Virus record (IMG/VR): IMGVR_UViG_3300022719_000152
Span: 74,639-138,638 of that record
Source of the DNA: a virus
Length of the DNA stretch: 64,000 nucleotides
Reading direction: 5' to 3' (one strand)
Both the position numbers and the translations under genes were made by a program. The notes below the pieces were generated by a model. That model had not been told where the DNA came from and did no database searches. It was given only the letters and a program-made list of their open reading frames with translations. Every line of letters begins with the position of its first letter. The first letter of the stretch is position 1. Shown one piece after another: positions 1 through 64,000 of this stretch.

Positions 1-256
1 GACGGTGCCCTGCTCGAGCGGCGCGCATGGTCCGAGTGCGAGGACTACGTGCCATGTGTCGGACCAACACATGGAGCATGGGTCGATTGGCGATCTCATC
101 TCGGCGTTTGGCGTCAGCCTCGGCTGCGGCTGCGGCTTCCTCTTCTGCCTTGGCAGCAGCCTCCTCAGCCTCTTTGGCTTTGAGTGCCTCGAGCTGTTCC
201 CGTTCCTCATCGGACATCGTGGGACTCTCGGCAGCGTCGTTCTTGTCTTCGGACAT
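1..256 (-). CDS. Hypothetical virion protein downstream of major capsid (5' part only; runs off window)
   Basis: ATG at 256 preceded by AGGAG SD; open frame MSEDKNDAAESPTMSDEEREQLEALKAKEAEE... to window edge; not in ORF track. Confidence 0.7.
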   Translation of the reverse strand, partial: MSEDKNDAAESPTMSDEEREQLEALKAKEAEEAAAKAEEEAAAAAEADAKRRDEIANRPMLHVLVRHMARSPRTRTMRAARAGHR

Positions 257-268
257 CTGGGGTCTCCT

Positions 269-312
269 AAAATAAAGCCCCTGGGCTCGGACCGAAGCCC
301 AGGCCCAGGGGC
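269..312 (-). terminator. Intrinsic terminator after major capsid gene
   Basis: GCCCCTGGGC/GCCCAGGGGC stem with inner stem and TTCG loop, then TTTATTTT on minus strand. Confidence 0.75.
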
Positions 313-349
313 CACTCAATTCACAACGAAAACAGCTAGAGAAGTGCTC

Positions 350-1474
350 TTAGAACACTTGGACGTCGGGGAAGTGCAACCCGGCGTCAACCCGGTTGTT
401 CTCCGCCCCGAGATCCTCCTCGGCTGCCGGCAACTTCGCCTCGAAGCCGGTGTCCGTCGCGGTCGGACGAACCGAACCACGATAGAGCTCCAGCTTCCGA
501 CAAGCTGCGATGTTGATGATCCCCATGCCGATGTCCTCCCAGGACTGCCAGGTGATCACGTTCGCAATCTTGTCGATGTAGAACTTGGTGTTGTTCAGGA
601 TGTAGAACTTCCCGAAGAACTGAGGCGACGTGAAGACGTAGACATTCCCCGTGCGGAGGATGTCGGTCTTCACAGTACGAATCACCTTGCGTCCCAGCAG
701 GGTGTTGTACTTGTAGCCGTCCACCACGGTCTCGGACTGAATCTTGTCACCCATGTCCTCGACGGTCCACTGAAGGACGTCGTCGTGGTCGGGCTCCGTG
801 ATCAGCACTCGCTCAGACCGCAACCGATTCCCATCGAGCAGCTTGAACAGGTTCACGAAGTCCGGCCGTTGGATGGGCCGCACCAAGAAGTCCACACCGT
901 CGGCGGCGAGAGCGAGCTCCCCCTTCACAACGCTCACCACCTGAGCATTGGGATCCAATGCGCGGATGTTGGTAGCGTTGTACTCCACCGTGGTCGTGGC
1001 GTTGGTCTCCGTCTGGAGAGCCTGGACCCCCGACTCGATGTGACGGGTGAACTCCCGGTCCTCGATCTCTTGGATGTCCTTGACGGAGTTGTCCTCGATG
1101 ATCTTGGTGATCGGCATCTCGTAGGCCAAGAGCTCTTGCTCCGTCTTCTCGAACTTCTCCGAAGAGATCGTGAAGAACGGAACCTCTGCCTTCGGCCCGC
1201 GGATGAACCTCGCCGTGGGTTGGTCCCGGAAGGTGATAGCCATGGCGCGGCTTTGGGGCTCGACGTCCACGATCTTCACCAGGGTGTCATGGTTGACGGA
1301 TCGCTGCGTGTCCGCCCGAGTGACTTGCTCGGGTGGTAGGACGTGTCGTGCATATGACACCTCACGCAGACGGTCGCGGATCCAAGAACCACCCATCTCT
1401 GCGACCTTCTGCTTCCCTTCTTGGGAATCGAGGCGGGTGTTAAAAAGCTCAATGTTCGCTTGAACCAAACTCAT
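350..1474 (-). CDS. Major capsid protein (putative HK97 fold)
   Basis: 374 aa, strong codon bias, AAGGAG SD, last gene of protease-scaffold-decoration cluster, followed by terminator. Confidence 0.7.
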   Translation of the reverse strand: MSLVQANIELFNTRLDSQEGKQKVAEMGGSWIRDRLREVSYARHVLPPEQVTRADTQRSVNHDTLVKIVDVEPQSRAMAITFRDQPTARFIRGPKAEVPFFTISSEKFEKTEQELLAYEMPITKIIEDNSVKDIQEIEDREFTRHIESGVQALQTETNATTTVEYNATNIRALDPNAQVVSVVKGELALAADGVDFLVRPIQRPDFVNLFKLLDGNRLRSERVLITEPDHDDVLQWTVEDMGDKIQSETVVDGYKYNTLLGRKVIRTVKTDILRTGNVYVFTSPQFFGKFYILNNTKFYIDKIANVITWQSWEDIGMGIINIAACRKLELYRGSVRPTATDTGFEAKLPAAEEDLGAENNRVDAGLHFPDVQVF

Positions 1475-1497
1475 TTTCGAAAACTCCTTGTTCGAGT

Positions 1498-1537
1498 CTT
1501 AGTTTCTAGTTCCCTAGCTTCCTAGTTCCCTAGTCCC
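1498..1537. repeat. Five imperfect 8-nt tandem repeats (CTAGTTCC) in capsid leader
   Basis: CTAG at 1506, 1514, 1522, 1530 plus cttagttt at 1498. Confidence 0.8.
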
Positions 1538-1542
1538 CGCTC

Positions 1543-2013
1543 TTACGGATTGCTCCGAACGAAGCGCAGAAAGCCACCATTATTCGCCGGCAGGCGAGTA
1601 ACACGTCCGATTTCGTACCCCGCGGACAAGAGCCCGAGGCCACGACGGATGACACCGCCGATGTCGAGATCGAAGACCGAGACCGCGGAACCCACCACCA
1701 TGGAGGTGGAATCCATGATGAGGGTGTCCGCCTCGTACCCTCCCAGGTACAAGAAGGGACCCTTCTGGATCGCTTGGGTATCGTAGCGACCTCGCTCTGC
1801 GAAGTAGGCGTAGGACGGGACCGTAGCCTCGTCCGTCAGATTACCCGCGTTGTTTCCGCCGCGAGCCATCTTGTACGCCGTATCGAGCTGCAAGAACTCG
1901 CCCTCTACGAGGGGACGGACGTCATTGGGATTTAGGATTGCTGGAGCTGCGAGCTCAAACGGACGACGATGAATCGTCTGAAACTCGCTCACGAGCTTGA
2001 AGTTGATAGCCAT
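1543..2013 (-). CDS. Putative head decoration/capsid cement protein
   Basis: 156 aa immediately upstream of MCP, GGAGG SD, beta-rich small protein. Confidence 0.5.
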   Translation of the reverse strand: MAINFKLVSEFQTIHRRPFELAAPAILNPNDVRPLVEGEFLQLDTAYKMARGGNNAGNLTDEATVPSYAYFAERGRYDTQAIQKGPFLYLGGYEADTLIMDSTSMVVGSAVSVFDLDIGGVIRRGLGLLSAGYEIGRVTRLPANNGGFLRFVRSNP

Positions 2014-2070
2014 TGGTAGATACCTCCAAAAAAGATTTCCGTTTAAGGGTTACTTGGCTGGCCTAGACCC

Positions 2071-2430
2071 TTACGACCCCCGAATGTCCTCGCCGGTTTG
2101 AATGAAGTGCACGAACGGGTCGGCACCACCGCCGGGTACGGCGTCGTCCGGATTGCCAAAGAAGTTGCCCTGGGGAGCCGCCATCTTGATGGCTTCCTCA
2201 GTTGCATCGAGGTTCTTGGCCTTCTTCAAACCCGCGATCTTCTGATTGAGATCCTTGTCTGAATCGAGGCCCTTCTCCTCCATCTGTTGTGCAATCTTGA
2301 CCACACGCTCGTGGTGGGTCCGATCATTGAGCTCCTGTTGAAGCTCAGCGTTCTTTTCCACCAACGTCCGAATGGTTGCCCCCGCAGTCTTGAGGAGGGC
2401 AGCCGCATCGCTTGAACTTACCTTCTGCAT
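2071..2430 (-). CDS. Small helical head/scaffold-associated protein (KxA motifs)
   Basis: Start revised to ATG 2430 (AAAGGA SD); KTA, KIA x2, KMA motifs. Confidence 0.65.
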   Translation of the reverse strand: MQKVSSSDAAALLKTAGATIRTLVEKNAELQQELNDRTHHERVVKIAQQMEEKGLDSDKDLNQKIAGLKKAKNLDATEEAIKMAAPQGNFFGNPDDAVPGGGADPFVHFIQTGEDIRGS

Positions 2431-2464
2431 TGCTGTCACTGTTCCTTTCGCCACTGGGGCAGGT

Positions 2465-4141
2465 TTAGGCCATGGGCATCGGAGGAGGAGAACCAGCGCC
2501 GGCCATGCCGCCGCCCATGGACATACCGCCCATGCCATCCTTCTCTTCAGGCCCAACTCCCTCCGCCGGAGCTTCTGGCGGGACACCTTCAGCGCCTTCG
2601 GCTTCCGCCAGCATGAGTTCAGCCGCAGCCAACTCTTCTGGGGTCACCCCAGCCGCAGCAGCGTCAATGGCTTCATCGGACGGAGCGCCTTCTGCTCCTG
2701 CTGCTCCCTCTGCTTCTAGGGCCGCCTCAGGCGGGACCTCATCGTCAGGAGGAGCAGCGAGCTCGCCACCATTCGGAGGCACGCTCCCACCCGCTTCATC
2801 CATGGCACTCTTTGCCTTGGCTAGTTTTTCGGCGCCTTCAGGGGATCCCTGGAGACGACGGAGGAGCTCCCTTGCCGCGGAGATCTTCACACCCGCACCG
2901 GAGGTGTTGTCCAACGACTGCTGGAGCACATTGTCATTGGCCGACGAGTGCGCCTTCTCAGAGAGAAGCTCGCCCATAGCCGACCGAGTATTTTGAGTCT
3001 TCGCCTGTTGCTTGGTCGCATTCATGGCCGCGTCATTCGAGTTGACCAGGTCACGACCAACGCCCTCACCAGAGGAGGGGGCGCTGCTGCGAGGCGTGTT
3101 GCTCCCGGCTTCCGCACCCTGGGACAGTTGCGACGGTTGCCCAGCCTCAGACTGGAGAACCGGCGTTGTGCCCGCAGAGATGGTCGCTGGGAACAGCGCG
3201 TCCTCAGCCTCTTTCTTGAGGCCGAGATGACGAGTGATGAGAGCCTTGGCTTCCTTCTCGGGGTACCCCGAGTCCATGGCTTCCTTGAGCAGCGCACTGG
3301 CTTGCTTCAGGGTCTCCCCGGAAACAGTCTCGGCACCAGGCTTGGCCTGGTCTTGTGCTGCCACAGTGGCTTTCGCCTTCGCTTTGAGCTCTGCTGGCAG
3401 CGCCTGCATCTCTGCTGCTCGCTTCTGGATCATGACCAGGCCGGTATTGGCGGAGATCTTACCCTCCTTCACCATGGTCTGGATTTGGTGAGCTTCCTTA
3501 GTGAGCTGCGCGGCAGTCTTCTGAGTGCCAGTGCTCTGATCCCCACCGGGTTGCTTCAGGAGAGTGTCCGGCTGCTCGGCCATCATCATCTCCTTGTTGC
3601 TCTCCAAGGCTCCGCTCGAAGAGTCACTGGGGAAGGTGTTCTCGGAAGGACCCACCGACTTGGGCGATTGGTGCGCCGGCATAGCGTCACCGCTCTGGCC
3701 AGCTTCCATGACCCCATCACCCTGAGCGTTGTTCGGCTCAGAGGGAACGGCATTCGAGCCGCCTACGCCAGTGCCCCCGCTCTCAGGAGTCACCGTTTTG
3801 GGAGACACAGAATCTGAGTTAGCCTCCTGAATCTGGTGCTGCTTGTCCTGAGGCTGATCACTGAGGTCGGCCGCCCTCTTCAACATGGCGCTGCTGATCG
3901 CCTCGAACTCCGCCAACTTCTCTTGGGGAGAGCGAGTGTCGTTGACCATGTGAATGTTCTTGGCCAGGTGGTCACAGGCGTCTGCGATCTTGAGAAACTC
4001 TTCGTTCGTGCCGGCGAGCTTCTGCTTTTTAGGGGGTGTTGAACCGGCGGGCGCAGCAGTCTTGTTCATTCCCGTGTCTTTCAACTGGGAATGAGAGTCT
4101 TCCAGCACCTGCGATACCATTTCGTAAACGGTGACAGTCAT
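2465..4141 (-). CDS. Putative scaffold/internal head protein, low-complexity, many KxA motifs
   Basis: 558 aa acidic/Ala-rich; KTAA, KLAG, KLAE, KRAA, KQAS, KEAE etc. Confidence 0.6.
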   Translation of the reverse strand: MTVTVYEMVSQVLEDSHSQLKDTGMNKTAAPAGSTPPKKQKLAGTNEEFLKIADACDHLAKNIHMVNDTRSPQEKLAEFEAISSAMLKRAADLSDQPQDKQHQIQEANSDSVSPKTVTPESGGTGVGGSNAVPSEPNNAQGDGVMEAGQSGDAMPAHQSPKSVGPSENTFPSDSSSGALESNKEMMMAEQPDTLLKQPGGDQSTGTQKTAAQLTKEAHQIQTMVKEGKISANTGLVMIQKRAAEMQALPAELKAKAKATVAAQDQAKPGAETVSGETLKQASALLKEAMDSGYPEKEAKALITRHLGLKKEAEDALFPATISAGTTPVLQSEAGQPSQLSQGAEAGSNTPRSSAPSSGEGVGRDLVNSNDAAMNATKQQAKTQNTRSAMGELLSEKAHSSANDNVLQQSLDNTSGAGVKISAARELLRRLQGSPEGAEKLAKAKSAMDEAGGSVPPNGGELAAPPDDEVPPEAALEAEGAAGAEGAPSDEAIDAAAAGVTPEELAAAELMLAEAEGAEGVPPEAPAEGVGPEEKDGMGGMSMGGGMAGAGSPPPMPMA

Positions 4142-4151
4142 TGAGGTCTCC

Positions 4152-4430
4152 TTAGGATCTCACGGGCGGCGGAGGTACTGCCTTTGACGTCTGAGTCGTC
4201 AAAGAGAACGCCGCCGACGGCGGTTTGTTATGGACCATTGTGTAATTCTGAGCCTTCGCCTCTTCCTTCAGGGGACTGGGAGGCGTGGTCCCGCGAGATG
4301 TTCCGCCCGCGATGTTCGTGCCTTTGTAGCTGGACTTAGTCTCGGCAACATTGGAAGCATCGCTTCCTGTGCCCAGGTTTGCCAGCTTGGCAAGTTCATC
4401 AACGAACGAAATCATCTCTACGGAACCCAT
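4152..4430 (-). CDS. Small internal virion protein with FVDELAKLA leader
   Basis: Start revised to ATG 4430 (GGAG upstream); MGSVEMISFVDELAKLAN. Confidence 0.6.
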   Translation of the reverse strand: MGSVEMISFVDELAKLANLGTGSDASNVAETKSSYKGTNIAGGTSRGTTPPSPLKEEAKAQNYTMVHNKPPSAAFSLTTQTSKAVPPPPVRS

Positions 4431-4440
4431 CGACTCAGTC

Positions 4441-5154
4441 TTACTCCAGGTACCCGCTCTCCTTGAGCAACTCGATACCCCGGGCCTCAACTGCGGCAGC
4501 CAACTTGGCTTCCAGCTCCTGGTCAGACGCTTCGGGCGCCTGTTGCTGCGTCTCGATGCCAGCTTCTGCTAGCTTCGCCAGCGCCCACTCCGTCGCCATC
4601 TGATCGAGAGCAGACATTTGCTTCTCAGCCGCTGCGCCCTTCTCGATGCCAACATTGGCCCGGAGCTGAGAGATCAAGTCGTTCTGTGCAGACGCGGTCT
4701 TCTCAGCCGCAGCAGGAGCTCCCATGGGAGCGAGGTGGTCGGAGAACCCCTTGTCTTGAGCAGTCTTGCGAATGCTCCCGAGCTCTTGCCACATCGAGTG
4801 AGCCATCACACGGCCGGCGCGGTCTGCCGCTGCCATCTTCTCCGCTTCTGACTCACCCTCCTCCTTCTTCTCTTCTTTCTTCTCTTCCTTCTTCTCTTCC
4901 TTCTTCTCCTTGAGCTCAGGCGGCATCTCACCACCCATCGCTTCCTTCACGATGGCGGAGTCGTTGCCCCAGAAGTGGTGGGCCAACTTCACGACGTCAT
5001 CGCCGCTCAACTTGTCCACGTCCACTCCCTCTGCCTGCATTACGTTGCCCAGCATGTGAGCCTCGGCGAGTTTCTCAACGTCGCTTTGGCTGGAAGAGGT
5101 ACCAATCTCTTGATTGGTGTTGAAGATCTTAGTCAGGAAAGGATCCATACTCAT
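4441..5154 (-). CDS. Putative scaffold/internal head protein with EEKK repeats and KxA motifs
   Basis: 237 aa, AGGAG SD, EKLAE, VKLAH, VKEAM, EKMAA, EKTAS. Confidence 0.65.
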   Translation of the reverse strand: MSMDPFLTKIFNTNQEIGTSSSQSDVEKLAEAHMLGNVMQAEGVDVDKLSGDDVVKLAHHFWGNDSAIVKEAMGGEMPPELKEKKEEKKEEKKEEKKEEGESEAEKMAAADRAGRVMAHSMWQELGSIRKTAQDKGFSDHLAPMGAPAAAEKTASAQNDLISQLRANVGIEKGAAAEKQMSALDQMATEWALAKLAEAGIETQQQAPEASDQELEAKLAAAVEARGIELLKESGYLE

Positions 5155-5259
5155 GTTCTCTTTCTCCTAAAAATGGTGAGGTGACTACCTCGTTGGATGT
5201 TTCCTCCAAGTTCCACGCTGGCACCTCTGCAAGGATGAGGTTCCTCTCATGCCTACGAT

Positions 5260-8200
5260 CTAAGCAGGAAGAATGACTTCTGGTGGCCCCTTGCCCGTCC
5301 ACACTTTGTGGCCTGCGACAAGAAGGTCGTCGAACAATTCCTTGGACCGAGGATGCTTCATCAACTCCCTCAGTCCGGCGCCCACCCCCATGGTGGTTAG
5401 CCACGGATGCTCCGCGACGAAACTCCTGAGCGCTCCCATCTCTTCCCCTCGGCGTTGTTTGCCTTGGAGATGTGCTGAATACATCATTGTGATGGGAATG
5501 GCTCCGAGCACGACTGCTAGCGTCCGTGGGTCTACCGTTCCAGAAGAGGCGGTTTTTCCGAACGAGTCCTCCAGCGATGCGCCGTGAAGCGCTACGTGAA
5601 GTTTTGGATTGTTCGGCACTGCCCATGCTGCGTCTCCGGCGAGCTTCATTTGCTCTCGACGGTACCAAGTGTACGCCGCTGAGACCTTGGACAGAAGAGG
5701 TGAATTGACTTCCTTGCGGGGCGTCCGAGGGGCCGGCGCTGCAATGGTGATGCGCACAATTCGGCGCTTCAGAGGCGGGCCGAAGTAGGACTTGTCCCGC
5801 AAAAAGGGCAAGAGCTTGTCCAACAAGCCTTCGAGGCTGTGATCTAAGCTCAGAGGGCTGCACGGAGCACACTCCCCATCCACGGGCTTGAATACAGCAC
5901 TGTCATTGTCCAATGAATCTGCAAGGTCCGTCTTTCCCATCGCCGCCAGCGCGATCCGTTGGAATTCCTCTGGTTTCAACACCATCCCCATGGATGTAGG
6001 TGTCGCCAAAGCACCCTCGAGACCGCAATCTCCCATCTCGTTCAAGAGCTCGGGAGGTAGAGACGGCTCAGACTCAGACAGTGCAGGGGCCACTCGACCC
6101 ACTGCCTTATCTGGGCCCACCCGCTTTATTATGTCAGCCCACTTGAGGTGGGAAGCGATTTTATCGTCCGAGGCCATCTTCAGGAGATCTATGGCAGTAG
6201 GAACCCTCGGAGCGGAGGCTTGCTTGGCCTTCTCGGAGCTCCCCATACCTGACCCGGTCACCTCTGCGCGAATGTGGTCCTTACCGTCCTCGCCCTTGTT
6301 CTTCCATACCCTCTGCCGCCGGCGGGCATCTTGATTCTGGGCACTGGTGAAGAGGTCCTCCAACTGAAGGTCCACGTTGCCGGGCTGAGTGTCGATGAAC
6401 GCTACCTTCTCCTTGTGGAATTGCTTCTTCATGAGGCCCTTCTTGAACATGTCGAAGGTCATCGTGGTAACAGAGCGGAGGTAGTCTGCTTTGTCATAGT
6501 GTGCCAGGTAGGCGTTCGTAGCCTGCTCAATCGACTTGAATCCAACCATCACCTTGTCTTCGTCATGCTCTCCCTTGTTAGGGCCTCGAACGAAGTTCTG
6601 GTGGATGATGTAGACGTTCGGTGCATCGAAGTATGGCCCAACATACACATCGAGAGGGTCGCCGTCGGTACCCTCACTCTTCTGAAACTCCCCGTAGGGA
6701 ATATGCATCTTGGTCTGCCAACCTCTGCCTGTACGATATGTACCCGGGGCGTTCTCCACATTGATGGTGAGTCCACGGAACTTGATGGTGCCGACGAAAG
6801 GAAAATCGGGGCGGTTGGGCTGTGGTGGAGGGCCAATCTTGATCTTCTTGGCGTCCTTCCAGACCTTGGGCAAGTTCGCTTTGGCAGTGTAGAACCGCAT
6901 GACCTTACTTCGCTGGCTGGCACCTAGCTTAGCGAGGTTCGCATCCTCTGCAGGCCGCTTGCGCACATTGTCCGGCATCGACGACTGAACAGGAATCTTC
7001 CTCTCTGTCTCCTTGATGACCGTCTTCGGGTTCTCATCTGGGTTGGAGTGGACGTCGATGTTGTCTGTCTCGGTCATGCCCAACTTTGCTTGCTCACTCA
7101 CCCGCTCGCGTGGGTTGACCATGTAGTCTTCACTCAGCCTAGAGCTGGGCTCGTATTTCTCAGGATGTCGAAGGTCTACCACGTCGGGGCCAGCGGTCTT
7201 AGGCTCGTGGTCTGGAGCATACTCCTCATTGTCATCAGTACCCCGACCCATGCGGTCGTTGGTCTTCAGAGGCCCATGAACATCATCTCCTAGCCGGCGG
7301 TCAGTCTGTGGATCCTCTTTGCTCATGAGGAGCTTCCCATCGCCCGGGATGTCCAGATTTGAAAAGCTGACCTGGTCAGGTTTTTTGTCCGGCCGCTGAG
7401 ACAGAAACTCTTCCTGGTCTGAGGCTCTGTTGACGTCATCCCCTGCCAAGTAGGCCCCACCTACTCCCGCTCCAGTGTGGAGATTGACGTTGGCCATCTT
7501 GTTTTTGGATGTCTGTGATGGCTCAGTGAGAGCACCGATATTGACGTCCTCTCGTTCTGTCTCTCGCTGGAGCTGCTCCTTGTTAGGCTTGTACTTGGTG
7601 CCCCCCACATAGAGGAACTCTGGACCATCTCCATCGATGCTGAGCTTCAAGCCTCGGCTAGAACCCCAACCCCCCAACCTGTTCATGGTCTCCAAGAGAA
7701 CATCGATACGCTTGATGACGTCTGGGTGCCCCTCTACTTCGTAGGTTCGCTTTTCCCCACCCTGAGCCTTAGCGACCTTCTCCATGCTCGACGACTTCAC
7801 AACACCGTCATCATTGCTGGAGATCCCGTAGACCAGTTCGGCATCCATCACCGATTGAGGAACCACAACACCAGAGGCCAGCTTGCACATCATCTTGGCG
7901 GTCTTGTCGGCGCCGATGAAGACAAAGCTGATATCGAAGAACCGTGGGTGGTAGTTAACGACGCCTACTCGGCGGCCGTCTTCAAGAATGCGGCCCATGC
8001 CTAACTGAGTGATGCAACAACAGTAGTCTTTGGTGGTTCTAGATTTGTGACCGCAACAGGTGCAGACGTCATACGGAACTTTGCAGCCCATCGATACATC
8101 ACAGTATTCACCTGCATCAATCTTATCTACTACGTGCTGGGCTCCGTGCTGTGAAGCAAGCTCGCGGTCAAGGATAACGACAAGCTCCACTCTTCGCATC

Positions 8201-8613
8201 TTCGCATTCCAGACGGCGACAACGACTTCCCCGAATGCTCTGGAAGGATCTTTATTCTTGTGGTGGACGAAGGGGTGGGCATCAAGGAACGTCTTGTGTC
8301 CATAGGGCGGAACGGTCTTCCCCGTGAAGTCATCCATGGGGTAATGGCCATTGAACGTGAGGTGATTGTGGACGAGAGAGGATTCCGGGAAGACATCTCC
8401 GTTGACATTCTGCCCCCAATACTCTGAAGCGCCGAGAGCATTGACCAGAATGGGTATCTTGCCTTCAACTGGTTTGTACTCGCTGAGCCACTTTTGGACA
8501 TCGGGTAGCATGGTTCCTGCTACCTTCGTGATCTGGTCCCCGGGATGAAAGACTCGAGTGAGGGGCTCCCCTCCCTTCGAGACACCCTGGAATGTGGCTA
8601 GTTTAATAAGCAT
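5260..8613 (-). CDS. Prohead maturation protease polyprotein with internal inorganic pyrophosphatase (InPase-type) domain
   Basis: N-term NVNGDVF...FVHH...G...DVSMGC + CxxC...RFFDISFV-GAD protease-like domain; internal INVENAPGTYR..W..M...YG.....GTDGDPLDVYVGP...DEDKVMVGF PPase motif. Confidence 0.75.
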   Translation of the reverse strand: MLIKLATFQGVSKGGEPLTRVFHPGDQITKVAGTMLPDVQKWLSEYKPVEGKIPILVNALGASEYWGQNVNGDVFPESSLVHNHLTFNGHYPMDDFTGKTVPPYGHKTFLDAHPFVHHKNKDPSRAFGEVVVAVWNAKMRRVELVVILDRELASQHGAQHVVDKIDAGEYCDVSMGCKVPYDVCTCCGHKSRTTKDYCCCITQLGMGRILEDGRRVGVVNYHPRFFDISFVFIGADKTAKMMCKLASGVVVPQSVMDAELVYGISSNDDGVVKSSSMEKVAKAQGGEKRTYEVEGHPDVIKRIDVLLETMNRLGGWGSSRGLKLSIDGDGPEFLYVGGTKYKPNKEQLQRETEREDVNIGALTEPSQTSKNKMANVNLHTGAGVGGAYLAGDDVNRASDQEEFLSQRPDKKPDQVSFSNLDIPGDGKLLMSKEDPQTDRRLGDDVHGPLKTNDRMGRGTDDNEEYAPDHEPKTAGPDVVDLRHPEKYEPSSRLSEDYMVNPRERVSEQAKLGMTETDNIDVHSNPDENPKTVIKETERKIPVQSSMPDNVRKRPAEDANLAKLGASQRSKVMRFYTAKANLPKVWKDAKKIKIGPPPQPNRPDFPFVGTIKFRGLTINVENAPGTYRTGRGWQTKMHIPYGEFQKSEGTDGDPLDVYVGPYFDAPNVYIIHQNFVRGPNKGEHDEDKVMVGFKSIEQATNAYLAHYDKADYLRSVTTMTFDMFKKGLMKKQFHKEKVAFIDTQPGNVDLQLEDLFTSAQNQDARRRQRVWKNKGEDGKDHIRAEVTGSGMGSSEKAKQASAPRVPTAIDLLKMASDDKIASHLKWADIIKRVGPDKAVGRVAPALSESEPSLPPELLNEMGDCGLEGALATPTSMGMVLKPEEFQRIALAAMGKTDLADSLDNDSAVFKPVDGECAPCSPLSLDHSLEGLLDKLLPFLRDKSYFGPPLKRRIVRITIAAPAPRTPRKEVNSPLLSKVSAAYTWYRREQMKLAGDAAWAVPNNPKLHVALHGASLEDSFGKTASSGTVDPRTLAVVLGAIPITMMYSAHLQGKQRRGEEMGALRSFVAEHPWLTTMGVGAGLRELMKHPRSKELFDDLLVAGHKVWTGKGPPEVILPA

Positions 8614-8624
8614 TCGAACTCAGA

Positions 8625-9269
8625 CTATTCTTCGCCCATCTTCTTTTCCTTGATGGCAAGCTCTCGGTCCTTGAAGGCAAGCTCTCGGTCCTGAAGATGA
8701 GAAGATCGAATTTTCTGGCCGACGCCGATGAGGTCCAGGCCAGCTTGCGGTGAGAACGCCGGAGCAGTGTGTCGAGCTGCGTCAGACATTTCCTTGCGGG
8801 CTTTTACGAGCTGGTTGACCTGGTCAACATTCACTCGTGCCATATCGAGGGTGTTCTCCACAAACGCTCCCGCAACCATGGGATCCGCAGCGTATTCTGG
8901 GTTGAACCGATGGAGCGTACTGAAGGCTCTCTGCATTGCCTTCGAGTCCTTGCCTCTCAGATCAGGGTTAGCTCTGATCATCTCCTTGTAGTTGTCGGCT
9001 TTCTCTTCTTCTGCCTGGCTAGCTCGATAGCCACTGAGTGCAGTGTTTGCCAAAGCGGACCCACCTGTGAGGGCGACACCGGCGAGCAACGGTGGAATGG
9101 TCATCTCTGCAACCCGGCCCCAGTTGATAGCCAGTTTCTCTAGGCGAGCCTTTATCGAAGGATCAGCCTCTGCAGCCTTGAGCATCTCAGCGACGTTAGA
9201 GCCAATACGCTCCACCTGCTCCGCGGTGAGCTGACCCTCTGCAGCCAACTTCTCTACAAACTTGCTCAT
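8625..9269 (-). CDS. Internal virion protein with hydrophobic segment
   Basis: 214 aa; EKLAA, EKLAI followed by hydrophobic Gly/Ala helix. Confidence 0.6.
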   Translation of the reverse strand: MSKFVEKLAAEGQLTAEQVERIGSNVAEMLKAAEADPSIKARLEKLAINWGRVAEMTIPPLLAGVALTGGSALANTALSGYRASQAEEEKADNYKEMIRANPDLRGKDSKAMQRAFSTLHRFNPEYAADPMVAGAFVENTLDMARVNVDQVNQLVKARKEMSDAARHTAPAFSPQAGLDLIGVGQKIRSSHLQDRELAFKDRELAIKEKKMGEE

Positions 9270-9281
9270 GAGAACCTCCGA

Positions 9282-9566
9282 TCAGAACGGATTGAACTTC
9301 GGTACGACTGGTTTTACCCCTCTATAGCCTCGACGGGAGAGTTCTAGTGCCTTCTGACTGCGAGAGATTCCCTCCATCATCGGACCTGCTGCAGCAGATG
9401 CGCCCCCTGCAGCAGCGAGAGAGGCCATGGGGAACTTCCGCACTCCCTTACCCACCATCCGAGTACCAAAGCCAACACCTTTGAGAAGCCCCTTCCCCAA
9501 AGCTGCACCAAGACCTGCCTCTTTGGTGAGCTCTCCTGCCATTCGACTAGAGTGTAATAGGCTCAC
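9282..9566 (-). CDS. Small Gly-rich amphipathic virion protein
   Basis: GELTKEA followed by GLGAALGKGLLKGVGFG; true start may be MAGEL. Confidence 0.55.
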   Translation of the reverse strand: MSLLHSSRMAGELTKEAGLGAALGKGLLKGVGFGTRMVGKGVRKFPMASLAAAGGASAAAGPMMEGISRSQKALELSRRGYRGVKPVVPKFNPF

Positions 9567-11187
9567 GACGAACCGCCTCCTGCAGGGTGTGGACTACCTC
9601 TCGATGATGGTTGGCAATTTGGTTACGGGCGTGTTCGAGCACGCGCTGACCCATGGCCAACTTGTGCATGGCATCGAACGTTAGAATCAGGGGGTGCTTC
9701 GGATTGATGACCCGGGCACTGGCCCCCTTCTCCATCTCGTACTGGATGACGTCGGACTGCAGCTTTCGGGTGTCGATGTCCTTGCCAGCCAAATAGGAGA
9801 CCATGTCCGACATGGCTGACTTGAGGAAGTTTTCGTCCTCAGTGATTGCAGACATAGACTGAGCCACGCCTCCCAGGTTGTAACCATTGGAGAGGAGTTG
9901 AAAGACATGGCCATGAAACTCTGCTTGAGCTTCCTTCAAGAGATCACGATTCTTGGCACAGGCGTGGTCGCTGTCCTCCGCCAGCTTGTCAAGCTGCCAC
10001 TTGGTACGCTGCAGATCTCCGAAGGGGTTGGCCTGTGGGTAGGGCGTCTCCTTGTTGGCGACAGCCTCTTTGATCTTTCCGAGACTGGTGCCCAACTTGA
10101 TGTTGGCAGCAACCTTCCTCATCTCTGGGCGAGCGGCCTGGACGTACTGCACCGCTTTGCTGACGAGCTCGGCGGCCATCTTCTGCTGGGGCATTATCTC
10201 CCCGCCACCGCCTCCACCAGGCATCCCACCCTGGATGGCAGCAGCCACGTCCGGAGGAGGCTGAGCTCCACCGGCGGCTTGAGCCTCACCTTGTCCCTGG
10301 GCAGCCGCTGGATCCATTGCGGGGTCAGGCTGAGGGTTCATCATCTGCTCAGTCTTCTGACGGATGTTGGCGAGCTCTTGCTTCTTCTTCTCCAGTTCCA
10401 CCTGACGGGACATCTCCATCATCTCTTGGTGATGCTGCTCGGCAGGGTCCATTTGTGACCCGGTCATCGCTGGGCCGGCACCGATGGAGCCCTGGGGCAC
10501 CATACCACCCATAGACACCTTCTCGTGAGTGGCCGCCTCGTCGTAGGTCTCTTGACTGCCCTCGAGCTTGGGGTTGTTGTCGAGGCCCTCAGTTCCTGGC
10601 TCGACGGTACCGTCCTCTCGGGCTGCTTGGAGGATGCGGTCTACAGCAGAGCCTTCCTTCACCTGCTCAACCTGACCTCCTTCCAAGATACGAAACACCG
10701 AAGACATGTCTGGGCCCGCGGAGAGGTCCACACCCATCACCAGCTTCTCGGCGCTCTTCTCCAACTCGGGGGTGTAAGGCTCGAAGCCGAACATTCGCAT
10801 CAGCTCCACATCCCCACCCGTCTCGGCACCGGCCGTCTTCACGGGGCCACAAGCGTAGTCATCAGAGATGATCTGCATGGAAGGGCGGGCTCCGTTATCG
10901 AGCTCGTGGAGGACCACACCAGGGTCTGCGATTTCAAATTCAATATTCTTGTCGCCAGCCTGCTTCTCGAACATGGACGAGAAGGTCTCCTGGTTGGCAA
11001 ATTCTACCACTCTCTTCACCTGATGAGCTGAGATGGTAGGATACTCCTTGGCGATCTTGACGATGGCATCGTTGAGGCTAGACCCTCTACAGAGGTACTC
11101 GTTGGACGCTCGCTTCCCCAGGGACTGCAAATCGGTTGCTGATAGGGGGGCGTGAACAGTACGGGAGAGCCCCAATGTGTCTGACAT
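9547..11187 (-). CDS. Head-module protein with many KxA motifs
   Basis: 546 aa, GAGG SD, first gene of head operon; KIA, KQA, KTA, KSA, KMA, KVA, KEA, KLA. Confidence 0.65.
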   Translation of the reverse strand: MSDTLGLSRTVHAPLSATDLQSLGKRASNEYLCRGSSLNDAIVKIAKEYPTISAHQVKRVVEFANQETFSSMFEKQAGDKNIEFEIADPGVVLHELDNGARPSMQIISDDYACGPVKTAGAETGGDVELMRMFGFEPYTPELEKSAEKLVMGVDLSAGPDMSSVFRILEGGQVEQVKEGSAVDRILQAAREDGTVEPGTEGLDNNPKLEGSQETYDEAATHEKVSMGGMVPQGSIGAGPAMTGSQMDPAEQHHQEMMEMSRQVELEKKKQELANIRQKTEQMMNPQPDPAMDPAAAQGQGEAQAAGGAQPPPDVAAAIQGGMPGGGGGGEIMPQQKMAAELVSKAVQYVQAARPEMRKVAANIKLGTSLGKIKEAVANKETPYPQANPFGDLQRTKWQLDKLAEDSDHACAKNRDLLKEAQAEFHGHVFQLLSNGYNLGGVAQSMSAITEDENFLKSAMSDMVSYLAGKDIDTRKLQSDVIQYEMEKGASARVINPKHPLILTFDAMHKLAMGQRVLEHARNQIANHHREVVHTLQEAVRREPITL

Positions 11188-11204
11188 GGCTACCTCTTCT
11201 GAGT

Positions 11205-11282
11205 TGGGGTTACCATAGCGGTTACGGCTTCAACCTACCATGGGGTTAAAACAGTGGGAAGAATAGAGAAAGATGGGGTTAC
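11205..11282. promoter_or_regulatory. Divergent promoter region with TGGGGTTA(C/A) repeats and minus-strand extended -10 (TGgTAGGTT)
   Basis: TGGGGTTAC at 11205 and 11274, TGGGGTTAA at 11241. Confidence 0.5.
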
Positions 11283-11526
11283 ACTAGTCAGCCTCGAGGA
11301 GGCCATGGAGCTCCTCGGCAAAAGCCGGCGCACCATATTTCGTATGGCTCGCAGAGGTGAAGTCGTAAAAGTCACCATAAAGCACCGTACTTACTTCACA
11401 CTCTCCAGCATCAGCAACCACAAACCTCGAATTGGGCCACAAATTGCTCTACCCCCAGAAGACCCCAACCTCAAAGAGCTCCAACGCAAGGAGCTAGAGC
11501 GTCGGCATCCTGAAATCTACATCTGA
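11254..11526 (+). CDS. Excisionase/MerR-like helix-turn-helix DNA-binding protein
   Basis: LVSLEEAMELLGKSRRTIFRMARRGEV HTH_17-like motif. Confidence 0.75.
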   Translation: MGRIEKDGVTLVSLEEAMELLGKSRRTIFRMARRGEVVKVTIKHRTYFTLSSISNHKPRIGPQIALPPEDPNLKELQRKELERRHPEIYI

Positions 11527-14500
11527 TCGTCCCGGTCTGTGAGGTAATCCCTTTCGTCATTCCACTCTTCAGAGAAGGTGGCTGTATCTTGCGAGGGCAC
11601 CAGTACGTCAGGGCGCTGTTTGACAAAATATGAAGCCAAGAAGGCGTAGGTGCATGCGTGGAAAGTATCGTCCGGGTTCCCAGGCGCGTGCTTGTAGACG
11701 TTCATCCGGGTCCGCTCATTGTACTCAGAGTAGATGTTGAGGAAGTCCATGGCGTGAGGGTCGTCAAACTCCTCCCACCGAGGGTACCGGAACACGTTAC
11801 TACGCTTGATGGCGTTGAACATATCCGACATGACCTCAGAGCGGTGACAGAGGTAGCGCGGTACTGCTAGCCGAGGCTCATAGACAATCTTCTTCTTTTG
11901 GTTACCAACCCACTGGTATTTCTTGATCTTGTTGGCGCCGAACTCACGCATGAGCTTGTCGTTGGGCCAGAAACCACCACCGTAGTCCACTCCTACGAAC
12001 CGGACGTTGAAGTCACGAATGTGGTCCTTGATGATCTCTAGTTGTCGATCAGGCTCTGACTCTACACCGTCGAAGCGACGCATGTAGAAGTAGGTGAACT
12101 TATCCGGGGCAAAGGGCAGGTACCCGCCGAGTACCATGACCGTGTACGTCCCCTCTCCGGTATTGCCTTGATACCCAATGCAGCCGTTGCGCTCTGTGAC
12201 GATAAACCCAGTGGGCACCCTGCAGCAGTAGACTTTACCCTTGTAGAGCACCCGCTCGGCGCGGCTCGGGTCATTGAACACGACGTAGTCCCGGCCTGAA
12301 GACCAGCTCACACTCCAACGGTCCTTACGGTTGCCTTCGGCTTCCTTGTGCAGCTTCAACGTAGATCGCAGCCCAAGAAGGGTAGACAGTTCTTGGAAGT
12401 CCTCGCAGAGCTGCTTAGACGTCGAACTGTAGCTACCGTTGTCGCAGTTCTCTCGACCATCAACGGTGCCGTCCCCGAGCATCATGGCATCCCAGAGGAT
12501 CTTCAGTTGTCGCTGAGACAGCCGTAAGAACTCACGAGGAATACGCTTAGTTGCGCTACTACCGCCTACGTTCTGCTCAACCCAGTGCCAGAACTGCTTA
12601 TCCCAGATGGTCCAGTTGACGTCGCCAGTCTTTGGATTGGTAGACTCAGAGTACTCAATACCTAGCCGGTCCATGCAGTCTCGAATCTTGGCAGTAGTCC
12701 CTGGGTTCACAGTCTCTCGCTGGGACATCTTGAGGCACGAAGGTCGTTTCTCGCCATTCCCAGACCGACTAGGTACCCAACACAACCCGCCCTCCGATAG
12801 AAAGTAGCCCAGAAACTCTAGCCAGTCGTCCATGGCAAACGTCTGAGCTTCTGCGCCTGAGTATCCAGCAGAAGAGGGCAAGCCTGGCAGCTCAAAGGAC
12901 TCCTGCTCTTGTCCATCGAAGAAGGTCGTACCAACGAACTTCACCTGACCAGTACGCTCTACGAAATCCCCAGCCCGCTCAACCTTGAACTCCGAGCCGT
13001 TCTTTCCCTTGAACAGCATCCGATGGGTGTCCGTGAGCATCATATCGAGGCCCTTGGCCTTGAAATGCAGGAGCTCCCCATCCCAGTCCCTCACCGTGCG
13101 GACCATAGGCTTCACAAAGCTCATTTCTCGGGTGCGCTCATCGAACTGAGCCACCTGGTCATCGTCCGTCAGATCCTTGAAGTGGACAAAACCCCGCTGA
13201 GTAAGGATACGGGTCTGCTCGTCATGGCAGCCCCAGTCAACCCCCATGAAGACAGGGTACTGACTGGTCCATTTGATGACGTCTCGATAGTACGCCATCG
13301 ATAGCTGATTCCACGAGTTCTTCAGTAGATCAGCACGAGTGAGAGGCCTGGTGCCTGAGTCATAGCTGCGCCCAAGGACCTCGTTGTAGAACTTGGCACG
13401 AGAGTACTTGCGCTGCTTGTCGAGGATGTCCGCATGCTCAATCCAAGGAACCATGAGCTGCGGAATGCGATACCCCTCAAAAGGCTTCTCCACCTTCGGA
13501 TTGGGGTTTATAGAATTCCATCTAGCGTCTTCGTCCTTGGGGTCTATTGGTTTCCCACAACGGTCACAGATGAGAGACTTGTTCCCGATGTTGTCCTCAT
13601 CAAGGATGTTCCAATGCCAACTGCCTGAGTCCTTCGGAGTGCCATGGCGTTTGCAGGGGACAATCCACTCGTTCTGTGTGGAGAAGCGAGACCAGTAATG
13701 CTCAATGGCGTTGTCGAGTGATTTGGGCGTGCCAGCATAGGTGAACAGCTTGAAGGTAGAGTGTGAAGCACACTCCTCAATAACCGGCACGTTCTCCAAG
13801 AGGATGTCCTGGAACTCGTCGATGATGACCTTGTCAGCCGGGATACCACGGCACCGGTCAGCATTGAGAAACGCGAAGCGGAGTGTGATTTGAGAGAAGT
13901 TGACGAGCTTCTTTTCGAGCACGTTCGCCAGCATCTTGCTGGATGTGTACTTCCTCAGGACCGGGGAGACCTCCATCGGCTCCTTGATACGGTCACGACT
14001 GAAGACCTTGGTTTGCTGGTTGGAAGGCGAGACGTAGAGCGCACGAAAGAACGGGTTGAGTGCCGTGTAGGCTAGGCAGGTGTTGCCTAATAGCGTAGAG
14101 TTGTGCGTCACGAATCCATCAGCCACAAAGTTGTGATGTGGGGATACTTCAAAGTCCACGCAGTCCTGCTCACCGATATCTTTGATATCTACAATCGTGT
14201 CCCAATAGAGATCTGTGTCGAGGTGGGCCTCTAAGTGATCAACCATTTCCTGATTGAACCGTCTATCCATCCGAAAGAAATCAACGTAGAGCGCCAGCTT
14301 TTCTCGTGTCGGAGGATACTTCAAGCTTCTGCGCAGCCCGTATTCGTGCAGACTGTTATTGTCCCTATTCTCGTGCCAATCATCTTCTCCCCGAGAACCG
14401 AGTATATCTCCGATGAGGTTGTTGATCTCTTTCGGGTATGTGCCTCGATTGTTGTTACTACCAACTTCCGGAAGGGGAACATTCTCACTCTTTCCAAGCG

Positions 14501-15671
14501 CCCCTATATCCTGCAAGAACGTAGACACCCCCCCTACAGTCTCTACGCGAAGAATGTATGCCGTCTTCTCAATACCTCGCTTCTTCCAGTAATTGGGCCA
14601 ATTCTCTCTAATCCGGGTAGGTACTCCGAACTTCCACAAAAGAGCCTGCACCTGGCGAACAAGAGTATGAGACATAGAGCAATACTCGATTGAGTATTTC
14701 GAAGAGCTGTTCCGCTTAACATGACCATCAGTGGACCACAGGCGGTTCAAGAACAGGGCAGTATCCTCTCGGCCCAGATCAAACACCCATGAGGGTATAA
14801 ACTTTGTGTAGGAATTCGAGCCTACAAGGCCGTCTTCCTCCAACCAGTCACGAACAGAACCGTTCTCATGAAGACGAACATCCTTGGCAGTGGTACCGCT
14901 CTTTGGAGATACTCGTACAGTACCGCCTGCGTCGCATACGCACCGCAAGAAGTCGTTTAGCTGAGGGCCTGGGACTGACGTGAACGAGATATAACGTCCG
15001 ATATAACCATCCCCGATAAGGTAGGCTGTAAGAGCAATCCGCTCTTGGGAAGCACTCACAGCCGCAGTAAACTCTCCAGCTTTGCGAACTACAGCAAGGC
15101 GGTCACCTGCCTTCAAGTTGCCTGCTTCCGTCCAGGAACCCCAGGTTCTCATTGGATGAGTAGTCGCCACGGAGCATTCGTGCCCTTGCCGGGTTTTGAT
15201 CTTCACGCAAGGCTTGCGATAAACACGAGACTTCCAGGAGACCTCTCCTACTTCGATTTTGGAGCCGTCACGCTGTTCCATCGAAGTTAGACGATCCCCC
15301 TCGATTACGTCCTCAGCACGAACGAACGACCCGTTCTCTCGAGAGATGAGAGAGTCGAGAACGAGCGTCTTCTCAACCTGCCGGCCCGCCATGAGTAACC
15401 GACGCTTTGCTGGCGAGTTGTAGATGGTCTTGAGGTACCGGCGCTCGGAGAAATCGAATCTGTGCAGACCTCCGGAGACCGGCATGTAGACTGCGAACTC
15501 GATGAACTGCGAGGGCGTAGAGTACTGCCGGTCTGAGGTGAGAAACTTCTCGTCTACCTCTGCCTCATCCAAGTACCGGGCATCCTCCCCAAAGTGCTCG
15601 TTCTCCTCCTTGTCCTCCTTGTAGAGGAGGGGATTGATGGGTTTGATGTTTGGATTGGAGGGGGCAAGCAT
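11517..15671 (-). CDS. terL: Terminase large subunit with two inteins
   Basis: GRQVEK|S Walker A, RGIPAD..IIDEFQD Walker B, AGTPKS coupling motif, FYNEVLG, MGVDWG nuclease motif, C-terminal DDTFHA. Confidence 0.9.
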   Translation of the reverse strand: MLAPSNPNIKPINPLLYKEDKEENEHFGEDARYLDEAEVDEKFLTSDRQYSTPSQFIEFAVYMPVSGGLHRFDFSERRYLKTIYNSPAKRRLLMAGRQVEKTLVLDSLISRENGSFVRAEDVIEGDRLTSMEQRDGSKIEVGEVSWKSRVYRKPCVKIKTRQGHECSVATTHPMRTWGSWTEAGNLKAGDRLAVVRKAGEFTAAVSASQERIALTAYLIGDGYIGRYISFTSVPGPQLNDFLRCVCDAGGTVRVSPKSGTTAKDVRLHENGSVRDWLEEDGLVGSNSYTKFIPSWVFDLGREDTALFLNRLWSTDGHVKRNSSSKYSIEYCSMSHTLVRQVQALLWKFGVPTRIRENWPNYWKKRGIEKTAYILRVETVGGVSTFLQDIGALGKSENVPLPEVGSNNNRGTYPKEINNLIGDILGSRGEDDWHENRDNNSLHEYGLRRSLKYPPTREKLALYVDFFRMDRRFNQEMVDHLEAHLDTDLYWDTIVDIKDIGEQDCVDFEVSPHHNFVADGFVTHNSTLLGNTCLAYTALNPFFRALYVSPSNQQTKVFSRDRIKEPMEVSPVLRKYTSSKMLANVLEKKLVNFSQITLRFAFLNADRCRGIPADKVIIDEFQDILLENVPVIEECASHSTFKLFTYAGTPKSLDNAIEHYWSRFSTQNEWIVPCKRHGTPKDSGSWHWNILDEDNIGNKSLICDRCGKPIDPKDEDARWNSINPNPKVEKPFEGYRIPQLMVPWIEHADILDKQRKYSRAKFYNEVLGRSYDSGTRPLTRADLLKNSWNQLSMAYYRDVIKWTSQYPVFMGVDWGCHDEQTRILTQRGFVHFKDLTDDDQVAQFDERTREMSFVKPMVRTVRDWDGELLHFKAKGLDMMLTDTHRMLFKGKNGSEFKVERAGDFVERTGQVKFVGTTFFDGQEQESFELPGLPSSAGYSGAEAQTFAMDDWLEFLGYFLSEGGLCWVPSRSGNGEKRPSCLKMSQRETVNPGTTAKIRDCMDRLGIEYSESTNPKTGDVNWTIWDKQFWHWVEQNVGGSSATKRIPREFLRLSQRQLKILWDAMMLGDGTVDGRENCDNGSYSSTSKQLCEDFQELSTLLGLRSTLKLHKEAEGNRKDRWSVSWSSGRDYVVFNDPSRAERVLYKGKVYCCRVPTGFIVTERNGCIGYQGNTGEGTYTVMVLGGYLPFAPDKFTYFYMRRFDGVESEPDRQLEIIKDHIRDFNVRFVGVDYGGGFWPNDKLMREFGANKIKKYQWVGNQKKKIVYEPRLAVPRYLCHRSEVMSDMFNAIKRSNVFRYPRWEEFDDPHAMDFLNIYSEYNERTRMNVYKHAPGNPDDTFHACTYAFLASYFVKQRPDVLVPSQDTATFSEEWNDERDYLTDRDDQM
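12162..13229 (-). mobile_element. Intein 2 in TerL nuclease domain (356 aa, LAGLIDADG)
   Basis: GVDWG|CHDEQTRILT...TDTH...YFLSEG...MMLGDG...VYCCRVPTGFIVTERNG...QGN|T. Confidence 0.85.
14100..15368 (-). mobile_element. Intein 1 in TerL Walker A (423 aa, LAGLIDADG endonuclease), begins with Thr
   Basis: TLVLDSLI...THPM...YLIGDG...LWSTDG...HHNFVADGFVTHN|S; excision restores GRQVEKST. Confidence 0.85.
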
Positions 15672-16544
15672 CTAGATCGGCTCAATCCCCATTCCGGTCT
15701 GTAGTTGGGCGATCTTGTCTGCAAGCCGCCGCATCAACTGTCGGCCAGCCTGGAAGAACTTCTCGTTGTGGTTGATAGCATCGTTGGACTCAGAATAGCT
15801 CAAACCTCGATTCACAGTCATGCCAACAACCAAGTCCTCCGGACAGTAGATTCCTTTCCACCTAAGGGTCCACTTCAATGAATCCACTGCTTGTCGGGTC
15901 GTGGGCTCTCCAAGTTGCTTGGCCACCATCATGTTCTTGGAGGGGAAAGACAGGGGCATGGGGAACCTCTCAGGCTCATCGGCGCCGTCGTCACCATGGA
16001 CAAAAATAGCTGCCACCTTCCCCACAAGGTGATTCTTCATCAGGTGGTCATGTTTTCTAGCCTGGTCTAGGGCTCTTGTGAGCTCAGCGTTCTTTGACTT
16101 CTCTCTGTCGCCGTAGATCTCAAGAGCTTGGTCAGAGGTCATGGTGAGATTGACACACACCAAGCGATCCATCATCTGCTTGATTCTACTGGTGACGGAG
16201 TACCAGTGAACGGGCGTGAAGAAGGCAAACCCATCAGCCGCTAGCATGCGCTCATAGACCTTCATGTCATGCATGAAGTCCGGAAGCTCCGCCTCGTCAC
16301 CGCTAGCTTGTGGGCCCCAACAATCGCATGGAAAATGGCAATGATACCCGCCTGCAGTGGACTGACATCCCTTGCACGGTTGAATCGGAATGTGCCCGTA
16401 GTTGACGCTCAGATCGAGGTAGTCAATCTCAACGTCGCTAGCTATCTCCGCTGCAGACGTGTGGGCCAGAGTACGAGTCTTGCCCCATTGGTTCGGACAG
16501 TTGCCTGGGTGCCGCGGGGACCCTTGGATGACCATGATCCTCAA
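15672..16544 (-). CDS. NADPH-dependent FMN reductase / iron-sulfur flavoprotein family
   Basis: IMVIQGSPR..GKT, PCKGC...C..PC.C, ADGFAFFTPVHWY..IKQMMDRL, GKVAAIFVHG; TTG start with GAGGTG SD; abuts terL start. Confidence 0.85.
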   Translation of the reverse strand: MRIMVIQGSPRHPGNCPNQWGKTRTLAHTSAAEIASDVEIDYLDLSVNYGHIPIQPCKGCQSTAGGYHCHFPCDCWGPQASGDEAELPDFMHDMKVYERMLAADGFAFFTPVHWYSVTSRIKQMMDRLVCVNLTMTSDQALEIYGDREKSKNAELTRALDQARKHDHLMKNHLVGKVAAIFVHGDDGADEPERFPMPLSFPSKNMMVAKQLGEPTTRQAVDSLKWTLRWKGIYCPEDLVVGMTVNRGLSYSESNDAINHNEKFFQAGRQLMRRLADKIAQLQTGMGIEPI

Positions 16545-16560
16545 TTTTCACCTCTGCGCT

Positions 16561-16569
16561 GGTATAAGA
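16561..16569 (+). promoter_or_regulatory. GGTATAAGA candidate phage promoter
   Basis: Identical 9-mer at 17540 and 32312; ATG follows at 16575 with no SD. Confidence 0.55.
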
Positions 16570-16574
16570 GTCTC

Positions 16575-16931
16575 ATGAACCTTCAAGACGCCAAAATAGC
16601 CCGTAAGCGGTTGGAGTGGGTGGACCACGCACGGGCGGGGATACTTCGTGCTGTCGGTGATGACATAGTCAGCACCAACTTCCAAGTATTCCCCACAGTG
16701 GACCCCATCAAATTCATTCTAAAAATACAACTGATACGACCTCTTGGGAAGGACACTCGCAAGCCTCTGCGCAAATACATTCGTTGCTGGGCTAAAGAGT
16801 GGGACTGCGATCTACCCAGAATCGACATTGACAACAAGAAGATAACAGCAGAGGTCTTTACTAAACGGAGGCACTACAGAAGAGATGCAAAGGGCAAATT
16901 CACAGGTAAGACTCACGGCGGGCCTCGATGA
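16575..16931 (+). CDS. Hypothetical basic protein (probably leaderless)
   Basis: Start revised to ATG 16575 to avoid overlap with flavoprotein gene. Confidence 0.6.
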   Translation: MNLQDAKIARKRLEWVDHARAGILRAVGDDIVSTNFQVFPTVDPIKFILKIQLIRPLGKDTRKPLRKYIRCWAKEWDCDLPRIDIDNKKITAEVFTKRRHYRRDAKGKFTGKTHGGPR

Positions 16932-17529
16932 GGTTGGCATGGGATGCTTGGCAGGCCCCGTCACAGTCTGTGTGGTGGGGATGCCTCCCAACGTCACCCT
17001 CCTAGCAGGAGTCCGTGATTCAAAAAAAATGTCTGAGGAACAGCGCAACGCTGTCGCCCCTCAGATCGTAAAACTAGCTGAAGAGCACGGCTACTTCGGT
17101 ATCGGCTGGGCTTCGCCTGGCTACATAGATGAGCACGGCATAGCCGAAGCATGGCAGAAGGCAGCGAGTGATGCTCTCGCTCGAGCGCCAGACGGCATGG
17201 AGCTCGTCATCGACGGCACCAGACCAGTCAAGTCGTACACCTACATCCAAAGAACCGAGGTGAAGGCAGACGACAAATATTGGACGGTGGCGGCAGCAAG
17301 CGTGGTTGCCAAGACAGTTAGAGACCTTGGCATGCTAGACATGGGCCGGGAGTACCCTGCCTACGGATGGGCTCGCAACGCTGGTTATGGGACAGAGGAG
17401 CATCGTCGTGCGGTCCTCCAATACGGTCCATGTGATTACCACCGCATGCGCTACCTCAAGAAAATGGTCCAGAAAGAAAACCCATTCTGGGGAGATCAGT
17501 ATCGGCACTGGGCCAGCCGCAATAAGTGA
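16885..17529 (+). CDS. rnhB: Ribonuclease HII
   Basis: AGLDEVGMGCLAGP, DSKK, IDG, KAD...VAAASVVAK..RD, GYGT..H. Confidence 0.9.
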   Translation: MQRANSQVRLTAGLDEVGMGCLAGPVTVCVVGMPPNVTLLAGVRDSKKMSEEQRNAVAPQIVKLAEEHGYFGIGWASPGYIDEHGIAEAWQKAASDALARAPDGMELVIDGTRPVKSYTYIQRTEVKADDKYWTVAAASVVAKTVRDLGMLDMGREYPAYGWARNAGYGTEEHRRAVLQYGPCDYHRMRYLKKMVQKENPFWGDQYRHWASRNK

Positions 17530-17539
17530 AAGAAACCTC

Positions 17540-17548
17540 GGTATAAGA
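17540..17548 (+). promoter_or_regulatory. GGTATAAGA candidate phage promoter
   Basis: Intergenic, upstream of 17595 gene with GGAGG SD. Confidence 0.55.
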
Positions 17549-17594
17549 AATGTGAGCGGCGAAAGCTGCCCAAAACCCTTTACCGGAGGAATTC

Positions 17595-18623
17595 ATGTCA
17601 GGTTACACAGCCGACATCCCACACTACTACGTAAACTTGGACCTGCCCGAGAAATACAGGTGGTCCAACGTTATCGAGTATGAAGGAGGTGTTGCACAGG
17701 AGTTGGCGGAAGCAGCCTGTGAAGAGATGGAGGAGGTGACCGATTTAATTCGATCACCAGTGCTAAAGGCGTCCTTCTTTGCTCTCTACAGAATGTTTGG
17801 TGGGCTCTACGGAGGAGAGATAAGGGCCTGGGCCAAAACTATGGGAATCTCATCAGCGACTGCTGCAGTACTAAACTGCACCTACGAGCTGTCTCATGTG
17901 GCCGAGGGAATCATGCAGCCATTCGGGTGCACTGCTGGTGTGCGGTGGCTGCCCAATGAAAAGAGAATGGTTCATGTCCGAAGCATGGACTGGCCCCTTG
18001 GGGAAATAGGAGATGCAACGAGAAGGTTCATCTTCCACAAAGGCGGACACATATTCGTCTCAGTGGGAGTGCCGGGATTCGTCGGCGTTCTCTCAGGGAT
18101 GGTGCCGGGCGCGTACTCGGTTACCATCAACTGGGCACCCCCGCAGGGGATGCCAGAGTTTTCTTTTGGCCCCTCGTTCCTTCTTCGTCATGTGATGGAG
18201 ACTTGCAAGACCTACGACGAGGCAGTCGAAGCTCTCTGCGAGACAGAACTAGCAACCACTGTGTTCTACACAGTTTGTGGGACCAGGAAGAAAGAGGCGT
18301 GCGTCATTGAGCGAACGCCAGAAGAGTATTTGGTCAGGGAGATAGGCAACCAGCACTGCCTGGTTCAAGCCAACCATCACGTTGGTCACGACTTTCTTGA
18401 GCTCAACGAAGTCATCAAAGTCGATGAGGGGGACGGCACCATCTTCGAAGATTCGAGATGTAGGGCATCTACCATGCGGAAGAAACTAAACCGGGCAAAA
18501 ACAATCACTGGTGCCATCAGCGCCTTGAAAAGCCCCCCGGTGGAGAATGACTTCAGCTACCAACAGATGATCTTCTGCCCAGCGCAGTCAGAGATGTATA
18601 CTTGGCGATGGGCTAGTGACTAA
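17595..18623 (+). CDS. Ntn-hydrolase, acid ceramidase/NAAA (C45-like) family
   Basis: N-term VNLDLPEKYRW, LNCTYEL, G|CTAG nucleophile, HVRSMDW, PGFVGVLSGM, LVQANH. Confidence 0.8.
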   Translation: MSGYTADIPHYYVNLDLPEKYRWSNVIEYEGGVAQELAEAACEEMEEVTDLIRSPVLKASFFALYRMFGGLYGGEIRAWAKTMGISSATAAVLNCTYELSHVAEGIMQPFGCTAGVRWLPNEKRMVHVRSMDWPLGEIGDATRRFIFHKGGHIFVSVGVPGFVGVLSGMVPGAYSVTINWAPPQGMPEFSFGPSFLLRHVMETCKTYDEAVEALCETELATTVFYTVCGTRKKEACVIERTPEEYLVREIGNQHCLVQANHHVGHDFLELNEVIKVDEGDGTIFEDSRCRASTMRKKLNRAKTITGAISALKSPPVENDFSYQQMIFCPAQSEMYTWRWASD

Positions 18624-20149
18624 TCGTCACTAGCCATGAGGGCCTTGGCTCCACGGTACGCGCCGTAGCCAAGGCCCGCGCCAAGCGCCCCTCTCAGTGC
18701 CCAAGGCCCCGCCTGCAGCAATCTTTCAAACGCTTTTTGTCCCATAGTTCTGGGAGCCCGATAGCTGCCTACAGTCTTCAATGCCTTTGTGCTTCGTATG
18801 TGGTGAGGAAGAACATCTTTGCCATGCACCCCCGGAACCATACACACCGGGGAGGCCATACCCGGCAAGCTCGAGCAGATAGCTTTGCCTGCGCCGGGGG
18901 CCCCCCCTTGGAACAATTTCTGTAGACGCTTGGGCAAGAACGACTTTGCCCCTGCCTTACCTGCTTGGGTCTTATCGTACCGTGTAGCCCTGGCCTCTTC
19001 CCCGAAAACTTCTTCCAGAACGTCTTCGGCGTGCTCTCTGGACGCCAGATTTTTTAGGTATTCTTTGCGCTGAGCAGGAGTCTTGAACCGCCGAACGACG
19101 ACATCTTCCAGTTCATCCAAGTCGCCTACATACCCTGCAGCACCACCAACGCCTGGAGAGGAGTGAACAAACTCCACTGCTTTCCCTCTCTTGGGGATCT
19201 TGGTCGCAGTCTCAATGTGGTAGCCGTAAGGGTCGCCACCCAACAGTGCAATGGGTGACTTCCACTTGCCGCCCTTACCAGGGTGTGAGGTGAGAATGAT
19301 ATCACCGGGCTTCAGACTCTTCCGCAGCTTGGCGACACTCTGAAACTGTCTACCTATATCTGGCCTGACTCTCAAAGCTCCGGAGCCGATACCTTGAATG
19401 ATGGGAGCTGCTGCAGCGGCAGCGCCGATGGCAGCAGGCGCCACTTCCTTCACCTTGGCCTTCAAGTCTGACTTCTTGGGTACCGTAGCCGCCCCCTCCT
19501 TACCCAACTCAAATCCTCCGACGGCGAGCAGAGGAAGAGCTACCCCCGAACCAATACCTACCCTGGAAGCACGAGTCCTAGCTTGCTCCGCGGCCACTTG
19601 TCGCCGGCCTGACTTCATTCTGTTGAGCAGATTCAAGCGACCTTTTGAGGCACTAGGTAATTCAGAAACCCATGGGATCTCAGTAGTACCTCTGAGGGTA
19701 TCTCGGATGAATTCTTCAGTAGTGCCCATGTCCCCGGGGTTGTACTTGGCCTGAGTCTGCATGTACTTGTTGCGCATGGCGTGGGTGTGAGCCTTCTCAA
19801 CTGCCTCATCTACATTCCTACCCAGCGGTACTTTGACCAGGTCATCTACAGTGCCCTTGGCTCTCGTGGCGAAATTTTTCAAAGACTGTAGGTTGGGAGC
19901 GGCTTGCTTGAACTGCACTGGCTGGCTGGGCTGAACCGGGTTCGGACCCTCACTCTGGGCTAGAGGATGAGTCGCGGCAGCAGAGCCTATAGTGGTAGCT
20001 CTACCGCCCAGCCCCTTGAGCTTGGGCAGCAGCCTGCCCGCATTGTGAGCGCCGAATCGCTGACCAGCTCGAAGAACACCTTCGATCAAAGAGGCGCCCT
20101 TGGTGAGAGCTTCGACCTCTTCCAGAAATGCGACTTCTTCTTTAGCCAT
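18620..20149 (-). CDS. Virion polyprotein with permuted papain-like (YiiX/NlpC-P60) domain
   Basis: LKPGDIILTS...H...VVVRR...YD...ICSSL...VLPHHI; flanked by KGA/KQA/KEG sites and Gly-rich hydrophobic segments. Confidence 0.6.
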   Translation of the reverse strand: MAKEEVAFLEEVEALTKGASLIEGVLRAGQRFGAHNAGRLLPKLKGLGGRATTIGSAAATHPLAQSEGPNPVQPSQPVQFKQAAPNLQSLKNFATRAKGTVDDLVKVPLGRNVDEAVEKAHTHAMRNKYMQTQAKYNPGDMGTTEEFIRDTLRGTTEIPWVSELPSASKGRLNLLNRMKSGRRQVAAEQARTRASRVGIGSGVALPLLAVGGFELGKEGAATVPKKSDLKAKVKEVAPAAIGAAAAAAPIIQGIGSGALRVRPDIGRQFQSVAKLRKSLKPGDIILTSHPGKGGKWKSPIALLGGDPYGYHIETATKIPKRGKAVEFVHSSPGVGGAAGYVGDLDELEDVVVRRFKTPAQRKEYLKNLASREHAEDVLEEVFGEEARATRYDKTQAGKAGAKSFLPKRLQKLFQGGAPGAGKAICSSLPGMASPVCMVPGVHGKDVLPHHIRSTKALKTVGSYRAPRTMGQKAFERLLQAGPWALRGALGAGLGYGAYRGAKALMASDD

Positions 20150-20158
20150 GAACTGTCC

Positions 20159-20725
20159 TTAGTTGGCCGATACCTCATCCAGCAGCTTGTCGAGCGCTTC
20201 GCAGAACTTGTCCACGAACTTGGGCACGCCCTCTGCCTTGGCGTTCTCGGCAGCTCCATGGAACTGGATTGCGAAGGCTCCGGTGTCTACTTCGACCGGG
20301 TCTTCAGAAGCAATCTCCTCGTCGGTCATATCTGCTGCGTACTTCAGGATGTGAGCGGTATCGACAGCAACCGTACCCATCCACATCTCCTCTGCGGCCT
20401 TCTCGATTAGCTCCACCGTGTTTTCAGGGAACTTGGCCCAGGTGCACTCCACCTCGAAGCGACCTGGAATGTACTTGGCATCGAGGCCCTCACCGCGGGT
20501 CTCACTCGGGTAGTAGCGGTCTTCTACTCCGCCGCGAGGGAACACATGTACCAAGACCGTATCCTCGCGGAGTTCGTACTCAGCGAAATGGGTTCCAAAC
20601 TCGTCGTTCACAGCCTTGTTCAGAACTTGGACGGGGGCTCCCCCCTCTTTGGCTCCCTTGAAGGCTTCCGCCATCTGCTCTTTTGCTTCTTCTGCCCATG
20701 CGGGCACTGGCATTCCGTTGTTCAT
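20159..20725 (-). CDS. Hypothetical acidic protein
   Basis: 188 aa, GGAG SD, ATGA coupling. Confidence 0.65.
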   Translation of the reverse strand: MNNGMPVPAWAEEAKEQMAEAFKGAKEGGAPVQVLNKAVNDEFGTHFAEYELREDTVLVHVFPRGGVEDRYYPSETRGEGLDAKYIPGRFEVECTWAKFPENTVELIEKAAEEMWMGTVAVDTAHILKYAADMTDEEIASEDPVEVDTGAFAIQFHGAAENAKAEGVPKFVDKFCEALDKLLDEVSAN

Positions 20726-21654
20726 TGTAGGTCTCCCTTAGGTGGTGTTGGTTCTTCTCCGACTGAATCGATGTCGTAGTCCTTTCCATCTCCGCTGTGG
20801 CTGCCAACCTTACTTACCAGCTCGTCGAAGGTACTGACATCCGCAGGCTCATGCTTCATGAGTACAGAGCGGAACTCACGCAACTGCTCTTGCAATCCTT
20901 CACCCTCTTGGAAGATTGCATTGTAGAGTGTGAGCATTCGAGCAGACATCTTCGACACCATATCGATGCTCGACTTGTTGTCCCCCATGTAGCGAAGTGC
21001 TTGCACTCGAAAGTGAATCTGCTTGAAGGCATCCTTCAGAGCCGTCTTACCGTTGACGATAGGACTGAACCCAGCACGGTACATGGCCTGCTGTTCTCCA
21101 CAATACAACGAAGCGATGAGATCGTCATAGTGGGTGGTACCCCTCAAGAGATATTCCCAATGTTCATGAGAGCAGATACCGACATTCCAGAAGTAGTGGT
21201 AATAGTGATCGATGACGTCTTCGGTCAGCGACGGGTGCATCTGGTACTTCGTATTTAGCTTATCCGCGATAATCGTGTGAGGAAGCCCACCCATCAGAAG
21301 AATATGAAGGTCCTTCTTCAGGAGGCTGTGCCCTTGCACAATCATGGTCATAACCTTCTTCATGATCGGCTCTGGCTTCCACAACGTGTAGATCTTCTCC
21401 TGTTTCATGAACTGAACAGAAGGCTTGTGGTTCTTGACGTCGAACTTGAACGTCTTAGGTGGCCTCACCTGCATACGAAGGTATTTGTAGAGTTGGTCGC
21501 CGACGGCAGGGAGCCCAATGAGCCGTAGAGAGACTGACAAAGACTCCGCTGATGTTAGGGGCTCCCTATCCTCGGCCTCATCCTCCAGAACATCCGGCTC
21601 CTCATCCCACGCCTGAGCAAGGAGGTATTTGAGATAGTAGTAGCTTGGGTGCAT
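20722..21654 (-). CDS. Hypothetical protein in virion module
   Basis: 310 aa ORF, operonic. Confidence 0.65.
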   Translation of the reverse strand: MHPSYYYLKYLLAQAWDEEPDVLEDEAEDREPLTSAESLSVSLRLIGLPAVGDQLYKYLRMQVRPPKTFKFDVKNHKPSVQFMKQEKIYTLWKPEPIMKKVMTMIVQGHSLLKKDLHILLMGGLPHTIIADKLNTKYQMHPSLTEDVIDHYYHYFWNVGICSHEHWEYLLRGTTHYDDLIASLYCGEQQAMYRAGFSPIVNGKTALKDAFKQIHFRVQALRYMGDNKSSIDMVSKMSARMLTLYNAIFQEGEGLQEQLREFRSVLMKHEPADVSTFDELVSKVGSHSGDGKDYDIDSVGEEPTPPKGDLQ

Positions 21655-21658
21655 AGCT

Positions 21659-23665
21659 TTACTGGTTGTAGCTCAGCTCTTTCTGCTGCAGTGTCTTGAG
21701 CCCTTCTATGACGTCGTCCAACGACTTGAGCATACGCTCAACCGCTACCTCAGGCACCTCCTCCAATCCAATCCTCACTGCGAACAGGAGCTCTGCGATC
21801 TTGGAGGCGCAGTCTTCTAGGGATGGGATCATGTCCACGAACACAGAAACGTTCTCTACATTTAGGAAGCCCAAGCCCAAAATCTTGTCAGCGGTGAGAG
21901 CATCGCTAAGAATGGATGCTTCTTTGGCCAAGAAGTAGGCTCGAATGGGCCGGTCGAGCTCGGACAGATCCTTCTTCACGAGCTCTCGTGAGGAAGCTGC
22001 CTTCTCCTGAACCGTGGCGATTGGCCGTGCCCCCTCAACGACCTGTGCCTCTAGCCCCTTCTTGGCTTCATCAAGGGCGCGTTTGACAAAGTGTGGGTTC
22101 ATGCCCAAGGCCACTCCCAGAAACTCGGCTTGGGCCCGCTTGACGAACTTGGTCTCGTCCTCTGGGATGTTCGCTACTGCGGGCCCCCGAAAGGAATAGA
22201 GACCCATGGGGTCTCCAATGATTTCGACTCTGCTGGCAAATTTGCGCTTAGCTGTCTTGGCAAACAGGAGTGGCGCTGACACTAGCTCAGTCTTACCACG
22301 CAGGGGCATCCATTTGACCTGGCCAGGAACGACGTACTCTCCTTCCCCAATCTGCTGGATGGTCTTGAGGCCCTCAGCGAAGCTGAAGGACACCTGCTCA
22401 CCCAGCTCATCAGAGCCCATGTACCGGACGGACCCATCAGGGCCCCGAGCGGTGGAGGTGATGGTCATGGGCACGAATGCCTTCGCGGTACCATGATCGA
22501 TGAAGTAGAGACACCCCATACCTTGGGGGATCCCTGTAGGCAGGTCAGTGCTCTTGCCGGCGAGCTCGCCGGCGACGTGCTCCTGTAAGGCGTAGTTCGA
22601 CCCGTTGGTGAACAGCGACAAGGGTAGAGGTTCCATGGACAGGGTCAGGAGATTGGGGAATACCCACCCGATCATGGTGTGACCCGTAGACTCCTGCACC
22701 TTCCAGAGACCAAAGCTGTCGGCGACCTTGGTCTCCTCTGCCTCCATCGTCTCTTTGATGGCAGCGTCGGGACTGGCAGTGATGGTGCCGTCAGCCTCCA
22801 TCTGGGCAACCAGATCCTGGTCACCCAGCATCTCTTCCGCCATGGACGGAGGGACCTCGTCCTCCTCTGGGTAGTACATGTCAGTGTTGGCCCACTTCAC
22901 CTTGACGTTGCCATTGGCGAGCTTGGTGAGCTGCACGACGTTGGGACGAATCGAGCGGCGCACCACCTCTGCGGTCTTACTGAGCTCAATGGGTTCCAGC
23001 CCCAGCGCCGACTCGTAGGCTGCCTCAAGCCCTGCGTTGGAGTACATCATTGGAGCCAGAGAGGGCATGAACTCCCGCATGTCCGCAGCCAGTTTCTCCT
23101 TGTGCTCTTGGAGCACTCGGCCATTGAGTTGCGGTAGGAGAGGAATCTGCTTGAGCTCGGAACCCAGCTTCACACCTCCGGAGCCGAACCCTCCGTAACC
23201 GGCACGAATAGGGGGCTGTAGATCGTGGACGAGGGAGGGATCGTAGGGTCGAGTACGTGCAGCATCGAAGATCTCGGGACGGAAAAGAGCTTCACGAATG
23301 CGTCGCTCCGAGAGAGGCTGGAACTCCTTTCCCACCATGAAGACGTCGAATGGTTGAAGCATGCTCTCTTTGACCAAGACAGGAACGTGAACCTTGTCCA
23401 GGCTGGAAACCTCCTGCTCTTCCATCGTCATTGCAGACCGAGGCCGTACTTCAACAGAGCCAAAGGCAAAGCCTCTCTCCTCATCCATCTTGTCGAGGAT
23501 GACATTGGCCTCATACTCACTCATGAAAGGAAGCTGCTTGTAGATTTCCTGAGTGATCTCTTGAGGCCAAGTATCTATGTTGTCACTCAGCTTGGTGAGC
23601 ATACCGGCGGCCTTCTCAAACTGAAGGGTCGGGGACTCGTCTAGGAACAGAGGTTCTTGCATCAT
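21659..23665 (-). CDS. Putative structural protein with KxA motifs
   Basis: 668 aa, AGGAG SD; EKAAG, SKTAE, TKLAN, TKVAD, AKTAK, AKEAS. Confidence 0.65.
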   Translation of the reverse strand: MMQEPLFLDESPTLQFEKAAGMLTKLSDNIDTWPQEITQEIYKQLPFMSEYEANVILDKMDEERGFAFGSVEVRPRSAMTMEEQEVSSLDKVHVPVLVKESMLQPFDVFMVGKEFQPLSERRIREALFRPEIFDAARTRPYDPSLVHDLQPPIRAGYGGFGSGGVKLGSELKQIPLLPQLNGRVLQEHKEKLAADMREFMPSLAPMMYSNAGLEAAYESALGLEPIELSKTAEVVRRSIRPNVVQLTKLANGNVKVKWANTDMYYPEEDEVPPSMAEEMLGDQDLVAQMEADGTITASPDAAIKETMEAEETKVADSFGLWKVQESTGHTMIGWVFPNLLTLSMEPLPLSLFTNGSNYALQEHVAGELAGKSTDLPTGIPQGMGCLYFIDHGTAKAFVPMTITSTARGPDGSVRYMGSDELGEQVSFSFAEGLKTIQQIGEGEYVVPGQVKWMPLRGKTELVSAPLLFAKTAKRKFASRVEIIGDPMGLYSFRGPAVANIPEDETKFVKRAQAEFLGVALGMNPHFVKRALDEAKKGLEAQVVEGARPIATVQEKAASSRELVKKDLSELDRPIRAYFLAKEASILSDALTADKILGLGFLNVENVSVFVDMIPSLEDCASKIAELLFAVRIGLEEVPEVAVERMLKSLDDVIEGLKTLQQKELSYNQ

Positions 23666-23672
23666 GCTCTCC

Positions 23673-24815
23673 TTACTTCGTGAACGACACGCTCGACAAT
23701 ATCGTAGACACCTTTTGCTTCAACACGGCTGCTGTGGGAGCCAACTTCGACCCGGTCTGTGGGTCCACAATAGCGTCTATTACCGTGATGATTTCCTTTA
23801 GCAAAGTGGCCAGATCGTTTCCCTTGGGAATAGGCTGGTTGGCTCCATTGCCAAGGTTGATTTTGGGTGAGTCTACTGTGGCTTGGGTGGCCGCTTTGAT
23901 CAGGGCATTCTTGCCGGCTTCTGCAGTCCAATCCCCCTGGGTGGCCTTCACGCTGACGTTTTGGTCGGCTTGGACGCTGTGGTTCCCCTTCTCGGCCACC
24001 TGGGAGATATCCCCCTCTTTGGCCGTATGGGTGATGCTGTCTTTGGCTGTCAGCGACCACGATTTCTCCAGGTTCCAGTTGACGTCGCCCTCGTTGGTGA
24101 CACTCATCTGAACCTTGACCGGAGCCCCATCCTCACTGGACTCGTTGATTTTCAACTCCAGTTTAGTGGGTTCACCATCCCCGTGGGAACCAATAGTCAG
24201 CTCAGCCACATGGGCTGGCTGATTGGCGACATCCTTGGCCTTGAGGGTGAGTTTGGTCGGGGAGGCCCCATCTGTAGTCTGATCGTCACGGTCTGTTGAC
24301 CAAGTTAGCTCCCCACCAAAGGTGAAAAGCTCCCAGTTCTCACAGAAGTTGCGGATCATATTGCGGATGGGAACATAGACAGTTTGGGCTATAGGGCCAG
24401 CCCCAATCTGAACCACCCCTCCTCGCCGAAGGATGACAAAGTTCTCGTCCCGGGTCCGCATCATCATGTCGCCGGGGTTGAGGTTGAGCCTGCCGGCGCG
24501 GAAACTGCCTCCCTCGAGCTGCTCATCGAAGGGGGCCTGGTACCCCAAGAGGAACGGAGCCGAGAACCTTCCAGAGCTTGGCCAGCACAACCAAGCCAAG
24601 GCGCCCACCTCCGGTACCGCATAGAAGCCTTCACCATTGGCAAAGTGAAAGTAGGGGTTCATCACTTGGATGTCGAAGAACCTCTTGTTGGCATACTCAC
24701 TGATGGCATCCACTGACCAGCCGTCAATATTCACATTGACGATGCGCACAGTCTCAACGTAGGCGGGGACGTACTCCCCTTCCATGACGCTGAATGGAGG
24801 TTGACCATGAGGCAT
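23673..24815 (-). CDS. Baseplate spike/gp5-VgrG-like protein
   Basis: Start revised to ATG 24815 (TAATG overlap with RNAP stop); GFYAVPEVG OB-fold motif, beta-repeat stretch, INLG..A..PI.KG C-terminus. Confidence 0.7.
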   Translation of the reverse strand: MPHGQPPFSVMEGEYVPAYVETVRIVNVNIDGWSVDAISEYANKRFFDIQVMNPYFHFANGEGFYAVPEVGALAWLCWPSSGRFSAPFLLGYQAPFDEQLEGGSFRAGRLNLNPGDMMMRTRDENFVILRRGGVVQIGAGPIAQTVYVPIRNMIRNFCENWELFTFGGELTWSTDRDDQTTDGASPTKLTLKAKDVANQPAHVAELTIGSHGDGEPTKLELKINESSEDGAPVKVQMSVTNEGDVNWNLEKSWSLTAKDSITHTAKEGDISQVAEKGNHSVQADQNVSVKATQGDWTAEAGKNALIKAATQATVDSPKINLGNGANQPIPKGNDLATLLKEIITVIDAIVDPQTGSKLAPTAAVLKQKVSTILSSVSFTK

Positions 24816-27800
24816 TAGTAAAGCCAGGGAGCTTCTTCGGTGCCTTTGCCGAATTCTTTGCCGTAAGCCATACCAGGTACGGGGTTGGTGCTGTGGAGCG
24901 CAGACCTCCAACCCTCCGCTGCAGCGTCAATGAGAGTACCCTTGAGCTTCTGGCTCTGCAGGCGAGCGATCCAGTCGGTCTGGAGCTCAAGTGGAAGTTG
25001 GTTCACCCCCTTGAGCATGGGTCGATAGACCACAGACTTCTTGCCCTTGGGGAGATTGCGGTTGAACTTGTTGATCTCGGAGGTGGGCATTCGATCACCG
25101 CGGATGACATCCTCGTGATCCCCAGGGTCTAGTACCTCACTGAGGTTGGTCATGGCTCGGACGAAGGTCTCTGTGTTGCGCCGGCGAATGGGGGCTACCG
25201 ACTCATACGTCCCCTGAATCTCGTCAGTCAGATACCGCTGCACGGAGTTAATGTTGGTGAGAGGGAGCATCTCCATTGGGTTCTTGGGGCCACTGGAGAT
25301 AGCATCCCCGCGCCTGACCAGGTCACCTTTTTTTACCTTGAGCTTACGGCTCCCGGGGACGTAGTGGCGCTGCCCATGGATGTAAACACTCCAGCCACCA
25401 GCCTCGTCCTTCTTGACCTGCTCAATCTTTCCCTCTGCCTGAGCCAGAGTAGCTGAACCAGGTAGTTTCTTCGGAACATTGAGGAGCTGCTCCAACCTGG
25501 TGAAGACGTTAATAGCATCAGTACCTTTGGCGCCCACTACACCTCCGGTGTTGTGACTGAGCAATCCGCCAACATAAAGCGTACCTGACTCAGTAGTTAG
25601 GTCGTAGACATAAGGCTCATCGTACAAGATCTCCCGGTTCAGAGTGAGGAGAACATGCTTTTCAATTGAAGGCGGCCCTGAGGTAAGAGATTTCTTCTCA
25701 ATCTGAGTCACTTTGATTGAATCTTCCAAAAGCGCACAAGCCAAAGGAGTCATACGCAATCGGACTTTGAAGCCTTGCTTCCTGGTTATCTCTCCGATGG
25801 TAGTAGCAACAATAGAGGAATCGATACCAAGCCTGATCGCTACAAAAGCAACTTGCTGTGCTAATTCAAAACTGGTGGTATCAATCCCAATAGTATCTGG
25901 GCCATCTTTGTGGCGCTCCACTGTCCCATCACCATCAATGATCCCAGCCAGACATCTTCTTAACCAATCCAAATCAAACTGGATGAATCTCGGGGGCAGA
26001 GATTTCTTGTGAGCATAACGCCCAAAAAGGGAATGGAATTTCGCCCCCAACGCAAGACTGTTTACAATGACTCTCTTTGTATAGACCCTAGGGCCGTGCC
26101 CACTAGCTTCTAGAGCAAGTACCAGCTTGTCTTTAATAGGTCCGTCGTTCTGAGCAAAATCTAGAGCATAAGGTTTCTTTTCCTGCATTCGAGCGTGCGA
26201 TCTCTTGAAAGTCACGCATCCTTCAGCCAGGAACATCCCCACTACCCAAGGGTCTTCTCCTATGTATTTCTCAGCAATATCGTTTGTACACTCATGAGAA
26301 ATTACCGGTTTGAGGTTCTTGTGTAAGAAGAATCTCTTAGGGTCCAACTCTGTCGGGGGCAAATATCCTACTTGTCCCACAGGCTTTCGCTCCTGAAACC
26401 GTTGAGCCTTTTTACATGATGGACAAACGGCCCTAGTGCCATTCTTCTTCAACCTATGATAACCGCAAGACTCACACTGCACTGCATTCTGCCACACCGC
26501 TACAGGGTGATTGTCTTGACAAATGGTGACCAAGCCGCCACCGCTAAGCATTCTCATGGGCCTAGAAGGTGCATGCCTACGAACATGAGTTACAGGCACC
26601 CACCCTTCTTTAGATAGAGTTTCTATGTTCGCGCCGCTCAAGTCTTTGATTTCTTCGTCACCTTCAACTTCAACATCCACCTGCATGGATTCAAAAAAGT
26701 CCTCCATGGTGACGGCGTAGGGCTCGCCCTCTAATCTTCGGACAAAGACTAAGCTGTCTGAGTGGTTACAGTGGAAAGCGTTCATTGAAAGCTGAGTAGC
26801 TGGTTCCCCCAAAGCATGGGCGGCCATAACGCCTACGTTGGTGCCCGGGTTGTGAATCTCACCATTCTCGTTGAGACCATAGCACTTCCCACACATACCG
26901 TCGCCGTGCTCGCACTTCAAAGGAGAGCGCACGCGCACCTCGGAGACCTTGTTGTTTCTGAGTCGATTGACGACATCCGGGGTAATGAGAGTGCCAGCCG
27001 GGATTGTACCCTTTTCCTTTCCACCCTTGGTCCCTAGCTTGATTGCCCGAGAGGTGTAGCGGTCAAGGATGTCCCGATTATCCACCGGCAGGATAATGCC
27101 TTTCGACGTGCCGCAGTCTTCGTCTACCACCATCTGGTTCATCGTAGTTTGGATGAGTTGCTTGGACATGAGGCCCGGTCGCCATGTACCTTCGACGCGC
27201 CCAATGGTGCCCATACGGGCACCGTGCATAGAAGCCCAATAGGAACCGATATCCAGCCCTTCAGAGTAACTCTTGTTGATAGGTACCGGTACCGGCTTAC
27301 CGCTGGAGTCTGCCACCAATACGGGGGCCAGGGTCATCTGCTTGAAGTTGTCCCACTTACCTCTGGCTCCTGACTTGATCCAATCGTACATCCTATTGTC
27401 AGTCTTCTTGTCCATTCGCTTCTTGCCCTCTTTGTCGAGGGTGGCAGAGACCTTGGAGTAGAGGTTCACAATCTTCTCGGCTTTTTTGTCAGAAGACGCA
27501 CGAGAGTTTCGTATCTTGGTCTCCTCCTTTGCCGCTGCAGCCATGAGAGAGTCACGAAACCGTGAGTCCGACTCAAAATCTTTGAGACTGATGGATAGTC
27601 CCGTAGAATGCTCATTACCAATGTCCTTGAGGCGATCGGCTGCCCAACCAAAGTCACCCGTGCTGTCCTTAGCAATGCGGGTCAAGAGATCGTTCAAGCT
27701 CTTTTTGTTTAGATTGAACGCTGGGTCATAGAGAATTCTCTCGTCTCGCACCTTTTCTGGTAGCGAGTGGTAGACCATCAATCGACCCATCGTTGTCTTG

Positions 27801-30800
27801 TTCTTCTTGGGCGCGCCTTCCTTCAGCAGAGACAATGGGTCCTTGTTGATGTCAGACAGGTCGATGACCTCATTGAGGTCGATCTCTTTGTTCTTCGTGG
27901 CCTTCACTGCGTCTAAGAGATTGTCGAATTTCTTCCCTTTGTCTTTACCCATTTCGGTAAGCTTGTAGAGACCGAGCATAGCCTCCTGCTCTGGCTTGAA
28001 CATGAGTGAGCCGGTAGAGGGGCTAAAAAGGTTATGCGACGGGACCATCTTGGAGGCTTCGCGCACCGCCGAGGGGCTTACTGGGACGAAGGCAGCCATC
28101 TTGTCACCATCGAAGTCAGCGTTGTACCCAGACGTAGCCAATGGATGGATCTTGATGGCCTTCCCGTCAGTTAGGCGCGGCTTGAACGCTTGGACTCCAA
28201 ACTTGTGCAGAACTGGGTCACGTTTCAGCAGTAGAGGCCTCTCATTCACAACCTTCTCTAGGTGCTTATCGGAAGCGATAGTGCTTTCCTTCACTTCCTT
28301 CTGGGCCTGTAGGGGTCGGTACCCTGAACGCACCATGCTCTGTACGACGAAAGGCTTGTAGAGTTCACGAGCTGCTTTATGAGGTATGCCCACCTCGTCG
28401 AGGGAGAGCGACGGCTCTGGAACAATAGTGCTGCGCATGGAGAGGTCTTGCCGACGACCAATTATCTTGCTCTGGAAGAATCCTTCCTTGGGGCTGGCAC
28501 CTGCGATGAGACCGGCGATTCCCTTGAGCTGCTTACCGTGGGAGGTGACTCCAGACATGGTCAGCGACTTGAGTCCGTCGTACATCGTGGACTCCAGCTT
28601 CGTCTTCTCCTCCGGAGGAAGGGCAGGATCGAACGTTTTGATTTGGTCGTTGGTCGCGCCCACCAACTGATAGATGCGGTTGAGGTCGTCGAGGTTCAAC
28701 TGGCCATCATCACGCACCATCACCGGCCGCATGGTCGGAGGCAGCACCGGCAAGTGTCGCATGGTGTACGCCTCGGTGGGCTTCATGCCGGCACGCTTGA
28801 GGGCGTTCAGGTACTTGAGTTTCTTGTTGGCGTCGTTCAGCTTGTTCGTTCGTAGCTTAGGTATCTCGGCCTGGATATTCTTCATCTCTCCATCGATATC
28901 GATTTGCTTCAGCTTGGAGATGATGGCTTCCGGGCCGGTCTTACCGTCCAACTCCTCTTTGCCATTGATGATTGCAGAGAACTGCTTCTTCTTCAGACCC
29001 AACAGAGATTGGACAGGAGTCTCAAACACGGGGTTTGGCATTCGAGATTCGAGCTTGATGTGCGACCACTTGCCGCCGAGATGACCCTCGGGCCACTTGG
29101 TCCCCGTAACATCCGGGTCAAAGATACCGCCCTTCTCTGGCTTGAGCTTACTACCTTGCAGAGCTCGAGAGGGCCGCTTGAGCTCGCCGTTGGACATGGC
29201 CAAGGTCTTCTTGTCCGTAAGCGGGGCCAAGAAGAGGTCGTTACCGTCCTTCTGAACGTCTAGACCCATGCCCTTGAGGTACCCCTCAAATTTCTTCCAC
29301 ACGAATGGGATCTTTGGGGTGGGTATTGAGGAGCCGGACTGAAGCTGCACCCAGAACTCATCGTTTTTATCCGATTTATAGCTTTGCATCTCACGAACAT
29401 TCTCTCGAGCATTGTGAGCAAGCATAGCGTAGAGACCCATAGCGTCCATCGTCTGAGCACCGTGAGGGCCTCCCTTCCTAGGGGCCATGTTGGAATCGTA
29501 GGCGTGACGAGAACGAACAGAGAGGCCCTTCTCAGCAGTGTGATGAAGTTTGTAGATATACTGATCTCCAGTCAGTACCTTACCCAAAGACTTATTGGTG
29601 TTCGGGTCAAACAGCTCCTCTGTGTCACTGATACCTGCCTTCTTCAACTCGTCTTGAAGATCACGGGTGTAGTCCTTCTTAGAGGGGTCGAAGTTGTTGA
29701 CGACGTAGGGCTTACCCTTCTTATCGGAAATCTTGGATGCTGCTGTCTCAAGAACCTGCCCCAGATTGATACGAGTGGGGACTCCAGTTGGGTTGAGTAG
29801 CACCTGGACTGCATTTCCATCCTTGTCCTTAGGCATCTCATGGTCAGGGAGAATGTTGGTGATGATACCTTTGTTGCCGTGCCGGCCAACAATTTTGTCT
29901 CCTATATCCGCAGGAGCATCGGCCTTGATGTACACGGTGGTCTTCTTGCCATGCTTGACGACGCGGGTGACGGTACCGGGAGCGTCCTTCTCCCACCGAG
30001 TATCCCGGGCGCGCATGGGATTGAGACGCTTCTTTGAGAACAGGCCCAGCATCTGTTGCTCTGGAGTGACGAGCTCCTTGCGCAGAGCTCCTATGATGAC
30101 GTCGCCAGGCTCTACACGCTGGCCCTCCATGATTACTGCGTTGTCATCAAGCTTATCTGCTTGCTCTCTGGTGACCTGGCCCGCTGTCTGGGCGAGGAAC
30201 TTCTTCTTGTTGAGGACGGTATTCTTGTCAGCTTGCACGTTGTTGCGAAACATATGCTCAGACGTGAGCTTCTTCGCTGCCGAATCGGAGATGACGATGC
30301 CATCCTCGAAGTTGTACCCCTGATAAGGCATGTAGGCGACCCGGAGGTTGGTGCCCAGGGCCAGCGTACCATCCTTGGTGAAGTTGGTGTCCGCAACCGG
30401 CTGGCCGGCTTTGACCTGGTCACCTTTTTTGACGATAGGAGTTGAATTGATGACACTCTTGTCATCATTCAGTGGGAAGTCGTCGTAGAGTTGTACCTCA
30501 TGTCGTTTCCCATCGTCTCCGCGGATGACCACACCATCTTTCTTGATCTTCTCTACCTTGCCAGCGACAGGAGACATGTGTGAAACGAATGAGCCGACGA
30601 GCTGCTCCCAAGTGGCTGGGGTATCAGAGCGGACCTGGACCTTAGGCTGCTCTCTGTCCTTGAGAGCGACGGCTTGCTCAATCTGCTTGGCGGCCACCAT
30701 GGTTCGATTGCCCTGGTTGTTCTGCAAGAAGGGGATCATGTTGGCGCTGAGGTCAAACATGCCCTTGGAGGACTTCAGAACGTAGTCCACGTCAGAGGGC

Positions 30801-32209
30801 TTGGACAGTATGGTCGTACCCTCCTTATCCGAGATCTTCACCAGTCGGCCCACCGGCTTCATCTCACCATTCTTCATCTCATACTGATCTGGGTACGCGA
30901 CATTGGACGTGAGCGCAGTGGCCGGATCAATCCACTCGGTCTTCTTGGTCTTGGTGTTGTAAGCACGGACCTTGAGATCTTTCCCCCTCTTCTCAGCACC
31001 CAAGGAGAGCTGCAGCGTCGTACCAATCTTAGCCGACTCTGGGGTCTGGATGGGATCAAGGAACCCCATGTGGCTTGGGTTGATGAGCTTGGCCGCGTCC
31101 GTCACCTGGTGAATTGAGCCGATACCTCCCTCGCCCAACACAGTCGTTCGACGGTTCCCTGATATGTAGCTCATGGGGTTCATCTGGTCTGGCTGGCTGG
31201 AGAGGTTGGAGGAAGAGAAGAAGCTACGTATGGGCTTGCCAAATTGCTCTGGGTTGATGATCTCCTTGACCTTGGTCTTCTTGTCCACGTTGTTGGAGAT
31301 TTTGCGGCGCACGTTCCACTTGTCGTTGCGCTCGAAACGATCCACCAGCAAGTCCTCGGCAGACATCAGATCCTTGAACCGGAGAGAGTCCCTATCGTCA
31401 GTCTTTTCTTCCTGTCGAGATACACGTAGGATCTTGTGCGAGCCGTCGAGGAGAGCGCTCCCGGTGACCTTGTCATAAGGAGTTCCCAATGTGACTTTTG
31501 TAGAATCTGGACGCAGCACAGTGCGCTCCATCTCCTCCTTGATCTTCTCCCGGGCCTCTTCCATTGACTCTGGGTTCTCACCCGTCATCGACTTGTAGAA
31601 CTTCTTCAACGCTACGTCGTGCTTCTCCTTCTGGTTGGCAGAGAGAATCTCTTTGCCCCAGCGCCGCTCTATCGTGTCGTCGTCAACCCCCATCTCTTTG
31701 AGAATCGGGTACAGGGCAATGTTTGCATTCTTACCCTGATGCTTCATCGTCATCTTCTTGGTCTTGGGGTCGAAGTTCATTTCGAACCCAAGACCCTTGG
31801 CAAGGTTCCACTGAGATGCAATGTCGCCGTTGTCCTTCACTCGGGTGTAGACGCCAGACTTCAACCGGAACTGGTTGTTCACCTGGTACTCGTTGCCGTT
31901 GACAATGTAGGTGTATCGATTGGTGACCTTGGGGAGTTGGGCGACAGTAACGGCTTGGCGGTCTTTCACCTTGCCTGTTTTGTTGTCCACGAGCTCTACT
32001 TCGGCTCGGACAGGCACTGACCAGGTCTGGTCTTTAAGCTTGGCCTGCTTTTGGCTCCGGATATCGTCGATATCCTTGTTGTCATCCACCCAGACCTTGT
32101 TCACCTGAAGGGTGTTCTTCTTACCCTCTATAGGAAACTGGTCTTTGACGACCATGGATACTCGATCTTTGAGTGTGCTGAATGCGTCTTGTGGTTCCCA
32201 GTGTGCCAT
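24815..32209 (-). CDS. Single-polypeptide DNA-directed RNA polymerase (fused beta + beta') with intein
   Basis: beta motifs TPES, GYNFEDGI, GDKIVGRHGNKG, KLHH; beta' motifs LPVLPPTMRP, KRDPVLH, YNADFDGD, GEPATQLSMNAFH/TGG. Confidence 0.95.
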   Translation of the reverse strand: MAHWEPQDAFSTLKDRVSMVVKDQFPIEGKKNTLQVNKVWVDDNKDIDDIRSQKQAKLKDQTWSVPVRAEVELVDNKTGKVKDRQAVTVAQLPKVTNRYTYIVNGNEYQVNNQFRLKSGVYTRVKDNGDIASQWNLAKGLGFEMNFDPKTKKMTMKHQGKNANIALYPILKEMGVDDDTIERRWGKEILSANQKEKHDVALKKFYKSMTGENPESMEEAREKIKEEMERTVLRPDSTKVTLGTPYDKVTGSALLDGSHKILRVSRQEEKTDDRDSLRFKDLMSAEDLLVDRFERNDKWNVRRKISNNVDKKTKVKEIINPEQFGKPIRSFFSSSNLSSQPDQMNPMSYISGNRRTTVLGEGGIGSIHQVTDAAKLINPSHMGFLDPIQTPESAKIGTTLQLSLGAEKRGKDLKVRAYNTKTKKTEWIDPATALTSNVAYPDQYEMKNGEMKPVGRLVKISDKEGTTILSKPSDVDYVLKSSKGMFDLSANMIPFLQNNQGNRTMVAAKQIEQAVALKDREQPKVQVRSDTPATWEQLVGSFVSHMSPVAGKVEKIKKDGVVIRGDDGKRHEVQLYDDFPLNDDKSVINSTPIVKKGDQVKAGQPVADTNFTKDGTLALGTNLRVAYMPYQGYNFEDGIVISDSAAKKLTSEHMFRNNVQADKNTVLNKKKFLAQTAGQVTREQADKLDDNAVIMEGQRVEPGDVIIGALRKELVTPEQQMLGLFSKKRLNPMRARDTRWEKDAPGTVTRVVKHGKKTTVYIKADAPADIGDKIVGRHGNKGIITNILPDHEMPKDKDGNAVQVLLNPTGVPTRINLGQVLETAASKISDKKGKPYVVNNFDPSKKDYTRDLQDELKKAGISDTEELFDPNTNKSLGKVLTGDQYIYKLHHTAEKGLSVRSRHAYDSNMAPRKGGPHGAQTMDAMGLYAMLAHNARENVREMQSYKSDKNDEFWVQLQSGSSIPTPKIPFVWKKFEGYLKGMGLDVQKDGNDLFLAPLTDKKTLAMSNGELKRPSRALQGSKLKPEKGGIFDPDVTGTKWPEGHLGGKWSHIKLESRMPNPVFETPVQSLLGLKKKQFSAIINGKEELDGKTGPEAIISKLKQIDIDGEMKNIQAEIPKLRTNKLNDANKKLKYLNALKRAGMKPTEAYTMRHLPVLPPTMRPVMVRDDGQLNLDDLNRIYQLVGATNDQIKTFDPALPPEEKTKLESTMYDGLKSLTMSGVTSHGKQLKGIAGLIAGASPKEGFFQSKIIGRRQDLSMRSTIVPEPSLSLDEVGIPHKAARELYKPFVVQSMVRSGYRPLQAQKEVKESTIASDKHLEKVVNERPLLLKRDPVLHKFGVQAFKPRLTDGKAIKIHPLATSGYNADFDGDKMAAFVPVSPSAVREASKMVPSHNLFSPSTGSLMFKPEQEAMLGLYKLTEMGKDKGKKFDNLLDAVKATKNKEIDLNEVIDLSDINKDPLSLLKEGAPKKNKTTMGRLMVYHSLPEKVRDERILYDPAFNLNKKSLNDLLTRIAKDSTGDFGWAADRLKDIGNEHSTGLSISLKDFESDSRFRDSLMAAAAKEETKIRNSRASSDKKAEKIVNLYSKVSATLDKEGKKRMDKKTDNRMYDWIKSGARGKWDNFKQMTLAPVLVADSSGKPVPVPINKSYSEGLDIGSYWASMHGARMGTIGRVEGTWRPGLMSKQLIQTTMNQMVVDEDCGTSKGIILPVDNRDILDRYTSRAIKLGTKGGKEKGTIPAGTLITPDVVNRLRNNKVSEVRVRSPLKCEHGDGMCGKCYGLNENGEIHNPGTNVGVMAAHALGEPATQLSMNAFHCNHSDSLVFVRRLEGEPYAVTMEDFFESMQVDVEVEGDEEIKDLSGANIETLSKEGWVPVTHVRRHAPSRPMRMLSGGGLVTICQDNHPVAVWQNAVQCESCGYHRLKKNGTRAVCPSCKKAQRFQERKPVGQVGYLPPTELDPKRFFLHKNLKPVISHECTNDIAEKYIGEDPWVVGMFLAEGCVTFKRSHARMQEKKPYALDFAQNDGPIKDKLVLALEASGHGPRVYTKRVIVNSLALGAKFHSLFGRYAHKKSLPPRFIQFDLDWLRRCLAGIIDGDGTVERHKDGPDTIGIDTTSFELAQQVAFVAIRLGIDSSIVATTIGEITRKQGFKVRLRMTPLACALLEDSIKVTQIEKKSLTSGPPSIEKHVLLTLNREILYDEPYVYDLTTESGTLYVGGLLSHNTGGVVGAKGTDAINVFTRLEQLLNVPKKLPGSATLAQAEGKIEQVKKDEAGGWSVYIHGQRHYVPGSRKLKVKKGDLVRRGDAISSGPKNPMEMLPLTNINSVQRYLTDEIQGTYESVAPIRRRNTETFVRAMTNLSEVLDPGDHEDVIRGDRMPTSEINKFNRNLPKGKKSVVYRPMLKGVNQLPLELQTDWIARLQSQKLKGTLIDAAAEGWRSALHSTNPVPGMAYGKEFGKGTEEAPWLY
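25550..26770 (-). mobile_element. Intein in RNAP trigger loop (407 aa, LAGLIDADG, Zn-ribbon-like insert)
   Basis: AFH|CNHSDSLV...MFLAEG...LAGIIDGDG...VYDLTT...SHN|TGG; visibly AT-richer than flanks. Confidence 0.9.
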
Positions 32210-32311
32210 TCTCGCCTTCCGTGCCTAGTCGCTGGCGATGCTTGTCGCCTCAAAGCCCAGAGGATTCAAAGGGTTGCCCAATAGTACCTCGGAAACCCCA
32301 AGTAGCAAATG

Positions 32312-32320
32312 GGTATAAGA
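32312..32320 (+). promoter_or_regulatory. GGTATAAGA candidate phage promoter
   Basis: Start of plus-strand island, divergent from RNAP gene. Confidence 0.55.
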
Positions 32321-32370
32321 CAGTTGAGGCCCGAATCATAGCCAAAACCAATACCGGAAAAGGGAATATT

Positions 32371-32523
32371 ATGAGCAGAACTGGATCTACAACTAGCTTC
32401 TTCCAATCAGCCTTGTCTTCAGCAGTAGGAGGAAACTCCTCGTGGGGATCTGGGTCAGGAAGCAGCACAAGCAGTAGTGGAAAGAGTTCCAAGGGAAGCA
32501 ACGCTAAGGGCAAAGGAAAGTGA
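32371..32523 (+). CDS. 50-aa Ser/Gly/Lys-rich peptide
   Basis: ATG 32371 with AAAGGGA upstream; MSRTGSTTSFFQSALSS...KGKGK. Confidence 0.5.
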   Translation: MSRTGSTTSFFQSALSSAVGGNSSWGSGSGSSTSSSGKSSKGSNAKGKGK

Positions 32524-32615
32524 GCATTTTCTTTTGGTCGATTGTTGCTGGAGCTCTGTTCAGATTCAGACACGATCTCATTCGTGAGGTCAATCGGCAC
32601 CTCGCCGAAGCGTAA
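32520..32615 (+). CDS. 31-aa small hydrophobic peptide
   Basis: GTGA overlap with previous stop; MSIFFWSIVAGALFRFRHDLIREVNRHLAEA. Confidence 0.4.
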   Translation: MSIFFWSIVAGALFRFRHDLIREVNRHLAEA

Positions 32616-32621
32616 ATCTAC

Positions 32622-33029
32622 ATGGTCACATGCCTGATTTGCGATGAGCCACTACTCGGGCCAGTGGCAATTCGTATACGGCAGGGGTGTGTCCGCAATT
32701 TCAAGTGGGGGACGACGATAGCAGAGACGATGGGGTTTAGGGACGGGTCCACAATCAAGTGGGTCTGTAAAAGGTGCGCCATAGAGCGGTGCATCTTCCC
32801 GAACACCCTTGAGGATAAAACCTGCTTCTTGTGTAACAAGGGGTTCGTTTCTACGTTGCAACCCCATGCGGACATAGTCCTCCTAGTAGAAAAATGCCTG
32901 TTGAAGCCCAGCACCAAAGGGAAGCGACTGGCAGTGAAACCTCTCCAGGGAGGCCACGTCCACAATGACTGTGCATGGAAAGATTGGGATCTGCCGTTAT
33001 GGAAACTGCAGTCAAGAGACATCGCGTAG
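32622..33029 (+). CDS. Cys-rich zinc-binding protein
   Basis: CLIC...CKRC and CFLC...HNDC pairs. Confidence 0.6.
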   Translation: MVTCLICDEPLLGPVAIRIRQGCVRNFKWGTTIAETMGFRDGSTIKWVCKRCAIERCIFPNTLEDKTCFLCNKGFVSTLQPHADIVLLVEKCLLKPSTKGKRLAVKPLQGGHVHNDCAWKDWDLPLWKLQSRDIA

Positions 33030-33280
33030 TTCCAGCGAAGGCAGTTCCCCGTCGCAAGTGTGATCACTGCGCTCGTGAGACTGACATGGTCATCATCACG
33101 AGAAGGACGTTCTACCCCCGAAGGGGAGAAACAGAAACTCTGATATTCTGCTCTGAAATCTGCGAGCGGGAGTATCTCTATGACGACGTGCTCGCCGCGG
33201 ATGTCCAGCAGCGCGTGGACGATGAGCTCGCCGGCGTCAAGAGTACTCTATGCTCCGCTTGCAGACGTAAGGTGGAATAG
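32975..33280 (+). CDS. TRASH/MYM-like zinc-finger protein
   Basis: CDHC...FCSEIC...CSAC; start may be ATG 32999. Confidence 0.55.
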   Translation: MERLGSAVMETAVKRHRVVPAKAVPRRKCDHCARETDMVIITRRTFYPRRGETETLIFCSEICEREYLYDDVLAADVQQRVDDELAGVKSTLCSACRRKVE

Positions 33281-33288
33281 GAAGGAGC

Positions 33289-33321
33289 GAGGGGCCGGCG
33301 CCGGCCCCTCATTTTTTAGCC
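33289..33321 (+). terminator. Palindromic terminator at end of plus-strand island
   Basis: GAGGGGCCGGC/GCCGGCCCCTC then ATTTTTTAGCC. Confidence 0.75.
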
Positions 33322-33410
33322 GTCATTTTTGTCATACAAAAAATGACAGGTCAGTGACGTACTGCGTCATCTCAATCTGTGGGGCAAGAGGGCAGCGCTT
33401 TTAGCGTTGC

Positions 33411-35477
33411 TCAGATCATGGTGGCTTCAGGGCCGCGCTGAGGGGGTCGCTGCTCAGGCAGCGGCATGGCAGCAGAGTTCTGCTGAGCCCCTGTAGCAGA
33501 TTGCATGATGGGTAGGATGAGTTGGTAGAGCTGTGGGTTCTTCTGGCGAATGCTTACGAGCTCTGCTTGGCGCTGGTCGTCGGGAAGTTGGTTCAGCCAT
33601 GCAACAACCTTCTGTGCGATCACCATGACGTCGTAGCCTGCGCCGGCCTGCTCTCCACCCACAGGAGATTGAGATCCCTCCATCCCTGGAGGAGCTGAAG
33701 CGCCTTGCTCTTGAGCTGCTGCTTGCTCGGCCGCGGGGTCCATTGGGGCTGCGGGTGGGATCTCCATGCCTGGGACCTGACCGGCAGCGTTCATCATGCC
33801 AGTCTCTTGGTTGATCATCTGGCCTACTGCAGCCGGGCTGGCCTGTCCAGGTATACCAGCGGTGGGCATAGGCTCTGTGGCCGGCATACCCATAGCTGCA
33901 GCATCGGGAGTCTGCTCCATCATCATCTTCTGGCCGCGGAGCTGGTACTTCGCCATGACCATTTGGCTCTCGCCCTGGATGCGAGCCTGCGCTAGAGCTT
34001 GCCGACGCTGACCTTCGAGGATGTACTTGCGCTCCTCCTCGATACGGTCTTGTTCCTTCCTCGAATCCCAGTTGGTGTCCTCGAGCAGAGAGTTGTCCGA
34101 GATCTTGCCAGCCTGATTGAGCTGAAGATTGAATGCGGCCCGCTGCAGATCATCAGCCAGCTTGAACGGCTTGTAGCGAACGTTGACTGGAGCCCAGCCC
34201 ATGAACGAGGCGATCTGGGGGATGACAAAGTCGAGGACCATAGTCTTTCGCTGACTGCGCTGGTCTTCAAAGTGGTTCTCCAAGATACGCATGGAGACGT
34301 TAGACCCGGAGTACTGCATCCCTCCGAATACAAACTCGATGGGCACTCCCATACCGGCAACGATGTGCTCCGACCACTGACGGTACTCTTGGGCCAGCAT
34401 GAGAGCTCGACCGTCACCACCCAGAGACTCCTGACCCACGGGGAGTGGGAGGATTGGGATGTAGTTGTTGTCGAGCCGCCAGCGGATGATCTCTTGTTCG
34501 ATCTTGTCTCGCCACTGGGTCATGTTGATGGTCGTGTAGACGTCGGAGGTGCCACTGGCTGACTGTGGGAAGAGGATGCGCAGGGGCACAATGTGTTCGA
34601 TGGCGATAGCTTCCTGCGCCTTGCGCAGAATCTGCAGGTAGAAAGTGTCCTTCAATACCGGCAAGACCATCGGCAGGCCCCAACCCTTGTCCTTCTGAGC
34701 AATGGTTGGGCGCTGCAGGTGGTAAATGTTGTTCTTGTTGAACAGCACCGCCTTGTTCTTGCGGAGCGCTTCAATGAAGACCTGCGGAATGTTCTCTATG
34801 ATGTGGCGCTTCGACATACGCACGTCGTTCGCCATCGAGGGGGGTATGGTGTAGTAGTACCGACTTTCCCCCGTTGCTTCATTGTGTTGGACCGTGATGT
34901 TCTCTGGGTTCCAACGGATGAGTCGAATGTCTCTCACCGAGCGGATATAGAGATCCTGGACAATGAACTCTCCGTAGTGCCCACAGCGGCTGCAGTTACC
35001 GATGAACTGGTACTCACGAAAGATGTATTTCTGGCGTTGAACCTTCTCGTAGTGACCGCAGCTCTTGCACTTGAGGTGCTTGATGAAGGGAAAATAGACG
35101 GAGATGAATGAGTTGCCGTAGACGTTGTAGTCGAGCCCTGCTTCAATCTCGAACTGCTTGTAGTTGAGCACCCTCTTGAATAGGTAGTCCCACTTCTTTC
35201 GGAGCTCTTCGCTCCCCTCATCCACGATCATATCGGTGACCGGGTACTCTGCCATCTTGTAGCAAGTGGCGTTGATGAGGGGGTTAGTGAGGAAGTAGTA
35301 CCGGCACCACCGAAGCATCGTTTTGTACGATGTCGGTAGATAGGTGTGAGCAATATCGAAGAACGGGGAGGGGTACCGAATCGCACCTAGAGCCTCACCA
35401 GTGATGGACCGACCACTGTTGCGAGCGAATCGAAACCCACCAGAGGGGCCGAAATTGAGTGCGTCTATCTGAGCCAT
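33411..35477 (-). CDS. Portal protein (putative)
   Basis: 688 aa; NPLIN..., DYNVYGNSFIS, IRWNPENI, IYHL...GWGLP, IVAGMGVPIEFVFGG portal-like layout; Zn-finger insert; low-complexity tail. Confidence 0.7.
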   Translation of the reverse strand: MAQIDALNFGPSGGFRFARNSGRSITGEALGAIRYPSPFFDIAHTYLPTSYKTMLRWCRYYFLTNPLINATCYKMAEYPVTDMIVDEGSEELRKKWDYLFKRVLNYKQFEIEAGLDYNVYGNSFISVYFPFIKHLKCKSCGHYEKVQRQKYIFREYQFIGNCSRCGHYGEFIVQDLYIRSVRDIRLIRWNPENITVQHNEATGESRYYYTIPPSMANDVRMSKRHIIENIPQVFIEALRKNKAVLFNKNNIYHLQRPTIAQKDKGWGLPMVLPVLKDTFYLQILRKAQEAIAIEHIVPLRILFPQSASGTSDVYTTINMTQWRDKIEQEIIRWRLDNNYIPILPLPVGQESLGGDGRALMLAQEYRQWSEHIVAGMGVPIEFVFGGMQYSGSNVSMRILENHFEDQRSQRKTMVLDFVIPQIASFMGWAPVNVRYKPFKLADDLQRAAFNLQLNQAGKISDNSLLEDTNWDSRKEQDRIEEERKYILEGQRRQALAQARIQGESQMVMAKYQLRGQKMMMEQTPDAAAMGMPATEPMPTAGIPGQASPAAVGQMINQETGMMNAAGQVPGMEIPPAAPMDPAAEQAAAQEQGASAPPGMEGSQSPVGGEQAGAGYDVMVIAQKVVAWLNQLPDDQRQAELVSIRQKNPQLYQLILPIMQSATGAQQNSAAMPLPEQRPPQRGPEATMI

Positions 35478-35480
35478 GCG

Positions 35481-36074
35481 TTACCCGTAGTATCTGCGGA
35501 TTCGATTGATTTGACTGGTAGCTTCAGTGGGTGATGGGGCATTGAGGGCCTGGTCTACCGTACCACCACTGCGTAGTCGATCAATGACCCGACCAAGCCT
35601 ACCACCAGCAACTTCGCCAGCAGTAAACATCCCTACCGCAGGAACAAACCCCAAACCTCCACCCAATACACCGCCTGCGGCGCCTCCAATGTTGGCCAAC
35701 CACCGCTCTGCAGCACCACCTTCACCAGTAGGGGAGGCAGGCTGTGATTTACCCATTGTCAGAGCTGCGGCTGGAATTCCAAGGGTCAAACTCTTCTCTC
35801 CGATGGGTAGGTACTTGGTCACCTTGCCTTTGCCCGTCCAGCCTCCCATCTCCTTCCAACCTTTTCTCATGCCTTCTACTGGATGCATAACACGCTGAGT
35901 TGCGTCACTGAGCCCCTGATGCTGCCCTTTGAAGAACTCCCCTACTGAGCGGGCCTTGGAGGCCATTCCTTTGCCCAGCGGAGACTTGCCGAGCCGTGTC
36001 AAGAGCCTGCTAATGCTGGCTTGTTTCTCGAGCTCATCGACGAAGGCTTCGTACTCGCTCAGTGGGTGACCCAT
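35481..36074 (-). CDS. Gly-rich internal virion/membrane-active protein with AFVDELEKQA leader
   Basis: 197 aa; amphipathic and GxxxG hydrophobic segments. Confidence 0.6.
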   Translation of the reverse strand: MGHPLSEYEAFVDELEKQASISRLLTRLGKSPLGKGMASKARSVGEFFKGQHQGLSDATQRVMHPVEGMRKGWKEMGGWTGKGKVTKYLPIGEKSLTLGIPAAALTMGKSQPASPTGEGGAAERWLANIGGAAGGVLGGGLGFVPAVGMFTAGEVAGGRLGRVIDRLRSGGTVDQALNAPSPTEATSQINRIRRYYG

Positions 36075-36934
36075 GACTTCAATTCCTTGAGTTGATCGAC
36101 TAACTGCTGCCTACGAAGCTGCATGTATCGGTAGGCGACCACCAGCTTCCCTGTCTGAACATCTTCGGGGGATTCCTCGTCTAAGTCTACGTTCTCTATG
36201 CCCTTCCTCTGCACTTCATCATAGCGCTTCTTGGTTGAGGCAGGGTCCCTCGTCAGGAACTTATCCACATCCCTGCCGGCGCTGTCCGGTACGTGGTCAG
36301 ATGGTTTCAAATTCAGCGGATGGATGTCCGCGAATCTCGCAGTACAGAAGTCACATCTACCATCAAGATCGTCCTTTTCGACGTTCCCACAGACGTTGCA
36401 CCGATACATTGGTTGCGAGAGCATCGTTTGGGCAAAATCCAATGGAGTGGGGAGGTACGTGACCCCCTGTTCAAGTGCACACGCTGCAACGTACTTCTCA
36501 ATCTCTTCACCGTAGTCTTCCCGCCGTATCTTATTCGCGATATCGACACCGGCCATGAGCTGCGCCACCGTGCAACGCTGAGAGATGTCGAATCGAGGGA
36601 TGTTATTGTTGAGTACTTGAGTGATCTTCTCGAAGATGTGCCACTCTTCCCAGAAACCAATGGTAGACACGAGGGTCCTGGCCACCTGGATCTTCTGCCA
36701 GTTGTGTTCGCTGACAGACGTAGCGTTGAACGTAGTCAGTATCTCACTGCGCAGAGTCTCGGGCTCCCACTCAAACCAATCGACACCAAACTTCTCCATG
36801 AGGACCATGACCAACGCCACGGGATGCGCATCATGGTAGCTGAAGAACCGGATGATGGGCTCACGAGATGCTTGGACAGCAGCCGGGGCCTTGGATACAT
36901 CCAATCCCCACTTTATGAGTGGAGCTTGGTCCAT
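36059..36934 (-). CDS. Hypothetical virion-module protein with CxxC...CxxC
   Basis: 291 aa operonic ORF. Confidence 0.65.
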   Translation of the reverse strand: MDQAPLIKWGLDVSKAPAAVQASREPIIRFFSYHDAHPVALVMVLMEKFGVDWFEWEPETLRSEILTTFNATSVSEHNWQKIQVARTLVSTIGFWEEWHIFEKITQVLNNNIPRFDISQRCTVAQLMAGVDIANKIRREDYGEEIEKYVAACALEQGVTYLPTPLDFAQTMLSQPMYRCNVCGNVEKDDLDGRCDFCTARFADIHPLNLKPSDHVPDSAGRDVDKFLTRDPASTKKRYDEVQRKGIENVDLDEESPEDVQTGKLVVAYRYMQLRRQQLVDQLKELKSWVTH

Positions 36935-36936
36935 TC

Positions 36937-38484
36937 CTAGCTTCGAGGATCGTAGCTGCTGTTCAGCGGGTCCGCGCCTCCTTCTGGGGCACGAGAAGCT
37001 GCGAATTCAGACTCACCGAACGAGGAAGCATCGTTTGCCATGCGGGCAAACAGTTTCTTCTGTGGGTCCGGCATCGACATGAACACACTCTCTGGGTCCT
37101 TCTGGAATTCTTCCACGAAGTCATCGGAGTATTGCTGCTTGACTGATTCCAGGTTGTTACGGGCGAGGTTGTGGAGCTCATAGTCGGTTACCCTTTCCGC
37201 TCCGGAGGTCCACAGTACCTTAGAGGCAACCTTCACCCCAAAGGTGGACTCCCAGGGGTTAGGAATGACGCGGTCCCACCCCTGATTGAGGCCGTGCTCG
37301 AGGTCGAATCTCCGGAGCACCTCAGCGTAGGTATCGGGCCTCAGCTCAGCCCGTTTCTCGAAAAGCTCATCCAAGAACTGGCGACCCTCACTATCGGGGG
37401 CCATAGCGCACTTGCGCATCTCACAGGCAGACTTGAGTTGCCCATCATCGCCGTAGCTGGCAGAGCCGAGCTCTCGAATGGTCTCGTCTATAGGGTAACT
37501 GATGATAGCCGCCTTTCGCGCTAGCTTGGTGGCAAACTGCCGGCGAATCTCAGGCTCCATGCTGGACTTGTGGTCCATGAAGTAGTCGTTGGCCTTCTTG
37601 ACCATGTCCCACGAGTGAATGGGGTAATGACGGCTACCATTAGAGAGAATGACCGCGTAATCATCGTCGCTCTTGGGGGCAGCCTGCTTGACGATGGGTC
37701 GAGGTCTCTGGCCGGTGATATCTACCACCGGTTCTACCCTCTGACCGGCAGTTTTGGTGAGCTGCTCAGGAGGTAGCAGACCATGCTGGAGGCAAGCGTT
37801 CACGAGGTTGGCAGCAGCAGTCTTCTGGGCACTCTCCGGTAGCTTGCTGCCGTGCTTCATGAAGTAGATCACTGACATCGCCGTCGTGCCCTTCGAGTCG
37901 CAGGCAAACTTGCGCATGAGATGGCCCTGATCGAGTGCCACGAGAGCAAAGGCTTCGTCGGGCAGCTTCTCAGACTCTTTGATGGAGGCAGTCTTGATGG
38001 TCTCCGGGAGCTCCTCTGGGGTGGAGAAGAAATCTTTCAGAGTTGCGCCCTCATCGTCGTAGAAATCCAAGGTGACGCCTGCGTATTTGTAGCCCATGCT
38101 GGAACTCTCCTTCTTCTTGCTTGTCAGGCCGCCTATTGAGCCGCCCATACCTACTCCCGCCAGCGGCAGCAAGGCTTTTGCCGCGGGACCTCGGCCATGG
38201 GCCCAAGCGCTCCCAGTTACTCCTCCTAGAATACCCCCAAGACCACCCCGGAGGGCAGCACTACTTGCATCGTCTGGGTTGGCGAGAGCTCCTACAGCAG
38301 CTCCTCCAGCGCCGGCAAGAGAAGCATCTCGAATAGCCTTGGCTGTAGTAGCAGCAGCTTCATTTTTGATCTGTTTGGCAGCTTCTCGGCCCACCCCGCG
38401 AGCTCCCTTTCGAACTTGCCCCTTCCAGTAGGAGGGCTTCATCTTCTTGAACCACTCCCAAGCGGCGGCTTTCTTGTCAGACAT
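36937..38484 (-). CDS. Virion protein with Gly-rich N-terminal module and KxA motifs; possible internal start at 38097
   Basis: Start revised to ATG 38484 (GGAGG SD); KTAS, KTAA, KTAG, KQAA, KVAS. Confidence 0.65.
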   Translation of the reverse strand: MSDKKAAAWEWFKKMKPSYWKGQVRKGARGVGREAAKQIKNEAAATTAKAIRDASLAGAGGAAVGALANPDDASSAALRGGLGGILGGVTGSAWAHGRGPAAKALLPLAGVGMGGSIGGLTSKKKESSSMGYKYAGVTLDFYDDEGATLKDFFSTPEELPETIKTASIKESEKLPDEAFALVALDQGHLMRKFACDSKGTTAMSVIYFMKHGSKLPESAQKTAAANLVNACLQHGLLPPEQLTKTAGQRVEPVVDITGQRPRPIVKQAAPKSDDDYAVILSNGSRHYPIHSWDMVKKANDYFMDHKSSMEPEIRRQFATKLARKAAIISYPIDETIRELGSASYGDDGQLKSACEMRKCAMAPDSEGRQFLDELFEKRAELRPDTYAEVLRRFDLEHGLNQGWDRVIPNPWESTFGVKVASKVLWTSGAERVTDYELHNLARNNLESVKQQYSDDFVEEFQKDPESVFMSMPDPQKKLFARMANDASSFGESEFAASRAPEGGADPLNSSYDPRS

Positions 38485-38514
38485 TTGGGACCTCCGGGCG
38501 AAAGTACCTACCAC

Positions 38515-38594
38515 ACCCTACTATATCAAGGTGAAATTCCTGAGAATCGTTGGGAATAAGGGTCATGAAACGTAACCCCAAAGGAGGTTAGATA
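38515..38594. promoter_or_regulatory. Main divergent promoter region (virion operon vs replication operon)
   Basis: Minus-strand TGaTATAGT extended -10 (~38520-38528); plus-strand GGAATAAG at 38553; GTAACCCCA at 38572. Confidence 0.55.
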
Positions 38595-39077
38595 GTGACC
38601 TATGAAGAACAGCAGGAGGCGATAACAAACGAGTGCTTCTTGGGGGACGCACCTCGTGATTGTGATGGCTGTCCTGCTCATCATACCCAAGGCGGAAGAT
38701 GTTGCTTCGGCCGAGGGGATTACAGCGAAGACGACCAGGAGTGCATGGACTGCCACTACAAGGACGACTGCGCTGAAGCAACATTTCAGAACCTAACCCA
38801 TCAAGAAGAGGAGTTTGAACCAGTGCCTATGTATCGAAACATCATCCCAAGAAGATCTAGCCGGCTACCCATCGTTGGTCAGCCCAGACCAACCCGTGCG
38901 GCCTCCCCCTCTAGTGATACCGCACTGATACAAGACACAGAAGCCCACAATGTGGAGCCTATGGACTTGAGTGAAATGAGCATGCCAAGGCAGTTTCTGG
39001 CCCACATGGGCTGGGGCGGCGTAGAAGGCGCTCTGAGCATGGGTTTGAGGTACTTCCAGCGACGCCGACCTCGGTAA
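38595..39077 (+). CDS. Cys-rich hypothetical early protein
   Basis: GTG with AAGGAGG SD; CDGCP, CCFG, CMDC..C. Confidence 0.65.
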   Translation: MTYEEQQEAITNECFLGDAPRDCDGCPAHHTQGGRCCFGRGDYSEDDQECMDCHYKDDCAEATFQNLTHQEEEFEPVPMYRNIIPRRSSRLPIVGQPRPTRAASPSSDTALIQDTEAHNVEPMDLSEMSMPRQFLAHMGWGGVEGALSMGLRYFQRRRPR

Positions 39078-39511
39078 TGCAGAAGGGGGAGGAGTCAGCC
39101 AGTTTTGGTGCCGAGATGAGGGCGGCCAGGTTAGAGTCGGGCTACCCACACCTCAAGGACTTCGCCTATGTCATCAACATGAGGTACGAGACGTACCGAT
39201 GCTACGAAAGAGGGAAACGAATTCCGAGCATCAAAACGCTAGAGCACATCATCCAGCAAGCAAGCCTGCCAGATGAGATTGCAGACAAGCTCAGAGAAAC
39301 TGCCAACAGGGCGCGGGGTAAGAAGAAAGGTGTCATCGTAACCAAGCCCATCAAGGCAGACGTAGACATTCCCAAGCTGGCCCAGAGCCTAGTCAGCGAC
39401 TTCGAGTTTGAAGCCATGCGCGGGGATAGAAAAGAACTCAGTGAGAGAACCCTCAAAGCCTGCGCCCGCAGAGCTGAGATGAGACTCAAAGCGGCATTGG
39501 AGCCAAAATGA
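39077..39511 (+). CDS. XRE-family HTH regulator
   Basis: FGAEMRAAR...DFA...TYRCYERGKRIPS. Confidence 0.75.
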   Translation: MQKGEESASFGAEMRAARLESGYPHLKDFAYVINMRYETYRCYERGKRIPSIKTLEHIIQQASLPDEIADKLRETANRARGKKKGVIVTKPIKADVDIPKLAQSLVSDFEFEAMRGDRKELSERTLKACARRAEMRLKAALEPK

Positions 39512-40929
39512 CCGTGTACAACTTCCCGGTGAGGAATCCTAACAAAGCGTACCTCACCAACAACCTGCTGCTACCTATATCTGGGGTCCTACCCCGACCG
39601 GTCAAAGCAGCACTCACCTTCTACTATGGTGAGAAAGACATCATCGACGGAGAGACCGGAGAAATAATCGGTTCTCGTCCAGCAGAGATGTATCTATGGG
39701 ATGCAACAATGCATCACCTCATAGTGCCCCGACTATTCATACCCCCGGAGCACTTCAAGCACTACGACTTTGAGTTCGTAGACTGCAGGCCGCAGAGCTG
39801 GCCAACAGTAGACATCGAAGACAACATCGAGCTTCGAGACGAAGAGCAAGAAGAGGCTTTTGAAGCCTTGCTCACAAACGATTACGGAACCCTGAACCTA
39901 GCGTGTGGGAAAGGGAAAACCGTCCTAGCATTGAAGCTGGCCGCGGTGAGGAAAGTTCCAACCCTCATCGTGGTCAACTCAACATACCTACTTGAGCAGT
40001 GGAAAAGCGAGATAGAAGAACATCTCGGAGTAGGCAGTGTGGGAACCATCCAAGGTCCAAACATCGACTGGAAGGGACACCCCATCACTATAGCCATGGT
40101 CAACACCCTAGCCCTACACAGGGAGAAGTGGCCGTGGGAATTCAGATGCTGGTTCGGTTTGGTGTTGTACGACGAAGGACACCACATGAGCGCGCCGTTG
40201 TTCGTCAGGTGTGCCGACCTATTCTTTGGAAGTCGGTACTCCCTGACGGCCACGGCCAACCGAACAGATGGTCTGGAGAGTATCTACCAGTACCATCTGG
40301 GCGGCATCATCCACTCAAATCTTAGCCAAGAGATCATCCCCACGACCTTATTCCACAAGCTGAAATGGGAGATGCCGCCAGGGGATAAGGTCCAGGTACT
40401 CGACGCTAACCATGAGGTTAACATTTCTAGGACCAGGTCATACCTGGGGCGCCTAGAGTGGCGGAATCAGATGATCTTTGAGGACGCTCTCAAAGATCTA
40501 GCCGAGGGGAGGCAGTTGTTGATACTGACCCACAGCGTCCCGCACGCCAAGGCCCTGGAGGAGCTGTTCCGAGACTCCACCTGGTACGCCGGTCTGGTGA
40601 TCGGGGAGACACCGCAGGGAGACCGAGTGAGCATTCTACGCAAGAAGAACCCCGTCATTGGTACGTTCCAGCTTGCGCGAGAAGGGCTGAACAAGCCTGA
40701 GCTCGATACTCTCTACGTCATCACACCATTTTCCAACAAGAATGACCTCCAGCAGTCCTGGGGTCGAATCCAGCGGAGATTTGCTGGCAAGAAAGATCCT
40801 ATCGTCCGGGTCTATGAGGACCATGCCATCGACAAGTGTGTGTCCTCTTGCAGAACCCTACGGAGGAACCTCAAGGCCATCGATTATCCGTACCGAAACA
40901 AGAACATCAACATGGAGCTAGAATTATGA
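39508..40929 (+). CDS. Superfamily 2 helicase (UvsW/ResIII-like)
   Basis: LRDEQ, ACGKGKT, DEGHH, TAT..R.DG, EGLN, QSWGRIQR. Confidence 0.9.
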   Translation: MTVYNFPVRNPNKAYLTNNLLLPISGVLPRPVKAALTFYYGEKDIIDGETGEIIGSRPAEMYLWDATMHHLIVPRLFIPPEHFKHYDFEFVDCRPQSWPTVDIEDNIELRDEEQEEAFEALLTNDYGTLNLACGKGKTVLALKLAAVRKVPTLIVVNSTYLLEQWKSEIEEHLGVGSVGTIQGPNIDWKGHPITIAMVNTLALHREKWPWEFRCWFGLVLYDEGHHMSAPLFVRCADLFFGSRYSLTATANRTDGLESIYQYHLGGIIHSNLSQEIIPTTLFHKLKWEMPPGDKVQVLDANHEVNISRTRSYLGRLEWRNQMIFEDALKDLAEGRQLLILTHSVPHAKALEELFRDSTWYAGLVIGETPQGDRVSILRKKNPVIGTFQLAREGLNKPELDTLYVITPFSNKNDLQQSWGRIQRRFAGKKDPIVRVYEDHAIDKCVSSCRTLRRNLKAIDYPYRNKNINMELEL

Positions 40930-41339
40930 GCAAGACAAAAGGAAGAATGATCCTGGTCAAGGACATCTCCGGAGACAAGTACCTCGGATACACTGAGGAG
41001 AAGGAAATTGAGGCAGGTGGCATCCTGTTCTTGAATCAAGTCAGGTACATGAACGAGTTGCGACAGCCCGCCCTGTCGCTGGATGAAAACACAAGGGAGC
41101 GGAAAGTAGTGGGGTTTCAGACCCTCATGACCTTGATGCCTATCGACTGCTTTGAGGGGGCAGTGGACAACTTCGGCGTAATTGTCGCCTCCTGGTACTA
41201 TCCTGGTGACCATGGAGACAGGGTCATGTCGAAGTTCAAGAACCTCATCAAGAACGCGGAGCTGAACGAGACAGCCACTCGAGCTGATGAGGCTGGCATC
41301 CAGCTCGTTAACGCTGCTGGGCTACCTAAGGGCGCGTAA
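40926..41339 (+). CDS. Hypothetical protein
   Basis: Start revised to ATG 40926 (ATGA overlap). Confidence 0.6.
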   Translation: MSKTKGRMILVKDISGDKYLGYTEEKEIEAGGILFLNQVRYMNELRQPALSLDENTRERKVVGFQTLMTLMPIDCFEGAVDNFGVIVASWYYPGDHGDRVMSKFKNLIKNAELNETATRADEAGIQLVNAAGLPKGA

Positions 41340-41344
41340 ATACG

Positions 41345-42112
41345 GTGAAGCCCTGGTCTACCAAGTGGAAACAAGCCCAACTAGACCTTCTCCAAGAGGA
41401 GTGGTCTGAGTGTGAAAAGTGTGGACTTTGCACGACTCGCACAAACGTCGTCTTCGGTGAAGGGAATCCTGATGCCGACATCCTATTCGTCGGGGAAGCC
41501 CCCGGCGAATGGGAAGACGAGTCTGGAATCCCCTTCGTAGACATCTACGAAGAAGACCACAAGGGCGTCAGCGGCAAGGTACTCTCGAACCTATTGATTG
41601 CCGCCGGCATCAACAGGGAGGACTGCTACATCACTAATATCGTGGCATGCCATCCTCCCGAGAACCGGGACCCCTCCACAGAAGAGAAGAAAATCTGCAT
41701 GGAGAGGGTGCAAAAGATCATCTACATAGTTGACCCCCTCGTCATCGTGGGGATAGGAAAGATAGCGTTCAACATGTTCGCCACCGGGGCCACCTGGGGC
41801 ATTGAGAAAGAGCATGGCAAACTGTTCACCAATCCACACCCAAGCATAAAGACAACAGGGGAGCGTAACGGCTATGACATGGCCGGGGTCGTGATGCCTC
41901 TGAAAGGAGCTGACAAGAAGACATACACCTTAGACTACGACGTGATGGGAATCTATCACCCCAGCTACATCCTTCGTAAGGATCCTCGAGATAGGAAGGG
42001 AGACTTCCTGCCGAGAGGGCTGGCCGACAAAACGCTGAAAGATCTGAAGTGGCTGAAGAGCCATATTGATCAGTTGAAAGAAGAACACCACGGTGTTCGT
42101 AAGCTGCTCTAG
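41345..42112 (+). CDS. Uracil-DNA glycosylase, family 4
   Basis: CEKCGLC, VGEAPG, PFV, TNIVACHPPENR, YHPSY. Confidence 0.9.
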   Translation: MKPWSTKWKQAQLDLLQEEWSECEKCGLCTTRTNVVFGEGNPDADILFVGEAPGEWEDESGIPFVDIYEEDHKGVSGKVLSNLLIAAGINREDCYITNIVACHPPENRDPSTEEKKICMERVQKIIYIVDPLVIVGIGKIAFNMFATGATWGIEKEHGKLFTNPHPSIKTTGERNGYDMAGVVMPLKGADKKTYTLDYDVMGIYHPSYILRKDPRDRKGDFLPRGLADKTLKDLKWLKSHIDQLKEEHHGVRKLL

Positions 42113-42121
42113 GAGCCAACC

Positions 42122-42667
42122 ATGGGAAAACTGAAGTTGAGGACCGGCAAGGTCTCAAAGAAGTCCAAGGCTACCACAATCAAGCGGAAGCCTAAGCAAG
42201 ACCCCAAAGAACAAGCCAAACAAGCGGCGATTGAAGCCATCGAGAAGTACAAGGCTGCGCGCCAAATCCTGAATGAGATGAGAGAAGAATTCTCTCAGAC
42301 CTACCCAGAAGCAAAGAAGCTGTTGGAAGAAATCCATCGGCAAGAAGACGAAGTCGTATCACTCATCGAGAATGCGAAGCTCAAAGTCCGTGCGGCTGAA
42401 GAGACCATCGAAGACTTCGTCTGCCAAATCAAACACTCCAAACCTACCTACGACAGCAACAAGGTCTTGGAGATCGCAGAGACTCTGGAAGACCCAGGTG
42501 AAGTTTTCGCCGGGCTACTAGGGGCGGGAGGCATCAAGAGCATCACGTTCAACAACAACGATGCCATGGCCTTCTTTGCGAAGAATCCTGAATTCGGGAA
42601 GGTGTTTGAACCCGCCTTCAAGGATAGGGAGAAGCTGACCCCCTCAGTGTCGGTCCCTAAAGTCTAG
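42122..42667 (+). CDS. Hypothetical coiled-coil protein
   Basis: 181 aa, AGGAG SD. Confidence 0.65.
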   Translation: MGKLKLRTGKVSKKSKATTIKRKPKQDPKEQAKQAAIEAIEKYKAARQILNEMREEFSQTYPEAKKLLEEIHRQEDEVVSLIENAKLKVRAAEETIEDFVCQIKHSKPTYDSNKVLEIAETLEDPGEVFAGLLGAGGIKSITFNNNDAMAFFAKNPEFGKVFEPAFKDREKLTPSVSVPKV

Positions 42668-42675
42668 GGGTCCAC

Positions 42676-43215
42676 ATGACAGAGGCTACTGAGCCGGTCG
42701 AGTTCGTAGATCTCGACTGGATGTACCATCTGACTCGGCGTCGTGTGTTCGCAGACGACATCGGTGCAGTGGAAGAACAGGTGCTTGAGAAAGTGCCACT
42801 ACCGGAGGATTTAATGACTGCTATCCAAGACTATGTTGGGGATGGTCAAGGTAGGATCACGGTCAGCAAAGAGCTGTCCACCAACCAAGACTATTGCAAA
42901 GCTGGCTCGTTCGTCAGCATCTCTCTAGCCTGTGACAACAGCCTGGAGGCAGCGGAGGCGGTCCACGACATCGCGGCACCCTACGCTCAAAAGCTCGTTG
43001 AAGTGGACCATCACGAGATGTCCTTGATGCGAGACCAGTTCTTCATCAGTGCGGGCCGGAAGAAAAGCTGCCTGCACCAAGAGGAAGAGACCCCTGCGCG
43101 GAAGGCAGCTCCTTCCAAGACCGGAGGTAAGAAGTCCGGAGGTAAGAAGGTTCAACGTGGCGGAAGCATCACTGCGCCAACCAAGGCCCGCTCCAAGCCC
43201 AACGTCCGGAGGTAA
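42676..43215 (+). CDS. Hypothetical protein with basic tail
   Basis: 179 aa operonic ORF. Confidence 0.65.
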   Translation: MTEATEPVEFVDLDWMYHLTRRRVFADDIGAVEEQVLEKVPLPEDLMTAIQDYVGDGQGRITVSKELSTNQDYCKAGSFVSISLACDNSLEAAEAVHDIAAPYAQKLVEVDHHEMSLMRDQFFISAGRKKSCLHQEEETPARKAAPSKTGGKKSGGKKVQRGGSITAPTKARSKPNVRR

Positions 43216-43218
43216 GCC

Positions 43219-43536
43219 ATGTTCAAAATGGATGAGTCTACCGCTCCGATTAACTCCGTCGAGGTGGCAGAGGGTACATTTGAGTGCTTTGGCATGAAGA
43301 ACCCCAAACTGTCCGTGAAGATGGTCTACAAAAACTCCAAGACTGGCACCACTTACGGTGGTTGCGACATGTCTGAACGCTTGATGAGTGAGGCAACACA
43401 GTCATTGTTCAAGCAGTTCTTGGAGAGTGCCGAGAATGACTTCGGCCAAATAGCTCTAGGCTCTGGGACCGTAGGTTCCGACCTCAAACCTGAATCAGAC
43501 GAAGGACTAAGCCTCCGAGGTCTGGGGAAGGAGTAA
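43219..43536 (+). CDS. Hypothetical protein
   Basis: 105 aa, GGAGG SD. Confidence 0.6.
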   Translation: MFKMDESTAPINSVEVAEGTFECFGMKNPKLSVKMVYKNSKTGTTYGGCDMSERLMSEATQSLFKQFLESAENDFGQIALGSGTVGSDLKPESDEGLSLRGLGKE

Positions 43537-45195
43537 TTGATGGCAGCCCTAGAGTCTCGTGTGATCACACGGATACTTGAAGAGGGGATGGTAGATGCCA
43601 TCAGAGCAGGGCTGTCTGCCGATATGTTCAAGGACCCGGAGTCCCGACAGATATTCAAGTTCATTCGGCAGCACTGGTACAAGCCAGAGACCATCAAGAC
43701 TGTCCCCTCCCTAGGGATGATTCAGTACCGGTGGCCTTCTTTTGAGCCAACCGGTGATTCTGATGACCCCGATGTCCGTGCGGACACAAAAGCGCTCATC
43801 AATGAGCTGAAGGTGATGTCCTTCAACACGGATGTCAGGTCGTTAGCCTCGTTCTTCCACGAGCTGGCTGACGAAGACCCTGAAGAGGCCATCCGCGTCA
43901 TCCAAAAACACACAACAAAGCTCACCAAAGATATGAAAGGGCACGAGAAGTTGGGTGTGAACGAGGTGACAGAGCTGGCTATCGAGCACTACGAAGGCAC
44001 CATGACAGGTGCTGTCTACGGGCTTCCATACCCGTGGAAGTGCTTGAACGAAGACACCATGGGCAAACATGAGGGTGATTTCATCGTCCTCTATGGCCGC
44101 ATGAAGTCCATGAAGACTTGGATCCTTCTGTACATGGCCATCTATGACTACCTGGTGAACGGTGCCCGGGTTATTATTTGGTCCCGAGAGATGAACAAGA
44201 AGAAGATGTCTCTTCGACTTGCCGCTCTCCTGGCAAAGATTGATTACCAGTTGTTCAAGAAAGGGAAGCTACCCCCTAAGGTCCGAGAGAGGTTCTATCG
44301 GATCATGAGGGAGCTCAAGGTCGAGGACAACAGTTGGGACCGCGGGGCAGACCGAGAGGCTGCAAAGCTCATCAAGCTATCAGAAGAGGCTCGTCTCGGT
44401 ACCCGTAGCATGCTTCTCCTGTGCGGCCGGCAAGCACCTAAGACCGTGGAGGAGTTGAGAGCAATCATCCAGGACTACTGTCCAGACTCAGTGTACCTGG
44501 ACAGCTTCTACCACATGGACCCCGCCAAGGACGCAAGCAACACCACCGTTCGGTGGCAGCGCATCGCTCACTTGGCAGAGTCCATCAAAGAGATGGCAGA
44601 GGACGAAGGAGTTCCTGTGGTTGCGTCTCACCAAGCCAACCGGTCAGGTGAGAAGACCATGGGTGAGACCATGGCTGACATGGCAGATTCCGACGTCATC
44701 GCTCGTGAGGCAGACCTCATCATCCGAATCCTGCGGAAGGTGGGCAAAAACCTCTACGAGGAAGACTACGAAGTAGCCATGGAGGAAGAGAAAGCTAGGA
44801 AAGCTAAGAAGCTGAAGGCGAAGGCGAAGAGAGTGAAAACCAAACTCTCATTCCAAGCCAACAAGAAATCCAAGGTCCGAAAGGTTCCTCAGAAAGCCTT
44901 GAAGACGACCGAGGAGTTCTTAGAGGAAGACATACCTCGTATCAGCGCTGAGATAGCCATGATCATGAGCGGTAACCGTGAGGGTACACTGAACGGGTTC
45001 ATCATCAAGGCAATACCTGGCTACAACTTCGATGTCATTTCCGTGAATCCATCCAGAGATGACATCAAGGAATGGATGAGGGACATCGATAATGATGGAG
45101 GCAACAACCGTCCCAAAGCATCATCCCATCAGTACCGGTCTAAAGAACGACCCAAAGTAGCGGCTGCCAACTTCGGAAAGATCGGAGCTAGGTAG
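43537..45195 (+). CDS. DnaB-like replicative helicase
   Basis: GLPYPW..LN..T.G...GDFIVLYGRMKSMKT (atypical Walker A), SREM, YLDSFY, HQANR, SDVIAREADL. Confidence 0.8.
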   Translation: MMAALESRVITRILEEGMVDAIRAGLSADMFKDPESRQIFKFIRQHWYKPETIKTVPSLGMIQYRWPSFEPTGDSDDPDVRADTKALINELKVMSFNTDVRSLASFFHELADEDPEEAIRVIQKHTTKLTKDMKGHEKLGVNEVTELAIEHYEGTMTGAVYGLPYPWKCLNEDTMGKHEGDFIVLYGRMKSMKTWILLYMAIYDYLVNGARVIIWSREMNKKKMSLRLAALLAKIDYQLFKKGKLPPKVRERFYRIMRELKVEDNSWDRGADREAAKLIKLSEEARLGTRSMLLLCGRQAPKTVEELRAIIQDYCPDSVYLDSFYHMDPAKDASNTTVRWQRIAHLAESIKEMAEDEGVPVVASHQANRSGEKTMGETMADMADSDVIAREADLIIRILRKVGKNLYEEDYEVAMEEEKARKAKKLKAKAKRVKTKLSFQANKKSKVRKVPQKALKTTEEFLEEDIPRISAEIAMIMSGNREGTLNGFIIKAIPGYNFDVISVNPSRDDIKEWMRDIDNDGGNNRPKASSHQYRSKERPKVAAANFGKIGAR

Positions 45196-46296
45196 ATGCT
45201 AGGGGTCGCTGATGACATAGCCAAGAACCACCTGCGGTTGGTGAAGATCAAATCTGAGTTCATCTCTGCTGCATGCCCATTCCACAAAGGTGGAATGGAG
45301 CGGAGCCCCTCGTTCTGGATCAATAGAGAGAATGGTTCGTGGGGCTGCTTCACCTGCTCAGTGGGCAACTCAGATCTTCGAGTCCTCCTCAGGGAGCTCG
45401 GTATTCACAGCTCCAGAGCAGAGGCAGAGATAGATGAGGCCCGCAAGGAAGCGAAGAAGAGCTTCGCAGTCGATCAGGCCAAGAAGAAAAAGAAAGCCCG
45501 TGCCAGCTTCAAAGGTACCCACGTCTTGCCGGATGCTCTACTAGGCGTTTTCGATTTTGCGCCGGTCAGTCTTCTGGAGGCGGGGTACCCCGAAGAGCTC
45601 CTCTACGAGCACGACATCGGCTTTGACAAACGATTTGACCGAATCACGTTCCCAGTGCGGGACGTGTTCGGGAATATCGTCGGCATCTCTGGAAGGACAG
45701 TCATCCCGGGCGTGAGTCCGAAGTACCTGTTCTACTCTGGGATGCGGGAGATTGACGGGCGAACGGTGAAGGGCGAGCTAGGAGACTGGTACCCCAGCTA
45801 CTCCAACTCAGACGTTCGGAACCATTTGTATCGGGGCCACCTCGTATACGACAGGGTCTACAAGGACAACAGCGGCGAAGCTCAGATCATACTGGTCGAA
45901 GGCTTCAAAGCTGCCTTGTGGATGGTCAAGCACGGGTGGCTCAATACCGTCGCTACCATGGGAACAAAGATGACTCATGCTCAAGAGAGAATCATTCGCA
46001 AGATGGGAGCAACGGTCTTCGTGTTCACCGACAACAATGACCCTGGGCTGGAAGCAGCTCATAGAATATGCAGGCGGTTGGCCGACAGCACCTTCCCTGT
46101 ATACCGGTGCTACTACCCCGAATGGTGCGGGGAAGATGCACAACCAGATGATCTGTCGGATCAAGAGATAGAAGAAGTTCTAGAAACTTCACAACGTTAC
46201 GGAGGTAACAAGTATGAAAGGCATGAGCGCTGGTTGGCGAAAAAACAAAAAAGAAAACGAGAATCGGGCGAGGTCGGGAGGAGGTGGATCAAATAA
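45196..46296 (+). CDS. DnaG-like primase (CHC2 Zn finger + TOPRIM)
   Basis: CPFH...PSF...CFTC, RITFPV...GISGR, KY, LVEG, DNND.G. Confidence 0.85.
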   Translation: MLGVADDIAKNHLRLVKIKSEFISAACPFHKGGMERSPSFWINRENGSWGCFTCSVGNSDLRVLLRELGIHSSRAEAEIDEARKEAKKSFAVDQAKKKKKARASFKGTHVLPDALLGVFDFAPVSLLEAGYPEELLYEHDIGFDKRFDRITFPVRDVFGNIVGISGRTVIPGVSPKYLFYSGMREIDGRTVKGELGDWYPSYSNSDVRNHLYRGHLVYDRVYKDNSGEAQIILVEGFKAALWMVKHGWLNTVATMGTKMTHAQERIIRKMGATVFVFTDNNDPGLEAAHRICRRLADSTFPVYRCYYPEWCGEDAQPDDLSDQEIEEVLETSQRYGGNKYERHERWLAKKQKRKRESGEVGRRWIK

Positions 46297-47530
46297 AGCC
46301 TTCTTCAAATACATGTGGAGGTTCGATGACCGGAAGGTCAAGATCCACCTCTCCATGCATCCAGAAGTACGCTACCCGGCGCTAGATGGCACTGGGGAGT
46401 GGCCATTCATGATGATCGAGCGGTACTTCGTGAAGGGAGCGGGTAAGTCCCGCAAGGGGGCCTACGTCACAGTACCACCAGAGGGAGAGCAAGACGTCGT
46501 AGATGCTTTGGCTCATCCCACTCAATGGGGGCTGGACCAAGAGCCAAACAGGATGTTCGAGAAGGCCCGCAAGAGTGTGTCCTATGTGGTCACCGGCTGG
46601 ATAGAGCACTGGTTCCACATGGTGAAGTTCCAACGCAAGGGCAAGGACTCCACCTGGTGGGAGAAGGTGATTTGTGACGGGCGTGGTTGCACGATGTGTA
46701 ACCACGAGCTGCACAAGGTTCCCTATAAGGACGGTGTGAAGGCAGTGGACATCTCTGAGAAGCGGGTATTCGGCAAACGGTTTCACTCAACCATTGCCCG
46801 AACTCACTTCGACGAGTCGTTCCTCAAGGCCAACACAGACATTGAGGCTAATTGTAAGTGTGGAGGGTTCATTTACCCTGAGTACTTCGGGTGCCAAAAG
46901 TGCGAGGAAGTCCTGATTGACATGTCGCTGCAATGCCAATCTTGCGAGGGCGATGTGGTGGGAATTGACCCAGACCAGCGGGTTGCTGTCTGCCAGAACA
47001 AAAATTGTGGTGAGGAGTGGAGCCTGTTGATTCAGGACCACGCCGGCATCGTCAAGAATCTAGACAATGAGATCAAGTGCCACAACTGCGGCCACACAGA
47101 CACTCCAGTTCCTAAAATGGTGTGCACCAGCTGCGACGACTACGACCCATACACCCTCTACGACTGTCAACTGACGGTCCACAAGACTGGTGAAGGGAAG
47201 AACTCAGAGTTGCACATCGACAACGTGATCATCCAAGAGGCAGACGAGCGGTTGTTCGACCCGAACTTCCAGAACAGCTACCCGGATGACGACGAAGAGG
47301 GCCCAGAGAAGGCCCAGAAGGCTGCTGAGTGGAACAAGTCGGTGTTCGACTTGAACGACCTCTACGGCCACAAGTCTGCAGGCGAACAGGCTGCAGAGCT
47401 AGATGTAGAGAACCCCTTCCGCACCGCTGGTGGTGGGTCCAGTGAACAGCACAAGAGCTACGGGCGGAACCGGCACCAGGAAAAGGGTGACGGGGACAAA
47501 ACCGTTGAGGACGACGAAGACGCCGCGTAG
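46214..47530 (+). CDS. Multi-zinc-finger protein, putative ssDNA-binding protein
   Basis: Between primase and DNA polymerase; ~7 Cys pairs; acidic C-terminus EDDEDAA. Confidence 0.5.
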   Translation: MKGMSAGWRKNKKENENRARSGGGGSNKAFFKYMWRFDDRKVKIHLSMHPEVRYPALDGTGEWPFMMIERYFVKGAGKSRKGAYVTVPPEGEQDVVDALAHPTQWGLDQEPNRMFEKARKSVSYVVTGWIEHWFHMVKFQRKGKDSTWWEKVICDGRGCTMCNHELHKVPYKDGVKAVDISEKRVFGKRFHSTIARTHFDESFLKANTDIEANCKCGGFIYPEYFGCQKCEEVLIDMSLQCQSCEGDVVGIDPDQRVAVCQNKNCGEEWSLLIQDHAGIVKNLDNEIKCHNCGHTDTPVPKMVCTSCDDYDPYTLYDCQLTVHKTGEGKNSELHIDNVIIQEADERLFDPNFQNSYPDDDEEGPEKAQKAAEWNKSVFDLNDLYGHKSAGEQAAELDVENPFRTAGGGSSEQHKSYGRNRHQEKGDGDKTVEDDEDAA

Positions 47531-47543
47531 CTGAAGGAACACC

Positions 47544-47576
47544 GCCTGGGGGCCCGAGCCCCCAGGCTTTTCTTTT
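47544..47576 (+). terminator. Intrinsic terminator immediately before polA SD
   Basis: GCCTGGGGGC-CCGA-GCCCCCAGGC TTTTCTTTT. Confidence 0.8.
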
Positions 47577-47585
47577 GGAGACACG

Positions 47586-50500
47586 ATGACTTTCAATCCC
47601 AACGTACCGGACCCGGAGTATATCGGGACGGATAAAGAGGCCGCGGAGCTCCTGCGGCTGCTCATGCGCAAGGTGGAAGAGGAACCCGACGACTTCATGG
47701 GGTTCGACACCGAGACGTATGGAAAGAAGCTGCCTATCAAGGGTAGGAACCTGGACTGGGTGACAGACAAGGTCACCTTGTGGTCCTTGTCCTGCACATT
47801 GGAGAACGAGTACCGACGCTGGTGCATTCCCGGACAGTACTTCCAGTTCTTCTCACCCCTGTTGGAGAACCCGCTCCTCAATGTTGCGGGGTTCAACCTA
47901 AAGTACGACGCCCACATCTCGTGGAACTGCCGAGTCAACATCTGGAACTGCCGGACACTGATTGACGGCCTAGCGTTGATCAAACTCATCGACGAGAACC
48001 GTATGGCCTCAGATCTGAAGACTACGGCCGAAGAATACTGCGGTCTACGGATGACCAAGTACAAGAGCCTATTCAAGGGGGTAATCGATCCCAAGACAGG
48101 GAAGGAAGCCAAGGAGTATGAGACCTCCCTGCTAGACCTCATTGAGGCTGGGCACATCGACAAGGTGTCCAACTATGCGTCCTACGATGCGTTCGCTCAC
48201 CTCCGTCTCTTCGAGCGGCTGCGCGATATTTTACGCATCACACCTATCGGGACCGATGGTGACAACATGTGGGAGTACTTCCTCCGCATGGAGATGCACG
48301 TCACCGAGGTCCTATGGAGGATGGAACGTAGAGGAATGTGTCTAGACCTAGGGTATCTTCAAGATTTGATTCCAGAGATAGACGGCAAGATCAAAGAGGC
48401 AGAACGAGATGTAAATCGCATCGCTAGTACGGTCATCAACGTCAACTCTCCAGCACAGTTAGCCGACCTGTTCTTCAGCAACAACGAGCTGAAAGGCGGA
48501 GGCCAGGGTTTTGGCCTACAACCCATCAAGCTGACCAAGTCTAGAGCCGCATCCACCGACAAGGATGTCATGGCGGCGCTCACGGAGCTTGGCGGAGAGG
48601 CTGGCGAAGTAGCGCGTCTGGTCGTGGCGATACGTACTCTGTCCAAGACCAAGAACACCTACATGGAGAACCTTCGCAAGCTGGCGGAGTACTTCCCTGA
48701 CGGCAGGATTCACCCCAGCTTCAATCAGTTTGGCGCTGCTACGGGTCGCTTCTCTACGAACAATCCAAACTGTGTGGATGGTGAAACTGAGGTCCTCACC
48801 ACGCAAGGTTGGGTTCGGTTTGATAAGTTGGAGGCTTGGGAAGACGAACCAGACATGGTGGCTCCTTTGGTAGCGCAATGGGTTCCAAAGACAGGGACCA
48901 TTGAGTTTGTCCAAGCAGGCCTAATTGAGCAGCACTACACTGGTGAGATGGTTCATGTAGAAAATCAGCACATCGATCTCCTCATGACCCCAAATCACCG
49001 CTGTCCACTCATCAATAGGCAAACCGGAGAGCTTCAAGTGCTGGAAGCCAAGGACTACAAAGAAGACAAGAAGCAGCTTCATGCAGGACACTGGTTCCGT
49101 AGTGCGGAGGATACCCCCTTGTCCTCTTCGATATCATATTCACAACTCACATTCCTTATTGCCGTACAAGCTGATGGGCACTGGCATGGCGGCGGTATTG
49201 ACTTTGGGTTCAATAAGAAAAGGAAGGCAGATCGTCTTCTGGCGACGCTGGAGAATATAGGGGCTAACTTTTCCTACAAGGAGGGCGGCTCCGCAGAGTA
49301 CAGGTTCAGAGTCAAGGCTGGGGATCTCGTAGAATGGGCCAAAGATCTCCTAGGAGAGGACAAAATCTTCTGGGACTGGATCACTATGTTGTCTTCGGAC
49401 CAACTCAAGTTCTTCTCGGAGGAAGTATTTTTCTGGGATGGATGTTGGGACCGGAAATCAATGTATGCCAGTAAATATAAAAAGAATGCTGACTGGGTTC
49501 AGATAGCTCTTACTCTCTGCGGCAAACGAGCTAAGGTTCGTAAGTATGAAACCCCAGAAGGTAGGGCGGATAGTTGGCAAGTAGACGTAACAGGCCGCGA
49601 TTACAGCATGACGACCAACATAAAAAGGTCTCGTCGTTCGTGGGATGGTACTGTTTACTGCGTCAGTGTTCCCTCCGGATTCTTTGTCGTCCGGCGTAAT
49701 GGGAAAGCCTGCATCACTGGGAACAGTCAGAACTTCCCTCGTCCAGACAACGACGAGTGGGGCATCCGAAAGGCATTCATCGCGCCCCCTGGGAAGAAGC
49801 TCATCGTAGCTGACTACGAGCAGCTAGAAATGCGGATCATGGCAGACCGGTCACGGGACAAGGCAATGATCCAAGCCATCCTCGACGGCAAGGACCTGCA
49901 CAGCTTCACGGCTGCCAGCATGACCCCCGGCGTCAAGTATGAGGAAGTAGTCGCAGCGAAGAAGACTAACGAACCTGACCCAGCCCAGAAGATGTTGAAG
50001 CTCCTGCGCCAAGACATGAAGGCAGTTGGCTTTGGCATCATCTATGGTGCTGGTCCCAAGAAGATTGGCGAGTCCATCGAGATCCTAGAAGAGGATATTC
50101 GACAGAGGCTGGCCAGCATGGACTCCTCAAAGCTGAAGCGGAGAGTGTCCAGCAAGATGAGGGGCAACCCTCTGCTTACCGAAGAGGAAGCCATCGTGAA
50201 GGTTGCTCGAGAGAGCATCGCCGGCGACAAGATCCAGTCGTACTTCAAGGTCTTCCCCGGTGTTAAAGCCTACATGGAAGACATTCCAGCCTGGTGTCGA
50301 GAGTCTATGTACGTGGACCTCGACGGCAACGACCTGGAGTGGCACTTCTTCGAGCACGAGGACTGGCCTGGCTCAGTCGAGATGACGGTCTTCGGGCACG
50401 TAAGGCCTTTCGGATACGTCCAAACTCTCGTGGGTAGATACCGCCGTCTGGAGGACATCGACCACGACAAATTCATGCTACGTTCTGCTGCAGAACGACA

Positions 50501-50789
50501 AGCAATCAACACTCCCATCCAAGGCTCTGCATCAGACCTCATCAAGGGTGCGATGCTTCGTATCGAGTTCAACGATGAGCTCAACCGCTTGGGAGTGGAA
50601 CTGGTGAACCAGGTCCATGACGAGCTCGTCATGGAAGTTCCAGAAGAGAATGCAGAAGCGGCGTCTCCTATCGTGAAAGCGTGCATGGAGACGCCCTTTG
50701 AAGACGAGGACGGGGAACCATGGAATCCTCTGTGTGTACCCATCCCAGTAGATCTGAAGGTCGTTGACGTATGGGCATCGGCTAAATGA
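47586..50789 (+). CDS. polA: Family A DNA polymerase with 3'-5' exonuclease and intein
   Basis: FDTET, FNLKYD, YASYDA; TGRFS; ADYEQLEMR; KAVGFGIIYG; QVHDEL. Confidence 0.95.
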   Translation: MTFNPNVPDPEYIGTDKEAAELLRLLMRKVEEEPDDFMGFDTETYGKKLPIKGRNLDWVTDKVTLWSLSCTLENEYRRWCIPGQYFQFFSPLLENPLLNVAGFNLKYDAHISWNCRVNIWNCRTLIDGLALIKLIDENRMASDLKTTAEEYCGLRMTKYKSLFKGVIDPKTGKEAKEYETSLLDLIEAGHIDKVSNYASYDAFAHLRLFERLRDILRITPIGTDGDNMWEYFLRMEMHVTEVLWRMERRGMCLDLGYLQDLIPEIDGKIKEAERDVNRIASTVINVNSPAQLADLFFSNNELKGGGQGFGLQPIKLTKSRAASTDKDVMAALTELGGEAGEVARLVVAIRTLSKTKNTYMENLRKLAEYFPDGRIHPSFNQFGAATGRFSTNNPNCVDGETEVLTTQGWVRFDKLEAWEDEPDMVAPLVAQWVPKTGTIEFVQAGLIEQHYTGEMVHVENQHIDLLMTPNHRCPLINRQTGELQVLEAKDYKEDKKQLHAGHWFRSAEDTPLSSSISYSQLTFLIAVQADGHWHGGGIDFGFNKKRKADRLLATLENIGANFSYKEGGSAEYRFRVKAGDLVEWAKDLLGEDKIFWDWITMLSSDQLKFFSEEVFFWDGCWDRKSMYASKYKKNADWVQIALTLCGKRAKVRKYETPEGRADSWQVDVTGRDYSMTTNIKRSRRSWDGTVYCVSVPSGFFVVRRNGKACITGNSQNFPRPDNDEWGIRKAFIAPPGKKLIVADYEQLEMRIMADRSRDKAMIQAILDGKDLHSFTAASMTPGVKYEEVVAAKKTNEPDPAQKMLKLLRQDMKAVGFGIIYGAGPKKIGESIEILEEDIRQRLASMDSSKLKRRVSSKMRGNPLLTEEEAIVKVARESIAGDKIQSYFKVFPGVKAYMEDIPAWCRESMYVDLDGNDLEWHFFEHEDWPGSVEMTVFGHVRPFGYVQTLVGRYRRLEDIDHDKFMLRSAAERQAINTPIQGSASDLIKGAMLRIEFNDELNRLGVELVNQVHDELVMEVPEENAEAASPIVKACMETPFEDEDGEPWNPLCVPIPVDLKVVDVWASAK
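48771..49724 (+). mobile_element. Intein in PolA (318 aa, LAGLIDADG-like)
   Basis: NPN|CVDGETEVLT...TPNH...VQADG...FFWDG...VYCVSVPSGFFVVRRNG..TGN|SQNFP. Confidence 0.9.
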
Positions 50790-50977
50790 CGGAGAACACC
50801 ATGTCAGAAGAAGAAGATGAAGGAATGAACAAATACGCGGTGGTTACAGATGACGAGAAGACGAAGCAGGCTTCTGAAGGTTCTGGACCCACTACTTGTC
50901 CGTCTTGCGAGAGTAAGCTCGACAGTGGTGGGGCGTGCCCAAAGCATGGCACAGAGCCTTTCGAACCAAAGAAGTGA
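50786..50977 (+). CDS. Small zinc-finger protein
   Basis: CPSC...CPKH; also carries TKQAS motif. Confidence 0.6.
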   Translation: MTENTMSEEEDEGMNKYAVVTDDEKTKQASEGSGPTTCPSCESKLDSGGACPKHGTEPFEPKK

Positions 50978-51413
50978 GGAACAACCTCTTGTCCGGGGCT
51001 GCAGAGAATGCGGCTCCATATTTGAGGTCAACTACTACAGACACACTACGCTAAAGCTACCAACCATGGGCCATTGCCCGCGGTGCTCCAGCTACAGAGT
51101 AAAAGACCTCGGATCGCTTCCCTACCTGAGTCAACAGGACGGGGAGTGGTTCCTGATGGGTGCAAAGGGTCAAGTGATTGGTCCTTACGGCTCAGACACA
51201 GATGCCCAGGCTCACATGTGGGACTGGTTCAACGCTTTCGGTGAAAGGGAAAATCATGGCAGCAGCGAAGAAAAAGAAGGTGGTCCTGAAGAAGGCGGTT
51301 ACGAAGAAGACCACCAAGAAGAAGAAGGGCGTGAAGAAAAAGACGGGGACGAAGAAACCCGGTACCGCCCGAAAGTCATCGACCTCGGAAGAGCCCGCCA
51401 AGGAAAGACCTAA
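50946..51413 (+). CDS. Zinc-ribbon protein overlapping recA 5' end
   Basis: CREC...CPRC; start uncertain. Confidence 0.45.
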   Translation: MAQSLSNQRSEEQPLVRGCRECGSIFEVNYYRHTTLKLPTMGHCPRCSSYRVKDLGSLPYLSQQDGEWFLMGAKGQVIGPYGSDTDAQAHMWDWFNAFGERENHGSSEEKEGGPEEGGYEEDHQEEEGREEKDGDEETRYRPKVIDLGRARQGKT

Positions 51414-52629
51414 ACCCCAAGACAGGGTCGGCAAGATGTTTGACGACCTGGTCAAGAAAGAGAAGGCAACGGGGGTCCAGGTGCAGAGGGCTAGTGACGT
51501 GATCACGGCTCATCACATCCGCAGGCCCACGGGTATCTTGGACCTAGACCTGGGACTCGGTGGGGGTCTCCATGCTGGGGGCCACATCGAGGTCTTCGGA
51601 GCAGAGTCTGCCGGCAAGACAGCCTTCTGTTTCCGCGTTGCCGGCGAGGTCCAACGTATCTACGGAGACGATTCGGTCATCGTGTACCTGGCCACGGAGA
51701 CCAACCCGGACATCACCTTCGCGAGGCGCAATGGGTTCTGTGTATCTTACCCAGAGCAGTCCATTGAGTCCTTCGAGCGCATCTTGAAGAGCAAGGGACA
51801 ACCACCCTTCTCAGCGGATGAGCTGGACGACCTCCGGTGTCAGATCGGAGAGGTCATCATCATCAAAGGTGCAACCTCTGATGAGTCTCTGGAGATCTTG
51901 GTCAAGGCTATCAAGAAGTTCGGGGACAGAATTCAGCTTATCATCATCGACTCTCTAGGTGCTCTACTGCCGAAGCACGTAGAAGAAGGAGAGGTGGGGG
52001 ACGCCCACTACGGTGGCTCCAGCAGAATGGTCACCAACTTCATGAACAAGGTCACCCCTGAGTTTCTCATGCAGAAGGCAGACGGGACTGTCCTTGAGAC
52101 CACCATCCTTGGAATCAACCAAGCCAGAGCAGACATGCGTACTGCCTCGAAGCGGGAGACCAAAGCAGCCGCGGGGGCTTACGCTTGGAAGCATGGGCAG
52201 CTCGCCAGCATCGAACTCAAGAAGGGAAAACCGCTGGCCGCTACCAAGGACAAGGCCGGTCACGAGGTCAACTGGACCATCCGCAAGGGTAAGGTTGGGG
52301 CTCGTGACGGCAAGAAGGGGACCTACATCTGGAAGAACGCCCCCACACAGAAGCCTGCCTACTGGGATGAGTGTGAAGCTCAGCTCGATGACGTAGGGAT
52401 TCAAACACTAGAGCCTCTCATCAGCGCCGGAATTTCTAGCGGTGCTCTGGTGTTGGGAGGGAGTTGGATCACATGGGATTCTTTGAACGATGAGGGTGAG
52501 ACAGAGCGGCTCTGCAAAGTCCAAGGTCAGGATGCATTCAAAGCCTTCATCCTGAAGAACCCTCATCTTCGGATGCGCCTCTACGAGGACACCATGCGGT
52601 GCGCTGGCCTCATGGTGGAATTCAGGTGA
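51256..52629 (+). CDS. recA: RecA/UvsX-like recombinase with Lys-rich N-terminal tail
   Basis: PTGILDLDLGLGGG...IEVFGAESAGKT, IIIDSL, INQ.R; start revised to ATG 51256. Confidence 0.85.
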   Translation: MAAAKKKKVVLKKAVTKKTTKKKKGVKKKTGTKKPGTARKSSTSEEPAKERPKPQDRVGKMFDDLVKKEKATGVQVQRASDVITAHHIRRPTGILDLDLGLGGGLHAGGHIEVFGAESAGKTAFCFRVAGEVQRIYGDDSVIVYLATETNPDITFARRNGFCVSYPEQSIESFERILKSKGQPPFSADELDDLRCQIGEVIIIKGATSDESLEILVKAIKKFGDRIQLIIIDSLGALLPKHVEEGEVGDAHYGGSSRMVTNFMNKVTPEFLMQKADGTVLETTILGINQARADMRTASKRETKAAAGAYAWKHGQLASIELKKGKPLAATKDKAGHEVNWTIRKGKVGARDGKKGTYIWKNAPTQKPAYWDECEAQLDDVGIQTLEPLISAGISSGALVLGGSWITWDSLNDEGETERLCKVQGQDAFKAFILKNPHLRMRLYEDTMRCAGLMVEFR

Positions 52630-53123
52630 GTGTACTGCTCATCCATTGTACCGCTTGCCGAGAGACAAACAGCATCTACAAGCGGGCGTATAACGCTAGC
52701 AAGTACTCTGGGCTGGGTTACCCTTGCCCCTCTTGTAGAGCAGCAGACCTCACCAAGACAGGGGAGATCGTCAACTCCAAAGTGAAAGGGCCCACTGTGC
52801 AAAAGCGTAGCAAGGACCAAGAGAAGAGAGCAGCCAGACGTTACGGAGGCAGTAGGACCGCGGCGTCTGGTGCTCTGGATGAGAAGGGTGATGTCAGGGT
52901 GCACGGAGTCATGCGCATTGAGTGCAAATACACCGCCGCCAAGTCGTTCACGCTCAAGAGAGAGGAGCTTGAGAAGATTGAAAAGGAAGCAATCGCTGCC
53001 GGCGAGATGCCTGTGTTTGAAATCGAGTTCCAGAACCACCACCCAAAGAGGAGGTTTGTAGTTCTTAGGGAAGAGGATTTCGACGAACTCAACAGAAAAT
53101 CTAAGGCTTACATAGGAGGGTAG
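52626..53123 (+). CDS. Hjc-like PD-(D/E)XK Holliday junction resolvase with Zn finger
   Basis: QEKRAA...SGA...KGDV...IECK; GTGA overlap start. Confidence 0.7.
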   Translation: MSVLLIHCTACRETNSIYKRAYNASKYSGLGYPCPSCRAADLTKTGEIVNSKVKGPTVQKRSKDQEKRAARRYGGSRTAASGALDEKGDVRVHGVMRIECKYTAAKSFTLKREELEKIEKEAIAAGEMPVFEIEFQNHHPKRRFVVLREEDFDELNRKSKAYIGG

Positions 53124-53127
53124 GTAG

Positions 53128-53970
53128 TTGGAGGCGATACACACCATAGACGACTTGCTTTGGGCTAAAGAGAACAACCCAAGTCTGGTCAAGGAATGCC
53201 TCAAAGAGGTCACCGTCATGGAGGACCTTGAGACATACCTGAAGTGGTTGTCCGACAACGAGGTTACGACCAACGTGACCGTGAACCTGCGCCGTAACAG
53301 GGGCAGAGACTTGGGCATCCACCCATCGTCTGCTTGCAAGAAGGACGTTTGCCTCCTGAAGCTCTACTACGAGTGTACGGGGGAGTTAGAGCCCTACCGA
53401 GCATACGATCAGAAGATGCAGCAGATTTGGGACCAAGGAACACTTCTACACGACTTGTTCCAGGTCCACTTCAATGAGCTGTACGAAGACCAATTCAAAG
53501 ATGAAGTCCCACTGGTAGACCAGCAGCTCCATATCAAGAGCCACGCCGATGGGATCTTCACCTTCACTCGCGTGCGAATCGTGTTGGAGATGAAGAGCAT
53601 CAAGGAAGGAGGGAACTTTGGCTGGGCCAAGGTGCACGACAAGCCGTTTGAGGACAACGTTCGACAGGCGCACTTCTACATGTACCTGGAGAACGTTCCC
53701 TTCGCGATCATATTCTACATCAACAAGAACAATGGGGAGATCAAAGAGCACCCGGTCGTGTTTGATGAGGAGATTTGGGCGCAGATGAGAGACGAGGTTG
53801 TCCTTCCCGTAGTCGATGCCGTGTACAACGATGGCGAGATGGTGAAGGGCACCCCCGGCTGGCACTGCAGAAGATGTGACTTTTACCGCTCGTGTGAGAC
53901 AGCAAGGAGGCATAAAGGCCGTGTCAAGGGAGCAACAGCAAGTTCATGGGGAAGGCGACTTCGGCGCTGA
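53128..53970 (+). CDS. Cas4-like PD-(D/E)XK exonuclease
   Basis: HPSS..C, GTLLH, HADG, EMKS, Q..FYM, C-terminal CxxC...C. Confidence 0.75.
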   Translation: MEAIHTIDDLLWAKENNPSLVKECLKEVTVMEDLETYLKWLSDNEVTTNVTVNLRRNRGRDLGIHPSSACKKDVCLLKLYYECTGELEPYRAYDQKMQQIWDQGTLLHDLFQVHFNELYEDQFKDEVPLVDQQLHIKSHADGIFTFTRVRIVLEMKSIKEGGNFGWAKVHDKPFEDNVRQAHFYMYLENVPFAIIFYINKNNGEIKEHPVVFDEEIWAQMRDEVVLPVVDAVYNDGEMVKGTPGWHCRRCDFYRSCETARRHKGRVKGATASSWGRRLRR

Positions 53971-54757
53971 ACTCCAAAGAACTACAGATAAAGATGTCGA
54001 AGTTGCCTATAACTTTGCGGAAGAAGTCATAGACGACCTCAACAAGATGGGCTTGAAGGCGAAGAGCATACCCACGGTGGACGAAAGCCTCAAAGGAATG
54101 TTCCACGAGTTAGAGCCAGGTAGCTATTTCGATGGCAGCCTACCGACAACTGTTCGAGGGCTAACCCTAGACCAGCTATCGAACCTCTACTCTCTGTTCT
54201 GCAACTGGTACGGCTATGTAAAGTACCAAGAAACAGTTACGGCTACTGCCTTGTCGGCGGCAAAAGCCAAGAGAGATTTTGTCCTTGCCCGACTCAGGAA
54301 GGGGGAGGCAGAGGACAGGAGGAACTCTGACAAAAACCTAGAGCCAGCAGACATCCGGGCCACGGCAGTGTCCAACTACCAGTACGTAGAAGCCAATGCC
54401 GAAGCCCTGTATCTCGAAGCACTGCATGCCTTTCTTGAGGCAGCCGTGAAAATGGCAGACAGGGACATGAAAAGGATCAGCCGAGAGGTGACCATTGTCC
54501 AAACCCAAATGGAGCATGGCAACCTGGCTGGCAATCTAGGAAGGCGCGGTAGGCGTGGCGAAGAAAACCGTGTGCGTGCCGCAAACTTCAGTAGCTTGGG
54601 TAGAAAGGACGATGACGATGGGGAAGCTGACGCTGAGAATGCTCCCAAAAGAACCACGAGGAAAAGCAAAGCGGCGAGCACCGTCCCGCGCAAAGCCCGC
54701 GGCACTAAAGGAGCACCAGGCCGAGGTAATAAAAAACGCCTTGTCCTCAAGCGGTGA
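53921..54757 (+). CDS. Hypothetical helical protein with basic tail (possible recombination mediator)
   Basis: GTG 53921 with AAGGAGG SD. Confidence 0.55.
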   Translation: MSREQQQVHGEGDFGAELQRTTDKDVEVAYNFAEEVIDDLNKMGLKAKSIPTVDESLKGMFHELEPGSYFDGSLPTTVRGLTLDQLSNLYSLFCNWYGYVKYQETVTATALSAAKAKRDFVLARLRKGEAEDRRNSDKNLEPADIRATAVSNYQYVEANAEALYLEALHAFLEAAVKMADRDMKRISREVTIVQTQMEHGNLAGNLGRRGRRGEENRVRAANFSSLGRKDDDDGEADAENAPKRTTRKSKAASTVPRKARGTKGAPGRGNKKRLVLKR

Positions 54758-55307
54758 CGCAGTATTGATCACCCTGGAGCTCCCACCATCAGTCAACAAG
54801 CTCTACGTCAAACGGCGTGGAGGTGGCCAAGCTCTCTCCGCGGAAGCAGTCAGATTCAACGAGAGGGTCAAGCAAACGGTCCAAGAGAACCTGCACAGGT
54901 TGAACCACTTGAGGTTCACCGAAGACACTGTGCTGGGCTTGGACCTCTTTCTCTACTTCGGCGCGCTGGAGAACCCAGGGTGGTTTGAGCAGTGGGAGAA
55001 AGACAGCAAGTACACGAAGGACATTCTGTTCAAGAAGGGTCCTCGAAAGGGTCAGGTGCAGCACAGGAAAGGAGAGTTCAGGCACCGGGCTGGAGAACGA
55101 AAGGCAAAAACCAAGTACAAGACCATTGACTACGACAACCGCATTAAGTTTCTGCAGGATGCCGTGGCCAAGACGATTGGCATCCCTGACGACAGCCAAA
55201 TCTTTGGTGGATTTCACTGCAAGCTGGAGGACCCGAACAACCCTCGCGCAGAAGTGATCGTCCGTGTGTCTGAGAGGGACTTGTACTTTCCAACGGAGGC
55301 ACCGTAA
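54555..55307 (+). CDS. RusA-family resolvase with basic insertion (true start likely downstream)
   Basis: LELPPSVNKLY, DYDNRIKFLQDA, DDSQI. Confidence 0.75.
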   Translation: MAKKTVCVPQTSVAWVERTMTMGKLTLRMLPKEPRGKAKRRAPSRAKPAALKEHQAEVIKNALSSSGDAVLITLELPPSVNKLYVKRRGGGQALSAEAVRFNERVKQTVQENLHRLNHLRFTEDTVLGLDLFLYFGALENPGWFEQWEKDSKYTKDILFKKGPRKGQVQHRKGEFRHRAGERKAKTKYKTIDYDNRIKFLQDAVAKTIGIPDDSQIFGGFHCKLEDPNNPRAEVIVRVSERDLYFPTEAP

Positions 55308-55630
55308 TGGCCAAGCAATCCGAGGTGCACATCGACTTGAATGATTTGAATCATTCTGAATTGGTGGCGCTGGCCAGGTTCAACGGCTTTGATTACGCCT
55401 CTAGAGCCTGGCCTAGAGAGGCGCTCATAGAAGCCCTCTCTGCCTTTGAAGATCCAGAGCTGAACAACCCTTTGGATAACAAGAGAGAACGCCTGAGTAC
55501 CTGGCTCAAAAGCAAGTGGGCCAAGATTCAGATGCAGGCATACAAAAGTGCATGCCCCGAGTGTTTCCTATGCAGGGATTCACAAGTGCTCCAGTGCTAC
55601 AACAAGAACAAACGGCACTTCGAGAGCTAA
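55307..55630 (+). CDS. Protein with N-terminal Rho-N/HeH-like motif and Cys cluster
   Basis: LNDLNHSELVALARFNG...REALIEAL; CPECFLC...C. Confidence 0.55.
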   Translation: MAKQSEVHIDLNDLNHSELVALARFNGFDYASRAWPREALIEALSAFEDPELNNPLDNKRERLSTWLKSKWAKIQMQAYKSACPECFLCRDSQVLQCYNKNKRHFES

Positions 55631-55632
55631 CT

Positions 55633-56760
55633 ATGGAGAGGGGATGTGGAACTTGCGACAACCTAGTTGGTTGTCCGTTACTCACCAACAAGAAGGGGGA
55701 GTTCGACCCTAAGAAGCTGGTGACAGATGGGGGGCGTAGATGCACCCAATGGTCCGCTGTTGGAGACCGGAAGGCTTTGATGTACAGAACTGCAGCCGCA
55801 CAAATGGGCGGTGATGGTACTCAATACTTCCGACTATTGCACGGACTGCCCAAGAAGGTCATGGAACCACTTAAAGAGCAGGAGTTGAAGGATGAAGAGA
55901 TGAATGCTTACGAGCCTGACTTTGATGAGTTGCTCTATGAAGGCATCACGAATACAGAGCGTGAAGAGCAGCTCAGATTTCAGACCGATGAGGAAGGAAA
56001 TTGGGTAGTAGACGGAGATGGTCGTAGACTACCCAACTCAGATCACATCGTGAAGAAGTACGCCTTCAATCCTGAAGGACACATAGCGCTGAATCATAGT
56101 GAGGCGCTGTTTTGGCATTTGAACAAAGTAATCGACCACATCGTTAGGACCGAGGTTAAGCAAGGCCTTGTGGTGCGGGTCAAGAAAAACAAACAAGAGG
56201 AGTCGGACATGCCCGGCGAAGGAAGAAGAGTAGTTTTGAACCGGAGATCTGGAAGCCCTGCGAAGGGAGGAAAAACCAAGGCAGCCACTGCGAAAGGCAA
56301 GGGCGGGAAGGTGCCTAGCAAAGCCAAAGGAGGCACTGCAGTAGCTCGTAAGGGTGCCACCGGGAAAACTGGAAAGGCGGCGACTGCAAAAAGCAAAAAG
56401 GGTAGCGCTGCGGAAAAGCCAGCAGGGTTACCTCCCAGTGCAGGGCCGGTCTTCGACGAGGAGAACCTCGTCATGAAGATTGGCCAAACCATCCAAGGGC
56501 AACTCACCGAGACTGAGAATGTACTCAATGAGCGCATCTCCGTATTAGAGGAGAAGCTCCTGCAGGCAGTCACGCTGCTCCACGACGTTGCCGCTCAGAC
56601 TCAAGGCAGCTTCTGCACGACGGTGCAAGCCGTAGACGAAGATGGCGAGCCGTTGATGGAAGCCGAGCCTCTCGATCCTCTCGTAGGGTCCGAAGACCTG
56701 ATTCTCTCCTACCTCAACAACGCTGAAGAGGAAGAGGGTGACGACGAGGGGGAAGAGTAG
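55633..56760 (+). CDS. Hypothetical protein with Cys motif, histone-H1-like Lys/Ala linker and acidic tail
   Basis: Start revised to ATG 55633; ends GAG GGG GAA GAG TAG. Confidence 0.65.
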   Translation: MERGCGTCDNLVGCPLLTNKKGEFDPKKLVTDGGRRCTQWSAVGDRKALMYRTAAAQMGGDGTQYFRLLHGLPKKVMEPLKEQELKDEEMNAYEPDFDELLYEGITNTEREEQLRFQTDEEGNWVVDGDGRRLPNSDHIVKKYAFNPEGHIALNHSEALFWHLNKVIDHIVRTEVKQGLVVRVKKNKQEESDMPGEGRRVVLNRRSGSPAKGGKTKAATAKGKGGKVPSKAKGGTAVARKGATGKTGKAATAKSKKGSAAEKPAGLPPSAGPVFDEENLVMKIGQTIQGQLTETENVLNERISVLEEKLLQAVTLLHDVAAQTQGSFCTTVQAVDEDGEPLMEAEPLDPLVGSEDLILSYLNNAEEEEGDDEGEE

Positions 56761-56924
56761 CAACGTCCGCTGTCGATGGTTCGCTCGTCTATGACGAGGA
56801 GACTCTGAAGCGAGTGAACTTCGATTCTCTGCTAGCAATAGCAGACCAAGCGGGCGTTGGGTACAACGGCCTCAACAAAGAAGAGCTTCTCAGCAAGCTA
56901 CTCTTTGAGGGGCAGCCAGTCTAG
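56748..56924 (+). CDS. -1 frame extension (Rho-N/HeH-like domain) reachable via GGGGGAA slippery site
   Basis: -1 frame open 56742-56924 without an upstream start codon; encodes YDEETLKRVNFDSLLAIADQAGVGYNGLNKEELLSKLL. Confidence 0.55.
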   Translation, partial: GGRVATSAVDGSLVYDEETLKRVNFDSLLAIADQAGVGYNGLNKEELLSKLLFEGQPV

Positions 56925-56926
56925 CG

Positions 56927-56962
56927 AGGGGACGTGGCTTTGGTCACGTCCCCTTTTCTTTT
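56927..56962 (+). terminator. Intrinsic terminator
   Basis: AGGGGACGTGGC-TTTG-GTCACGTCCCCT then TTTCTTTT, then GGAGG SD. Confidence 0.8.
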
Positions 56963-56971
56963 GGAGGTATC

Positions 56972-57244
56972 ATGACAGACAATAGTGTCCACCAACGACA
57001 GGCTCTGGAGCTCCTCTACAGGGAGATGGAGTTTCAGTCAGAGCGATGGGGGTCTGAACACGACAAAGAACACACTCCTGAGGAGTGGATGACCATCATC
57101 ATGGTCTATGTGGGGAAAGCAGCCCACCAAACTGCACCCTACACAGAGGGTAGTGACCCCAACCGGAGCAATCAGCAGTTCAAGAAACGCCTGGTTCAGC
57201 TTGGGGCCATCTGCGCATCAGCCCTTGCGGCAATGGAGCCCTGA
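56972..57244 (+). CDS. Small MazG-fold-like protein (acidic catalytic residues not evident)
   Basis: WG...H...EW...VGK...LVQLGA pattern. Confidence 0.45.
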   Translation: MTDNSVHQRQALELLYREMEFQSERWGSEHDKEHTPEEWMTIIMVYVGKAAHQTAPYTEGSDPNRSNQQFKKRLVQLGAICASALAAMEP

Positions 57245-57248
57245 GCTC

Positions 57249-57282
57249 AAAGGGGCCACACGTGTGGCCCCTTTTCTTAGCC
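57249..57282. terminator. Perfect-palindrome, probably bidirectional terminator between convergent operons
   Basis: AAAGGGGCCACAC/GTGTGGCCCCTTT then TCTTAGCC. Confidence 0.8.
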
Positions 57283-57306
57283 ATCAAAAAGCTGACCAGG
57301 TCAGGT

Positions 57307-57744
57307 TTACTTGCCCAGTCCATACCCAAGGCCGACGGCGCCGGCGACCACGCCCAGCCCTGCGATGGTCCACGGAAGCCAATCCGTGAGTTGGATGGCA
57401 TCATGCTCATCCTCACAGGTCTCCCACTTACCTTCCAAGCGGTCAGAGCGACCTTTGTAGGTGGCCACGTCCTCCTTGAGGCTCTCGATGATCTTGTCCT
57501 TCTCCCCCAGGAGGTTGTTCCAAGAGAGCTTCAGATCGTCCACCAGCTTGAGCTGCTTGCGAGCGATGTGGAGCTCATGGTCCAACGCCAAAAGGGTCTT
57601 GAACTCTTCGAGGGTGAACCCGCGGTATTTCTCCCCCTGATATGTGATGGTCCTACCCATGGGAATGACATGGATATCCACCACGACACGAGAACTGCCA
57701 ACTGCCATCTGAGAGGCCAAGAGAGTAGCCAATAGTGCGTTCAT
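57307..57744 (-). CDS. Envelope protein (signal-like N-terminus, coiled coil, C-terminal TM), spanin-like
   Basis: Hydrophobic ends; ATGA-coupled in lysis-like cluster. Confidence 0.45.
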   Translation of the reverse strand: MNALLATLLASQMAVGSSRVVVDIHVIPMGRTITYQGEKYRGFTLEEFKTLLALDHELHIARKQLKLVDDLKLSWNNLLGEKDKIIESLKEDVATYKGRSDRLEGKWETCEDEHDAIQLTDWLPWTIAGLGVVAGAVGLGYGLGK

Positions 57745-58172
57745 GGCTCCCCTCGCTTGTCTACGAGCACCAGATCGTCCCAGTCTGTGAGGTCGCGGAG
57801 AGTCTCCTTACGTCCAGCGTTGAGCTCTGATAGCTGCTGGAGCTCCTCGCTGGTCCGGTCGATGCTGGCCTGAAGGTCTTGGACCCGATTCTCAGCAGCC
57901 TTGCGATACTCAGCGTTCTTGGCCAACTTGGCGTTCTCTTTCTCCTGGGCTTGCTCCTCTTCCATGCGACGCATCTTGGAGCGGAGCTGAGCAGCTTTGC
58001 GTCGAGCTCGCAGCAGGAAGAAACCTAGGACACCGATGATCGTGATTGCCACCAAAGCGATCACCAAGGCTACGGGGGCCGAAGCCCGTTGCTCAGGCTC
58101 CGAGCCCCCGACCTTGTCGAGGAGCCCCTTCAGAAACCCTCCGGGGCTCTCCTCTTTCTTCTCTTCTGGCAC
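57741..58172 (-). CDS. Single-TM coiled-coil protein, i-spanin-like
   Basis: VALVIALVAITIIGVLGFFLL then coiled coil. Confidence 0.5.
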   Translation of the reverse strand: MPEEKKEESPGGFLKGLLDKVGGSEPEQRASAPVALVIALVAITIIGVLGFFLLRARRKAAQLRSKMRRMEEEQAQEKENAKLAKNAEYRKAAENRVQDLQASIDRTSEELQQLSELNAGRKETLRDLTDWDDLVLVDKRGEP

Positions 58173-58744
58173 TAGGCGGGGGTCGCCGGACCGTTCTTGC
58201 CCAAGTCAGGGTCAGAAGAGTCCTTCGAATCCTTGGTGTATTCATGGATGGCGACGGCCAGAGGCCCGGACAGTAAGATCTGAACGGCGTCCATCCAATG
58301 CATCCCAAACGCTAGGTTTGCAGTGAGAGCAGCCGCTGCGCCCAGACCGATGGTACTGTACTTCACCACCCGCTTGCCGTCCTTGGTCTTGAACCATGCC
58401 ACGTTCTTGCCCAACACCTTCACCAAGCTGAGTAGCAGCTTGAAGACGGCTCCGAGCATGACGGCCCAGAAGGTACCTTTTGGTAGGCTCTTCTTGTCCT
58501 TGACCGCTTCATAGACCCCGGTGGCGTCCTTGATCACATCGCTGATTTCTGCATCCGCATCTGTCGCTGCCTTCACTTCGTCGGCATCGACCTTTCCATC
58601 ATTGTTGGTGTCCAGCGAGCTGTCGGGTTTGGGAGCATCTGCAGCGGGGGCCGTTGCAGCAGGCTCAGGTTTGGGTGCAGGTTCTTGCGCCGGCGCCACC
58701 ATCGGCACCAGTAGCAAACCTGCAATGAGCAGTAGACGCTTCAT
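58172..58744 (-). CDS. Membrane protein with signal peptide, EF-hand loop and ~3 TM segments (holin-like)
   Basis: MKRLLLIAGLLLVPMVAPA; DTNNDGKVDADE; hydrophobic helices. Confidence 0.5.
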   Translation of the reverse strand: MKRLLLIAGLLLVPMVAPAQEPAPKPEPAATAPAADAPKPDSSLDTNNDGKVDADEVKAATDADAEISDVIKDATGVYEAVKDKKSLPKGTFWAVMLGAVFKLLLSLVKVLGKNVAWFKTKDGKRVVKYSTIGLGAAAALTANLAFGMHWMDAVQILLSGPLAVAIHEYTKDSKDSSDPDLGKNGPATPA

Positions 58745-58755
58745 GGTGTTCTCCT

Positions 58756-59193
58756 TTACGCCGTCGCCGCCGGCGGCTTTGATGTTTTGCGGCGAGACTT
58801 TGCAGGGGTCTTAGCCTTACCTGCCTTGCCATTCTTCTTGGCATCCTTGGGCACAGAGGAGTCTGCCTCTATGGTGGCCTCGAACTCTTCTCCGAACTTG
58901 TCATCGATCAGAGTGTCGATGATCCCTGCTGCTTTGCCAGAGTACGACTGTACTTCCAGTTTGAGGGAATTGATTCTAGCCCGACACTGTTCGATCTGGC
59001 TCTCTAGCTGCTTGATGTAGTCAGCAGAGTCTTTGGCCTTCTTCTCCGCAGTCTTGGCCTTCTTGATTCTACGACGGACACTAGGGTCCAAAGACTCTGG
59101 GTCCTTGTCGTACCTCTTGTAGAGGGCAGTGACGTGAACTTGGGCTTTCTCCATCTGCTCTTTGGAGAGGGGGCTTTGTTGCGGTTGATTCAT
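58756..59193 (-). CDS. Coiled-coil protein with basic tail
   Basis: Start revised to ATG 59193 (GGGAG SD). Confidence 0.55.
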   Translation of the reverse strand: MNQPQQSPLSKEQMEKAQVHVTALYKRYDKDPESLDPSVRRRIKKAKTAEKKAKDSADYIKQLESQIEQCRARINSLKLEVQSYSGKAAGIIDTLIDDKFGEEFEATIEADSSVPKDAKKNGKAGKAKTPAKSRRKTSKPPAATA

Positions 59194-59203
59194 GGTGGTC
59201 TCC

Positions 59204-59530
59204 CTATTCAACGGTACCAGCGAAGCTCGGGTACTTCGACTGTAGGTAGTCATACGCGATTCTTTTGGCTGCGTCATGGATATTCTCAGCATCCAACGTG
59301 AGCTCTGCCATGATATCTGTGTACTCCTGACCAGACACAACTTCCGTGTGCTGGTCCACAGAAGCTAGCGCCTCCCAGTTGCTATCCACAGTCTCACCAA
59401 ACTCCAGCTTGATGTGGAGACTGTCCTGGAGGAACAGGATTTGGGTGATCTTGGCCTCTGGTCGAGTGACAACAGGGTCTTCAGCAGATTCTCTTGGCCG
59501 CTCCCAAGCAGTGTCTAGAGTGATTGGCAT
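59204..59530 (-). CDS. Putative tail-fibre assembly chaperone
   Basis: Follows fibre gene; similar to 63661..63978. Confidence 0.45.
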   Translation of the reverse strand: MPITLDTAWERPRESAEDPVVTRPEAKITQILFLQDSLHIKLEFGETVDSNWEALASVDQHTEVVSGQEYTDIMAELTLDAENIHDAAKRIAYDYLQSKYPSFAGTVE

Positions 59531-59535
59531 AGTCC

Positions 59536-62500
59536 CTACTTCTGTCTCACAGTGCGGTAGAAGGTCGTTCCAGTATTCGAGTACATGAAGTCTGCATCCA
59601 TGACTCGATTGATGCCTATGAAGTCCAAATAGTTGGCTCCATCATCAGGTATCTCCTCCACCAAGTTGTGCTTATTAACCGACGCATCCGTCAGATACAA
59701 TGCCCGGTCGTCCACCATAATACCAGTGGGGGTTCCTCCAGTAGTGATGGAGGCAGTCGCACCTAGAGTAGTAGCAAATGCTCGCCGAATGGTGATAGAA
59801 GCTCCCTGGTCCATAGCTGCCCACCAGTTCACACCGTCACTGATGATAGCCATCCCACCACTTCCAGGATTGGTACCCGTAGATAGTACATTGAGGTCGG
59901 TATTCCAAGTGATGTTGGAGCCAGTCAAAGCGTTGGTGATGGCTTCTCGAACATGCACCTCAGCAGCCACGGCATCATAGTAGATATAGTAAAGACGGTT
60001 ACCCGCAAACGCCACACCTACCTGACCATCTGAGACCACCGTGGACACGTCCCCTAAATCCAACGAGGCTTCATTGACAATGGTAGGCGCTGCATCCGAG
60101 CCGGTGTTGGCGTCTACCTTTACCGCCAAGTGAGTGTCTCCAGAAGCTACCCTAGAGACGAAGTACAGGTAGATGCCGTCGGTGTGTATGCCCCAAGTGG
60201 TGACAGTGGAGGCAGTCGGGGAGTTCACATCACTGACGATGGTAGGGTTTTCTGGGTCTGAGACGTTTACCTTGACCACCATCCAACGCTGGATGCCGGG
60301 CTGGTACGGGCCCAGGATGTAGATGTAGTCACCAACCTTCACCGCAGAATCAGCAGAGTTGAAATCAGCCTGAGCCAATGTGTGGTGGGTGCCTACCGAG
60401 AGAGACTGGCCTCGGGTATCCACTCTCTGCATATTGATGGTGCCGCCGGAGGCAGAGATAGCCCAAACGTGCTTCTCATCTACGACGAGGCAAGTAGCGG
60501 CAAATGACAGTGTCGTGTTGACGCTACCGAAGGGCCCCCAATTTGTGCAAAGCTCCCCGCGAGCTCTCATTGACCCTATGAGGCTAGAGGTACGCACACC
60601 GGCAGCCATGCGGTTGAAGAGATGATCTGTGCCGTTCGGGTCATCAAAGGTCAATTGGCTTGGGACGTTCGCTATGGGGTCTCTGTTTGCTTGGTTCTGG
60701 CTCTGTACCTCAAACACAAGCTGCCAAGTGATTGGGTCATTGTTGGCTACAGCATCCGGAGCAACGTGCCATCCTACAGTCCCGCTGCCAGTCCATTCTT
60801 CTCGTATGGCCGGCTCATCAAACCGGACATAGTGGTGGTTCCCTGTGCCCCCATCTCTGAAGGCGTTCCAGTACTTGTTGATTCGTCCGGAACCGTCTTG
60901 AGAAGCCACGATGTAGGAGCTCGTACTATCAAGCCAGATCAGCTTCTCACCTGCCATGTCCGCGCCAGCAGGGAAAACTCCTGGCCCGGCCCCTAGCCCC
61001 TCATCACTGGTAGCAAAGCTTGCTGAGTCTCCTAAAACAAAACTGCTGTTCGTCTGGACGATGTTGGGTCGGCTACCTAAGTGGGGGACCGAAGTCAGAG
61101 TATCTACACCGAAGAGGCCAAGGCTAGCGCTTGGGAAGAAGATAGTGAAGTAGGAATCCAAGTTGGCGAAGCCGTCATCCTTGCTCCGTATCTTGAACTC
61201 CCCCGTTTGAGACATCCCCATCTGGGTAACGTTCTCATCTGCAGTAGGTGCTGCACCAAAGTTCACGAAGTGGATATCACAGCCTGCAACCCCGGTGTCG
61301 TCACCATCGATCACAAGTCCTCTGCTGCCAACCTCTTGGAATACCCGGAGAGCAGTTGGAAACGCCCCGGGGTATAGGCGAGTGAGGCCGCCAATAGCTG
61401 TTTGGCCTAGCACGTCCACAGAAATTCTGGCATTGACCTGAGTTCCCGTACCGTCATCACCCACATCCAACTTGAAGACACCAGTGGTCCCCGTGTCGAT
61501 GATGGCAGCGCCGGCCTGCGCCACCCAATCCCAAGTCTTGGGATTAGCTGCCTGGTTGTCACTGATCATCCGGAGGATGGCAGCACCGTCTCCAGGTTCA
61601 ATCCCAGTGAACCCTGTGTGCGCACCTGAAGCTATCAAAGCCCCGCGAGCATTGTTGGAGAACCCTCGAGCAATGACAGACGCTTGTGAGTCAGATGCTG
61701 CCCCATCTGACTCTGCTACGATCTCGCTAGCCCCATCTTTGAGCACCTTCAGACCCTCAGAGCCGCCCATCTCCTCGATAAGGACTTCACCAGTCTCCGT
61801 GATACTGAAGTGTGTAACGTTGGAGCTATCTCGTACCTGAAATTTCTGAACTCCAGAGTCTGCAGGAGCACCTCGAACAATGACAGTGGTACCCGCAACA
61901 TCCGAGAACATGTCTACAGTGTCAGGCCGAATATCCTTGTGCTTCCCGGGCGCAGGTATACCACCAGCAGGAAGCTCATCATTGGTGTAGTGCTCTCGAT
62001 GTACTTTGAAGTAGAGATCCTCAACGTTCCTTCTACGGTCGCCATACAGAACTTGATCGAAGTCGGTTACTGACGGGCCCAGAAGCTGTAGCAGGGTAGC
62101 TTGAACTCGGTCATCAGCTTCCTGGCCGTAGCCAGAGTCAATTCCACCGCCCAAGGAGTCCACTGCATCCAGGATGCCTTTGAGCGTGGACTGCTTTTTG
62201 TATCGAAGCTGATAGGTGCCCGCCGGCAAGGTGGTATTCAAGTCGATGTGTGGGTCAGTGTAAAAGAACCCATCCGACCGAACCTCTGCATCTCCCAGAG
62301 GGGAGCCAGTAGGATTCAATAGAGTAGGCCCCCAGTCACCGTCTGTGATCAGCTCAAGGGTCTCGTCGTCTATGATTTGAGAGACACGATAGAGTCCGTT
62401 GTTAGTGTATGGGAACCCTACGGAGTGACCAGTGATTTCAACGACGTCTCCTTCTTCCACATTTGTGGTGAAGGTGGCTCCAGCACAGAAGATGCGGTTG

Positions 62501-63654
62501 TTCTTTTCGATCCTGGTTATGGTCTCGTTGGCCCGGACATCAGTGACGTTCTCCACGCGACTGCCAGCAGGGGCATCTAGGATTTGAGTGGCCTTGATTT
62601 GCTCGGCAACGATCTGAATCTTCTCGCCGTCAGAGACAGACAAGCTCAAAGGAACTTCTGCTCCTGTCGCAGGGTCAACGTTTCTGATGACTACGTTGTC
62701 ACCGTTGATGACGCCAACAATCTTCAAATTGACATTCTGAAGGGCCCCCATACCTGCGTCATTGGAACGAAGGTAGAAGTCCCCAGAGGCATCACCAGCA
62801 ACAAAGCCTGCGCCCACCCACTGTACCTGTTGGGCTCCGGAGTCTGGGTTGACTGAAAAGGTGAAGGACTCACTCGAATTGAGCACCGTCTCTTGCTCCA
62901 ACACCACTTCATTGCCATCGGTATCGACAAGAGCAACCAGAGCTTCCAGTTGAACTTCTGTAGGAGTGGTGACTTGTCCTACATAGACAGTGTCATTGAT
63001 GGTGAAGCCCGTAACAGGGGCACCAATGACCAAGTCTTCTTGCACCAGTTGGGCCTGACGCTTCCGACCAATCAACCCGTAGTTCAGGTCGCTGTTGATG
63101 GCGAGCTGGAAGATGTTCCGATTGAATACCTCAGCTCTGAAGTCCTCCCCTTGTGACTGAGAGAGCTGGCCGGGGGAAGCAATTTGACGATCTGGGTCTA
63201 CGTGCTGAGCTTGCTCTGGTTCACCTCCGACACTAATAGTCCCAGAGAACAAACCAAGCTCAAAGAATACATCCGTGGGGCTGGAGGCTGGATCTGTAGC
63301 CAGCTCTAGAGAGCTAGTCTCTCCCGTAGTAGGGCTGAGTATGCGCAAGAACCTGTTGTCTTTGAAGGCAACGTCCGTGCCTACAGCAGTATTAATTTGG
63401 GTGACTACGTCATCGAGCGTGAGGTTACCACCACCCACAAACGACACGGGGTACTGAACCCCATCTACACTCAAGAACAAGGACTTGCCTGAGACGTCGT
63501 ATCCGGCTGTAGGCTCCCTCCTAGCACCAAGGATAGACGCACTAGACTTCAGTACCCTAGGTAAAATCGTAGGGGTACCACCTGAGAAGGCCGGCACCAC
63601 AGGGAACGACCCTATGAGAGTAGGTGCATCTAGATGTGCAAACGGTACCGCCAT
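59536..63654 (-). CDS. Tail fibre/baseplate receptor-binding protein
   Basis: 1372 aa, beta-rich Gly/Thr/Val composition, C-terminal propeller-like repeats. Confidence 0.6.
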   Translation of the reverse strand: MAVPFAHLDAPTLIGSFPVVPAFSGGTPTILPRVLKSSASILGARREPTAGYDVSGKSLFLSVDGVQYPVSFVGGGNLTLDDVVTQINTAVGTDVAFKDNRFLRILSPTTGETSSLELATDPASSPTDVFFELGLFSGTISVGGEPEQAQHVDPDRQIASPGQLSQSQGEDFRAEVFNRNIFQLAINSDLNYGLIGRKRQAQLVQEDLVIGAPVTGFTINDTVYVGQVTTPTEVQLEALVALVDTDGNEVVLEQETVLNSSESFTFSVNPDSGAQQVQWVGAGFVAGDASGDFYLRSNDAGMGALQNVNLKIVGVINGDNVVIRNVDPATGAEVPLSLSVSDGEKIQIVAEQIKATQILDAPAGSRVENVTDVRANETITRIEKNNRIFCAGATFTTNVEEGDVVEITGHSVGFPYTNNGLYRVSQIIDDETLELITDGDWGPTLLNPTGSPLGDAEVRSDGFFYTDPHIDLNTTLPAGTYQLRYKKQSTLKGILDAVDSLGGGIDSGYGQEADDRVQATLLQLLGPSVTDFDQVLYGDRRRNVEDLYFKVHREHYTNDELPAGGIPAPGKHKDIRPDTVDMFSDVAGTTVIVRGAPADSGVQKFQVRDSSNVTHFSITETGEVLIEEMGGSEGLKVLKDGASEIVAESDGAASDSQASVIARGFSNNARGALIASGAHTGFTGIEPGDGAAILRMISDNQAANPKTWDWVAQAGAAIIDTGTTGVFKLDVGDDGTGTQVNARISVDVLGQTAIGGLTRLYPGAFPTALRVFQEVGSRGLVIDGDDTGVAGCDIHFVNFGAAPTADENVTQMGMSQTGEFKIRSKDDGFANLDSYFTIFFPSASLGLFGVDTLTSVPHLGSRPNIVQTNSSFVLGDSASFATSDEGLGAGPGVFPAGADMAGEKLIWLDSTSSYIVASQDGSGRINKYWNAFRDGGTGNHHYVRFDEPAIREEWTGSGTVGWHVAPDAVANNDPITWQLVFEVQSQNQANRDPIANVPSQLTFDDPNGTDHLFNRMAAGVRTSSLIGSMRARGELCTNWGPFGSVNTTLSFAATCLVVDEKHVWAISASGGTINMQRVDTRGQSLSVGTHHTLAQADFNSADSAVKVGDYIYILGPYQPGIQRWMVVKVNVSDPENPTIVSDVNSPTASTVTTWGIHTDGIYLYFVSRVASGDTHLAVKVDANTGSDAAPTIVNEASLDLGDVSTVVSDGQVGVAFAGNRLYYIYYDAVAAEVHVREAITNALTGSNITWNTDLNVLSTGTNPGSGGMAIISDGVNWWAAMDQGASITIRRAFATTLGATASITTGGTPTGIMVDDRALYLTDASVNKHNLVEEIPDDGANYLDFIGINRVMDADFMYSNTGTTFYRTVRQK

Positions 63655-63660
63655 GGCTTC

Positions 63661-63978
63661 CTACACAATAGCTCCGTCGTAGAGCCCTTCATCGATGAGC
63701 CACTGATACAACAAAGCAGCTACTTCCTCGTAGTAGACCTCACCGCCTTCTGCTGAAGTAGAAGAGGCCATATCGGTGAATTGAGGGTCAGCAGAGTCAG
63801 GTACCGGCTCACCAAGCTCGTCGTAATCAAAAGGTTTGTCCACTACATAGTGGTAGTAGTCATTGTTCCAGCCTGGAGCCTTTCCAGATACCCACACCCC
63901 GTTGACTGTATCCCCGTATTGAACCTTCAGCTCAATGAGCTTTGCCTCCACATCCAATTTGAAAGACACAATCTTCAC
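63661..63978 (-). CDS. Putative tail-fibre assembly chaperone (paralogue of 59204..59530)
   Basis: Shared ..K.QYG/EFG.TV...W and Y..L.....G.V/I C-terminus. Confidence 0.45.
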   Translation of the reverse strand: MKIVSFKLDVEAKLIELKVQYGDTVNGVWVSGKAPGWNNDYYHYVVDKPFDYDELGEPVPDSADPQFTDMASSTSAEGGEVYYEEVAALLYQWLIDEGLYDGAIV

Positions 63979-64000
63979 CTGATTGTGTGTCCCATACGTG

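Follow-up and report, generated by a model that had tools for sequence, protein, structure and literature searches.

The proteins encoded in the head region of an uncultured phage contain the tripeptide Lys-x-Ala (K-x-A) in numbers that raise the question of what it is for. The DNA comes from IMG/VR virus record IMGVR_UViG_3300022719_000152, positions 74,639 to 138,638, and this whole stretch of 64,000 nt is referred to as the window; gene coordinates are window positions and genes are named after the lower coordinate of their ORF (Table 1). A tRNA search of the window found none. As argued below from sequence comparison, K-x-A in the head-region proteins is likely the mark of head-protease cuts, likely made just on the C-terminal side of the Ala.

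Table 1. Features of the head region, with K-x-A counts given as observed/expected for the window and for the families of relatives (a slash within a motif marks a predicted cut).
Feature	Position	Strand	K-x-A, window	K-x-A, relatives	Basis or remark
HK97-fold major capsid protein	350..1474	minus	2/1.3		phrog_2522; NF042927 below its cut-off
K23-V-A25, predicted single maturation site of capsid protein	1400-1408	minus			Ala25 aligns with phage G gp27 Ala27
Small acidic motif-rich scaffold-like protein	2071..2427	minus	6/1.4	158/38	upstream of decoration and capsid genes
Acidic low-complexity motif-rich protein, predicted core/scaffold	2465..4141	minus	14/5.8	538/260	net charge -32
Small protein with N-terminal F-x-x-E-L-x-K-x-A leader	4152..4430	minus	1/0.7		site kept in 8/13 relatives
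Acidic motif-rich protein, predicted core/scaffold	4441..5154	minus	9/3.6	226/105	
Protease-InPase-unknown C-terminal domain polyprotein	5260..8613	minus	15/6.4	503/222	
InPase (inorganic pyrophosphatase-like) domain in ORF 5260	6439..6792	minus			PF18823, E 1.5e-29
K244-L-A246, predicted release site after protease domain	7876..7884	minus			K-x-A in 29, K-x-G in 4, of 37 intein-free rows
Prohead-protease core of ORF 5260, residues 37-234	7912..8505	minus			model and homologues
Putative His118; Ser174; Asp227	8260-8262; 8092-8094; 7933-7935	minus			conservation
K30-V-A32, predicted propeptide end of protease	8518..8526	minus			Lys in 42/42 rows, K-x-A in 39/42
Protein with N-terminal site, not enriched overall	8625..9269	minus	3/2.5	59/70	
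Small basic protein, one N-terminal K-E-A-G site	9282..9542	minus	1/1.2		kept in 7/9 relatives
Acidic motif-rich protein, predicted core	9547..11187	minus	13/3.7	412/117	35/35 above expectation
Basic protein, degenerate leader ending K-G-A-S, not enriched	18620..20149	minus	2/5.7		no relative among fetched loci
Multi-domain protein, conserved sites at predicted domain joints K18, K167-x-G, K470, K581	21659..23665	minus	13/3.5	171/53	
Single-chain beta/beta-prime RNA polymerase with intein	24815..32209	minus	9/15.3		Pfam Rpb1/Rpb2 domains; LAGLIDADG precomputed for same protein
Inserted RNA-polymerase linker with L-L-K-E-G/A	27800..27862	minus			K1463-G1465 at 27815-27823
Basic Gly-rich protein with N-terminal F-x-x-E-L-x-K-x-A leader	35481..36074	minus	1/1.2		leader pattern
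Motif-rich protein	36937..38484	minus	16/5.2	28/10	

An earlier note on this DNA had named 12 ORFs as carriers of the motif. When these were pooled (4857 aa), K-x-A was found 94 times compared with 40.9 expected from composition (Poisson P 9e-13), and it ranked first among 2000 residue-pair/gap combinations (log P -12; next best, -3.9). The related arrangements A-x-K, KA and K-x-x-A stayed at 0.78-0.96 of expectation, and no x-x-E pair in the same scan came near K-x-A in strength, so that a Glu-ending substrate motif of the T4/phiKZ type was not found. The ratio was 1.3 in 20 plus-strand genes (54 versus 41.4, P 0.03), and 15 other minus-strand genes gave 40 versus 40.6. Each gene was also tested against whole-protein shuffles and 30-residue local shuffles, and 7 of the 12 named ORFs were enriched in both (p 0.0003-0.003), namely 2071, 2465, 4441, 5260, 9547, 21659 and 36937. 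The remaining five (4152, 8625, 9282, 18620 and 35481) were not enriched, each showing mainly one N-terminal site, with a K-x-A inside the first 20 residues. The comparison of head-region with plus-strand and shuffled proteins proposed by the earlier note thus bore out an excess beyond Lys/Ala composition in seven ORFs; the motif is real, but it is not module-wide. Since the major capsid protein, the putative portal protein (2 versus 2.6), the terminase (4 versus 3.7) and the RNA polymerase lay at or below background, the statement that nearly every head gene carries it was wrong. Outside the module, two small coiled-coil-like proteins showed 2- to 3-fold K-x-A (57741, 4 versus 1.3; 58756, 5 versus 2.4), which counts against a protease-site reading.

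The five-residue pattern originally described occurred 23 times versus 2.2 expected in the 12 ORFs and 4 versus 1.8 on the plus strand, but it had been fitted to the same ORFs. A position matrix was therefore trained on relatives only and scanned over the genome against shuffles, giving 49 sites versus 5.1 in the late minus-strand cluster, 1 versus 1.6 in plus-strand genes and 8 versus 4.8 in the rest of the genome. The K-x-G variant was not enriched generally (0.3-1.1 of expectation in 11 families), although it was present at some conserved positions.

Counts in the families of relatives, made on de-duplicated sequences, reproduced the excess (Table 1), with the terminase family at 53/56 and no comparable enrichment of R-x-A, E-x-A or A-x-K. 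Among cultured phages, the Arash module contained 50 K-x-A versus 21.5 expected, compared with 92 versus 99 in its other 56 plus-strand proteins, and the values were 57/21.8 for D69 and 16/6.2 for phage G gp19-21. In the logo built from relatives, Pro is under-represented at x, as are W/I/L/V at the position following the Ala, so that by sequence it looks like a protease site. The logo also has a helix-like spacing, with L at -2 and a hydrophobic residue at +1, and many sites fall inside predicted helices or strands, which counts against that interpretation.

A candidate enzyme is encoded by ORF 5260, located six genes upstream of the capsid gene and on its strand; the arrangement recurs in Arash, D69, phage G, Catera and E3. 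The AlphaFold model of its protease core (pLDDT about 90) found T4 gp21 (5jbl) as its best solved match (Z 9.6, rmsd 3.0, 132 aligned), the only one with a Z of at least 8 among 48,161 chains; the herpesvirus proteases scored lower (VZV 1vzv, Z 7.0; HCMV 8j3s, Z 5.0; KSHV 1fl1, Z 4.6). Foldseek against PDB placed the same match at rank 1, but with E 0.1, and matches in BFVD named prohead protease had E values of 5e-6 and weaker. The start of ORF 5260 is thus predicted from the model to adopt the assemblin-type beta-barrel fold of the T4 gp21/HK97 gp4/herpes assemblin superfamily. Sequence searches gave a pairwise E of 3e-24 with phage G gp19, no match in Pfam or NCBIfam, only a weak one to phrog_18299 (head maturation protease, E 0.006), and nothing below E 0.1 when the alignment profile was compared with PDB sequences. 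H117/H118 were invariant in 42 homologues, and S174 and D227 were present in at least 90% of them; the putative catalytic triad His118-Ser174-Asp227 is assigned by this conservation.

The distribution of K-x-A along the protease rows is uneven, with 52 versus 10.1 expected in the propeptide, 27 versus 39.4 in the core and 70 versus 21.9 after it, so that the motif brackets the domain. Inteins within the proteases contained 6 versus 6.2, compared with 63 versus 27 in their host proteins. At the place aligned with K244-L-A246, phage G gp19 has K-V-A-S. Another candidate, K237-T-A, was rejected; it is probably structural and is Arg in phage G. Besides a Cys-rich insertion, the protease has a long fused tail that includes the InPase domain; protease and InPase are the only identified domains of ORF 5260, and the remainder has no family in Pfam or NCBIfam. 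K586-D-A precedes the InPase domain and K736-V-A follows it, but related InPase domains contain 25 internal K-x-A versus 12 expected, which counts against a simple flanking-cut reading. The proposal that this protease cuts after K-x-A has therefore gained a predicted prohead-protease fold, a motif that brackets the domain and a phage G cut after the aligned Ala (see below), the cutting itself being a prediction. The release of many enzymes was overstated: sites within or beside an identified enzyme module are confined to the protease, the InPase domain and the RNA polymerase.

Most of the motif-rich proteins are acidic, low in aromatic residues and of no known family (none in Pfam or NCBIfam), and they look like core or scaffold proteins destined for digestion, as T4 gp22/67/68. 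The likely start of ORF 2071 is Met54 of the long ORF, where a purine-rich stretch precedes the Met. ESM Atlas gave no usable match for 21659 or 9547, Foldseek against PDB none for the 21659 model, and the locus search with 36937 a single weak one. In the 21659 model, conserved K-x-A/G sites lie in four of the five low-confidence segments, and the fifth segment ends four residues before one, while several other sites are inside confidently folded parts; the placement of sites at domain boundaries thus held for part of them. Arash virion mass spectrometry listed both polymerase chains together with gp218, 220-226 and 242, and the coverage of 96-100% for the motif-rich gp220 and gp223 speaks, at face value, against their removal. 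Some of these values look unreliable, for example a coverage of 100% based on two unique peptides, and the available part of the Arash supplement annotation table holds no peptide list.

Two of the proteins with an N-terminal site, 4152 and 35481, carry a more extended form, F-x-x-E-[LIVM]-x-K-x-[AGS]. The genome holds four strict matches to it, each close to an N-terminus. In 786 related ORFs it occurred 29 times versus 1.5 expected, 16 of them within the first 13 residues and several in orthologues, but also near the C-termini of a ligase-like protein and others. As in T4-type targeting, a short N-terminal peptide is common to unrelated proteins and ends at a predicted protease site. This helical form at both ends of proteins, the high Arash coverage values and the targeting sequence of T4 (available part of PMC9958956) would also suit a signal for docking or targeting, in which a short helix would bind to the core or to the protease and in most cases be left uncut, or be cut elsewhere. 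We nevertheless hold this to be very unlikely, as many sites lack such a helix and lie in low-complexity stretches, the protease core is bracketed by sites, it is the aligned Ala after which phage G gp27 is cut, and targeting and cutting are compatible, as in T4.

The position of the cut within the motif was approached through the capsid protein of phage G, which is shortened from 282 to 255 residues (28.2 kDa) as determined by N-terminal sequencing (PMC5646251, Table 1). The 255-residue form corresponds to a cut between A27 and Q28 (calculated, 28.17 kDa), and A27 of gp27 aligns without gaps to A25 of the K-V-A in the window capsid protein; related capsids have Lys in 36/36 and Ala in 32/36 at the aligned places. 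Because the mature phage G N-terminus aligns exactly after the Ala of K-V-A, the head-protease cut is probably Ala/x in this alignment. Several points weaken the argument. The phage G site itself is A-L-A/Q, with Ala rather than Lys at P3, which counts against the K-x-A rule; PDB entry 6wkk gives the gp27 chain as residues 1 to 280, which counts against an N-terminal cut; other capsid lysines are also well conserved (0.75), which lessens the weight of K23; and the capsid K-E-A of Arash and D69 is one residue out of register with the K-V-A of the window. Phage G also encodes ClpP, another candidate for the gp27 cut beside the putative gp19, which counts against the preferred reading. The eight supplements of the multi-omics paper on phage G contained no N-terminal capsid peptide, and cleavage is not mentioned in the paper on its tail.

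The same protease might read the motif but cut after the Lys (K/x-A). HK97 gp4 cuts its capsid protein after Lys, and the Lys is the least variable position here (36/36 capsids, 42/42 propeptide sites, 67/67 polymerase linkers). This appears still less likely than a docking role, since the mature length of 255 residues in phage G corresponds to a cut after Ala27 and one two residues earlier would leave 257 residues (28.35 kDa), since large hydrophobic residues are under-represented following the Ala but favoured following the Lys, and since T4-family enzymes read P3-x-P1, such as A-X-E in SPN3US (available part of PMC10052503).

The polymerase provides a further predicted cut site, here after Gly. 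Its inserted linker lies at the exact point where Arash and D69 split the polymerase into two genes. In an alignment-based count, all 67 long related linkers had K-x-[A/G/S], where shuffling gave 30 on average and 42 at most; K-x-A was present in 42 of the 67 (shuffled, 15.6), although the insertion of 15-36 residues has 25% identity versus 46-50% in its flanks. The linker-bearing polymerases cluster on the tree (4 changes), so that the 67 linkers are not independent, and 52 of 119 related fused polymerases have no linker, so that a cut there is not generally needed. The short-linker polymerases showed no clear alternative site with the K-x-A logo. A looser linker pattern was rejected because it matched a beta-turn K-x-G in the short forms. 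It seems about an even question whether this lineage packs a single-chain polymerase in the head and has its linker cut once by the Ala-specific protease into the two chains of Arash and D69, a protease site replacing the gene break, and whether the F-x-x-E-L-x-K-x-A tag is a portable load-and-release cargo label. The least likely idea of all, that K-x-A simply arises from amphipathic scaffold helices rich in Ala and Lys and has no signal role, would suit the helix-like logo spacing, the sites in predicted helices, the mild plus-strand excess (1.3-fold) and the excess in the two coiled-coil-like proteins, but it fails to account for R-x-A, E-x-A, K-x-x-A and A-x-K not being comparably enriched, for a signal that survives local shuffles, for a motif kept in so divergent a polymerase insertion and for inteins without an excess.

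We therefore consider it quite probable that hydrophobic-x-Lys-x-Ala-small is the recognition site of the ORF 5260 serine protease. In a T4-like maturation of the prohead, this enzyme would cut C-terminally to the Ala, or at times to a Gly or Ser, digesting the core, removing leaders and cutting a few cargo chains. From the enrichment, the conservation, the predicted fold and the placement of the sites we infer the following order. Core proteins, the protease polyprotein and tagged cargo would co-assemble in the prohead, where the protease would free itself at K30-V-A32 and K244-L-A246. The acidic motif-rich proteins 2071, 2465, 4441, 9547 and, in part, 36937 would then be digested and the head cleared, while cuts at single sites would shorten the capsid protein by about 25 residues and strip small internal proteins of short helical leaders. 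Finally, in a few multi-domain chains (21659, the InPase module and the fused RNA polymerase) joints would be cut and the pieces kept; the polymerase would yield two chains, each of which has a gene of its own in Arash and D69. If true, the Ala-P1/Lys-P3 rule would be the maturation code shared by a widespread group, with 280 capsid matches in IMG/VR and 1962 polymerase homologues, would extend at least partly to phage G and would bring phage protease specificity close to that of herpesvirus assemblin. The rule would tell which unannotated proteins travel as cargo in the virion and at which positions they are cut, and it is directly testable in the cultured phages Arash, D69 and phage G, the polymerase linker offering a natural comparison of a split gene with a fused, cut chain. 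New here are the probable Ala/x register from the phage G alignment and the motif-bearing linker at the Arash/D69 gene split.

The predicted rule, with Lys at P3 and Ala at P1, likely differs from that of T4 and phiKZ; all the large-phage head proteases with described specificity that we found (T4, phiKZ, 201phi2-1 and SPN3US) cut after Glu. Herpesvirus assemblin has the fold of the ORF 5260 model, and in both cases the protease is fused to a C-terminal extension. Assemblin cleaves after Ala, with a hydrophobic P3 and a His-His-Ser triad, versus the Lys P3 and putative His-Ser-Asp here. In T4, the core is digested, the capsid protein is trimmed, the internal proteins lose a short leader and the protease cleaves itself (available part of PMC9958956). 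T4 gp21 (substrates gp22/gp67/gp68, gp23, gp24, IPI-III and Alt) thus resembles the present system in its predicted fold and in the same three substrate classes, but it has a P1 Glu (available part of PMC5694885) instead of a predicted Ala/Gly/Ser with Lys at P3, and neither the Cys-rich insertion nor the fusion to a long InPase-bearing tail. phiKZ gp175 and SPN3US gp245 are alike in the P3-x-P1 motif, the small P1', the many head substrates and a virion multisubunit RNA polymerase; the motif is A-X-E, however, about 80% of SPN3US head proteins are uncut, and the polymerase consists of five gene products instead of one chain with an internal site (available parts of PMC10052503 and PMC5694885). 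In the polyvalent proteins of Iyer et al. (2017), the InPase domain also belongs to a multi-domain virion protein for which processing was proposed, but the assemblin-like peptidase is C-terminal rather than N-terminal, and the available part of that paper (PMC5512222) gives no cleavage motif.

Sequence homologues of both the protease and the capsid protein occur in phage G (gp19 for the protease), cluster C mycobacteriophages and Rhodococcus phage E3 (gp77 for the protease), for which the literature searched states no cleavage motif. Phage G gp19 has K-x-A on both core flanks (8 versus 2.4), as here, and gp27 is cut after the aligned Ala, but at a site without Lys; E3 has R-x-A (40 versus 24.6) in place of K-x-A. 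As in the multisubunit-RNAP Caudovirales (mReC), a beta plus beta-prime RNA polymerase is encoded here, whereas the mReC capsid protein matches PF07068 best (available part of PMC7481178) and the one in the window has no Pfam match at E 0.01. The Arash paper, in which 'proteas' and 'cleav' are absent, annotates gp222, the putative protease, as 'structural protein'. Salmonella phage Arash (OQ632216) and Vibrio phages D69/D148/D181 are the closest cultured relatives (capsid, 27-28%; protease, 35-38%), with the same gene order and the same motif, but with the polymerase split into two genes at the position of the linker.

The 12 minus-strand ORFs of the head region that an earlier note had listed as carriers of the motif K-x-A hold, taken together, 94 copies (expected, 40.9), and this pair ranked first of 2000 pair/gap combinations. 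Fifteen other minus-strand genes gave 40 against 40.6 expected. The excess that the note had sought relative to plus-strand proteins was borne out in the head ORFs, but the 20 plus-strand control genes were also mildly raised (54 against 41.4). The claim that nearly every head gene carries the motif held for seven of the listed ORFs (named here by window start coordinate: 2071, 2465, 4441, 5260, 9547, 21659 and 36937), each individually enriched. Enrichment did not extend to the other five (4152, 8625, 9282, 18620 and 35481), all with an N-terminal-proximal site, nor to the capsid, portal, terminase and polymerase, which were at or below background. A mild background excess of K-x-A in helical proteins counts against reading it as a signal. 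Because the 12 ORFs had been picked after inspection of their sequences, the enrichment was retested on independent sets.

The window forms the last 64 kb of one 138,638-base contig, and the source phage genome is probably incomplete, since related contigs reach 170-200 kb. Among phages in culture, the nearest are Arash (Salmonella) and D69, D148 and D181 (Vibrio).

Features of the window and of the adjacent upstream region (window coordinates unless stated)
Feature	Coordinates	Strand	Remarks
Open frame of 444 codons	5-1339	plus	antisense to capsid gene; very low Lys; probably a shadow ORF
HK97-fold capsid gene	350-1474	minus	
Terminase large subunit with inteins	11517-15671	minus	two LAGLIDADG-type inteins, residues about 101-524 and 815-1170
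Genes inserted in mid structural cluster	15672-18623		flavodoxin-like FMN reductase (minus), RNase HII (plus), Ntn-hydrolase/C45-like gene (plus)
ORF 18620	18620-20149	minus	no family match; His and Cys motifs in C-terminal half resemble, by eye, a permuted papain-fold enzyme
Single-chain beta/beta-prime RNA polymerase	24815-32209	minus	
Portal homologue	33411-35477	minus	32% to Arash gp204
Replication genes	from 39 kb onward	plus	
Leader or multi-site genes upstream of window	62535, 69236, 70449, 72037 (source record)	minus	four small or Gly-rich genes among tail/neck genes, within 62535-72630

In the relatives (90 IMG/VR loci, near-copies dropped by shared 4-mers), K-x-A was up 2.1- to 4.2-fold in five families; the sequences above expectation were 33 of 33 for 2071, 47 of 49 for 2465, 23 of 24 for 4441, 41 of 42 for the protease ORF and 35 of 35 for 9547. 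The 21659 family gave 171 against 53 expected (14 sequences) and the 36937 family 28 against 10 (5 sequences). Terminase (53 against 56), capsid (16 against 14) and the 8625 family (59 against 70) showed no enrichment, and the comparison families gave 171 against 199 (polymerase) and 14 against 22 (baseplate-like 23673). R-x-A, E-x-A, A-x-K and K-x-G did not rise comparably; K-x-G, taken in the earlier note as a variant of the motif, was not upheld as a general one. A site matrix trained solely on relatives was run over the source genome. By this matrix the late minus-strand cluster (37 ORFs) held 49 sites against 5.1, the plus-strand set (18 ORFs) 1 against 1.6 and the genome's 126 other ORFs 8 against 4.8. 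The K-x-A feature is real. Its logo (1837 sites) read (L/M/F)-(E/V/T)-K-(L/V/T/I)-A-(S/A/E)-A; Pro was scarce at x, as were W/I/L/V next to Ala on the C-terminal side. Eight Arash module proteins gave 50 against 21.5 (its other 56 plus-strand proteins, 92 against 99), the D69 module 57 against 21.8 and phage G gp19-21 16 against 6.2, in sets chosen with per-gene counts already visible and with counterparts assigned by BLAST match for the protease (weakly for the 9547 counterpart in D69) and by gene order for the remainder. In actinophage homologues the signal was less strict, basic-x-Ala (18 K-x-A against 8.3 in Catera gp94; 40 R-x-A against 24.6 in E3). Neither a K-x-A head-protease motif nor cleavage of a fused polymerase was found described for this group in the literature searched, which included few subscription papers and, among others, PMC10052503, PMC7481178, PMC12484599, PMC5512222, PMC10713586 and PMC5694885.

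Residues 37-234 of ORF 5260, the protease-InPase polyprotein, had a high-confidence predicted fold, whose best match among 48,161 solved chains was T4 gp21 (Z 9.6, rmsd 3.0, 132 residues), followed by VZV protease (Z 7.0) and unrelated MCE domains (Z 6.7); Foldseek also ranked gp21 first, but with an E value of 0.1. His117/118, Ser174 and Asp227 were conserved, and the sequence homologues comprised Arash gp222, phage G gp19, cluster C mycobacteriophage proteins and E3 gp77, the last annotated as prohead protease. Uncharacterised proteins with the protease fold were also present in Pseudomonas phage PaBG and Ralstonia phage phiRSL1 (BFVD E values, 2e-9 and 2e-8). In the 37 intein-free rows of the 42-row alignment, K-x-A was raised before the core (52 against 10.1) and after it (70 against 21.9) and not within it (27 against 39.4); phage G gp19 showed the same bracket. 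The five intein-bearing proteases gave 6 against 6.2 in the inteins and 63 against 27 in the rest, in which the second intein of one protein stayed counted. K237-T-A of the window's protease is probably structural. Several related protease ORFs had inteins at the motif of the catalytic His or at that of the catalytic Ser.

The phage G capsid protein has 282 residues, and its mature form is listed as 255 residues and 28.2 kDa by N-terminal sequencing (Hua et al. 2017, Table 1, PMC5646251), which equals a cut at Ala27|Gln28 (28.17 kDa). In the window's capsid protein, the residue that both MAFFT and BLASTP align gap-free with Ala27 is Ala25, the last residue of K23-V-A25. Among 37 distinct relatives, 36 had the anchor pattern (one was partial), with Ala (32), Ser (3) or Asn (1) at this position and Lys two residues earlier in 36/36; cluster C and E3 capsids had R-L-G|Q. 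The phage G cut is the sole experimental anchor, its site reads A-L-A|Q, the candidate enzyme for it is unproven, and PDB chain 6wkk of the same protein is listed as starting at residue 1. With these limits, the cut favours a small residue at P1, with Lys as the P3 preference of this clade. Cleavage is predicted, with fairly good confidence, on the C-terminal side of Ala. High reported MS coverage of motif-rich Arash proteins counts against their digestion, and the location of many K-x-A sites in helices against cleavage. The phage G tail paper (PMC8570332) gave no mention of cleavage. The less strict signal of the actinophage homologues suggests that the P3 residue has shifted among Lys, Arg and His within the protease family.

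The polymerase gene, which was not on the earlier list, is broken in Arash and D69, where gp206 and its D69 counterpart end at about window residue 1452 and gp216 begins at about 1471. At this point the window's fused polymerase has a 21-residue linker containing L-L-K-E-G-A. In the best 120 of 1962 homologues, less the window's own, a linker of 15-36 residues was present in 67/119; K-x-[A/G/S] occurred in 67/67 (mean of 500 shuffles, 30; maximum, 42) and K-x-A in 42 (shuffled, 15.6), with the logo (L/M)-x-K-(L/T)-(A/G/S)-A. Identity was 25% in the linker and 46-50% in its flanks. The remaining 52 had a turn of 5-9 residues, with K-x-A in none and K-x-G in 15. Since linker-bearing enzymes cluster on the tree (four changes; FastTree, 151 columns), the linker may have had one or two origins and been kept under selection. 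Arash virion MS yielded 3516 and 1210 spectra for the two polymerase chains, although its authors state that enzymes may be carry-over (PMC10585845); packaging and cutting of the window's polymerase are therefore inferred. In both Arash and D69, K-x-A-S stands within the first six residues of the large polymerase chain.

The candidate substrates fall into three classes: multi-domain chains, acidic proteins dense in sites, and small proteins with a leader. The proposed placing of sites at domain boundaries was partly confirmed in the multi-domain 21659, whose four conserved sites (K18, K167-x-G, K470 and K581) lay in low-confidence segments between folded domains of the model, but other sites fell within folded parts. 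K-x-A followed the InPase domain within 16 residues in 13/14 proteins and preceded it within 23 in 11/14, against a background of one per 43-90 residues; InPase domains of relatives also held internal K-x-A (25 against 12), mostly an off-logo K-x-A-Y in one helix. At the place of 18620, relatives had an ATP-dependent ligase with LigD phosphoesterase (L004:1920-4076) or an SNF2 helicase (L013:25-1776), each with the helical tag in its C-terminal part; the place looks like a variable cargo slot. Just upstream of Arash gp226, an unannotated open frame (19400-19980) stands at the place of window ORF 1543, likely a head decoration protein; in the MS table this Arash frame is probably listed as "Gp225.1".

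The 2071, 2465, 4441 and 9547 proteins were acidic and poor in aromatics, with one site per 20-45 residues. They fit core or scaffold proteins destined for digestion, like T4 gp22, gp67 and gp68, described as digested core proteins (PMC9958956). A helical leader, F-x-x-E-[LIVM]-x-K-x-[AGS], was found on small proteins; the genome has four strict matches, of which two lie inside the window. Among 786 related ORFs it had 29 matches against 1.5 (Arg version, one), including several orthologues and some internal or near C termini. This leader resembles the T4 capsid-targeting sequence. On balance, the system is probably a form of T4-like head maturation whose predicted specificity differs from that of T4.

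Follow-up and report, generated by a model that had tools for sequence, protein, structure and literature searches.

The window that we analysed, a stretch of 64,000 nucleotides of viral DNA (positions 74,639 to 138,638 of IMG/VR record IMGVR_UViG_3300022719_000152), encodes on its minus strand at 24815-32209 a seamless fusion of RNA polymerase subunits beta and beta', and we think it probable that this enzyme is packaged in the virus particle with a phage sigma factor and transcribes the early and replication genes. The reading frame is uninterrupted over 2464 aa (2057 aa without its intein), its first ATG agrees with the N-termini of homologues, and one Logan contig, possibly from the same source DNA, spans it with 0 differences; since that contig is identical and related loci encode a single chain, we ruled out a frameshift or assembly artefact as the origin of the fusion. 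Pfam matched Rpb2_3 and Rpb2_6 and then Rpb1_1/2/3/5 and LAGLIDADG in the one chain. Aligned to E. coli beta, the beta-like part (aa 1-990; 29240..32209, minus strand) retains the flap and the equivalents of K1065, K1073, D814, R1106 and H1237, lacks SI1 and SI2, and is altered at positions of the rifampicin pocket (Q513S, H526G, S531T). The junction (29213..29293, minus strand), located by sequence, hhalign and AlphaFold2 and modelled as a beta-hairpin of two confident strands, has as its landmarks KFEGYLKGMGLDV at aa 973 (nt 29293) and LAPLTD at aa 994 (nt 29230), and hhalign had E. coli beta residue 1342 pass directly into beta' near residue 18. The claim of the initial annotation that a single frame of about 2057 aa after splicing runs from beta into beta' without a break is borne out by Pfam, hhalign and the intein bounds.

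In the beta' half, alignment placed the site of a deleted N-terminal zinc-binding domain at 29051..29143 (minus strand), a region with 0 Cys in 80/80 parsed family members, and the second zinc site, with its four Cys, at 26882..27115 (minus strand; retained in 87/90 members). The NADFDGD motif (28103..28123, minus strand), the catalytic lysines of beta and a bacterial-like fold, which together mark a two-barrel polymerase, are all present, and the best 50 Foldseek matches in the PDB were bacterial RNA polymerase chains. By hhalign against E. coli the C-terminal half of the bridge helix and the trigger loop are diverged; the loop starts with QLSMNAFH (26771..26794, minus strand), in which the catalytic His is kept and Arg has become Asn (R933 to N). 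The deleted and retained zinc sites and the diverged bridge helix and trigger loop all agree with what had been anticipated from the sequence. Directly after the trigger-loop His lies a 407-aa intein with a LAGLIDADG endonuclease (aa 1814-2220; 25550..26770, minus strand), which starts with Cys, ends with His-Asn, is followed by Thr at +1 and occupies a conserved insertion site, used in 8/105 parsed homologues. The intein would excise itself and so restore the trigger loop.

The single-chain arrangement is a trait of the family: 75 of 80 related viral loci encode one chain, five are cut by a contig end and none is split, counts over members that, as elsewhere below, are not independent because the sequences are related. 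In the phylogeny that had been proposed as a check, the beta tree joined the family, Salmonella phage Arash and Vibrio phage D69 in one clade (SH-aLRT 100) outside the 23 sampled bacteria (99); in the beta' tree, where a motif filter removed 6/53 rows (Arash and D69 among them), the family was monophyletic (100) and the bacteria grouped at only 72. Both trees were quick, with a bacterial sample biased to Patescibacteria. One member sits in a cyanobacterial bin, where it is probably mis-binned. Our literature search for a description of this polymerase family found none.

Bacterial rpoBC fusions occur in Helicobacter and Wolbachia. These (NCBIfam PRK09603 and PRK14844) have the same subunit order and joint as our polymerase, and its top NCBIfam match was a fused model (matched at 561 bits, the cut-off being 5372), but they are about 2900 aa long whereas ours has about 2050 aa and has lost the zinc finger. 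Since a fused Patescibacteria sequence nests within bacteria, apart from the phage clade, the phage fusion looks independent. Virion and single-chain phage polymerases are already known in principle: crAss-like gp66, YonO and P23-45 gp64/gp96 hold both barrels in one polypeptide, with virion forms known, but these are scarcely alignable to cellular subunits, whereas ours aligned across almost the full length of beta (26%) and beta' (30%) with flap, clamp helices, lid and jaw kept. For P23-45, late genes are reported to be transcribed by the host polymerase (PMC10770324). The phiKZ and AR9 enzymes share with ours the two-barrel core, the lack of an alpha gene and a virion form acting on a short conserved early promoter, as described in PMC7598289 and PMC13282480, yet by these accounts they comprise 4-5 chains in two sets with no recognisable sigma, compared with one chain and a sigma70-family partner. 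The cultured phages YerA41, Carin-5 and Rhizobium RHph_TM30 resemble ours in having cellular-like subunits, but as separate genes in replication regions, and they fall outside the clade in both trees. Tailed phages of the mReC Caudovirales group likewise have polymerases that are matched by cellular beta/beta' profiles and fall outside bacteria (PMC7481178; Weinheimer and Aylward 2020). In the published rows of one of the 15 table parts, however, beta and beta' are separate genes in 43/43 phages, and the capsids and terminases given there are PF07068 and PF03237, whereas the terminase in our window matches PF05876 and its capsid no Pfam family; membership of that group was not supported on these rows. 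Genome searches with PF07068 and PF03420 matched no genome, and their controls were likewise unmatched.

The closest known systems are Arash (OQ632216; polymerase gp206 and gp216, sigma gp10), which belongs to the same clade, and with it Vibrio phages D69, D148 and D181. These phages have 31-34% identity to our polymerase and homologous portal, capsid and sigma families, and in Arash gp206 the beta/beta' junction is already joined as in ours; the available part of the Arash paper labels gp206 'beta' with no mention of a fusion (PMC10585845).

The gene following the polymerase (23673..24815, minus strand) encodes a 380-aa baseplate spike-like protein that resembles Phage_base_V, and its start overlaps the polymerase stop. 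The initial annotation took this overlap (TAATG) as translational coupling; the overlap itself is real, but we rejected it as a family trait since it occurs in 2/10 relatives, the others having spacings of 9-20 nt. The polymerase had further been described as embedded in a virion operon, and structural genes do lie downstream, yet it is the first gene of a structural operon of its own, set apart by two antisense ORFs from the portal gene (33411..35477, minus strand; 32% identity to Arash gp204). A terminator-like hairpin (33289..33320, plus strand) lies at the end of these ORFs. As a lead only, we noted a candidate prohead protease domain in the N-terminal 260 aa of ORF 5260-8613 (7834..8613, minus strand).

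Promoter-like sites of two classes lie back to back, the phage-type facing non-structural genes and the sigma70-type the polymerase gene. A sigma70-type site (TTGCTA-16 nt-TACTAT; 32281..32308, minus strand) points toward the polymerase gene and is overlapped by a phage-type site facing away (CGGAAA-16 nt-GGTATAAG; 32290..32319, plus strand). Similarly, a sigma70-type site heads the portal operon (38501..38529, minus strand) back to back with a phage-type site that leads the replication operon and carries the variant GGAATAAG (38531..38560, plus strand), and further copies of GGTATAAG lie 5' of non-structural genes at 16561..16568 and 17540..17547 (both plus strand). Across five genomes GG[GT]ATAAG had 93 sites on the non-structural strand versus 24, and AAA peaked at positions -19 to -17. 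In the regions 5' of 65 polymerase genes the ATAAG core ran antisense in 61 cases and sense in two. Arash carries the same word; it was not enriched in D69 (15 vs 16 in the control) and was rare in two other genomes (G017 and G018). The best sigma70 score 5' of the polymerase genes was 7.7 in the sense direction, 6.0 in shuffles and 4.9 antisense. Elsewhere the sigma70-type class was weak: at structural-strand gene heads such sites numbered 15/224 against 9/262, scores at capsid and terminase genes were about shuffle level, and the class fell under the threshold of a standard scan and was clear at only two divergence points. No genome-wide late promoter was found, the de novo 7-mers yielding nothing beyond the phage word and terminator tails. 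The host holoenzyme would probably be what reads the polymerase, the spike and the structural genes downstream, from a sigma70-type promoter of low strength. The initial annotation had proposed late expression of the polymerase, but the site before its gene could fire early too.

Between aa 1452 and 1472 (27794..27856, minus strand) the chain carries an inserted, low-confidence loop that contains a hydrophobic-x-Lys-x-Ala-type word and lies at the point of division of beta' into two genes in Arash and D69 (Arash gp206 ends at aa 1451 and gp216 corresponds from aa 1473). Counted by alignment in 119 of 120 polymerases, the word was present in 72/73 long loops and 0/46 short ones (21% of random windows); since 46/119 polymerases lack the loop, the word is not required for the enzyme. 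It also occurs in 85/90 parsed sigma leaders against a background of 26% (Arash gp10 has no such leader), and per 1000 aa at 3.3 in structural-strand proteins, 1.7 in replication proteins and 0.7 in others. The loop is likely a head-protease site, judging from these patterns. In the Arash particle proteome gp206 had the most spectra (3516, with 128 unique peptides), and gp216 with 40 unique peptides and sigma gp10 with 24 were present too (PMC10585845 Table 2). Expressed per residue, the spectra amount to 2.3 for gp206 and 2.0 each for gp216 and gp10, with 1.5 for the portal and 4.3 for the capsid. Arash and D69 differ in having a second sigma (gp196), which a search of three close relatives did not find and which is not among the Arash particle proteins of that table. 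From the Arash homologues, the loop and the back-to-back promoter pairs we infer that our polymerase is likely packed in the particle with the phage sigma, and the earlier proposal of a packaged enzyme reading GGTATAAG promoters gains indirect support from the Arash proteomics, the structural-protein motif and the strand bias of the word.

Under this packaged-holoenzyme model, polymerase and sigma would be loaded into the head, where in this subclade the head protease would probably cleave the Lys-x-Ala loop into pieces equal to Arash gp206 and gp216, and the injected holoenzyme would recognise (C)GAAA-N15/16-GG[GT]ATAAG through sigma regions 4 and 2. A broader version, in which a widespread phage lineage has pared bacterial RNA polymerase down to a two-gene holoenzyme (an alpha-free chain and a co-evolved sigma) that is capsid-loaded and, in this subclade, cut at Lys-x-Ala into Arash-like pieces, and in which overlapping back-to-back promoters allow phage and host enzymes to switch between early and late programmes, is one we hold tentatively and think somewhat doubtful. 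It is unlikely, in our judgement, that the enzyme is instead absent from the virion and made in a T7-like cascade, with the host sigma70 holoenzyme transcribing the polymerase gene immediately and the new enzyme, with the phage sigma, the GG[GT]ATAAG genes. Such a cascade would fit the sigma70-type site immediately 5' of the polymerase gene family-wide, and the Arash proteome is noisy: primase, ligase and helicases are among its 116 proteins, and its authors allow for cellular carry-over (PMC10585845). YerA41 particles contain polymerase and sigma, but its subunits are early-expressed as well as particle-associated (PMC7354516), which we counted against our main reading and in favour of the cascade. 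However, the portal operon is headed by the same class of site, the spike and structural genes downstream of the polymerase would come before replication, the polymerase homologues rank among the most abundant Arash particle proteins, and a structural-protein word recurs in both the enzyme and the sigma leader.

To our knowledge every cellular RNA polymerase requires an alpha-type assembly platform, and the alpha-free phage polymerases that we know of are fragmented and too divergent for residue-level comparison with E. coli. Neither the window, as the initial annotation had stated, nor its contig yielded an alpha gene, and across the family PF01000 matched 0/20 genomes and PF01193 0/5 (controls 14/14), with one weak C-terminal match to TIGR02027 in 1/5 genomes. 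With assumed position lists for alpha contacts, and below for sigma contacts and catalysis, 4/10 bacterial-invariant residues were kept at alpha contacts, about background, with few invariant positions to compare. This count, together with a sequence and fold much nearer bacterial beta/beta' than the phiKZ-type enzymes, would suit an enzyme packaged or made as proposed but active only with a borrowed host alpha dimer (and omega). We consider this improbable: beta G1215 and R1216, the only positions of the alpha list that our literature search confirmed (as contacts of alpha R45 in E. coli; PMC13202282), are changed in our polymerase, with Pro in about 90% of family members, the jumbo-phage polymerases are reported to function independently of alpha (PMC7598289), and the family spans different hosts. 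The covalent beta-beta' joint of the packaged enzyme probably aids alpha-free assembly, the least certain step of the mechanism. Since this family lacks an alpha gene, retains a recognisable sigma and can be aligned over nearly full-length beta and beta', it offers a direct test of the need for alpha and for the beta' zinc finger, which the cultured relatives Arash and D69 make feasible now. The polymerase may represent an unusually simple transcription enzyme of bacterial type, and would be a candidate for a two-gene, sigma-programmable, probably rifampicin-insensitive orthogonal expression system with its own promoter.

A sigma70-family gene was present once in each of 13/13 genomes at least 90% complete and in 18/20 overall, the two genomes without a match being 70-71% complete. 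Searches of the window and its contig with Pfam Sigma70_r2, the Arash and D69 sigmas and a family profile found no sigma; this absence, which had been noted correctly for the window, follows from truncation, because the contig covers only about 70% of the genome and, in 3/3 relatives mapped, the sigma locus falls in the segment that it lacks. The phage sigma matched RpoS best (E 4e-11) and FliA weakly, and its region 2 deviates from the bacterial pattern. The sigma-binding faces of the polymerase appear to have lost bacterial residues as well: by the assumed contact lists 2/17 bacterial-invariant residues are kept at the clamp helices and 1/11 at the flap tip, the figures overall being 65/144 and 78/193, and 19/26 for catalytic residues. 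Against 50,697 phage records the sigma family had four matches, which were also the four with a polymerase match over 80% of the query. We regard it as very improbable that the phage sigma, as T4 gp55 does, steers the host core to GG[GT]ATAAG and leaves the phage polymerase to other genes; a recognisable sigma70-family protein would suit that role, and Group 2 jumbo phages are described as having a sigma without a polymerase (PMC7824862), but here polymerase and sigma strictly co-occur, have diverged from the bacterial pattern on both sides of their contact, and are at similar levels in Arash particles. That the single chain finds promoters without any sigma, as the initial annotation had suggested from a contig without a sigma gene, is scarcely credible given the sigma gene of the near-complete relatives, its locus in the missing segment, a promoter made of two spaced elements, and a polymerase with both flap tip and clamp helices present.

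The source contig is a linear phage of 138.6 kb with an estimated completeness of 70%, and the window corresponds to its right-hand 64 kb. The ORF at 24815-32209 (-) runs for 2464 codons in a single frame, with beta followed by beta' and a LAGLIDADG domain on the same chain. Profile alignment to E. coli passed from beta residues 38-1342 directly into beta' from about residue 18, showing that the fused beta-beta' polymerase described in the initial annotation is real. The same alignment bore out the claims that the beta' zinc finger is deleted and the second zinc site kept; SI1, SI2 and SI3 were also lost, the flap, clamp helices, lid, switch 2 and NADFDGD were kept, and positions we take to line the rifampicin pocket were altered. 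The intein (aa 1814-2220) lies directly C-terminal to the trigger-loop histidine, and without it the polymerase is 2057 aa. An AlphaFold2 model covering aa 615-1810 only, built from 55 alignment rows (pLDDT 85.5, pTM 0.73), rendered the beta/beta' junction as two strands and was of low confidence in just two segments, aa 1456-1468 and aa 1663-1676; its top 50 PDB matches were all bacterial polymerase chains. The polymerase stop overlaps the start of the next gene by TAATG, as had been noted, and that gene resembles baseplate spikes. We also saw an intein in the lambda gpA-like terminase (11517-15671, -), and the family A DNA polymerase (47586-50789, +; 1067 aa) may hold an insertion, since its Pfam match is broken into three stretches.

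A protein search returned 1635 matches, a total that possibly includes cellular subunits and was not used as family size; each of the best 120 had 49% identity or more across the searched region, and 90 of them were 2020-2110 aa long. Among the best 80 IMG/VR loci, 75 encoded the four domain blocks as one frame, five ran off the end of their contig, and no locus was split. Matches over 80% of the query were found in four of 50,697 phage records (Salmonella phage Arash and Vibrio phages D69, D148 and D181). Arash gp206, annotated as beta, already covers the beta/beta' joint, the remainder of beta' being gp216; by NCBIfam match ranges this split site (equivalent to 27794-27856) falls ~40 residues N-terminal to the rpoC1/rpoC2 boundary of cyanobacteria. 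The polymerase belongs with those of Arash and D69: a quick beta-core tree joined 27 family rows with these two (support 100), set apart (99) from 23 bacteria in a sample leaning to Patescibacteria, and placed YerA41, Carin-5 and a split viral enzyme outside the clade. The family was also monophyletic in a beta' tree, in which bacteria were poorly resolved and Arash and D69 were left out by a motif filter. Separately, rpoB and rpoC shared one frame at three Patescibacteria loci (L096, L098 and L105; two Adlerbacteria, one labelled Saccharibacteria), and viral contigs L024/L025 (7305-14419) and L026 (8858-12964) carried separately encoded, highly divergent subunits outside the fused family. One family member sits inside a Leptolyngbyaceae genome bin (L076, CBDHHL010000046.1, 162 kb), probably as a mis-binned phage and possibly a host hint.

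We consider it fairly probable that the chain would be produced alongside the structural proteins and spliced, packaged together with its sigma, probably nicked at a loop at aa 1452-1472, injected and used on GG[GT]ATAAG promoters, with the host holoenzyme reading the structural operons. This mode of working would be like that of the phiKZ and P23-45 virion polymerases, although the fused polymerase belongs to neither family; the consulted parts of PMC10770324 describe P23-45 late genes as host-read after a virion polymerase. By gene layout the fused polymerase falls outside the mReC phages in the portions of text and supplements of PMC7481178 compared, the remaining parts of which may hold fused members. 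A literature search, mostly outside subscription papers, found no paper on the fused family or on the sigma and promoter that go with it.

In the portions of PMC10585845 consulted, gp206 had the most spectra in Arash particles, and gp216 and the sigma gp10 were present at similar spectra per residue, within a list of 116 proteins for which its authors allow for carry-over. The aa 1452-1472 insertion, present in 73 of 119 homologs, is placed between the gp206 end and the gp216 start, and 72 of the 73 loops contain the word hydrophobic-x-Lys-x-[Ala/Gly/Ser], against a control rate of 21%. The word also occurs in 85 of 90 parsed sigma leaders, and structural-strand proteins of the source genome are enriched in it. 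A candidate protease is the 1117-aa head-module protein at 5260-8613 (-), whose N-terminal domain resembles Peptidase_S77 (score 0.91, a lead) and which has an internal inorganic pyrophosphatase domain and Lys-x-Ala words at ~aa 245, after the protease-like domain, and ~aa 1020. There is precedent for head proteases that cleave behind a short motif, e.g., AXE in SPN3US (PMC10052503, in part). Against packaging stand the 46 of 119 homologs with no loop and the absence of a Lys-x-Ala leader from Arash gp10; that the polymerase is made early and left unpackaged seems doubtful to us.

Bacterial-invariant residues were compared using position lists for clamp helices, flap tip and alpha contacts that we presume to be correct. 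Loss at alpha-contact residues was at background level, and profile searches of up to 20 genomes found no alpha gene. The equivalents of G1215/R1216, which are among the E. coli alpha contacts (PMC13202282, in part), are changed, however. The enzyme may work without alpha, and dependence on host alpha seems unlikely to us. The relatives' sigma is a 250-aa sigma70-family protein with 100 homologs, matching RpoS (profile E 4e-11) and homologous to Arash gp10. By the same presumed lists, only 2 of 17 clamp-helix and 1 of 11 flap-tip residues were kept, versus 40–45% overall, which fits a co-evolved sigma partner and speaks against host sigma70; that the phage sigma acts on the host core we hold to be very improbable. 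A sigma-free enzyme is scarcely credible: no sigma gene was found on the 70% complete source contig, but it is present in single copy in all 13 genomes with a completeness of 90% or more, was missed in only two of 20 (both 70–71% complete), and in three relatives (G001, G002 and G003) lies on the structural strand inside a segment absent from the source contig. Arash (gp196, L001 10477-11514) and D69 (L002 4813-5589) have a second sigma; the gp196 gene has a sigma70-type site upstream, and gp196 is absent from the particle table in the consulted part of PMC10585845.

Two classes of site are putative promoters. The word GGTATAAG occurs three times in the window (0.6 expected); Arash has 31 copies, of which 30 lie on its non-structural strand. 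Across five genomes GG[GT]ATAAG had 93 sites on the non-structural strand versus 24; it was not enriched in D69 and was rare in G017 and G018. An AAA peak lay 17-19 bases upstream in four uncultured genomes and was not clear in Arash. Upstream of 65 polymerase genes (related sequences) the phage-type core was antisense in 61 and sense in two, and a sigma70-type site on the sense strand, scored with matrices we assume to be adequate, averaged 7.7 versus 6.0 for shuffles and 4.9 for antisense. At the portal-operon head 10 of 11 relatives had the core and four of the 11 matched a strict sigma70 pattern, with both in the window; the sigma70-type class was weak away from these two heads. Pairs of the two types, overlapping or back to back, lie at both structural/non-structural divergence points (32281-32319 and 38501-38560) and may form an early/late switch. 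Terminator-like hairpins frequently finish with a T-run then AG (33289-33320 in the window; numerous positions in Arash, G000 and G002, each of the three genomes surveyed), which may be a trait of how the phage enzyme terminates. An AT-rich repeat 60 bases or more in length recurs five times around the Arash genome (26698, 66445, 100201, 138548 and 173322, +) at intervals of ~35–40 kb, and its copies are possibly replication origins.
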